In this document: piece after piece, positions 1 to 38,133 of the stretch
Numbering within the stretch: position 1 is the stretch's first letter
Layout: every line of letters begins with the position of its first letter
Assembly (NCBI GenBank): GCA_000934665.2
Contig: JYFJ02003758.1
Coordinates: forward strand, 1 to 38,133
Direction: 5' to 3'
DNA length: 38,133 nucleotides
Origin: Catajapyx aquilonaris
Lineage: Eukaryota
The notes under the pieces: generated by a model
Seen by the model: the letters and a program-made list of their open reading frames with translations, nothing else
Databases searched by the model: none
What the model was told of the DNA's origin: nothing
Made by a program: the position numbers and the translations under genes

Positions 1-146
1 GGGCGCGCGCGTTACCGCGGCGCCACTCCGTCTCCCCGATATTAGGCTGGAAAATATTTAACGTCACCCTGTAGCTCCCGCACTACTACTGTGCGACGGT
101 CTCCACCGTGTCTCAAACAGTTATATGACAACGGAAATGTGGTTAC

Positions 147-195
147 CTGACAGTACCGCAACAATCAGAACATAACAAGGAACAGTGATGTTCAT
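147..195 (-). CDS. Candidate signal-peptide-coding exon (MNITVPCYVLIVAVLS, phase-1 donor) of a neighbouring gene running off the left edge
   Basis: ATG at 195, short hydrophobic stretch, donor CAG|GTAACC at 147/146, possible acceptor TTCCAG at 419-424. No downstream exon is visible in the window. Confidence 0.3.
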
Positions 196-1431
196 GACAA
201 CGATCAACAATTATTGGAAGAGACATTACAGTGCTAATGCTTCCAACGAAGCTAGCAACGAACTGATACTGATAGTTGGGAACCAATATTGCAAGTTGTA
301 GTGGTCCGCATTGCCGCTGGTCAGGACAGGGATGTACCAAGGTAGTTAACGGAGTCTCAGAAAGAACATGCACACACACCATTCTTTCGTCTCTTTCAAT
401 GGTTTATTCCAAATCCATCTGGAATCAGAATCCGTGCAAAGCTTTTTTTCAGTTCACCAAAAATGTGAAAGCCACAGGGTGACAGGTCAGTATACTACAG
501 TCGAGGGTTGGTTATTATGACTTCCAGTTTATGCATGTGATCTTTGATAGTTTTTGCTCTATGGGAACGGGCATCATCATGGCATTATCACATGCAAGAA
601 TTGCACTTGGACATGCCTTCGGTGGGTCATTTCCCTTTCGATCAAGTGATGCGACACCTGCTTCCCCAAGCCGCACATGCACATGAATGTAACTTTCTTT
701 AAATATTTAACCACATGGCTTCCTGAGAAAAACCAGAACCTACCAGAGCAATAGCAATGTAGTTAATCAGTAGAAAAAGGGTTATTGCAATTATTGGAAA
801 CCTACAAAAGTAGACCAAAATGTAATTTTTAGCGAGTTTTGAATGAATGAACCCCCAATGCTCCCATGAATTATAGCAATGCCAACTGCTCCTGATTGTT
901 GGCAACAGTAAACACAACAATGGCAAGTATAAAACCTACCCTTCAAGGCCTGTAGGAGTCAGCAGATTGTGATAATCACAACAGAAATTCCAACTCAACA
1001 AGAAGAGAACAGCGGCCATTACTGTTTGGCCAGGAAAAGTGCAGCAGTTATTCGATGTGAAATAAGCTATAAGCAGTCCTCTTAAGGCGGGTGGTATGAA
1101 TAGGGTCGAATGGGGACAAAATCCTCCCTTAGAGAACTTATTACTTCTGTACAGGAGAAAATATATTAGTGCAATTGGTTCCAAGTAAAATAAAATAAAT
1201 GATATAAATTGGGGGAATAAATCGTGGTTTAATTCATCCTTTTCAGCAAATGATTACAGAAGTCATGCAATTTCAATTCCTTCTCATGTGAAATACACGT
1301 CTGTTCACATTTTACATGCTACTCATTCCTTCCTGTAATGAACACATTTTAAGTTATTTCCTGCAAGCCAAGTAATGTGACATGCTTATAAACAGTGCGA
1401 CAGCACATCCTACAGTATAAAAACTACAATG

Positions 1432-1604
1432 ATTTATCAGGCCTGTACTGTATTATCAGGTCCAAACTGTATTTATCAGGTCCAAACTGTATTTATCAGG
1501 TCCAAACTGTATTTATCAGGTCCAAACTGTATTTATCAGGTCCATACTGTATTTATCAGGTCCAAATTGTATTTATCAGGTCCATACTGTATTATCAGGT
1601 CCAT
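1432..1604. repeat. Minisatellite, 20-bp unit ATTTATCAGGTCCAAACTGT, about 9 copies
   Basis: Directly visible tandem units with degenerate outer copies. It explains the repetitive ORFs 1395..1634 and 1429..1674. Confidence 0.95.
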
Positions 1605-1659
1605 TGTTTTGAGCAATTCAGATCACAGCAATGAACACAACACTGTCATTCAAATATTA

Positions 1660-1984
1660 GGGTCATTCAGATGAAAATGAGCCATGGTCCGGATGGGTTT
1701 GCCGTGACACATTATACACAAAACGAAAACCATGTCGGTGTAGAATTATGACACATTGACATTTGGTCATTCAATCACTCGACACAGTCACAGTGTGTCT
1801 TTGTTCAGGTCCCCCCCCCATTCAAAAAGACCATCCAGTCAGATATGGAAGCAACGAATGTTGAGCAGCCAGCGGTAATTCGTTTATTTAACCGAACACC
1901 GGTACAACCTTCGTTTTGTGTATAAGATGTCATGACAAACCCATCCGACTATATGACCGTGGCTCGTTTTCATCTGAATGACCC
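1660..1984. mobile_element. MITE-like element with imperfect ~80-bp terminal inverted repeats, flanked by TA
   Basis: Left end ta|GGGTCATTCAGATGAAAATGAGCCATGGTC..GGATGGGTTTG..TTATACACAAAACGAA mirrors right end TTCGTTTTGTGTATAA..CAAACCCATCCG..GACCGTGGCTCGTTTTCATCTGAATGACCC|ta. Confidence 0.8.
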
Positions 1985-2697
1985 TAATAGTCAGAGAGTT
2001 ACATGACTGTTATGAAGGACAGGTGCTATAAAATATAATAAATTCCATCATAAAGATGGCATCATGGATCAAGAAACACTAAGGGAGAGTACCAATAAGT
2101 CAATCTAAGATCAGATCATACATTCGTTACAATATTTTATAAAAGCCAAGGTGGCAAAGTTTTGCATGGCTGCCATTACTTAACTACAACCATACGATAT
2201 AGAGTAAATCCTGCAAATTATGTGTCCTAAATCCGTTAACATATTTCATGCCACATGAGCATTTTAATGACAGCCATTGAATGCCGCATGATCTGATATG
2301 ATCCACTAAACAAAGCGTGCTCTTCTTGCCATTTGGTACCCTTCAGGCTACTCAGGTACGTATTGTAACAATCTTACAGGCCTAACAGGTACCTGTCACT
2401 ACAATATTGAGCAAATGGTGGTTACACACAAGTTTGTAGTTTAAAAAGTCTAGGCACACAATGTCTGATTTCCATGCGGTATGCATCTCAAAATAATCCT
2501 AGCAGAGTAAAATTCCATTCAAGATTAGAAGTGCTGAGAAAATTAAGTGCTTGCACCATGTGTGGCACTTTGGCATTAAAATGACGTAGAGTAAAACTGA
2601 TATTAAATCCTTCACAATTTGAGACACTACGTTAGTGCACATGCAAGATTGTCGCAACACCCATTTCTCTCCGACCACAGTCCAGATATCTTGGTCA

Positions 2698-4967
2698 TTA
2701 GTGAGTTCCTTGCACAAATCCCAGTTGGAGAGCATCATTTGGGACAAGACGCTCTGCCTGCAATGGAGAGTTCACTGTCATTATCTCTTGTGCATATTAT
2801 GTTACTCAATGAAAGACGTATGAAAACAAGAGAGGTCACTTACCGGATCCATTTTCAAGCAGCCAAACAAGAACTCAGCAAATGCCTCGTCAGTGAGATC
2901 AGATTGCTTGCAGATCTTGACTTGGTAGAGGATGTCGTTGATGTCCCAAGCAGCTGCAATATGTGTCTGAAAATGAAAAAAAAATTCATTTGCCATAATG
3001 CTAATTTCCCCATGACATATCGTCTCAGGAGCATAAAAATATTCTTCATACAAGTGAAGAAATTCATCATAAAAGATTTGCAAGAGTATGGTGAAACAAT
3101 GAATCAAATTGTGTGATATGTATATTAAAATGAAATGTCACTCAAATATAAGTGGCAGCCAGTCTTAATTTTCAAAAATAGGGTCTATTCCCCTAATTTT
3201 ACATATGTTTTACCACACATTTAAAAAACTAACACTGGACAACAACTTTCAACTGTCATGTGTGAACATGGTTTCTTATGCAGGCGTATTACACTGCTCG
3301 TTATTCCTCATAATTACCAGATGAGCTAGAGAAATTTTTTTGTGCAAATATTATCAACATTACAGAATTCAAATATACTGGTATGTACGGCTATAGATGC
3401 AAAAAAAAAAAGTAATTTACATTGGTTGACCAGATTAATAAAAAAAAGTATTGGATTTATAAAGTTGAAGTAGGATAAATATGCAAAAACAGATATGAAA
3501 ACTCACCTTAATTTCATAGGACCCAGTGGAATGCTTATTGTAGTACTTGGCAGTGTGCTTGCCACCATCAAGAACTGCATTTGGGATGTCCCCTAACAGC
3601 TTTGTCCACACCTGAAGAGTCAGCAGCCGCTCATGGGCTTTGAAAAGTTGACATCCAAGACCAAAGTACATTGAGCCGCATATGGTCCCCACACCCCACA
3701 TGTCTATTGCCTCATCAAAAGGGGCCCCTGTAAAAAAGAACATGTTAATAGACGAAAACTTATGGAATATGAAGAGTCATATCTAGAAACACGCTGTCAG
3801 TACATGAAAGGTCTGGAATTAGGATGCAATGAGCTCTAGTCCCAGACTTGCATCATAAATTAAATTAAGAGCATCATATTCACATATTCAGGAACACGTT
3901 ACTATTAATAGGTGAAAAAAACCAACTATGACTGGCAGAGCAGTAACAATAAAATCTAAGACAGATTGAAAGTCAATCCAATGGCCTATGCTGGTGAACG
4001 ACTGATAAAGTGCATCCTGCGTGCACAAGAAGTGAGTACACTCTCTCACACACAACTTACCAACAAAAATCTCCGGGGCACGATGGGGAACTGGTTGGAT
4101 ATCACGACCCTGGTACTGAGCGGCATCTGTTGTAAAGAAGGTCCACCCAAAATCTGCCAACTTGATCCTCCATGTCTCTCTGCTGGGATCCACAAGGATA
4201 TTATCCAACTTGAGGTCTGCATGAATCAAACGTCGGTCCTGAGAAATTAAAAAAAAAAAAAACATTCTTTAGAAACATTATTGTGTGGTGTGTTCAGCTG
4301 TAAACTGGGCCAACTAATGGAATTCTCATCTAGCACTCATATTATGTTATCTGGCTTTTTATGACTTCATTATTGCTTTTCACAAATGGTACTATGGAAT
4401 AGTATACTGACACTAATCATTATTAGCATTTGAGATTCATTAAAGAGGTGGACTTACCTTCAAGTGGCTAAGTGCAACAAGGATCTGCTTGGCAATGTTG
4501 GATGTCTGGGCACGTGAGAACCGCCTGAAAGGCTGGCTGTTGAGATGCTTGTCAAGATCCGTTGGCATTGATTCCAGAAGAATGCAGTAGAGCCCTCGAT
4601 GGATGAAAGTGTCAATGAGCTTGATGATGTTGTGTTTTTCAGCAAGATCTTCAGTTTCTTCTTCACTTGAATCAGCAGAACCTTGCCCTTCTGAGGTGGA
4701 ACCCAAGGTGGGACCATTCACCAGATGCTCTATCACACTGGCAGATGTTTGCAAATAATCCAGGGTGTAACTCTCCTTCATGACTCGGTCTAAATCAGCT
4801 TGCACTTTCACGACGGCCTTCGTGCGCATGTCCACCGACCCATTAGCATATCTAATGCAGCGGTAGGCAACCCCAAACCTTCCTTTTCCCAGCTCTCCCC
4901 GCACGACATACATTTCTCCTTGCACGGTTCGGACAACATCTCCAACTGAGAGTTCACAGCTTGGACT
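2698..4967 (-). CDS. K1: HIPK-like (CMGC/DYRK group) Ser/Thr kinase, kinase-domain-only
   Basis: Exons 4967-4458, 4238-4061, 3727-3507, 2966-2844, 2757-2698; all GT-AG and joined in frame to TAA. Motifs GKGRFG, AVVK, HADLKLDN, DFG, RAPE, GAPFDEAIDMWGVG, MDP..R. Start uncertain; an in-exon ATG at 4913 keeps the whole domain. Confidence 0.9.
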
Positions 4968-7629
4968 CTGAAAGTGAAAATGACACTATATTAGACGACA
5001 AATTAAATTGCTCCACTAGATCCCTTAGCATATTAATTTCTCTAATTATCGAGAAAACAGGTGATTGATGAGGCCTACACGCTCATTATTACCAAATAAT
5101 ACAGGCGAGGTGGCATTTGACTTTACCTTTTATACACCCATTTTGAAAATTGCAGTTCAAAATGAATCTTAGCAAATTGGAATGGTATCCACTCTAACTA
5201 TAATCATGATTGTTCAATTCAGCGCTCACTGTCACCTCTTGTATGAACTTTTGACAATCGGCATCTGCTCATCTGCTTTGGGCAATATGCCTACAGGTGG
5301 GGTTATCATTGCCATGTGCCACCTCCACAAATGAAACACATTATGATCACTTTTTCCATCACCTCCAGAGCCATAGTTATTATGATTCTATTGTACCTAT
5401 AGTATTAATAATATTTAAACCATTCTTAGTATTGCCCAATTAAAATAATAATTGCATTATTATGAACAGGAACACATTAATTTTGAAAGAAATTACTGAA
5501 TGTGTGTCAACAAGCTTGTTTGAATGAGAGTTTTGGAGCAAATTGAAGCCTTTTTAGAGTGAGCAAAAAGTCAATGTACAAAGGAGATTCAATAATATTG
5601 GCTTCTCACTTTCATTCTTTCACTATGACTCATTATTCTCAGTACTTGGGAACACACTTGTTTGTTAATTTCAGTACCTTACTATTTTTCCACAGAACTA
5701 AAATATCCATATTTTCCAGCTATGAGCCCGTTCCAACACCAGTTAGTCAGTAGAAAGCACCACCATTAATTCCAGAACTCTCTCTTTTGCTCTAATTGAT
5801 AAGTTGTAATTTTGCAAACAATTATTATAAAAATTGTAAATTACAATTGAAAATACACCATTAACAAAACTGCAAAAAAAAAGGCAACTACATAAACTTT
5901 ATGAGCTGGCACACAATTACCATACTGAAAATGTGTTCACATTTGCCAGCCAATAATGTCAAGCCTGGTTTGCTTCCCAACCAAGTAGCTGCTGACTTTT
6001 ATCATTAGAGAATGTAGTACGTAACACTCAAATAGTGTATTATTAAATGTGGCCTTCTAGATATTTTCTGCTACCATTACCTCAAACAGCTTTGCGGAAC
6101 TCTTAGGATAGGCCTGCAGAACTACAATGAATGGGAGTGAATGTCATGAAACAATTTTACCTACTTGGAATATTTTTTTTAAATAGTGGAGCGAAATGCT
6201 TAAGACATAAATTAAAACCGATAAAAATTTTTATGCAGAAAGCCACCTGGACTACCAGTTGATCAAATTAATTTCATTGCTCCTGAAAACAAAAGAAAAA
6301 TCCTTGCTTCCCTCCTCATTTCCAATAGTCATTTTTTCTATGGAATGAGAAATATTATGTTTGCTAATCATTTACTCAGACCCTAAATTGTGATGAATTT
6401 CCAACCTGAAAACCATTTTTACCTATTATTACCTGAAGTAAATAGTTTGACATTTTTAAAAGGCCTGCTTCAAAAAAGTGTATAATTTTTTTTACCCAAT
6501 ATAAGCAACTAATATTTCGAAATAACACCGAAAAGTCACCATTAAAATAGCAGCTTATCAATTTGGCAAAAAAAAAAATCTGATCCGCCTGTTTTTACAC
6601 GAATTATTTCGATGCAGGCTGTAGCACATGATCAAAACGCTTATTCTGGCCACCAATATCTCAAGTACACATTACAGCCGTAAATAAGCCAAATATATAT
6701 ATATTTTTAAAAAAACGATGTTCATTTTTGACAGAAAGATAGTAAAATTAAAATATGGACATCCATTTTGGCTTCTTTTTTTTTCGCTCCCTAGAAACCT
6801 GATTATGATCATCGTAACAGCCATTAAATTGGATCCCAAACCATCACAATTCTGGTTCTGATAATGCGCCCACGACGAACTAACAGGCCTGTACGAAAAT
6901 AATACGCGAAAAAGTGCAAGAATTTCTTGCAACCAGTGAAACAACGACCTCGTAATTGCACCCAAAAATATAAACTTGGCGACGTAAGTGTTCCCTATTC
7001 CAGATTACTCGATCCTGATTGAGTAACTTGGACCCAGCCTACATCTGAAGTCCCGATTAATTACCTGTTGAGCAACCGCCTTTGGCATATCCAGATGTCC
7101 ACTCGGGATGCGCAGTCTTGATGAAGAGTGGACAGTACCAGACATGATGATGGCTGCTTTGTTGACTCGGTAAAAGAAATATATAATGCTATCTTGACCA
7201 GTACAATAGAGGTGGTGATGAATAATGCGTGGATGAGAGGGAAACTGGTTGGGTCTGACCAACTCTCCTCCAGTAATAGCAGGTATGCTTCAAGACAATG
7301 AGTAAGCTGTGGTACTGGAAGGTGGGAGGGATTTTAGGGGACAGCAGGGGGTGGGATTGGCGTCCAAAAACCGGGTTGAGGATTTTTCTGCACCAGGCAC
7401 CAAAATATTGGTAATCCCCATGACCTTTTCCTGGAGGGTTTTCGAAGCGTCATCCTGGGAGGAGGCATGCCACTGCTGTGGTGCCAAAGATATCATCACA
7501 TGTTGCTCTTTAATTATGCGCCACTCATTGCCTTTTCCGAATTGTAGTTTTATTAACTGTTGGTGGAGCTGAGGAAACTATATTAAGGTTTGGAAATACG
7601 GAAAATGTAGGCCTTTTTTTTTTTTACAG

Positions 7630-7700
7630 TGGACGACCCCAGAGAAAACCCGCTCGAATACACAGAGAGAGCCAATTGAAGTTCAACCCAGAGCCCACAT
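7630..7700 (-). repeat. Possible degenerate SINE fragment
   Basis: CCAGAGAAAACCC..GAGAGCCAATTGAAGTTCAACCCA..CCCACAT resembles, from memory only, the reverse strand of invertebrate tRNA-SINE core regions. No A/B boxes or TSD seen. Confidence 0.25.
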
Positions 7701-9620
7701 CATCTTAAAAACTTTGGGCTTAGCGCAAAACAGTTCAGTCAACTATTTATATAGACAATGAGGATTGAAGCAAGTTGCAACTTTCGAAGTAAACTTCTTT
7801 CCCTAGGATTTTTCTTCTTCTTTTCTGGTAACTTGACATGACCCGAGTGGCCCCCCAACCCAAGCTAAGAACCAGTTTCTCAAGGCCACCTACAAATACC
7901 TTATCTGAGTCACAGTCTCACCCCTACCTACTGACCGGATGACCTTGCATACTTTTGGCAGGATGCAGGAGTGGGGAAGGGGAGAAAAGGGTTGGTTATG
8001 AGCTTTAGAAAAGTAAAAGAAATCCCTTTTCTCTTATGTGTGAAAAGGGTTTGAATGTTGGGATTTTGCTATTTATTCCAACCTGACAGAGCCATAATAA
8101 GTACCGAATCCTATAAAAAGTGTTCAAAATGAAATTAATAACCTCTGACAAAATCATCAGATTATGATTGGGCCTCGCTGAGTCACATACTTGAGATGGT
8201 CTTTTTCATGGCTGAGTTAGAGCAACTTCTGCTCAGGATTTTCTTGTGGAAGAAAAATTGTTAACCCTGCAAATCTTTCAGAAAAATGTATCTAATGGTG
8301 CCTTGTTACACAGAATTGTACTGTTGGGGTCACAAAATCAAAATTTTTGACCTCTCAATTTTTGCTTAATTATTTCAAATGTTTTATGGCATCTTTTATG
8401 AATCGCTGAACCATTTGGATTCGAATGACATGAACCATTGTGATAGAACTAATAGCTACCAAGATATGAACTCTATAATATATAGCGACTTGTTTTTTCC
8501 TACCATTTATATACCATTTTTGACCTCAATTATGACCTGTTCATCACAGGCTCCTGAAAATCCTACCAATTTTCAGACAAATCAAAAAATGTATGGTGAC
8601 ATTCTGGGAAATAATTTTGTTCAACTCTACTGTACTTACCCTACTCTTCACTTGAGCCTTACAATTAGAATACATATAGTTGATAACCAGCATAACTTAA
8701 AATACTGTCATTACCAGAAATGACATTTTCTGATGAGTATTTGATTACACCTGGCATAGCAAATATTATGTTATGAAATTAAGGGCAGTTAATTAATATC
8801 ACTTTAAATGATTAGATTAAGACAATGTCAGGGTAAAATAAATGTCATGTTGCAAATTTGTAATGTCACGGATTAATTAGTGCCGTAAAATTACATGATT
8901 ATGAAATGTAACGATATTGTCGGCCGGCAAAGTGGCTGTTGCCGCAGGCTGACCAAGGCAAAATAAACAAACCTTAAAATGAAAGGAAAAGGGTTGACAC
9001 ATAGCAGGCCCTTTAAATTTTCCAACCCCCACTTCCAACTCCCTGAATTTAATATCACAACATAAATTCCTGCAGAAGAAGGGATATTGTTGAAAGGACA
9101 GGGGTGTCATGTGGCTTCCACTGCGTTATGGAGCCAATGCGAAATAAAATATTCCAACGTAGCTTGAAAAACAGTACATTTTTATGAAAAATCTAGCACT
9201 ACAGAGTGCGCCATAGCTAAAAATAAAATATCCCACAGACAATGTGAGCATTGCAGTTATATTCAAACACATTGTAATGCATCACACATCAACATGGAAT
9301 CTCACAGATGAGCCGAGCATATGACATCACTCCAACAGAAATTGTATAAAAACTTTTGCTAAGGAGATATTGACTGTGCGCAAGGTACCACGTAACAGCT
9401 GAGTTTATCATGAATTACAGCATTTTCCGAGAGCTTCGGTGCATTACTAAATCAACATTTGAAACTTGGACCAAATAATACGCAACGTAATCAGCATTTC
9501 CTAAAATATTCTGAATAAAAGTTACAAAAGTTGCGCATCACACGTGATAAAATCATCAGCTGCAGTCTTTCTAAAACCACGATGCCTTTCTGGAAAGGTT
9601 TAATTGGCCTGCCTTAAGGA

Positions 9621-11072
9621 TCATTTTCTCACAAAGTCCATCAGCAAAGCTTCCTGTGGCACAATGCGACCTGACTGTATAAAAAGCAAGGTTAATATCA
9701 GTAACTTGAGACTGTTAAAAGTGTTGATACTCTCATTAAACTCACAGGGTCCATGTGCAAACACCTCGACAAAAAGGTAGATAATGATTGATTCCTTATG
9801 TCAAAACAGCTATGAATTCCACACTTGTCTTGAATCTCATGTGCTGCTTTAGCTACACCAGACCCTTTCTGCAGATGTAAAATGTTGCATTGTATCGCAT
9901 TCAAAGCAGTGTCAAGTGTAGCTATGTCTGCAGCCAAACCTTACCTTGAGCTTATACCGTCGGTCAGCAGTTAATGTAAAGAAGCTGCAGGTGTATAAGC
10001 CATCGTTAAGCACCCTCCTTGGGATGTTCCCAAAAAGGCGGATCCTGAGATGCATTATAATAAGAGGATCGGGCGGCATAAACATTTTCCATTGCACCCC
10101 AAATATCATTGTTGCACACAGGCAACCCAGTGACCAGATATCAATGGCTTCAGTCACAGTAGCACCTGACAAATACAAGGGGCATATTTATTTCCAGGCA
10201 ATATTCAGACGTTATTTCACCAAATTAGTATAATGCCAAGTAACATACCGAGGTAAACTTCCGGTGCCCTGTTTGGGACAGACTGAATGAGAGCACCTTT
10301 GAAATTGGCGGCATCTTTCTTGTAGAAGGACAGCCCAAAATCTGCCAGTTTGGTCTTCCACTTTGAACCGCATGGGTCTACCAGTACATTATGCAGCTTA
10401 ATATCTGCGTGAATAATACCTTGCACCTGTCAAAATTCAATGAATACTGATTACTTGTCTAATTGGTTGTAAAAGATGGACCAATTCCACCAAATTTTAG
10501 CAGCTAATACTTTACACAACCAGTAAATGACTGCTTAAAAATTTGCAGCTCATAGTGACCAAAAAATCAATATGTGCTACTTGACAATTCAGGTGGAAAT
10601 GAATCAATTGTTAATATTTTCCACTCAGCCTGCTTACCTTCAACCAATCTAATGCAATCAGCAACTGCCATGCCACAGTTGACGTCTGACCAAATGTTAA
10701 GCGTTGCCGGGGCTGCTTCTGAATAATCTTCCATAAATCAGTAGGCATCAGCTCAAGAACCATTAAATGTGTGTTCATAAGTTGAAAATGGTGCAGCATT
10801 TTAATAATATTCTTGTTGTCTTTTGACTCCTCATCCCCGTCTGCACACTGACTTCCCCCGCAATCACGTAGCGTTTGCATTATTTCCACCTCTCGTAGAT
10901 GACAAAGTTCCTGAACCTTGATTGCCACAAACCGTGACTGACCCTCACTGGATTCATTCAACCAGGCACATCTGTGCACTTCTCCGTACTTTCCTCTTCC
11001 GAGTAATTCCACAGCCAAAAACTCAGACCCATTAGGAGCACGTATAAAGTCAAGTTGAAGCAGCTGTGGTTG
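9621..11072 (-). CDS. K2: HIPK-like Ser/Thr kinase, kinase-domain-only; start codon unresolved
   Basis: Exons 11072 (or 11063)-10638, 10426-10249, 10165-9945, 9868-9746, 9674-9621, in frame to TGA. Motifs GRGKYG, VAIK, HADIKLHN, DFG, RAPE, EAIDIWSLGC. There is no Met before the Gly loop in the large exon, so an upstream coding exon is required. Confidence 0.85.
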
Positions 11073-12928
11073 CTAATTTGAGGCAAAAAAAAACAAACAC
11101 CTTATTATCAAGACGTGAACAAGGCACAGCAGGATCAAAACTGCTGCTGCCACAACTTGCACATTATATTTTGTGGTTGCATAAGCTCTAAAATAAGCAC
11201 ACTAAAGCATGAAGCATGTCCCAACACAAGCAAAGCATTACATTCATATCTAACCACTGCGATAGCAACATCCAGAGGTTGTGCTCAACATGCCATTTCC
11301 ACCGTGGTCATAAAGTGATCATAATATAACATATGTACAACAATTTCTCAGCCAATATCTATCCCAAACTTGTCATACTCTGCAAAGCAACCCATGCTCA
11401 TGCTAAATAAACTCTTAGAAAATTACTGTGCCTTATTTTCTTGTGCTGAATCATTTCGACTCTTTTTGTCCCCTTTTACAGTGGTCCAGTCCATCTCAGG
11501 TCACTTCAGGTCGGTGCTTTTGAAATGACTCCATGCAGCGTACCAGTACCGGCTGACCACGTGGTGACCTCCCAACACCTGCTCCTTCAGTAGTGTTACG
11601 TTGTACTGGACAGTCACTCGTTGGCAATGTACACACTACGCGGTATGGTCAGTTCACAGGTGCACACGTGCCGATGCATTGTCTCTTGCAGACGATGTCA
11701 GCCATGGCATGTTTACACGGTTCAGCCGCAGGCATGCTCATAAAATAAGAAGGATGTGATTGGCCAAGACGACCAGATACCCGAATTCTATTGGCTGACA
11801 CACGACCTTCACTTCATACTGGATGATGTAAACCCGAATTTCCCGCCCGAAGCAGTCTACCAGCTGTTCAACCATGTGACGATGCAGCAGCCTCCATTTT
11901 CAGCGATCCGACCTGCCTTTTACAGCTCATAAAACACTGCGAATAATTACACCCGGCCCTGCATTTTCGCAACATTTCCCTTGCATTGAAACATGTGGCT
12001 GATATCCAACTAGCAGCTGTGCCGTGACAGCAAATAGCTGCTGCGTTGATGTCAACCCCCACACGGCAAGCTTGCCAACTGTTGCTGCCAACCTGTGCTG
12101 ATCATGCAATGCGTTTTGTTCCGCAGTTTTTCGCATCTCCAGAGTGAAAAGTGTTGCTGTTTCGCGGCATACAGGTGAGAGAAACAGGTTGGTGGAATAT
12201 CCGTAGACATTGTCATGTCACGGTTGGATTAAAACGGAGGGGGTCAAAGGCTGTAGGACACTGGGAAGGAAGCTGCAGCTGCAGGAAGCAGTGTTGCCAC
12301 ATTTATTATATTATACAGTACTGTATACATGTTTTGTGCTTTCCATAATTATGCTTGTAATTATGCTGTGGGGTTGATCTAGTACAATCTGAAAAGTGGT
12401 TGCCAAACATATTCACAACTGGTGTACTCGCTGTTCCCGTTTCAGTGTTTTGTCATGGTGGCTCTACAGATGGGACAGACAAGTGGATGCAAGGCTGAGC
12501 TTCAGGAGACGCTTGTGGTGGGAGGTGCAGGATTCCATCATCCAGCTGGACCCATGTCCTGCCATGTGGTAAACATACCAATCCCTTGGAACGGTTTTCT
12601 TAAGCGCCACCGCCACCAACATGCCAAGGATAGGTCAAGATATCCACCCAACAGAAGGACAAAAAAATGGAATCCAATAAGAAGGCCGCACTACATGGCA
12701 GACATCGGATGTTATCAATTGAAGGTCAGGATTACACAGCAGTGATTTTTACAAAAAAAAAAAGTGGAATCATATGCATTTATAGTTAGGTCAAAAAAAA
12801 AAAAAGGTCTAGCATGTTATTGTTATTGTCTTGGGTGGTTTCAATGCCTGTGTCTTGGGTTGATCTGGTTAGCTATATGTCACTGTAGATCACAGGCTAC
12901 TTTCAGCAGGCTGTTTCAAGGCACTGCA

Positions 12929-13158
12929 CAAGGGGGTAGTCACTTCGGAGAGCCGGTGTACACCCTCACTGGTGAGCTGCGGAGAGCCGAGGGAAAACCA
13001 CGTCATATCATCAACCCCGCAGGATGTGACGTAGTTGGCTCTCCGAAGCTCTCTGCGGCATCAGTGAGCCCATAAGACCGTGGGTGAGCCTGCTGGTGAG
13101 CCAGAGGAGAGCCACGGAGAGCCACTGTACACTTTTTTGAGGAGTGACTACCCCCTTG
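12929..13158. mobile_element. 230-bp non-autonomous TIR element, possibly hAT-like
   Basis: TIRs CAAGGGGGTAGTCACTTC / GGAGTGACTACCCCCTTG (17/18 match), internal GGAGAGCC motifs in both orientations, flanks GCACTGCA / GCACTTAT (5/8 identical, possible decayed 8-bp TSD). Confidence 0.65.
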
Positions 13159-15176
13159 GCACTTATGCGCTGAATGAAGAGTTATTTTCTTGATTATTTT
13201 CAATGTTTACAATTTTATTTAAACATTCAATGTCATATATGAAACCTATACTAATAGCTATGTTAGCTGTGCCCCCTGCTACGACGTGTTTACTTTGGCG
13301 ATGAAAAACTAAGAGAGGGAGAAACACCCTCAACAGTAGTGTTATTGGCCGCACACTATGACACACAGGAAATCTGGCAGAACATTGGCGGAAGCTTGGT
13401 CATTCAGTTCGTGTCGCGAGATGTCGGCAATGCTACCAGAACTGTGCAGTTATAATGACGATTATATTTTACTTAAAGTGCAGCAGTAGTTATGTCGCAT
13501 TCGTTTTAGGTAGGAAATGTTGAGCAAATGTGGGAAGTCCTCCATTCTAAGTTTGTAGGATATGATTAGCACTATTTTTTGGTAGATTTGATAATAAAGT
13601 CAAAAAAAAAATGACAAAATTTTGTCATGCACATTTTTGCCAATTGTTATGAACTTGAGAGGTTTTTTAAAGTGTAGTGGGACAAAATTACTGCTGAAAT
13701 ACTGATTTATTTAGCAGCGAGTAGATTGGGATGTGCCAATAATAAGAAATTTCACTGCTAGGACACCTTCCGTAGCTATTTTGGATTTTTAAAATCATGT
13801 TTTAGAGTTTTAGCAGTTCTTGTATGAAACTTTGCATACACATACTTTACATGGGTTAGAACAGTATAGTCATGGTGCATTATTCTGGCATGACATTCGC
13901 AATATCTTTTTCTCTCATCAGGTGGAAGCGTAGAACTTAAGTAGATATGCAAGACAACATATGATTCATGACATGAATCACTCTGTCAAATATATGTGCC
14001 ATGACTTATTCTGTTCCAACTCATTTATGTTGATTACACAATGAGGATGAGATAGGGTAATGGTGAAGCGCTGATGGATTATTCACCCCTGTCCATGTAA
14101 ACAAAAGCTGGCAAAAACGTAAACTAAGGCCTGAACATTATGCTGGGTCTGGATTGTAGTTTGATAGCCGACTAGGAGTGACTACTTGATCAGCGTTTCC
14201 CCATTTTCTCTCTCTGGAGTGGCAGCCTGGGCAGAGAAACACCAGGTATTGTCAAGAGTACATGGTACTTTTTATGTAATGCCAAGGCCTGCAAGGAGAA
14301 GTGGCTGGAAGAGGAGGTGCAGTTCCAGTGCAAGGTTGGTCTATCCTTCTGAGTGATTAGCCTAAGGGAAATCCCACCCGAAATAGAGCCGGAGACTACC
14401 CAACTTCACATGAGATGAAAGGCTCCAGTGAAGGACTGATCGTAGAATGCGTGACCACAGATCATTGCGTTGTGTTATTGCTTTGAACTTGTTCCAATAG
14501 TTGCTATTGGGCAGCGATATGATGAATTTGGGATTGTTCATAACTGAACCAAAATGTGCGTTCAAGAAATTCATCAGCATGTTTATGAACTTTGATCTAC
14601 CAACCGCATAGGTTTTATGATGCTAATCTGTGGGGAAACTTACTTTCTCTGTACTATTAATTTTTCAGGTAGGAAATACGTAAAATAATTTCATTATAAA
14701 ATATGTAAATATTTCCTAGAACTCATCTGCGAAGAGACAAAAAAAAGAAGCACTTGTTATGACCTTCAACTACAATTATTATGAAAAGCCCATCAGAATC
14801 AGCCAATACTCCGATTTTTATATAAGTCACAACCAACATTTTCTGCTGTCATTGTAACATGTGACACAACCACAGGTGTCATTTGGACCTTGAAAAATCA
14901 ACAGAAGTTTGCGCACGGCACTTTCCCCCTTTTTTCTTGAACTGGGATTTCACCTAGGGGGATTAACTAGTCATCCTGCAACCCAGGCTGTCTGGCGACA
15001 CATGGTGCTAAGTTATTTCCATTGTTTAGTGTCGGGTGCAGAGGTGGGAGGGGACAGTTTGGCTTTGGGTCACTGGGGATAGTCTGCTGCTGGATTGGTG
15101 TCACTTTGCTGGCTGCTCCTGCCTGGGAAGACGATTTGAATCGCGTGTCTCTCGTTGCATCTGTCAGTTGTTCAAG

Positions 15177-17506
15177 ATGTTGCTGGAAGATTCTGCTGGA
15201 GGAGAGATGGTCACTGCTGCCAAGAGGCCCAGGTTGCCCCCACCTGACAAACAGGTACACACTACTCGCGGTATTTTTTTATTTGCAGGTCCCTTTACTT
15301 TGATTACGATCCAAGATGTGGGTTTGAGCTTTTCACGCGTTTGCAAGGTCATTTTTTTGATCTGTATCCAGAAGCAGATACAACATGGGATAACGTCCTT
15401 AGTGACAGAGCCACACAGATCAGGTCATCTGGGTCATCTGCAGTAGTTAGTCTGTCCAAAACATACTTTGTAAGAAGTCAGAGTCAGAGCCTGATTGACA
15501 GGATTTGTCATGTAGCAGGCTGGAAGATAAGGACCACCTGGGGACATGGTACCAAGTACCAGGTGGTTTGGTGGTGGGGAAAAGTGGCTGGTGTCAGCTA
15601 ATCTTATCTGCCTTGGGTTGGCCTTGAGAGCTTGGCTTTGCTTTTGGTGGGAATTAGTGAAAAATCCAACTCGCTCATTTTTGGCACTTTTCTTTAAAAA
15701 AAAAAATGTAAGAACTGTCTTTACTACAAGCTAGTAGGAGCATGTCATGCTATTCCATTATATAACTTTTTCCTCGTATTTCAGGACCATTCATTGCAGA
15801 CCTTTGACATCATCCATCTGTCAAAAGGAGTTGAATATATTGTTGGAGACAGGCTTGGCAAGGGTGGTTTTGGGGAAGTTCTCATGTGCATGAAGGCAGA
15901 CTCCAACTCGGGAAAAGTCAGTCGACATCCAGATGCCATAGCTTTGAAGGTCCAGAGGAAGTCAAGTTCATGGAAGCAAGAGGTATCCATCATGAAGAGG
16001 CTGAAGAAGGGAGGGAGTGGCACGAAGATCCCAAGATTTGCCTGCATGAAAGCAACAGGGGCCGTGGAAGATGATGAGGATGAACATGGAATTGTGAAGA
16101 TGATCGATTACTTCACCGTCCGAGGTCTCCACTGCATTGCCCTTGAGATCATGCCGATGAATCTTTGGATTCTGCTCCAGAAGCAGGACCTGTGCTGTTT
16201 CACCACATCGCAAATCTCTACTGTGGCTAGGCAGTTGCTGATTTCTTTGGATTGGCTGAAGGCTAGTTTGCTTAATTAATTAAACCGATCAGAAGTTCCT
16301 TCTTGTTTTCTGATTTACCAGTGCATTTTCAATGCAAGTGGAACCTGCAGCCTAAATTGTTTGCAATTAAAGTTAAGCAGGTGCAATATTGTCGCCTATG
16401 TTGTACGAGTCTCGCATGTTTGTTTTGAGTTAATTATGCATGTGCGTCAGGAACAGGGTATGTAATGTAATGGTTGAAGAATGCCATATTCAGTAGTTTT
16501 AATGATTAATCTACTTCACAGGAACGGGGTGTGATTCATGCAGATCTGAAGGTGGATAATGTGCTGGTGGATCCACGGACCTGGACTGTCAAGTTGGCTG
16601 ATTTTGGCATGTCCTTTCCCAAGAAATTGGCAGGAAGTCTGCATGGACATTGGTTTCAAACACCTCCATACAGAGCTCCAGAGGTGTATGTTGGTAAGTT
16701 AACTGGTTCAAATTAAGTTCCAGCAAGTGGCTGACCTTTTTCTTTTTCTTCTTCCTCTAGGATTGCCAGTTTCGGAAGCCATTGATGTCTGGTCACTTGG
16801 ATGCATGTGTGCGACCATGTACTTTGGTGTGTGTTGCCCCATGTTTTCACCCCTTGAACGACTCGATGATCTCCTCACTTTGCATCTCATGGTCAACCTC
16901 CTCGGGGAGATGCCCAAAATGAGGTTGCATGAAGGATTGTTCACCCTGAACTACTTTGATTTTGACAGCAAGACCAGGCAGTACGAGCTCAAGGTAAGCT
17001 TGCAAAATACACTCGGATAATTTCAGATTGACGTCACCATTGTTAACATGAATGCATTCGGAAATGCCAGTCTGTAATGTCAACCGTGATTGTTGAAGGG
17101 TTGGGCTGTAATATGAATTCTTTAACCTCTTTAGCAAATTTTGTACAGCGTTGTGAGAGTAGTCAACACAAATAGGACACAATGTCATTTCCTTTGGTTC
17201 TTTGAACAATGTTTTTGACTTACCTGGGTTATTGTTGTCATCCTCAGGAGAAGTCTATCGTTGGCCGGCAAGCAAGGGCAATGCTGGTAGATGGTGGGAT
17301 CTGTGATTTTGGAGAGGTCATGGAGCCTGACTTTGCTGAATTTATGTGGCAGTGCCTTGACATGAACCCGGTAAGAAATGATAATTTGTTGACAAGAGAT
17401 CCCATTAATGACCAGGCTTTGTTTTTTTTTTAAATTTTAGGACACACGTGTTGTACCAAAGGATGCACTGGAGCTGTCCTTTGTGAAGAATATCACATTC
17501 TTATAA
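15177..17506 (+). CDS. K3: HIPK-like Ser/Thr kinase with a non-canonical donor after the large exon
   Basis: Candidate first exon 15177-15254 (MLLEDSAGGEMVTAAKRPRLPPPDKQ; less certain), then 15785-16261, 16522-16693, 16761-16993, 17248-17370, 17441-17506. Motifs GKGGFG, IALK, HADLKVDN, DFG, YRAPE, GLPVSEAIDVWSLGC (close to HIPK GLPFCEAIDMWSLGC). The donor at 16261/16262 reads AAG|GCTAGT. Confidence 0.85.
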
Positions 17507-17825
17507 GAACTGCTGTTAAACTTTTTTTTTTTTTTGGAAGCCTAGTGTGTGTAGCACACTAGGCAATGACAGGTTATGGATTCCTTGACTCCATGGTATA
17601 TTTCATAACATTTAGTAAATATTTACTGGAATGGCAAGACGTAAGGAACTTGGCTAGGAAAATTGTCAGAGTTGTTTAAGAGTTTGCCTCGACGTCAAAG
17701 GCAGTTACAATTTCAAGAGGTCAAAAAGGTGGTGGCACAAACTTTTTTTTGTTTTCCAGGTTCTGAGAGAGTCGTCCACAATTTGATGTGTTTGCCATGT
17801 CTGTTGAAGCATTTTTCTGTGATGA

Positions 17826-18005
17826 TGGCAGTGCTGGAACTCGGGTACAGACAGAGAAGGTCGGTGAGATGAAGGATGCTGAGGGACTCCAGTGCGAAAG
17901 CATCATGAGATGCATCCTTAATCTCACCAACCTTCTCTGTTCGCTCCACGCTGTTCATCTAAAGCACGGTCTGTGAGTGTCAGTACCCTAGTTCCAGCAC
18001 TGCCA
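17826..18005. repeat. Imperfect fold-back (two nested inverted arms) downstream of the K3 stop
   Basis: 17826-17852 pairs with 17979-18005; 17851-17879 pairs with 17912-17940. Confidence 0.8.
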
Positions 18006-18270
18006 CCTTCACTCTCCTCATTGTGACTAGACCTATGCCAAGTGAGCCTCTCATAGACTTGATCACAACCTAGGTGCAGCTAGTTTTGCCTGACAGGTAG
18101 GTACAAGATCAGTCTCATCCAGGTCCTTCCACTTCATGAGTCGCATATGGTGTGTCTCATCAAAAGGAAGGTTGTAATCAAATCTGTACGCTCCTACCAG
18201 AATAACAATGGACAACTGCCTTACTCAAGTCGGGAACCTGCCAACCTGGCCTAGTACTCCTAATTTACAT

Positions 18271-18276
18271 AATAAA
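18271..18276 (+). promoter_or_regulatory. Candidate polyadenylation signal of K3
   Basis: AATAAA about 765 nt after the stop, followed by GT/T-rich sequence. Confidence 0.35.
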
Positions 18277-19312
18277 TCCATTACATCTGTATCAATAATT
18301 GCACTGTATGTTTGGGGGTCAAGGAATGTCCTGTCAGTCACATGGTTTTACATGTTTTACTGTATATTATTTCTGAGTACATTGCATTGTTAATAACATA
18401 AAGACGCATACTGTAATTACATCATGTATTTTATGTTGCATGAAACCATGAGTTTCCATGCCATTTGAGATATTTTTATGAAGGACTGAATTTATTTTGT
18501 GCAAATAAATCCTACAAGGTGTGTTCTTGTGCAAAATAATTTTTCTATAATGCATTCTGGCTGTTAAAAACTTATATAATAGTAGCCCAAGAAAATTTAA
18601 GAATTTGTTTCAAGGTAAGTGGACCAAGATTGCAGGCACAAACGACATCCTCTCGACATATTAATTCCAACCTGTACTTTTTCAGGCAGAGATGAAAGTT
18701 ACATGCGAACTTCCAACTGTTCAGCACTTTTCCTAAAGTACTTCTGGAGGATTGATTTTCTGTCACCTGCACTCCTTTTGTGTGGTTCATATTAATTCCC
18801 TGCACAAGAGTTAAGTATGTTTTTTGTTGCTTTCTTCCTGTTAGATTCCATGTTTTGCATGTGCATTTGAATGCACGCAATGCCAGGTGCTGGGATGGGA
18901 AATGCAGGTGCAAGTGCCATTGTTGGACGAGGCCATTTTATGCATCACCGGGGATGGTTAGTCAAACAGAAATTCCACCGAAACAAAGGTGGAGATGATC
19001 TTTAATGCAGCATGAGATGAAAGTGGGGAAGATCTAGGTGTGATATCAAACCATGATTAAGTGTAGAATTGAATCAATGTCTTCTATGCTTCAATTGGCT
19101 TCCCTCGTCCCTGGAAGACTCTTAGACCAGTAACATAATAAAAGATTCATTTACGTCAGTATTGAGTAAATGGCTCCATTGCTGGAAACTATTCATATTG
19201 ATTCTACAATATTTGTCAATTTTTTTTCCAAGCTGTAAGGTCGCAATTAAGCACTACTGTACCTGAGTCCGCATCATACAAGTAGTGCTTACCTCATATT
19301 CCACAATAATAT

Positions 19313-19700
19313 TGTTATGTTGGTAGCATTTGTAATTGTTTCTGTTTCTATTGTTGCAGTTGCCAGGAGAAGAAAACTATTTTGCTATTGGCAGTTGATG
19401 AGTGTAAGCCGTTAGGTGATCTGACACAGTGGTATGTATCTAAGCTTCATTTCCTTGCAAGTTATGTATGAGGAGTTATTTGAGCGTGTCTGCTTCTCTG
19501 TTCAGTATGGGATGTCAAATTTTGCGATAAAATAATGGCTAAGTAGCAAATGACCACAATCGATCTGTTTATTTCATCTGCTATCATCTGGATAATTACT
19601 TCTGAGCAATAATTTAGTTTCACAGAGATGAAGCACATGAGCAGGGAAGAAGTCAAGCGAAGGCTTGCAGATATACAATGTTGGCATATACATAATGCAA
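19313..19700 (+). repeat. Copy 1 of a diverged ~380-bp direct duplication (copy 2 at 22334-22700)
   Basis: Colinear shared blocks TGTTATGTTGGyAGCATTTGTAATTGTT, ATTGTTGCAGTTGCCAGGAGAAGA, GATAAAATAATGGCTAAGTAG, CCACAATCGATCT, CATAATGCAA. Confidence 0.85.
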
Positions 19701-20431
19701 CTGAAAATGAGTTGAATGTTATTGTAGGTCCGAGTCTGTATGCCTTTGAACCCCCCCTTCGCTGTGAAGTTGTGTTAGTTTGATGCAATGTTAGCCATAA
19801 TCAGTCCCCTGGGTTATTTCCACATCACAATCTGCCATGCACATTATGACTCCTTCTCTGCATGGCATACACAGCACATATGTCCTTTGACTGTGTTTGA
19901 AAGTTACTCAAAATAACCTTGAGTTGTTGGTTCATTGGGTGTTAATAATGTGGACCCTATGCTTTTTGGCTGACTCACCAGCTTAATCATGAAGCAATGT
20001 AGGATCAAGAAATGGGGAGAGATCAAATTGAATAGTGGGGGTCTTGGTAGATTTATCCCAAGTTAAATTTTGTGGATACTCGATGTATATTTTACTAACT
20101 GGAGAGTATTGATTTTTGTACATTTAAATCGGAAAAGTTGCGCACAATTTTGCGCACAAGAATAATTTATGTGGAATACTTTTATGCCGCTATCCTCCAC
20201 TGGTTTCCTCCAGCCGTACCAGACCAGCAACCTACTAGTGGACCAGGTTCCAGGTTGGAATAGGTTCCTTTTTCTGGATGCTGCGTAAATGACCACACTC
20301 ATTAGAATTTTTTGTCAGTATGTCACTCATTTTTCCACAGTGTAATGTGGCAACATGGCGAAAAGTAGTACCATTGGACATGAGTCCTTCTCAGACCAGA
20401 TAATTATGGTCGTCTCTTATTCCACAATGAA

Positions 20432-21190
20432 TAGATCAAAAACTTTCCCTTCAGTAAAAAAAAGAGAAGTAAGACCTTCGCGGCGGAATGAAAGTACTGA
20501 AACAAGGCAGGCGCACGTAAGACCTTCACCAATTGATTTAAGCTGTACCATAGGTCTTACTCAAGCAATTCCCAATTCACTGCTCATGAAGTCTCCTTTC
20601 TGAAACAAATTTGTGGAATTTCCGTCCTACTACTAATTACTTCTAACAGCAGTACCAGTGTGCTGCAATTGTACTGCTAAGTTAGCAGTAACTACAGACC
20701 TATAGTTAATAGTAATAGTAGTACGACGAAAATTCTGCCCATTAATTTTCCATGAGCCGCTCCATATTAGTGTTTTATGAAATTAGGAACTTCAATATTA
20801 AGCACATTGAATTTCTATGCGATTAGTGCGAATTATTGCCATGAAACATGCTGATTTTAACTCTAGCGTTTAATTTTTCACATATAAACGTTAATTGGTG
20901 AATTTTAGAGGGTCTTTTTCGATTGGACCGAGTCTGTTTGAATGGGTTTAGTTTTTCCCCAATTTTTTTCTTTTAATAATAAAATCCTACCTATACTGCT
21001 CTGAGTAGTTTGCAGCAGTCATTTTACGAGACGTTCCATACCGTACTTGAGAATTGCTTGAGTAAGACCTATGGTACAGCTTAAATCAATTGGTGAAGGT
21101 CTTACGTGCGCCTGCCTTGTTTCAGTACTTTCATTCCGCCGCGAAGGTCTTACTTCTCTTTTTTTTACTGAAGGGAAAGTTTTTGATCTA
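20432..21190. mobile_element. Non-autonomous DNA element with 140-bp perfect terminal inverted repeats
   Basis: 20432-20571 is the exact reverse complement of 21051-21190 by eye; ORFs 20355+ and 21019- share an identical peptide. GTAAGACCT occurs three times per arm. The TSD can be read as TA or AAT. Confidence 0.9.
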
Positions 21191-21383
21191 ATTTCAGTTC
21201 TTTTTTGACAGTACACGAAACTTACGTCTACACTATACAGTCTGCACTATGAATGCATTGGAGACGATTTTCGTCGCTGAGAAGTCCCTAAAATTATTTT
21301 CACAGAGATAGTCGTAAAAAAAACGAAAGTCGAGTGCTACCAGCCAACGGTTAGTCTGATTTAATTAGTCTGGCTTAATAGTA

Positions 21384-21819
21384 CAGTTGAATCCGGATAA
21401 AACAAACTTCAAGAGACTGCGGAAAAAGTATGTTATAACCGGGCCTGTTATAGCCGAATCGTCACGCAACGAAAACATAAATTTCTGCTTTCAATATGGC
21501 TGTACTATGCACTATTAGACTACATACCGATTAATGAAATCTGTCACAAATGCAATATTGGCTCACCCGAAAATAATTATGCAGGACCAAAATATCCGAA
21601 ATTTCCTTCTGCCGTTTCCTTTTCGCAAATTTTACACCTGGAAAACAATACTGTATTTTCCCACCGAGGGTCCTAGAAATTGTCTGTTATACCCGAGGTG
21701 AGGTGAAAATGAGTCTGTTATATCAGGAGTGAAATACACAGGGCCTTATGGAAGCATGCCGGGACAGCCTTTATAACCAAGTATGTTATAGCCGAGGCTG
21801 TTATATCCGGATTCAACTG
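21384..21819. mobile_element. Tc1/mariner-superfamily (pogo/Tigger-like) MITE
   Basis: ta|CAGTTGAATCCGGATA...TATCCGGATTCAACTG|ta: TA TSD, CAGT termini, repeated subterminal GTTATA[G/A/C]CCG motifs. Confidence 0.85.
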
Positions 21820-22017
21820 TAAATCTGTAATAATTACAATGCGTTCACCTTATAGCAGCGGCAGGGTATAACATTTCGCTAATAACAATATGGCTAGTTG
21901 GTAAACAAGAATTGACGTCTCTAGGTGATGGCATTATGAACAAATGAATTAATGACAGAAAACATACGAGGTGAAAAAATCACAGCTCCAATCCTGTAGC
22001 AGTGGGAACTGTGAGAT

Positions 22018-22213
22018 TTTGAACATAGATCCACACCATCCCACTGCACCTGCGGCCCTTTGATGAAGAAACCAAATTCCGAATAGTTATTGAGCAAAAA
22101 AATGAGACGTATTTTTTGATGGTTTAAAATTTTTTGCGGCGTTTTGAAGAGGAATTAAGTAAAAGTGTAAATGGTAGGAAATCAAGTCACGACGGTGGGG
22201 ATCTGTGTTCAAA
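22018..22213. repeat. Short imperfect inverted repeat, probably a repeat-element fragment
   Basis: TTTGAACATAGATCCACACCATC (22018-22040) vs GACGGTGGGGATCTGTGTTCAAA (22191-22213). The nearby TAGGGCGAATAAA motif recurs near 24822. Confidence 0.5.
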
Positions 22214-22333
22214 TTTTGGAAGCTCTACCTATAGCAGAACTTGAGTTAGGGCGAATAAAAAAAACGTAACAACAACAAGAAGAACAAGTAGGAAAAATTC
22301 ATTGTTGAAACATTGTTGAAATCTATGCTACGT

Positions 22334-22700
22334 GTTATGTTGGCAGCATTTGTAATTGTTAGTCTTTTTATTGTTGCAGTTGCCAGGAGAAGAGAGCTGT
22401 TTGGCTATTTGCAGACGTGACTTTTTTGAGCTGTTTGGTGATCTAGTGCTGTGGTAGGATATCTGCTTCATTTGTTTACAAGTTGTTATTTGGGCATGTC
22501 TGCTTCTCTGGTCAGTGTGGGATGTTGAATTTTGGGATAAAATAATGGCTAAGTAGAAAATGGCCACAATCGATCTTTATTTCATCTGCTTTACCCCCTG
22601 GTTCATTACCTTCTGAGCTATAATTATGTTTCACAGGGGAGAAGCATGCGGGCAAGGAAGAAGTCATTGCAGACATGCAATATTGATGTACATAATGCAA
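22334..22700 (+). repeat. Copy 2 of the diverged ~380-bp direct duplication
   Basis: Colinear with 19313-19700. Confidence 0.85.
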
Positions 22701-23081
22701 ATGCAGATTAATCGAATGGTGCAGGCATTGGTTTATGTTATGGGACAATGTAACGTGTAATGTTTTTAAAATGGCAGTAACCAAGAGCTCTTGCAGTAAC
22801 TTATTCAGACCTTGCCTTTTCTCATCATGTGGAGGGGATGGACCTATCAACAAAAAAGTACTTAAACTGTGCATGAGGTGAGGGAATAGACAATCATTTG
22901 TAGGTGTGCTCCCAATTAAGAAGGAAAAATCTGGTTTTGTTGGATCATGCACTGTGAATACTTGCAGTATGTTTGTCATCTGACATTTCCTTTTATACCA
23001 TGTAGTTCCCCTGCGATATTCCAAGCAGAACTTCTGCTTGTTGTGTTGTGAGCGATTATGGCTTCATTACATAGATTATCT

Positions 23082-23446
23082 AGGGAGGCATGGTGGTCTA
23101 GTGGTTACGCCGCTGGCCAGCCAAGCGGGAGGCCGGGGTTCAAATCCCGTCCCCGTCACCTCTGCTTGGCCGGGTCTTTTTCCGCTTTTCACCCGACATG
23201 CCGGAGCAGAATTGCACTCCCTTCTCTGCTCGGGGCCAGGAGAAAAGGTCTGGTGTTTAAGAGGGTCTGCAATGACTAGAAACTACATGAGAGCGCCCTC
23301 CCTTGGGAAGCTACCCTTCCCCATACGCCCGTGGACCAGGGCGTTGCGACGAAAAAAAAACTGTATGTAAAAAATTGCAAAATAAATAAAGGTCCGTGCA
23401 ATACCTCGAATGAGGTCCGCACTACCCAATTATTATTATTATTATT
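23082..23446 (+). mobile_element. Full-length tRNA-derived SINE with (ATT)n tail and 16-bp TSD
   Basis: Pol III A box TGGTCTAGTGG and B box GGTTCAAATCC in a tRNA-like head with GCC at the anticodon position; 3' (ATT)n tail; perfect TSD ATTACATAGATTATCT at 23066-23081 and 23447-23462. Confidence 0.9.
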
Positions 23447-23847
23447 ATTACATAGATTATCTTGCCAGTTTTTGTCTTGTCTCACACTTGAGTAACAGGG
23501 GTCATCCTCCCGGTTATTCCATATGCAGTCACCTTTGCTGAATTGGCTTGTTGGTTATTTTCTATCAGTCTTGTTTTAATATAACACAATTATTCATGTT
23601 ATCGCTAACTTTATTAAATGATTTTCCTCACAGAATTGAAATCGGCCACATCAAGTTGAGCAATTTCTTTTTGGAATATCGCAGGGACCATTTGCCCGAG
23701 AAGTGTTCACATGTTAACCCTGTGTTAACAGCACAAACAATTATTTTGTCTGATGTGTCTTTGGCAGGTTGGAGACTCAAACGTTGAAGCTACAGGGACA
23801 ATCAAAAGGCATCAAGCCAACTCGAGCAAGGACTGTTGTCAGCTAAG

Positions 23848-26137
23848 ATGTCATCAAATCCCATGGTAGTATTTGCGCTAATTTTTATGATTATGTTACA
23901 CAGTAGAGTGTAGACTAATAAAATGTCACATGTTTCTCTACAGTTCTTCAGATTGGTGACTGGACAAGTCATCCATAGCAATGGTGGAATCGCTTATAGA
24001 TTGCAGGAACGGCTGCGGCTGGGGCCTGGACGTTTCGGGGAGCGGTTTCAATGTGTGAGGACAGATGCAGGTCAACTGGACCAGAGCATTCCTCACAAGG
24101 TGGCAGTGGTGAAGGTGCCTAAGAACAGGGTGGACTGCTACAGAGAGGCGATAGTCATGCAGCACCTGGCTGAGCCCAACAATCCATTTGATCCCAGGGA
24201 TGGAGATGGGAGGAGTGTGGAGGAGAGGCACCACATTGTCAAGCTGCTGGGCCAGTTCCAGGAAGGTGGTGTCTATGGGTTGGTGATGGAGTCGATGCCC
24301 CTAGACCTCTTGACACTCCTACACAGCCAGCCAGATCTAATGTTCCCCTTACTTGTAGTGTCCAGTGTAGTGAGGCAACTCCTAATTGCGTTAGATTGGC
24401 TGAAGGTAAAGAGCGTTGGGAAAATGTTGTTTTTATTGGTTGATGACAAGATTGCAGTGAGAAACTGTGGATTGACAATAGCCTTGGATACTTTGAACGT
24501 GTTAGCCCTAGGGGAGGATTGTGTAATAAGCCACATGGGTTTTGTTTATTTTTTTAAATAAGTGGTAAAATCTGAAAAGATCCACAATGTACTAAGATCC
24601 TTTACTCACAGGGCGCGAAAAATTAATAGGGTTTGTTAATTTTTTCTAACCTTGTCTGACCCGGTGTTACAATATGTCTCCCGAAAACACTTTCCACCCA
24701 AAGTTGTGCTTTTTTTTGTTTTTGAAAAATGGCTTTCTCATCTTGGGCTAAGTTTTTTCTGATTTGTTTTACCGCAACTTGTAGACAATTAGAAGCACTT
24801 TCAATTGGATTTCAATATTACTAGGGCGAATAAATAACTAATTCACTACTTAAATTCTGTATATAATTTATTAAGTAGGATTGTAAAATAATTCAGTAAT
24901 TAATTGCTTTATTTTCTCTCTAATTGTTATTTGTAGGAAAAGCAGTTTGTCCACACTAAGGTGACAACAGAGAATGTCCTCGCAGCCCTGACTCTGAATG
25001 GAATCAGAGTCAAACTGTCTGACTTTGGCTCGACCATCTACCTTAGCGGAGAGAGGGATGTTGCGCAAGAGATTCAGCGTGAAGAATTCAGTGCGCCTGA
25101 AATTTATCTCGGTAAGAGTGATATGACCATTGCATCAAATTTGCAGATGTTTTGTAAATAATTTGGAGGTCTAATAGGCTCAATGGCACTTATTATTTTC
25201 TCTCAGGGGCGCCATTTAATGAGTCAATTGATATCTGGTCGCTTGGAATCATGGCAGGACAATTGACATTTGGATTAGGCTGTGAGCTGTTTCCACCCAC
25301 GTGCCCATTCAACCCAATACAGGTCTGGTCGAATGTGTTCGGTGGCATTCCCAACAAGGTCCTGGAAGCTGGAGTGTTCACTCGGAAGTACTTTATTCAA
25401 AGTGCAGGTGGAGCATACGATTTGAAGGTACTTACCGAGAAATACAACCCATTTCAATTAATCAACCCAGTGCCAGTGTACCATTGGCCCAACCCGAGTC
25501 GATAATGTCGGGATAAGAATTGTTCAAGGACAGACCAGTAATGATGTTGATGGCAATGATGATGCATTTTATATACAGTACATTGAGAGTAGATTGACTT
25601 AATGTTCTTCTCTCTTTCTCTTTTAGGTTGAGCCTGGTATGGACTTCATCACACACGTCCACTTTGTTCTGAACGATCCGACTACAACTAATAGCGAATT
25701 TAGGGACTTTCTCTTACAATCCCTGCATGTTGACCCTGTAAGTCATTTGTCAGTTCAAGAGATTATGAAGTGTATGAACATAAGTAAGCCTGTTAATGAA
25801 AAATTTGCACACATTTCAAGAAGTAATTTTTGAAGCATATGCTACATACGTACAGTGATATTATTATTGTCTACTGCTGGTCTTATCCATCTTGATCAGA
25901 GATGTCATAACATTTGTTTTTGGTTCCCAGAATCAGTGTCGAAGATCACTAACCTCGATGGATGTTTCCATTGGATCAATTAACATGATGTTGCTATACA
26001 TCTCAAGGCTTCAACATATTTCCAAAGAAAACTAAAGAGGTTCTTGATGTCTCATTTTTCAGGAGAAACGCCTCACCCCAAAAGAAGGCCTGAGGATGGC
26101 ATTTGTGAAGCGATCTTTGATCTCTAATGCATCGTAG
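23848..26137 (+). CDS. K4: HIPK-like pseudokinase (catalytic loop degenerate, ORF intact)
   Basis: Candidate first coding exon 23848-23865 (MSSNPM), then 23944-24405, 24937-25111, 25207-25427, 25627-25737, 26063-26137; all GT-AG and in frame to TAG. GPGRFG, AVVK, DFG, APE and DIWSLG are present, but subdomain VIb reads FVHTKVTTENVL. Confidence 0.88.
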
Positions 26138-27299
26138 AAGATGGATCCTATTTTTGGTTTTGTTTTCAATTTATTAAGTTTTTGTATTCGGATGACAGGC
26201 CTACTTAAAAGTTACTCTCTACTGGAGTAAGAAATAAGAAGACAGACTGGTGATTGATCCAGCCTGAATCCGGCAGCAGAAGAAGGTCAGAGCTAAGCAA
26301 ATATAGTGGGATTGTATGTGTCCCATGTAACTGAGTCCAGTCAAGTGTCCCATCATGAGTCCTTCGGAAGGATGGAACTGGACCAACCTGTAGCAGATTA
26401 ACGAGGCCATCAGGAGTGATACATAGTATTACAGCTTATCTGTAACATTTAACTCCATGGAATTTGGTAGTATGTGGGTGTGTGTGTGAGCAGCACTGAG
26501 GGGAGATTTTGGACACATTGGTGAAGGCTAAGGAGTCATAGATGGGATGGTGGTGGACTGGTGCTAGTGTTGGACTGACATCAACGTAAGGCAACCAGGG
26601 CTGAGAGAAGACTTCCTTGGCCGCCTGCCCATTAACTGAAGTGGTGGTCCTGGAACGTCATCTGTGTGTCAGAAGGAAGGTGATCAGAGATGGTGTCCCT
26701 TCCTTGCTGACCAACGTGAAGGAAAAGGAATAAGGGCAGGAGGTTGTGGATGAGCCATGGATGGACTGGTGGTGTTGTCGACTTGTGATCAATAAGAAGC
26801 AGCCAGAAGTGTGAGAGATGTCTTTTTCAAACCTACCTGTTACGTCATTGGAACTTACGTGAATGGTTTATGAAACTGTTGGCTTGAATATTGAGAACTG
26901 GGAGATATTGTTTAAATGCGTGATGCAAAATTTCATGTTGTGTTGAAATGTCATTACAATTGTTGTGTTCGTGGGAAAATATAATTATGTTGAATGCTAT
27001 GACCCCTGTCGTGGTGTGCTCTATTCTGCTTGCCTTTGCAATATGGACCACGTGCTATTCTCAACAGTAATGGCTAACCACTGGGGACATTTTAATAGGT
27101 ACACCCAGTATTTATACCACATGATTTATCCCTTCTTTACAGCCACCACCTTTAAAATTATTGTTGTGGATAATATTTTTTCATGTAGAGTGTAGAGGAG
27201 ACATTTTCAGCATACCTCGACATCCTGTACACGATACATGACTTCATTATTAGTTCATGCTGTAATATGGCCATATGTCTGTACTTACATCCTACTTAA

Positions 27300-27829
27300 C
27301 CCTGGAACCGTGCCGTGGGGTCTTTTTGGACCCCAAAGGAATTAAAATGCATCGCAATGAATGATCTTGAAACGATAATGACCTGAAACTCTGTGTAAAA
27401 ACTTCCTTTCATGGATCAAATCCGGTTTCATAATTTTCACACCAACCAAAATATAGTTCAGTCGTGGTTTTTGGACCCATGCTCATGTGCCCAAGGAAAA
27501 ACAATGCATTAAAATGATAATTACAATAAACTTCTGCCATTTTTTTTACAGTATATAACAGGAAGTGCAGGTTTATTTTGAACTAGCGATCCTTTTAGGC
27601 ATTGTTCAAAGAATTATTGTATGTAGTCAATACATTGGGAAATATTACATAATAATTAATAACAATTAAAATATGGTGGGGTCCGAAATGACCCCAAGGC
27701 ACGGTTGCCGTAATACTCGCAGGCACGGCACGGTTCCAGGGTTAATAAGAATTAAAATATGTTGGGGTCCGAAAAGACCCCATGGCACGGTTAATTAACG
27801 TAACTTTTAGGCACGGCACGGTTCCAGGG
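27300..27829. mobile_element. piggyBac-like non-autonomous element with a duplicated right end
   Basis: TTAA|CCCTGGAACCGTGCCGTG at left; CACGGCACGGTTCCAGGG|TTAA twice at right (ending 27741 and 27829); subterminal GGGGTC-N6-GACCCC palindromes. Confidence 0.88.
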
Positions 27830-30085
27830 TTAAGATGGCCATTTTTTATATAATTATTTTGAGTCACTTACTGTAGAGGACACATTTGCATAATTTTATG
27901 TCTTCCACACAACACACAAGTTGCACACTTGGACTGCCGTAAGTTGCGGCTCAGCTCTCTATGCAGGTATTGACGCAATTACTTCCAACTACTGTAATTG
28001 ATATTTGGAAACTGCAATTACATTGGCGTTCAAATCAGGCTCCCTGATTGACAGCCATAAGGAGCTGCTCTATTATTTATTAGTAAAGAAATTGATTGGT
28101 TACATCCCGCTCTTAAACGCTGCTAAAGACATTGCTTGAGTGGCTAACTGTTCATTGGCAGGTTATTAACATTTCGCTACTTGTAATAATGTAGGCCTAC
28201 ATGAAGAGAATCGACGCAATATCCTGATGTATTGTGGTGAACTTATTACTAGGAATCTGCATGTTGCACCTCTCACAGAAGAATTTCACAATGTTGAATC
28301 ACTGAATTCATTTGCCTTATTTCTATCAGGTAAACAACCTAACCAGTATTAAATAACATCATAAAATGATAATTTATCGTTTATAAGAGAATAATTAGAA
28401 AAAATTATTATGAGCAATGCTGGTTGTGGCCACATGAGCTATCTACAACATCGAATAGATTTAAGACATTTCAACATATGCCTATAGGATCAGTGCACAA
28501 CATGAAAAGTATCTGCCCTTGTTCTGAATGCTGGTTTATCCTGAGCGTCGATGGCCACCAATGAGCCTCTTTTGCTCGACGGAAAGCCTGGCTTACAGGC
28601 GCCAACGGGCATGAAAGAACGATTTGATAAACAGGCTGTGATAGCACTTGGAAAAATTGTATGTTTCACAGATAAAAAAATAATAATATGAGGTGGTCAA
28701 GATGGACACTTAAACATTTGAGAAAGGAGCGGCCAGGCCAAGTTGGTCACACACCCCAGAGATACATCTGTCATAATTTATCAAGGCATGAGACACCCCG
28801 ATGTACTGTATCGCATAAAATTCGGCTAATAATAGAATAGCCAACTTTGTACGCGTAACATTCTTTAATTGCTATGGGTACAAACTAAAATATTTGTCTT
28901 CAAAATGCAATTGTTTGCAGCTAGCAAGAACTGGATGCTGGGACTATTGGAACTGTTTATGAATCATTGGTATATTGCATTAAAAGCTAAGAGTTGTTAA
29001 TGGCACAATGCAGTTTTTAAAATGTGATCAAGACATTTAATGTTAAGCTAAATATTCAGGAATTGCACCTTACCTATAGTTACCTTTCCATATATACGGA
29101 ACGTGAGGCCCCAGAGGTTGAGTTTTCCCAATCTGTAGGAAAATAGCTATATACACATGGTAAGAGTTTGAAGTAATTTCTGTGGGTGATTGCAGATTAA
29201 TTTAATGTTATTTAACACCAGACTCTTTCCATGTGTTAGTATTCAATAATAAACCTAGAAAACAAGGTGGACTTTTAAAAAGGCAGATGTGTAAATTATT
29301 CAAAACATATTTTAATGAAATATTTAAAACATAACAGAGGCGGAAACAAAATAACATTCCTGAGAGGTACAAAATGCTTATAAGATTGACCAAACCTTCA
29401 ATCAACATCAGTACATTAGGAAACATAAAATTATCCATCGTTGAATGCTCAGTGCATTGTTGAATACATTATTATTAGCATCAGCAAACATTCAGTAACA
29501 ATCATGCCAGCACCAGCTCTTCCCAACACAATTTGATCACATACATTGTATTTCAATCCTGCATATATACACATTCAATAAAATAACACATATTTACAAA
29601 TTGAACGTCAGTTGTTGTCAACAATATTTACATGTACAGTATATTTTATAACACTTTAAATCCTGATTATACTGTGATCCACTGTGTAAAATTGAATCAA
29701 TTTCCATTGTACAGTAATTAGTTAGTACACCTGAATCAACAATAACAAAATGGATATACAATATTATTTTACAGTCAGTGAAACAGTGGTTATAACAAGT
29801 ACCATCATGCCAAGTGCAGAACATCTACTTATATAATATAACTCCATACTCGCATGATTCAATTTAAATTCCATGCACTGTAGCACACACTACATACTTC
29901 CCTTTCCATTTACACTTCAGATAATATGCATTCTATAGGATATGCGCATGTAGCACCTTGTGCAGGAACAAATTGATGTCAGATACATTACATGACCAGA
30001 AATCATTATCGCCGGAAAAAAATCAGCAGAGTAAACTCTTTGTCAAACACTTTCAGACAGTTCAGGCTTCCTGAATCAATCACCT

Positions 30086-32451
30086 TCAGACCTGCTGTCC
30101 AGATTTGACCGATTGCTTGATAAATGGCAACTCCAGGCCGTCCTTCGGAGTCAGGCGCTTCTCCTGTGAAAGATATAAAATATATAGTGAGCCTTAATAT
30201 AGGTATTGCGAAGAGGAGGCCATTATTATTACAAAATCCAGACAGAAATAGTTTGAATATCACATCAACATTAAAATACGGTAATGTAAATAACAGCCTG
30301 TTAATATTAATCAGCAGAATGATTCAAGCCTTTCATGACCTAACTGAAAAGGAAGAAAATGTTTTAAAAATAATTACTTACTGGATCAACAGACAGGCAG
30401 CCGAAGAAGAACTTTTCAAATTCGGGGTCTGGGATGGTAGATGGATGACCTGGCCCGCTCTGAACGGCACGGGCACGGATGCGGAATGTTGAAGGCTCCA
30501 ACTACGAATGAGAAAGAAAAGGAAAATATTAAGAAAATGAATAAGTCCCAGTGGAATAAATGTTAACTGCGAATAAAGTGAGGTGTGGGTTTATATTGTC
30601 ACTTACTTGCAGTGTGTACTCGTCGTCACCAGTCTTGAGGTAGTACTTCTCGGTGTGTTTGCCTGCCTCGAGGACCTTGGTGGGAATGTCTCCGCACACT
30701 CTCGACCAAACCTGAAGCGTGTTGAGTGGGCTGTAGGGTGAGAAAAGCTCGCAGGCAAGGCCATACATCATCTGCCCAGATAGGATGCCAAGGGACCACA
30801 TGTCAATTGCATCGGTGAAAGGTGCACCTGATGAGGAGTAAAATAAGTGTCATTAACATCAGGCCTCATTGGTGCTTGAAATATCACTATATCGTCGGTG
30901 ATCATGCAAAACCTCGTATCTTATTCCATTGGTTTTTGCAGGAGATACGAGGTTTTGCATGATCACCGACGTTACGCTTTTTGGAAGGAAATGTACGGTA
31001 GAAATCAAATTATTGACCATGACACTAATCCTTACCAACATAAATCTCAGGAGCCCTGTGGATGGCGGGTTGAATATTCAGTCCAAAATACAGGTGAGAA
31101 TCGGGACGTATGAAGGTACATCCAAAGTCAGCCAGCTTCACTCTCACTTCATTATTTGGCCTCATGTCGATGAGGACATTCTCTGGCTTAATGTCAGCGT
31201 GAATCAACTCTTTTGTCTGAAAATAAAAGTATATCAATGAATACGGATGTGCAGAAAAGAGACTGTGGTCTACCATGACAAAATAAAATCATATCAATCA
31301 TGCCGCTAAAACCTTTATAAGCGACCTAATGCATCATGCTTACCTTGAGCCAATCAAGTGCCGTCAGGAGCTGCCTGGCCACGCTGGAGACCATCACAGG
31401 GGGCAGTCTGTGTTGGAGGTGGACGGAAAGGAGTTTCAGGAGGTCTCCCTGCATATACTCCATCATCAGGCAGAAGAGGTTGGCGTGTTGGAAGAAGCCC
31501 AGAAACTTTGAAATGTTGTGTCTGTCCTCCTCCCCATCACCTTCAGTCGATGCAGAGGGTTGGTCTGCTGTGCTCCCAGGAGACTGATGGATGGGCAGTG
31601 CCAGAAACTTCATGATGGCCCCCTCCCTAGTGGCTGACACCGGGTCTCTCTGCACCTTGACTACTGCTCTCTTGTGAGACACGCTCTCGTCCAGTTGGTC
31701 AGCATCTTTTCTCACGCACCTAAACACCTCCCCGAAGCAGCCTGCTCCCATCCGTACCTCCAAGGTGTAGTCGATTCCACCATTGCCTCGGATCACCTGT
31801 CCAGCAACCAATCCGCTTCTGAAGAGCTGCAATAAAAATTATTTACAAATTATTCTCCAAAAAATCGAGAGGGTAAACGCCACAATTGAACTGAAGTTGG
31901 CCTACCCCCCCTTTTTAATTTGACTTTTTTAAAAAAATATGAGTGAGGGTAGGCCCTATATCGACTATCACATCCCCCGTTTAATAGCTTGCAAAATCAC
32001 AGACGAAATTTTGAAATTGCATTAATTTTTCGGGCCTACTGGGTTCCAAACGAAATTAGCATGTAAATAATAATGGTTAAATACGTTGCACATGGAAATT
32101 ACGATATGTTATACCAATCGCCGAGACTTTTTAAAAAACCATTTGTTTCCTGCATAAATTACAAGCACCACGAAATATCCGCACAATCAGTTCTAACAAA
32201 ATTACAAAACGGCATGGCATGGCTCACATACGTATAGCATATACATATCGTAATATTCTGGACTGGCTGAAATGAGAATAGACAATATTCACAGCATTTA
32301 CATTATTTTGGATAAAATTAATGGTCTGCGCAATGAATTATGTATACGTACATACTCGTATGATTCTACACGTAGCCCGTAAATAAAAATATGCACAATT
32401 TCTGCCGAAAAAATGGCGACCAACCTGAGGGGCCTGCTGCTGAGACGCCAT
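30086..32451 (-). CDS. K5: HIPK-like Ser/Thr kinase, closest paralogue of K4
   Basis: Candidate first coding exon 32451-32425 (MASQQQAPQ; alternative 32687-32646 MSSSLGGGQVKSVE), then 31826-31344, 31216-31036, 30827-30607, 30501-30382, 30163-30086. Motifs GAGCFG, AVVK, IHADIKPENVL, DFG, RAPE, AIDMWSLG. Confidence 0.9.
30893..30971. repeat. Perfect 29-bp-arm hairpin inside a K5 intron
   Basis: CGTCGGTGATCATGCAAAACCTCGTATCT, 21-nt loop, AGATACGAGGTTTTGCATGATCACCGACG. Confidence 0.92.
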
Positions 32452-33531
32452 TCTGCAGACCAGGTTGCGTGGAAATAACGTGGAAAAGGGAACTCAGGTC
32501 CTCTATTTCTGGAGTTATTCTCACGGAGTGTGGGTCTCTTGCTTGATCAAACTATAGCTATAAGCACTAGTTCCAATCACTCGCGGAATAAGGGACCAGA
32601 GATCACGCAAAAGGTTTCAACCGGACCGAGAATCAACTGACGCACTTCCACACTCTTCACTTGTCCACCTCCGAGTGACGAAGACATGGATGGCCTCCCA
32701 CTGTCCAGCCGGTTCCCGAAACAGGCCACCAGGGGCGCTGGGTGGAGTAGGGGAAAGTCCGTCCAGCGAGGCGGCCTTTGCCATCGCATCGGACCGCCAA
32801 AAAGTCCGACATTAACCCCCGAAATGTATGCTGTTTCCAGGAGGTCAGAGCAGCCAACGAGGCTCAATATGCTGGCGACAAAGGGAGGAAAATGTTATGC
32901 CATGAATCCGCGACTCAAAAAGCTGCTATTAATAGATAATTAGGTCCTATACGACCAATGTTAAATTAATATGAATGCATACTAGGTCGGCTATACACTA
33001 TTGATTAGAGAAGAATAGGCCATACCAAAATTAATCCATTTTTCTATTTTTAAATTCACAGTCAACTTATTAGGGATAAATATCAGAATTGCATCACGTT
33101 ATGAGTTATCAGGCCACTGGAAACTCTTGGAAAAATATAAGTTATCACGAATTTTGTGCAGTAAGTTATCGAAAAGGATATACGAGCTAAGACGGGCGAG
33201 AGCACTTCAAAAATAACGATGAAAACTGTCCTTATTGGACATGCTCCCTTCCGCAAAAAAAAGCAACTAATTGACAGCTTTTCAGTAGTAGGATTATATG
33301 CGACAAAAATATACATGGTTGAAAATCATTGATTGAGTGATGGGACCAAACAAAGGCACTTCTCGAAAGTCAGTAAGTTATAATCGAAAAGTGTACAATA
33401 ATGTGAGGAAGAGAAGGGAGAGAAACTCGTGTAAAAAAAAAAATCCCACCATTTTTCCAACTTCCTATACATATAATCAATGTTTGCATCATAATATTAT
33501 TATGCCGGCTGGGTGAGTATTACTGAGAAGG

Positions 33532-33706
33532 TGACTCAGCATGGCACTTTCAGGTTGGGGGTCAGGTTAAAACTTTTCCGACATTGGCTGAGTTGGACCC
33601 GTGCTGACGTCATATCTAATGACGCCTCTAATCACGTGCTGGGTATGACCAATGCTTGGTGACCCCAAAATCGGTTTCTGTGGCCAGCCCCTCCGCATTC
33701 CACGTG
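33532..33706. promoter_or_regulatory. Candidate promoter between divergent K5 and K6
   Basis: TGACTCA 33532, ATTGG 33583, full CRE TGACGTCA 33605, half CRE 33620, CACGTG 33633 and 33701, CCAAT 33649, in a GC-richer patch just upstream of the K6 candidate first exon. Confidence 0.5.
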
Positions 33707-33845
33707 TACCACTTGAATTGGATAGAGGAGAAGGAGTGGCTCTTGTGCTTCGTTTTTTTTTTTTTTTAAATTTTGCTTGCTGAGGTGTGTTGTATGCATG
33801 TTGTGCTGCACTGGTACCGACCTGGAATATCGGTTTCTTTTGGAG

Positions 33846-35561
33846 ATGGCCTGCAGGATTCCTGCACCACAGCAACCCGGAGTGGAGTCCGCTAAGGTTA
33901 GCAGTCATTTCCGAATGTGTAAATAAAAGTTCTGACTCACATTATCATTTGTTCCTTTTCTGAAAAAAAAAACTCAGTGACAATGTCTAGCAAAGTGAGA
34001 CGCAAGGCGGTGCTTGTGAAAATTAGACGTGTGCTTCTTGTTATTTGTATATGAGTTAGGGCGAGAGGTGAATGATGGGGGAAGATGTGAGTAATTATGC
34101 TAAGTTATTTGTAAATGTTTGCAGGACTATACCAGATTCGTTGAGTATTGCATCATATCGCGTCTGCACTCATTTTATGTAGCTAATACCGGTAATGTGG
34201 ATTTTTGGTGCAACTTTTAGGGGATGTCCACTATCAAGACTTGGAGTGGGGCTGAATATTCTGTGAAGAATGTGTTGGGAAGGGGCATGTTTGGCTATGT
34301 CTACAAACTGAGGAGGATCAACTGCAGCACGAAAGAAGATCTGGCACTTCACCCAGCAGAAGTTGCGCTCAAAGTCCAGGAGAACATTGTGTTGGACCTG
34401 TGGAAGAAGGAAGTCCAGATCATGGAGCTCCTCCAGGGAAACGTGTCTGATGGGAGACCCATCATGATGGCAGCATCGGGAGGAGGTGACCACCACAACA
34501 TCATCCGTCTGATTGAATCATACACGTACTCGACTTCTGGCATGATGGTTCTGGAGCTGATGCCAACCAACCTGTGGGACCTTATCCAGCTTCAACCTGG
34601 GAAGAAGTTCACTCCATGGCAAACATCTGTCGTCACGAGGCAACTACTGATCGCACTGGCCTGGTTGAAGGTAATGCAAACAATTAATTAATTTGCCAAT
34701 CTGATGAATTATTTTTTCGCAGGATAATGGTGTGGTCCACGCTGACCTGAAGCTGGACAATGTGTTGGTTGACCCGTCAGACAAAAAGCTGAGGGTCAAG
34801 CTTGCTGACTTCGGGGTAGCATGGCACACATCGTCTGCTTTAGAAATGCATGGACGTAACATGCAAGCTCCACCACTCAGAGCTCCTGAAGTTTATGTTG
34901 GTAAGCAAGACCCATCACTTCTCTCGAAAAGCACCTTATCCCATTCAATATGACTCATTAGCAATTATCTATTTCTTATCCGAGGTGCTGCTCTGGATGA
35001 AGCGATTGACATGTGGAGCCTGGGCTGCCTGGCCGCCACCATGTATTTCGGGGTGGACCATCCGATGTTCAGGGATTGGGAGAACCATCTTCTCATCCTG
35101 TACCTGAGGATTAACCTCTTTGGAAACATCCCTAGATGGGTCCTCAGAAGTGGGAAAAAGACGCTTCGATTTTTCGACTGGCTTGGTGGCAAGAAATTTG
35201 TGATCAAGGTATGGCTGTGGTTCCAAATCTGTCTGAATCTTGTCCTTTGTCGTCTGCACTAAAGCTCCGGTAATAAGGTTGGTCATTATGTGTCTTGCAG
35301 GGACAGGCTGACGTGGCGTTGGAAGCCAAGAAGATCCAGAAGAAGTGCGGAATAAACCGTCTGTTTGATATCCCCCACATCCTGTTTGGAAAGTTCTTGT
35401 TCAGATGCCTTGACATGGAACCGGTGAGTTATTCCTTTTATGACATTGCTAATGGTTTTTAAAACGTTAAAAGGTATCATGCCTACTTTTTCTCATTTCA
35501 GAAGACTCGTTTGGTTCCTAACGATGCCTTGCAAATGCCTTTCGTGAGAGACTTGCCATAG
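33846..35561 (+). CDS. K6: HIPK-like Ser/Thr kinase, kinase-domain-only
   Basis: Candidate first exon 33846-33896 (MACRIPAPQQPGVESAK), then 34221-34670 (also has an ATG at 34224), 34723-34900, 34985-35208 (GAG acceptor), 35301-35423, 35502-35561. Motifs GRGMFG, VALK, HADLKLDN, DFG, RAPE, EAIDMWSLGC. Confidence 0.9.
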
Positions 35562-37884
35562 AGTGTTGATAAGAGTTACTGAGGTGTCACACATACGTGA
35601 CTGCTGACTGCCAAAGTGTCATATACTGTACTATGTACATAAGCTGCATGTTCAAATTGTTACAAATTACCTGCAGTATTTCGTGACAAAATGTGTACCT
35701 GTCAGCCCAAAATGTACAAATATTATTGACAAACAGCATCCAGGCTCTATCTCGTTATAGTGTCATGAAATTATGTTTCACTTATGGTCAGTTCGTCACA
35801 ATATTATAATGTCATGCAGAGCACAATAATGTGAAGCATGATGCATGTGTTGGAAAGAGTAATCTCTGTAGTGTATATAGAGTCTAGAGATTATGACATT
35901 CAGAATACATCACAATCATTATGCTGTGGTAGGTAAATGCTTGCAATAACATATTACCGATATTAATTTTCATTTGTATCACATCAATTTCTTTTGAAGG
36001 TGCTCCCTATACAGTTCAGCAGTTGCGGCCTGCTTATTTTCAATTTTTTGCACGTGTTCACGCACTTTTCATAGATTTATTTTCTGACACTTTTTCTAAG
36101 TTCACTGCATAACATTATTATTTTATGCGCCAACATTTATGGTGATTTTTAAAATGCCTTTTGGTGTAATCTGAGCTCATTTGAGAGGTCGTAATGGTGG
36201 AGGAATCGTTTCCCGGCAATTATTTTTTGTAAACGGTATTATAATTATTATCCTATCCACTTTACAACTATTGTATATCAGTTACTGTTATTTTTACGAT
36301 AATTATACTGTATGTAAACTAATACTGCCACAGGTGCTTTTGGAAAGCGTGACTTGTATCTTGCTTGTATACTTTCAGTTCCCCCTATATGTGCTAGCAT
36401 ATATAGTAGTACTGTATGTAACTTATATGTCATGTTCGAGAGAATATTACATTAAAAACTGATTTTTTAAACCATGCTCACAGTCATTGTTATAATTTAC
36501 TTCATTTATTGAGTTGTTAATGATTATTTTTTATTCAACACAAACGTCGTTCTTCAAGCTATTCTTCTGAAATAATGTGAAATTCGCCATATCAGCAATT
36601 GGTGATCTAATACTTCATACCATTCTGGACATGATGTCACTCACGAAAAGTAATGACGAACTAACTCTCTTTATCACATAAAAAATGAGTCCCAATTTGT
36701 TTTGACTCGCCCCTCGTATAGAATCAGAAATTTCTAACTGTTTAGGTTTTAGGACATTTAATTTGCAGCACCGCACTGTATACATCATACATAACGCCTT
36801 GCCAAGTAGGATAATTATTACGTGTCACTTTGAATTTCATGTCTCATTTCTTGGTTACATAACATGAGTATATAGGACTAACAGTTCGTGAATGACAAGC
36901 TTGGAACTATAACTTATATATGTAGGGGGGGGGGGAATAAGAAATAACAAGACTGCATGTCAATTCACACGAGAGTGATTCGATAAGACTTTTTCTCATT
37001 AATAGCTACTGCGGGCAGCGAGAAATGAGGCTGACAACATTAGTCCTATTTAGTTGTTGTCAGATTTGAATAGTATAGTAATTTTCTCTCTTTCTGAGCT
37101 ATAATAATGTATTAGGATGACTCAGCTTCGCTGATGTCTGATATGTATCAGCTCTAAACGATGTATCAATATTTTACTTCTCAGATATATCGATATTGGC
37201 GCGGATATCACATTTCGGGATTCGGGGAGTTGTTTTGTATTAGGAGCAGATGTAGCCTACTGCGAATAAAATGTCATTAACTCTGAATTCATAAATTATG
37301 CAACATTTGAAGATGTTGCTTTCAGATCAGAAACTTATGCTACAGAACCAGATTGCCTCTCACCACGAGGGCTATGTAGATTGACACTTACTATAGCCAA
37401 CAAATTTCAGGGTATAGACATCAGCTTTGTCCTGAAAAAAATGTATTGCAGTGTAATTTTAAAACTAATTATGAGTATGAAACATGAGTTTAATAGCCTG
37501 AACACAATAATGGATTGAATACGGTAAATATCAATTGATCCGTGAAAAAACAATACAGTATTACAAGGTATATGCCTTATACTCATTAAATTGCAACTAT
37601 AGAGAACACTGAAATTTTGTAATACAGCAGCCACACTTTACAACATTTTACAACATATTACATAAACTGCACGGTTTGCGTAAGTCACTGTAGTCACAAT
37701 CCTTGTAAAACCTGGATTCAGAATTTATTCAGAATAACATCATAATTATGTCAAGTAATCTTTACCCTGCAGTAACAATATACGACGCCAATACAAGCAT
37801 TCAAAGTCTAATTACAATGGTATGACGGTATCAAAAATGCTTGAATAGTCAATTCACATATACAAATATCTGTGTAATCCACTT

Positions 37885-38133
37885 CTATGATGCAGGATGA
37901 GCGATGAAAGGCAGCTTCAGGGCATCTTCTGGCAGCACGCGTTTCTCCTGCGGAAAGTAAAAGACCAGTCAGATCACATGCTCGTTTAGCAACTGACTGC
38001 TTGCTATACCCGGTTAAGAGTATAGGCCTACTTACAGGTTCATTTGACAGCAGCTCCAGAGGAATTCAGCAAAACTGGCATCCTTGATGTCACGAGGGTC
38101 GCGGATTGAACATTCCCTCTGCATCGCCCTCGC
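37885..38133 (-). CDS. K7 (partial): last two exons of a further HIPK-like paralogue, with an apparent 1-nt frameshift
   Basis: 38133-38036 encodes ARAMQRECSIRDPRDIKDASFAEFLWSCCQMN+CT (similar to the K3 penultimate exon); 37947-37885 encodes EKRVLPEDALKLPFIAHPAS*. Both exons are absent from the ORF track. Confidence 0.85.

Follow-up and report, generated by a model that had tools for sequence, protein, structure and literature searches.

Kinases of the DYRK and HIPK families are usually encoded by few genes per genome and are large, tightly regulated proteins. The HIPK subfamily is recognised by an H-A-D catalytic loop together with the motif [DE]-A-I-D-M-W-S-L-G (both motifs were seen in the HIPK sequences compared here), and in its members the kinase domain is followed by a long C-terminal regulatory region. 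DYRK/HIPK kinases depend for their maturation on a single autophosphorylation at a tyrosine of the activation loop. HIPK4, a short and testis-enriched mammalian HIPK, lacks most of the long regulatory tail. The sequence P0229, which we take to be HIPK4, has 621 aa, is placed among the canonical HIPKs in the tree and retains the tyrosine of that class, whereas the proteins described below are of about 340-365 aa.

Another related system is the set of HIPK-like kinases of teleosts, which are multi-copy or repeated within predicted proteins, evolve fast and have no activation-loop tyrosine (0/45 domains). One member, P0045, is plainly HIPK-derived (283 bits with HIPK3 vs 169 bits with DYRK1A). 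No description of a tyrosine-less multi-copy HIPK-like family of teleosts was found in the literature searched; a 'Hipk1l' unigene is listed in Table 1 of PMC7378800 as upregulated in ovotestis compared with testis of a seabream.

The array and its gene models

The window, i.e., the whole stretch of 38,133 nucleotides of Catajapyx aquilonaris (contig JYFJ02003758.1) that was analysed, contains seven kinase copies (c1-c7), six as intact models and one cut by the window end, in full agreement with an earlier note that had reported a cluster of at least seven copies with six complete kinase domains and one partial paralogue:

c1: 2698..4967, reverse strand; kinase gene with five visible coding exons (4967-4458, 4238-4061, 3727-3507, 2966-2844 and 2757-2698, the last with the stop), 363 aa plus stop, all splice sites AG/GT
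c2: 9621..11072, reverse strand; kinase gene (exons 11072-10638, 10426-10249, 10165-9945, 9868-9746, 9674-9621), 336 aa plus stop, all splice sites AG/GT
c3: 15785..17506, forward strand; kinase gene (exons 15785-16261, 16522-16693, 16761-16993, 17248-17370, 17441-17506), 356 aa plus stop, GC donor at intron 1
c4: 23944..26137, forward strand; predicted pseudokinase copy (exons 23944-24405, 24937-25111, 25207-25427, 25627-25737, 26063-26137), 347 aa plus stop
c5: 30086..31826, reverse strand; kinase gene (exons 31826-31344, 31216-31036, 30827-30607, 30501-30382, 30163-30086), 360 aa plus stop, nearest paralogue of c4
c6: 34224..35561, forward strand; kinase gene (exons 34224-34670, 34723-34900, 34985-35208, 35301-35423, 35502-35561; introns of 52-92 nt), 343 aa plus stop, the sole copy with an ATG start
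c7: 37885..38133, reverse strand; partial copy with part of exon 4 (38133-38036, cut by the window end), intron 4 and exon 5 (37947-37885, including the stop), identified by tblastn and three-frame reading

The models of c1-c6 were built by coordinates; each has five exons and 337-364 codons without internal stops. All 24 acceptors of the 24 introns (four in each of six copies) are AG and 23 of the donors are GT, the exception being the first donor of c3 (AAG|GC), of the rare GC type and with no frame-keeping GT nearby. The four introns occupy the same alignment columns in all six copies, in phases 0, 1, 0 and 0. Exon sizes in c1-c6 are 178/178/172/175/181/178 nt (exon 2), 221/221/233/221/221/224 nt (exon 3), 123/123/123/111/120/123 nt (exon 4) and, including the stop, 60/54/66/75/78/60 nt (exon 5). 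The identical intron positions noted before were thus recovered, and the models match the previously noted size ranges exactly. In all seven predicted models the stop lies 3-11 codons past the conserved Phe of subdomain XI, as had been claimed. The early stop is conserved throughout the seven copies, and the idea of a local expansion of kinase-only genes is supported.

The orientation of the genes changes four times along the array. A tblastn search of the window with the six models retrieved, besides c7, only matches at chance level (E of 0.39 and 0.67); scanning the window for tRNAs and Rfam families gave no matches, and no credible Pfam domain was detected in its 14 long intergenic ORFs. 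Sequencing depth over parts of c5 and c6 is above the single-copy level, which might mean more near-identical copies, but this value is a summed contig depth and cannot show extra copies.

In c1, c2, c3 and c5, exon 1 opens directly behind an acceptor and the kinase core is not preceded by an ATG; in c4, an in-frame ATG (at 23923) is present only upstream of the predicted acceptor. A search for start exons (ATG...GT, phase 0, donor score of at least 7) in the upstream sequence of every copy, over at most 3 kb, gave 0-6 unrelated candidates per copy, none of them shared. Only c6 starts with ATG, so that the 5' ends of the other models are provisional, and 'complete' refers here to the kinase domain only.

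Among the sequencing runs listed for 26001-36000 there was no RNA run; four were DNA runs from a single sample and study, and one other run contributed next to no matching sequence. In the window, the exon-4 donor of c7 is disrupted by a 1-nt gap. All four DNA runs, each at full depth, have an extra base behind position 38036, which restores a Pro codon and a phase-0 GT donor, and the interpretation of c7 as a frameshifted pseudogene was dropped, since the frameshift is absent from every one of these runs. The region of c4 was spanned from 23458 to 27321 by contigs of the four runs, with 0-3 mismatches and no gaps.

Catalytic core and departures from known kinases

Nine out of 13 exon pieces matched the Pfam family PF00069 (Pkinase) at E<=0.01, two of them above the curated cut-off. 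The glycine loop, the VAIK lysine, the glutamate of helix alpha-C, the HxD...N loop, DFG and APE are all present in c1, c2, c3, c5 and c6. The exception, c4, retains the glycine loop, the lysine of the VAIK motif, the alpha-C glutamate, DFG and APE, but its catalytic loop reads H-T-K-V-T instead of the H-A-D-[LI]-K of the other copies, with both the catalytic Asp and the Lys lost. HIPK-type motifs had been proposed for the cluster. They were confirmed as HAD[LI]K in five of the six copies (HADLK in c1, where DFG and APE are likewise intact, HADIK in c2 and HADIKPEN in c5) and as [ED][AS]ID[MIV]W in all six, whereas the altered catalytic loop of c4 departs from that description.

The copies share with HIPK1-3 and invertebrate Hipk the H-A-D-[LI]-K loop (in five of six), the motif [DE]-A-I-D-x-W after APE, the domain end ...P..R..P..[AG]L...F and the CMGC fold; of all solved structures, exons 1 and 2 match those of these kinases best (PDB 7ncf, 6p5s and 7o7i). 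The copies differ from HIPKs in several respects. The activation-loop tyrosine that precedes [ILM]Q in 45/45 HIPK and 44/44 DYRK/YAK domains is found in none of the six copies, which have D, L, W, E, N and N in its place. The C-lobe of the copies falls about 20 residues short of that of HIPKs, sequence identity is about 27-30%, and the models, with a predicted stop 3-11 codons after the domain, leave no room for an extended C-terminal regulatory region of the HIPK type.

The teleost HIPK-like kinases resemble the Catajapyx copies in lacking the tyrosine, in being multi-copy and fast evolving and, in some members, in the catalytic-loop sequence K-L-[DE]-N. Identity between the two sets is 27-34%; in many fish entries the domain is followed by tails that are acidic and rich in Ser, or by more domains, whereas the window copies stop, and a HIPK derivation as plain as that of P0045 is not so obvious for them. 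With DYRK/YAK1-type kinases the copies have in common the family-level fold and the Q in the [IL]-Q motif of the activation loop, and their N-lobe and exon 3 match these kinases with comparable strength. Both the H-C-D loop and the Y-x-Y/IQSRFYR signature of the DYRK-type sequences (44/44) are missing. Within the compared set, EAID-type motifs were seen in HIPKs and the fish set, not in DYRK-type sequences; HAD in the catalytic loop was also seen in PRP4-like sequences.

Placement within the DYRK/HIPK family

No close relative was detected among 1.84 billion representative proteins, and identity to any fetched protein is about 26-35%; a word-based protein search with exon 1 of c6 left none of 180 candidates at E<=0.001. 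The best matches in the protein library were of DYRK/YAK, HIPK and HIPK-like type. When profiles of the six copies were compared with the PDB, the top matches over three exons were HIPK2/3, DYRK1A/2 and PRP4: exon 1 scored 46.6 bits with HIPK3, 44.1 with HIPK2 and 39.9 with DYRK2, and exon 2 scored 49.3 with HIPK2, 46.6 with HIPK3 and 37.1 with DYRK2, so that the lead of HIPK2/3 is small (5-12 bits), while exon 3 gave a tie between DYRK1A (38.0) and HIPK2 (37.7).

Among our own HMMs, that of the tyrosine-less, mostly teleost HIPK-like set was top-scoring for five of the six copies, ahead of the DYRK/YAK model by 37, 25, 13, 6 and 0.5 bits; for c5 the DYRK/YAK model was ahead by 2 bits. The canonical-HIPK model scored lowest (85-125 bits), although the sequences behind it are much alike. 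Teleost proteins ranked at the top in the protein library, but this was ruled out as a sign of closeness, as scoring per domain revealed sums over two or three domains. In the N-lobe, the best per-domain scores among the 1.84 billion proteins belonged to DYRK/YAK-type proteins (63-68 bits), and teleost HIPK-like domains were absent among the best 45 scores listed, the lowest of which was 56.3 bits.

The six copies form one clade with SH-aLRT support of 100 and a stem of 1.07 in the quick mixture tree. Under the mixture model (LG+C20 PMSF) that tree kept the clade outside the HIPK and fish set (SH-aLRT 99), until a constrained search found a better one. Grouping the window copies with both HIPKs and the fish set was 3.0 lnL above the free quick tree (p-AU 0.573) and is the best tree found, though not significantly better; with the fish set alone the gain was 0.7 lnL (p-AU 0.511). 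The DYRK/YAK placement is disfavoured but not rejected, being 28.1 lnL worse (p-AU 0.082). Under LG+F+G4 (IQ-TREE -fast on a 37-row subset), the p-AU values were 0.425 for HIPKs with the fish set, 0.259 for the fish set and 0.106 for DYRK/YAK, and grouping with canonical HIPKs alone was rejected (p-AU 0.017). The label 'HIPK-like' given to the cluster before is therefore partly supported: the copies lie, within the CMGC group, among the DYRK/HIPK kinases, with HIPK2/3 as best structures for exons 1 and 2, but they do not form a clade with canonical HIPKs only. Given the extent of their divergence, the trees do not single out one subfamily for these kinases.

We consider it probable that the window holds an ancient array of small, separately terminated kinase-only genes of the DYRK/HIPK family of CMGC kinases, most likely from the HIPK branch. 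Descent from another branch of the family (DYRK/YAK1-type or PRP4-type), with the HIPK-like motifs either convergent or ancestral, has a distinctly smaller chance of being correct. It would fit the leading DYRK/YAK-type scores in the N-lobe, an exon 3 as close to DYRK1A as to HIPK2 and the slight preference of c5; moreover, the free LG+F+G4 tree joined the window clade to two PRP4-like sequences (p-AU 0.646 for that placement), which have HAD in the catalytic loop as well. These two are, however, long branches of odd composition, so that long-branch attraction is likely, and the mixture model, the structure matches of exons 1 and 2 and the confinement of EAID-type motifs to HIPKs and the fish set all argue against such a descent.

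Age of the array and its possible role

Pairwise protein identity among c1-c6 is 29-49%, the most similar c4 and c5 sharing 48.8%, in line with the strong divergence described earlier. The proportion of nonsynonymous differences (pN 0.31-0.49) is below that of synonymous ones (pS 0.60-0.82) and synonymous sites are saturated, so the dN/dS check proposed in the earlier note gave an estimate for the c4-c5 pair only (dS 1.2, dN/dS 0.33). The picture is that of an ancient array: all its duplications are old, and purifying selection appears to have maintained it, with c4 as the one member predicted to be catalytically dead. The birth-and-death turnover suggested in that note found no support, as no decayed copy was seen in the window, the reads contradict the c7 frameshift and the duplications are old.

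Two further readings concern the status of the copies as genes. They might be modules of larger transcription units with several kinase domains per protein, as predicted in fish and lamprey, which we regard as improbable. Such a structure would accommodate the phase-0 acceptor at the start of exon 1 in c1-c5 (four of the five without ATG), the phase-0 end of exon 4, a GTG codon and potential donor directly after the conserved exon-5 Phe in five of seven copies, and the same-strand pairs c2>c1 and c3>c4; related database proteins do carry tandem kinase domains (three in P0001, two in P0002, three in P0005 and at least four in the lamprey P0011), although these entries are automatic predictions and may be fused models. 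Against it stand the in-frame stop at the same place in every copy and the switches of orientation, which leave c5, c6 and c7 without a downstream neighbour on the same strand. That the array consists of unexpressed relics under neutral evolution is hardly credible. The lack of a visible start codon in four copies, the GC donor of c3, the lost catalytic residues of c4 and the frameshift of c7 as shown in the window would agree with decay, but this frameshift is missing from all four DNA runs, six ORFs of 337-364 codons have stayed free of stops despite saturated synonymous sites, pN is well under pS, and both the splice signals (24/24 acceptors, 23/24 GT donors) and the catalytic residues (five of six copies) are kept.

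In the favoured reading of an array of separate kinase-only genes, the window would be a part of the array, with neighbouring copies on the same or on opposite strands, and the kinase domain would most likely come from the HIPK branch that also gave rise to the tyrosine-less multi-copy kinases of teleosts. Judged from their conserved residues, c1, c2, c3, c5 and c6 may be active Ser/Thr kinases, and these five putative enzymes would be independent of the one-off tyrosine autophosphorylation. Since they would have neither a need for this step nor long regulatory tails, we propose that they are controlled by expression or by partners. If c4 acts at all, it would do so as a scaffolding or regulatory pseudokinase without catalytic function, and the strong divergence of the old paralogues may reflect diversified substrates or partners. 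A more far-reaching idea, which is speculative and rather unlikely, is that the copies represent an orphan ancient minimal CMGC subfamily that has given up the tyrosine self-activation and all regulatory tails of its DYRK/HIPK ancestors. Its constitutively active enzymes, with the dead partner c4 beside c5, would serve a lineage of which few members have been sampled as a diversified recognition and signalling battery, e.g., in gamete biology or innate defence, and the array would be analogous to the tyrosine-less arrays of teleosts or share their origin.

Lineage-specific expansions of kinases without an assigned function are, taken alone, a common type of finding; a gene-family expansion of this particular kind is unusual, though precedents exist. 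The array comprises at least seven old paralogues that retain the catalytic core but have lost the activation-loop tyrosine and regulatory appendages, and one of them is now a predicted pseudokinase. The large tyrosine-less multi-copy HIPK-like family present in many teleosts, together with the multi-domain kinase of lamprey, may merit separate study. If expressed and active, the Catajapyx proteins would be natural minimal versions of the DYRK/HIPK kinase fold and could help to ask what the tyrosine step and the CMGC insert provide.

Architecture of the kinase gene array

Kinase pieces recur as stop-to-stop open reading frames on both strands of the window, a stretch of eukaryotic DNA with a GC content of about 40% and a CpG observed/expected ratio of 0.53. 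Six five-exon models were assembled by coordinates after inspection of the exon junctions, and a tblastn search with these six models located a seventh, partial copy and no credible further copy in the window:

c1: 4967-2698, minus strand, five-exon kinase model
c2: 11072-9621, minus strand, five-exon kinase model
c3: 15785-17506, plus strand, five-exon kinase model
c4: 23944-26137, plus strand, five-exon kinase model
c5: 31826-30086, minus strand, five-exon kinase model
c6: 34224-35561, plus strand, five-exon kinase model
c7: 37885-38133, minus strand, partial copy, exon 4 cut by the window's end

The kinase-gene cluster described in an earlier note on this DNA is confirmed by the six models together with c7, and the exon size ranges reported there (172-181, 221-233, 111-123 and 54-78 nt after exon 1) are matched exactly. 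Copies c1-c6 comprise 337-364 codons each with zero internal stops. Their introns (52-540 nt) have AG acceptors in 24 of 24 cases and GT donors in 23 of 24, and the four introns share alignment columns, with phases 0, 1, 0 and 0. The first intron follows ...LK, the second falls in the Gly behind APE..[VL], the third follows ...[LI]K and the fourth ...DP. In all seven copies the stop codon lies 3-11 codons past the conserved Phe of subdomain XI.

The sole non-GT donor follows exon 1 of c3 (15785-16261), where AAG is followed by GC at 16262; this may be a base error. For c7, an apparent frameshift at the exon-4 donor is not supported by the reads: each of the four DNA runs has contigs with one more base behind 38036, at full depth. 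A single sample, from which the window's record may itself derive, gave all four runs. The extra base restores a Pro codon and the phase-0 donor, and decides whether c7 reads through; its absence from the record at 38036/38037 may reflect a record error or an allele. Contigs of the same runs back the c4 region (23458-27321) with 0-3 mismatches.

In c1, c2, c3 and c5, a good phase-0 acceptor opens exon 1, which has no ATG before the Gly loop; the sole in-frame ATG of c4 lies upstream of its predicted acceptor, and c6 is the only copy with an ATG start. A scan for a common upstream start exon found none. The N-termini of relatives suggest that the missing part would amount to a few to about 20 residues.

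Several repeats accompany the genes. Between c3 and c4 lies an element of about 760 bp (20432-21190) that ends on each side in a 144-bp inverted repeat (20432-20575 versus 21190-21047, 99.3% similarity). Contig depth summed over 20135-23469 is at least 10^4, versus about 30 elsewhere, which makes the element a repeat of very high copy number, probably a DNA transposon of the MITE-like type. Direct repeats of about 410 bp (19313-19718 and 22333-22718, 77% alike) stand on either side of this high-copy region, and a second high-depth block occupies 26805-28138, downstream of c4. A tandem array at 1432-1603 (20-bp unit, 8.7 copies, 92% matches) is the source of repetitive open reading frames. Within intron 2 of c5, an 85-bp palindromic stretch (30890-30974) is 80% self-complementary and lies in a depth bin elevated to 500-900.

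Catalytic residues, age and selection

Five copies (c1, c2, c3, c5 and c6) retain the Gly loop, the VAIK Lys, the alpha-C Glu, H-A-D-[LI]-K...N, DFG and APE. The catalytic loop of c4 reads H-T-K-V-T...N, the catalytic Asp and Lys being gone and the other motifs present. Its residues predict that c4 is a pseudokinase or else has begun to decay; its tree branch measures 0.76, versus 0.43 for its sister c5.

Autophosphorylation of an activation-loop Tyr matures DYRK and HIPK enzymes. This Tyr, which precedes [ILM]-Q, was found in 45 of 45 HIPK and 44 of 44 DYRK/YAK-type domains fetched; the six copies have D, L, W, E, N and N at the same position. The DxW motif and the subdomain-XI Arg are 101-109 residues apart in the window copies, compared with a median of 127 in HIPK (pattern matched in just 14 of 45 domains) and 123 (38 of 45) in the fish set, the Tyr-less, multi-copy HIPK-like kinases of teleosts that served as reference family.

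The proteins of c1-c6 are 29-49% identical to one another, and DNA similarity among the paralogues is left only in short exon stretches. Nei-Gojobori counts gave pS of 0.60-0.82 and pN of 0.31-0.49; since synonymous sites are saturated, the duplications are old, and selection has maintained the open reading frames along with the catalytic residues and splice sites. Only the c4-c5 pair yielded a usable estimate (dS 1.23, dN 0.41, ratio 0.33). The rapid turnover implied by the earlier proposal of birth-and-death evolution does not fit this stretch, in which the duplications are old and no decayed copy was seen.

Nearest relatives and phylogenetic placement

Pfam recognised only 'Pkinase' in the copies. 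Six-copy exon profiles were compared with all PDB chains: exon 1 scored highest with HIPK3 (46.6 bits) and HIPK2 (44.1), followed by DYRK2 (39.9); exon 2 with HIPK2 (49.3), HIPK3 (46.6) and CASK (46.5), the next CMGC kinase after HIPK2/3 being DYRK2 (37.1); and exon 3 with DYRK1A (38.0) and HIPK2 (37.7). When 1.84 billion representatives were searched exhaustively with HMMER and the exon-1 profile, 3948 matches reached E<=1e-3 and only one fell below 1e-30. Teleost 'uncharacterized' proteins with two to three kinase domains headed the list; their ranks, being sums over domains, were rejected as a sign of closeness. The highest per-domain scores (63-68 bits) belonged to DYRK/YAK-type proteins, and teleost HIPK-like domains were absent from the best 45 per-domain scores listed (lowest 56.3 bits). 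Every fetched protein is at most about 35% identical to any copy. Given such weak matches and low identity, this library holds no relative close to the subfamily.

Motif patterns sorted the domains of 301 fetched proteins into classes, and random picks from each class (45 HIPK, 44 DYRK/YAK-type and 45 fish-set domains) went into home-made HMMs. Of these models, the fish set was top-scoring for five of the six copies, and the canonical HIPK model, made from near-identical sequences, scored lowest. The teleost proteins are a distinct group: fish-set domains carry H-[ATSG]-D-[IL]-K-[PL]-D-N-I-M and EA[IV]DMW, lack the activation-loop Tyr and are often repeated inside one predicted protein. Across 15 or more teleost species they are labelled 'uncharacterized', 'protein kinase domain-containing' or 'HIPK1-like'. 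One member matched HIPK3 with 283 bits versus 169 for DYRK1A, and the fish set is thus HIPK-derived.

Tyr-less HIPK-like kinases are numerous in many teleosts (library proteins P0001-P0015, P0153 and P0045), often predicted with two to three domains per protein, and an icefish cluster alone has 17 members at 90% identity. Two teleost proteins start with M-G-x-x-x-S, a possible myristoylation signal, and the lamprey protein P0011 has at least four tandem, highly divergent kinase domains. No paper describing the teleost or the P0011 kinases was found, nor did full-text searches of the literature find any description of short multi-copy HIPK-like kinases. In a seabream transcriptome study, a 'Hipk1l' unigene is among the top genes higher in ovotestis than testis (PMC7378800); as a lead this is weak, and it concerns the fish family alone.

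The tree set combined the six copies with 51 reference domains, a single one per protein (26 fish set, 9 HIPK, 11 DYRK/YAK-type, 4 other and 1 lamprey). The copies form one clade (SH-aLRT 100, stem 1.07), which a quick LG+C20 tree placed outside HIPK plus fish set (SH-aLRT 99). Under the same model, constrained trees uniting the copies with HIPK and fish set, or with the fish set, lay 3.0 and 0.7 lnL above this free quick tree (p-AU 0.573 and p 0.511), and grouping with DYRK/YAK-type domains lay 28.1 lnL below it (p 0.082). LG+F+G4 -fast trees used 37 of 57 rows (14 fish-set, 2 HIPK, 2 DYRK-type, 1 other and the lamprey row dropped). Here the clade's neighbours in the free tree were two long, PRP4-like branches; PRP4 is the top PDB match of one, P0039. 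AU values were 0.425 for HIPK plus fish set, 0.259 for the fish set alone and 0.106 for DYRK/YAK-type; grouping with canonical HIPK alone was rejected (0.017), and the copies are therefore not orthologues of HIPK1-4. A putative origin from the HIPK branch, possibly in common with the fish family, is best supported. HIPK and YAK1 are argued, in a preprint (10.1101/2020.01.27.920793), to be a single ancient lineage; the top PDB match of the YAK-like row P0017, HIPK2, fits that account, which illustrates the shallowness of such distinctions.

Predicted roles of the copies

Five copies would be active Ser/Thr kinases consisting of a bare CMGC domain. Without the maturation Tyr and regulatory tails, control would therefore fall to transcription, turnover or partners. 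Copy c4 could bind nucleotide without phosphate transfer; its role may be that of a regulator or scaffold for one of the paralogues. The interpretation offered earlier, a lineage-specific expansion of HIPK derivatives, holds in part: a DYRK/HIPK-type expansion stands, derivation from HIPK is probable, and rapid birth-and-death turnover does not fit this stretch. The copies are a new, very divergent, lineage-restricted expansion of DYRK/HIPK-type kinases, of a sort already known. The strong divergence of these paralogues, which are old and under selection, suggests that they differ in their substrates or partners.

Follow-up and report, generated by a model that had tools for sequence, protein, structure and literature searches.

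An intact but probably catalytically dead kinase gene with lysine at the catalytic aspartate position in a HIPK-like tandem array of Catajapyx aquilonaris

Pseudokinases are a familiar product of kinase family expansion, and the gene described here is not new in kind. According to the sources cited, the ROP5/ROPK pseudokinases of Toxoplasma emerged within a kinase family that has expanded and evolves fast, and they act on active paralogues or together with them (PMC3682881), and in ROPK pseudokinases the HRD motif has become HGX, with X often being basic (PMC4718504, PMC6013482). PSKH2, which carries HRN, is treated as a model case of a kinase that turned recently into a pseudokinase through loss of the HRD aspartate alone (PMC7586955). 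In human MLKL the motif reads HGK; Lys331 of this protein contributes to cation-independent ATP binding (PMC4718504), and its domain has the role of a conformational switch, not of an enzyme (PMC6013482, PMC4718504). Among DYRKs, pseudokinases appear to be rare (one of 142 in Stentor), and self-activation has been argued to keep DYRK active sites intact (10.1101/168187). The titles and abstracts that were searched contained no described pseudokinase of the HIPK/DYRK family, and expansion of the HIPK family is mentioned once, in passing, in one paper (PMC7729161).

The DNA analysed here, referred to as the window, is a stretch of 38,133 nucleotides of Catajapyx aquilonaris (contig JYFJ02003758.1). 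It harbors six HIPK-like kinase genes in a tandem array that is, to all appearances, lineage-specific. Five of them are canonical paralogues with five exons each: P1 (2698..4952, minus strand; catalytic loop HADLKLDN), P2 (9621..11054, minus strand; HADIKLHN), P3 (15794..17506, plus strand; HADLKVDN), P5 (30086..31832, minus strand; HADIKPEN) and P6 (34224..35561, plus strand; HADLKLDN). The frames of P1, P2, P3 and P6 are open, and the exon-1 donor of P3 is GC instead of GT. The sixth gene, K4, lies on the plus strand at 23923-26137, convergent with P5, which is its closest paralogue within the window (49% amino-acid identity). None of the nine long non-kinase ORFs of the window matched a Pfam family above threshold, and no tRNA genes were found in it.

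A preliminary description of this DNA had used the label CMGC for the Arg before APE that K4 has lost. The label is right and can be sharpened, as judged by profile matches, to a HIPK-like array of the DYRK family within that group. The best solved matches to the exon-1 and exon-2 profiles of the array were HIPK2 and HIPK3 (7ncf, 6p5s, 7o7i; E 8.5e-11 to 2.9e-12), with HIPK3 as the top match of the exon-1 profile (E 8.5e-11), HIPK2 (7ncf) as that of the exon-2 profile (E 2.9e-12), and DYRK2, SRPK and CLK ranking below. The profiles, which were searched against 177,635 PDB sequences, include K4, and the HIPK likeness belongs to the entire array; a PDB search with only the first exon of K4 gave no match. 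Identity of the window genes to any entry of the protein library is only 27-34%. Since the kinase domain is split by introns, exons were scanned singly with Pkinase (PF00069; gathering score 31.7), and K4 obtained the lowest scores of the six genes on both exons tested, namely 21.5 bits (E 1.7e-4) for exon 2, compared with 31.0-41.4 bits in the others, and 16.6 bits (E 5.4e-3) for exon 1, compared with 25.3-35.9 bits; neither K4 exon reaches the gathering score. Through its paralogues and the HIPK2/3 matches, the predicted kinase homology of K4 is clear.

The five catalytic paralogues resemble HIPK2 and HIPK3 in having a HADLKPEN-type loop (HxDxKxxN) with Ala for the usual Arg, LVDP after it, DFG, and a P+1 region of the type xQxxxYRAPE. 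By contrast, K4 lacks the Asp and the Lys of this loop as well as the Arg before APE that is characteristic of CMGC kinases. All six window genes differ from HIPK2 at the activation-loop Tyr of the STY sequence preceding LQ, which serves autoactivation: the aligned residue is E, N, D, L, W or N, and Tyr occurs in none of the six. Canonical HIPKs have long C-terminal regions; these are not seen in the window proteins, which are short (about 350 residues) and consist of the kinase domain only. By profile and tree, the nearest library relatives are HIPK-like multi-domain genes of fish (XP_031135279.1, XP_028437173.1, XP_054596643.2), which are also tandem, in the form of fused multi-domain gene models, and which are likewise devoid of the activation-loop Tyr. 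A full HMMER scan with the profile of the six first exons retrieved distant relatives only (best E 7e-42, a three-domain fish protein), and word-indexed protein searches with K4 exon 1 detected no orthologues of K4 at either length setting. In the tree, the six window genes form a long-branched clade of their own. The array belongs to a fast-evolving, uncharacterised HIPK-like gene group.

K4 comprises five exons with 355 codons. Its joined frame is open from the ATG at 23923, which is preceded by an in-frame stop, and all four introns have GT..AG borders (8/8 intron ends GT or AG). Exon 1 (23923..24405) covers the N-lobe up to alphaE and ends with LDWLK at the donor AAG|GTAAAG. An acceptor-like AG at 23942-23943 might provide an alternative start by splicing in at 23944; searches with tblastx and blastn of 2.4-3 kb upstream found no upstream exon common to the six paralogues. 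Intron 1 is 531 nt long, and the motif scan detected no canonical alternative exon 2 hidden within it. Exon 2 (24937-25111) is directly preceded by AG and directly followed by GT, and its in-frame translation is EKQFVHTKVTTENVLAALTLNGIRVKLSDFGSTIYLSGERDVAQEIQREEFSAPEIYL; it carries the catalytic loop, DFG, the activation segment and APE, and ends in phase 1. Exon 3 (25207..25427) extends from the end of the P+1 region through alphaF (DIWSLG) to alphaG and is the most conserved part of K4, with 55% identity to P5. Exon 4 (25627..25737) ends with SLHVDP, and exon 5 (26063..26137) encodes EKRLTPKEGLRMAFVKRSLISNAS plus the stop and contains the subdomain XI Arg. Within 800 nt of the K4 stop neither AATAAA nor ATTAAA was found, and P6 is likewise without such a signal. 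Thus, the splice sites and reading frame, which had been described as preserved, are intact down to the last intron end, with the qualification that the exon-3 donor (AAG|GTACTT) is weak, being off consensus at positions +4 and +5.

A six-frame motif scan of the window identified exactly six catalytic loops. Five of them conform to HADxKxxN; only K4 deviates, with HTKVTTEN at 24952-24975 (His167-Asn174). Lys169 (AAG, 24958-24960) occupies the position of the catalytic Asp, which is encoded by GAC or GAT in all five paralogues, and Thr171 (ACA, 24964-24966) that of the catalytic-loop Lys, AAG in 5/5 paralogues. Outside the loop, Ser213 (AGT, 25090..25092) stands where the other five have the Arg before APE, and Arg41 (CGG, 24043..24045) takes the beta2 position after GxGxxG, where four of the five others have Val and P1 has Ala. 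The exchanges of Asp for Lys, Lys for Thr and Val for Arg correspond to two nucleotide changes each, the P5 codon at the beta2 position being GTG. All six genes agree in the beta3 Lys and the alphaC Glu, and K4 has also kept the glycines of the Gly loop, the His and Asn of the catalytic loop, DFG, APE, the alphaF motif DxWSxG and the subdomain XI Arg. The substitutions and preserved residues listed in the preliminary description are thus confirmed. K4 fits the sequence definition of a pseudokinase, a kinase fold from which at least one of three residues (VAIK Lys, HRD Asp, DFG Asp) is missing, the HxD Asp being replaced by Lys169 and the other two residues being present. A set of 204 related kinase domains in which the catalytic loop is complete comprises 187 canonical members; the 17 non-canonical ones include degenerate loops (HSN, HSY, HGN) of the fish HIPK-like relatives, and Lys at the Asp position occurs in none.

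That the HTK reading is an assembly or sequencing artefact or one individual's rare allele, and the true gene a normal kinase, is extremely improbable. One sample is represented by three runs, whose Logan contigs span 23900-26200 at a depth of 22-36; although this sample is the sole source of DNA support and may be that from which the assembly itself was made, the contigs were assembled independently, agree over the entire interval and show no difference in the loop at 24952-24975. Raw reads had been named earlier as a possible source of a restored HADxK; the read-derived contigs retain HTK. Moreover, five nucleotides would have to be wrong for HTKVT to stand in place of HAD..K, which is more than an error would produce, and the further deviations Arg41 and Ser213 are located elsewhere in the gene. 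One run differs in exon 2 at two positions, 25042 (C>G, Leu to Val) and 25065 (G>A, synonymous). Loose ends of the contigs, touching 24063-24110 and 24394-24413, point to a possibly closer paralogue of K4 outside the window. The single run from a different sample contributed no contig to this stretch, a result that bears in no way on expression.

Selection on K4 was assessed with a codon branch model (our own GY94+F3x4 code; one-ratio lnL -6533.99, compared with -6534.00 obtained with iqtree2), using the window paralogues as comparators in all tests. Pairwise NG86 estimates of dS were saturated (uncomputable or >2) in 14 of 15 pairs, which left the K4-P5 pair and the likelihood model as usable; even for K4-P5, dS is about 1.2, with synonymous sites near saturation. 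Without exon 2 (266 codons), K4 has an omega of 0.196 compared with a background of 0.138, a value that does not differ from the background (p=0.52) and lies below 1 (p=0.013; 95% upper bound about 0.6). Exon 1 alone (omega 0.055, p=0.004 vs 1) and exon 3 alone (omega 0.11, p=0.044 vs 1) are likewise low. As these tests show, K4 outside exon 2 appears to be under purifying selection like its catalytic paralogues, while the gene taken as a whole is borderline (omega 0.34; p=0.055 vs 1, p=0.06 vs background).

Exon 2 behaves differently. Its 56 codons, a partition chosen after the finding in this exon had been seen, yielded an omega of 1.9-2.2 against a background of 0.13-0.14 (p=0.003-0.007 vs background; lower bound about 0.31). 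When P5 was used as the exon-2 foreground instead, omega was 2.5 and non-significant (p=0.105); small partitions are therefore unstable. Relative-rate counts point in the same direction as the K4 estimate, with 8 changes specific to K4 and 0 specific to P5 in exon 2 (p=0.008) and 20:13 in the rest. Of the sites at which the other five paralogues do not vary, K4 has retained 37/42 outside exon 2 and 12/19 inside it (Fisher p=0.036). Import of exon 2 from a more distant copy was considered and rejected, dS to P5 being 0.80 for this exon and 0.98-2.6 for the others. Collectively, the data suggest that exon 2 alone has been released or remodelled.

The earlier proposal of a retained non-catalytic role for K4 is upheld by the lost residues, the intact frame, splice dinucleotides and structural motifs, and an omega of 0.20 outside exon 2; the borderline whole-gene test (p=0.055) leaves it short of secure. 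We thus favor, with a probability of roughly 0.55, the view that K4 is a selected, non-catalytic pseudokinase, i.e., an intact but catalytically dead member of the array. The principal competing view is that K4 has no function and is decaying, either slowly or since recently: selection would have lapsed once catalysis was gone, or following a phase as a pseudokinase, and the frame would be open merely for want of time since then. Several observations fit such decay: the amino-acid branch of K4 is twice as long as that of P5 (0.87 vs 0.43), K4 keeps the fewest family-invariant sites (49/61, compared with 84-92% in the others) and its losses there are radical, the whole-gene omega is not significantly below 1, exons 4 and 5 together have an omega of 0.95 that differs neither from 1 nor from the background, the exon-3 donor is weak, the Pkinase scores are the lowest of the six, and one of the two allelic differences is non-synonymous. 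Yet the constraint outside exon 2, with its upper bound of about 0.6, and a retention of invariant sites in that part like that of catalytic paralogues are at odds with decay, and the gene has neither stop nor frameshift and its intron ends are all GT or AG.

Time is a further argument. In a neutral K4 frame, 36 nonsense substitutions are expected per substitution per site, and the probability that its 1,041 nt stay open is 2.7% at d=0.1 and 0.07% at d=0.2, indels uncounted. Two changes in each key codon imply that catalysis was lost long ago and that the frame has been open ever since; because any first step away from Asp would already have been inactivating, further time must have elapsed after the loss. 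The three doubly changed codons thus require far longer than a neutral frame of this length lasts, and we regard decay as an unlikely, albeit serious, alternative. A variant in which selection lapsed very recently, following a long life as a pseudokinase, is possible.

How might a selected pseudokinase of this kind work? K4 could probably not perform conventional phosphotransfer, and selection would have kept it as a folded kinase-like protein, with its N-lobe and alphaF-alphaG exons evolving as slowly as those of the catalytic paralogues and only the exon for the catalytic loop and activation segment released or remodelled. That K4 still works as an enzyme, retaining phosphotransfer in a weak or non-canonical form or some other activity that depends on nucleotide although the HxD Asp is missing, is very unlikely in our opinion. 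K4 does possess all the residues that bind nucleotide and metal (beta3 Lys, alphaC Glu, Asn of the catalytic loop, Asp of DFG), and reviews of the field list WNK, PRPK and haspin among proteins first called pseudokinases and later found active, and JAK2 JH2 as a pseudokinase of low activity (PMC4718504). However, the loop of K4 contains no compensating acidic residue, its sole acidic residue, Glu173, being present also in catalytic P5; four separate catalytic or spine positions have changed together, among them the beta2 residue, normally in packing contact with adenine and now Arg; and an exon 2 that evolves at or above the neutral rate would be unexpected for a preserved active site.

Nucleotide binding by the proposed pseudokinase is a separate matter. 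The canonical beta2 spine residue is given as V, A or G in a review table of canonical motifs (PMC7586955), and Arg41 makes canonical adenine binding by K4 doubtful. Lys169, by contrast, has a precedent in MLKL and, like its counterpart there, may be in contact with nucleotide phosphates or with the Asp of DFG. K4 possibly binds nucleotide, Arg41 arguing against a canonical adenine pocket. The parallel has limits: MLKL combines its Lys with GFE in place of DFG and possesses an N-terminal killer domain, whereas K4 keeps DFG and does not have an MLKL-type site consisting of Lys plus GFE. MLKL belongs to the TKL-like kinase group, which is unrelated to CMGC, and the likeness of K4 to it is best read as convergent, one of mechanism only and not of membership.

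If not by catalysis, K4 would act by binding, most plausibly by partnering or competing with its active neighbours, be it through allosteric pairing or through occupation of their substrates or docking partners. The ROPKs and PSKH2 come from other kinase groups and other organisms, and the partnership of K4 with its neighbours is a proposal. As K4 lies beside its catalytic sister P5 in a compact array, the two form a natural system for studying how a fresh pseudokinase acts on, or along with, the kinase from which it came. It is tempting to go further and to speculate that the catalytic loop and activation segment of K4, a selected HIPK/DYRK pseudokinase, were remodelled adaptively and not merely released, giving an MLKL-like pseudoactive site of the type H-x-Lys, a surface for binding or switching that would face the active kinases encoded next to it or whatever drives the fast evolution of the array; we put this forward tentatively and consider it possible but on balance doubtful. 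The exon-level signature found here, with the catalytic exon released and the rest constrained, can be searched for elsewhere to tell pseudokinases from pseudogenes in cases that lack expression data.

Exon 2 of K4, the candidate pseudokinase among six HIPK-like kinase genes, coincides exactly with 24937–25111 and encodes the catalytic loop, DFG, the activation segment and APE. Its loop reads HTKVTTEN (24952–24975) in place of HADxKxxN, as the preliminary description had claimed, and a motif scan identified K4 as the only one of the six genes to depart from the canonical pattern; the paralogues carry HADLKLDN (P1, P6), HADIKLHN (P2), HADLKVDN (P3) and HADIKPEN (P5). Comparison with these five genes also bore out two further replacements. 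The residue before APE is Ser213 in K4 and Arg in all five others, and the beta2 position after the Gly loop is Arg41 in K4, Val in four of the others and Ala in P1. In addition, Ser replaces Ala before DFG. The beta3 Lys, alphaC Glu, catalytic-loop Asn, DFG and APE are retained, as described earlier, together with the catalytic-loop His, DIWSLG and the subdomain XI Arg. The reported integrity of splice sites and frame holds in that all introns are GT..AG and the frame is open, but the exon-3 donor (AAG|GTACTT) is weak. A motif scan of K4 intron 1 found no alternative canonical exon. Judged by its sequence, K4 is a structurally intact gene that lacks the residues for conventional phosphotransfer and conserves the remaining kinase scaffold. 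That it retains residual or non-canonical activity appears improbable.

An artefactual HTK reading is very hard to reconcile with the contigs of three runs from one sample, possibly the source of the assembly itself, which agree in the K4 loop at a gene depth of 22–36; HADxK was not restored and the observation stands. One of these runs differs in exon 2 by 25042 C>G (Leu197Val) and 25065 G>A (synonymous, Ala204), probably the other allele carried by the individual that was sequenced. Contigs of 3.7–5.1 kb from the same sample match K4 exon 1 at 24063–24110 and 24394–24413 with about 90–100% identity and then diverge from the window. This indicates a further putative paralogue outside the window. 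Its loose-end sequence is unlike P5, and K4 may be related more closely to it than to P5.

The DNA of the window is eukaryotic with short GT..AG introns. A tblastn search with the K4 model returned six related kinase genes, and a six-frame motif scan of the window found exactly six catalytic loops, with six DFG motifs at matching positions and six APE motifs. Five-exon models were built for P1 (4952–2698, − strand), P2 (11054–9621, −), P3 (15794–17506, +), K4 (23923–26137, +), P5 (31832–30086, −) and P6 (34224–35561, +). Intron positions and phases are common to all six genes, and every joined frame is open. The donor of P3 intron 1 (16262–16263) is GC (AAG|GCTAGT), the remaining 23 donors of the array being GT. 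In P3, in other respects a canonical gene with an open frame, this is a GC-AG intron or else a splicing defect. P2 and P3 are arranged head-to-head with a common upstream region of 4.7 kb (11055–15793), as are P5 and P6 (2.4 kb, 31833–34223). K4 and P5 are convergent, and the start of K4 exon 1 (23951–24015) is an inverted repeat (77%) of that of P5 exon 1 (31749–31813).

Single K4 exons stay below the Pfam kinase threshold because introns split the domain. When the six exon-1 peptides were combined into a profile, the top solved structures were HIPK3 (7o7i, E 8.5e-11) and HIPK2; the exon-2 profile matched HIPK2 (7ncf, E 2.9e-12), with HADLKxxN, LVDP, DFG and RAPE aligned column by column. An HMMER scan covering all 1.84 billion representatives yielded 115 proteins at E<=1e-10, many of them fused multi-domain models of tandem genes; sequence identity with these proteins reaches only 27–34%. 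In a FastTree phylogeny of 76 domains the six genes form a single long-branched clade next to a teleost group, and the protein libraries searched contained no relatives closer than these teleost HIPK-like proteins. Exon 2 lacks the HIPK2 activation-loop Tyr (STY) in every one of the six genes (25075–25080 in K4, for example), and the Tyr is likewise missing from the teleost relatives examined; on this sequence evidence, array and teleost relatives must be regulated unlike canonical HIPK and DYRK kinases. The array thus arose by expansion of a divergent HIPK-like kinase within one lineage.

Within the window P5 is the sister of K4 (49% identity, bootstrap 100; NG86 dN 0.41, dS 1.23), and the amino-acid branch of K4 is twice as long (0.87 vs 0.43). 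K4 retains 49 of 61 sites invariant in the other five genes, whereas each of these retains 84–92% of its own leave-one-out set. Seven of the 12 losses fall in exon 2, where 12/19 such sites are kept as against 37/42 elsewhere (Fisher p=0.036). A Tajima-type count of lineage-specific replacements gave 28 for K4 and 13 for P5 in total (p=0.028), divided into 8 versus 0 in exon 2 (p=0.008) and 20 versus 13 outside it.

Selection was assessed against the window paralogues with our own GY94+F3x4 branch model on a fixed six-taxon tree, whose one-ratio fit matches that of iqtree2 (lnL -6533.99 vs -6534.00, identical branch lengths). Over the whole gene (322 codons) omega of K4 was 0.34, borderline against both the background of 0.148 (p=0.06) and 1 (p=0.055). 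Without exon 2 (266 codons) it was 0.196 (profile-likelihood upper bound ~0.6), thus below 1 (p=0.013) and similar to the background of 0.138 (p=0.52). Exon 1 (139 codons) gave 0.055 versus 0.052 (p=0.96; against 1, p=0.004) and exon 3 (74 codons) 0.11 versus 0.147 (p=0.71; against 1, p=0.044); exons 4+5 (53 codons; 0.95 versus 0.21, p=0.19; against 1, p=0.97) were uninformative on K4 selection. In exon 2 (56 codons), omega was 1.9–2.2 (lower bound ~0.31) versus 0.13–0.14 (p=0.003–0.007; against 1, p=0.56–0.62). For all these estimates the partition was chosen post hoc, dS is near saturation and every comparator is a paralogue. Since P5 as foreground also gave a high but non-significant exon-2 value (2.5, p=0.105), small partitions are unstable. 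An omega above 1 in exon 2 could reflect adaptive remodelling but is statistically indistinguishable from neutral release. Import of exon 2 from elsewhere was rejected because its dS versus P5 (0.80) is not raised relative to other exons (0.98–2.6).

The catalytic Asp is encoded by GAC or GAT and the loop Lys by AAG in all five paralogues. K4 has AAG (Lys169), ACA (Thr171) and, at the beta2 position, CGG (GTG in P5); each of these three key codons thus carries two nucleotide changes. Any first change away from the catalytic Asp is already inactivating, so that at least one further replacement came later in this codon; for inactivation by the first step, HRN in place of HRD is cited in a passage of PMC7586955. 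A neutral K4 frame is expected to receive 36.3 nonsense substitutions per substitution per site. Its chance of staying open is 16%, 2.7% and 0.07% at d values of 0.05, 0.1 and 0.2, respectively, with indels and splice-site losses left out of account. The two-change codons, the poor survival expected of a neutral frame and an omega of ~0.2 outside exon 2 favour selection as what preserved the open frame beyond the loss of catalysis. They speak against a decaying gene whose frame is still open, a rather unlikely reading with which timing and omega would be compatible if selection lapsed very recently. We place the probability that K4 is a selected pseudokinase at about 0.55; the non-catalytic role proposed earlier is supported in part, by residue loss, open frame and constraint outside exon 2, but not by the borderline whole-gene test.

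As a selected pseudokinase, K4 would act through binding. The N-lobe and the alphaF-alphaG region, the products of its constrained exons, carry docking and dimer surfaces in kinases generally, which makes it most economical to suppose that K4 may pair or compete with adjoining active paralogues, or with their substrates. This mode is used by ROP5, STRAD, HER3 and KSR-type pseudokinases. ROPK (PMC3682881, PMC4718504) as well as STRAD and HER3 (PMC4718504) are discussed in the pseudokinase literature. Functional pseudokinases repeatedly carry a basic residue where the Asp would be. The motif is HGK in human MLKL, whose Lys331 contributes to cation-independent ATP binding (PMC6013482, PMC4718504), and HGX, X often being basic, in the ROPK pseudokinases (PMC4718504). 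By analogy with the MLKL Lys, Lys169 could touch the phosphates of a nucleotide or pair with Asp190 of the retained DFG motif. A canonical adenine pocket is doubtful, given Arg41 at a beta2 spine position whose canonical small residues are V/A/G in the motif table of a review (PMC7586955).

Loss of catalytic residues within expanded kinase families is common, with pseudokinases making up ~10% of human kinases and 71% of Giardia NEKs being classed as pseudokinases, according to passages in PMC4718504 and 10.1101/168187. Among 204 related HIPK-like domains, 17 have non-canonical loops and six lack the Asp, none having Lys in its place. Degenerate domains in teleost and unnamed HIPK-like tandem models (P0005, P0006) carry HSYVKHDN with INFG, HSNLNHDN, and HGNIMPEN with AGFE, and catalytic residues have therefore been lost repeatedly in these arrays. 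The titles and abstracts of the open-access literature searched contained no described HIPK pseudokinase and no work on fish HIPK-like arrays; the sole DYRK-family statement found concerns one predicted pseudokinase among 142 Stentor DYRKs (10.1101/168187), and HIPK family expansion is mentioned once in passing (PMC7729161). The interest of K4 lies mainly in the clean sister pair with P5 and the exon-level selection signature.

The 6.4-kb spacer upstream of K4 contains a 144-nt inverted repeat (20432–20575 and 21047–21190; 99% complementary, 471 nt between the arms) resembling a foldback or MITE-like element. Also upstream of K4 lie direct copies ~3.0 kb apart (19313–19566 and 22333–22576; repeats of 82 and 105 nt, 86–88% identity), and the overlapping − strand ORFs 19462–19800 and 22512–23063 gave no Pfam match. 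A tandem array at 1432–1603 comprises 8.7 copies of a 20-nt unit with 92% matches.
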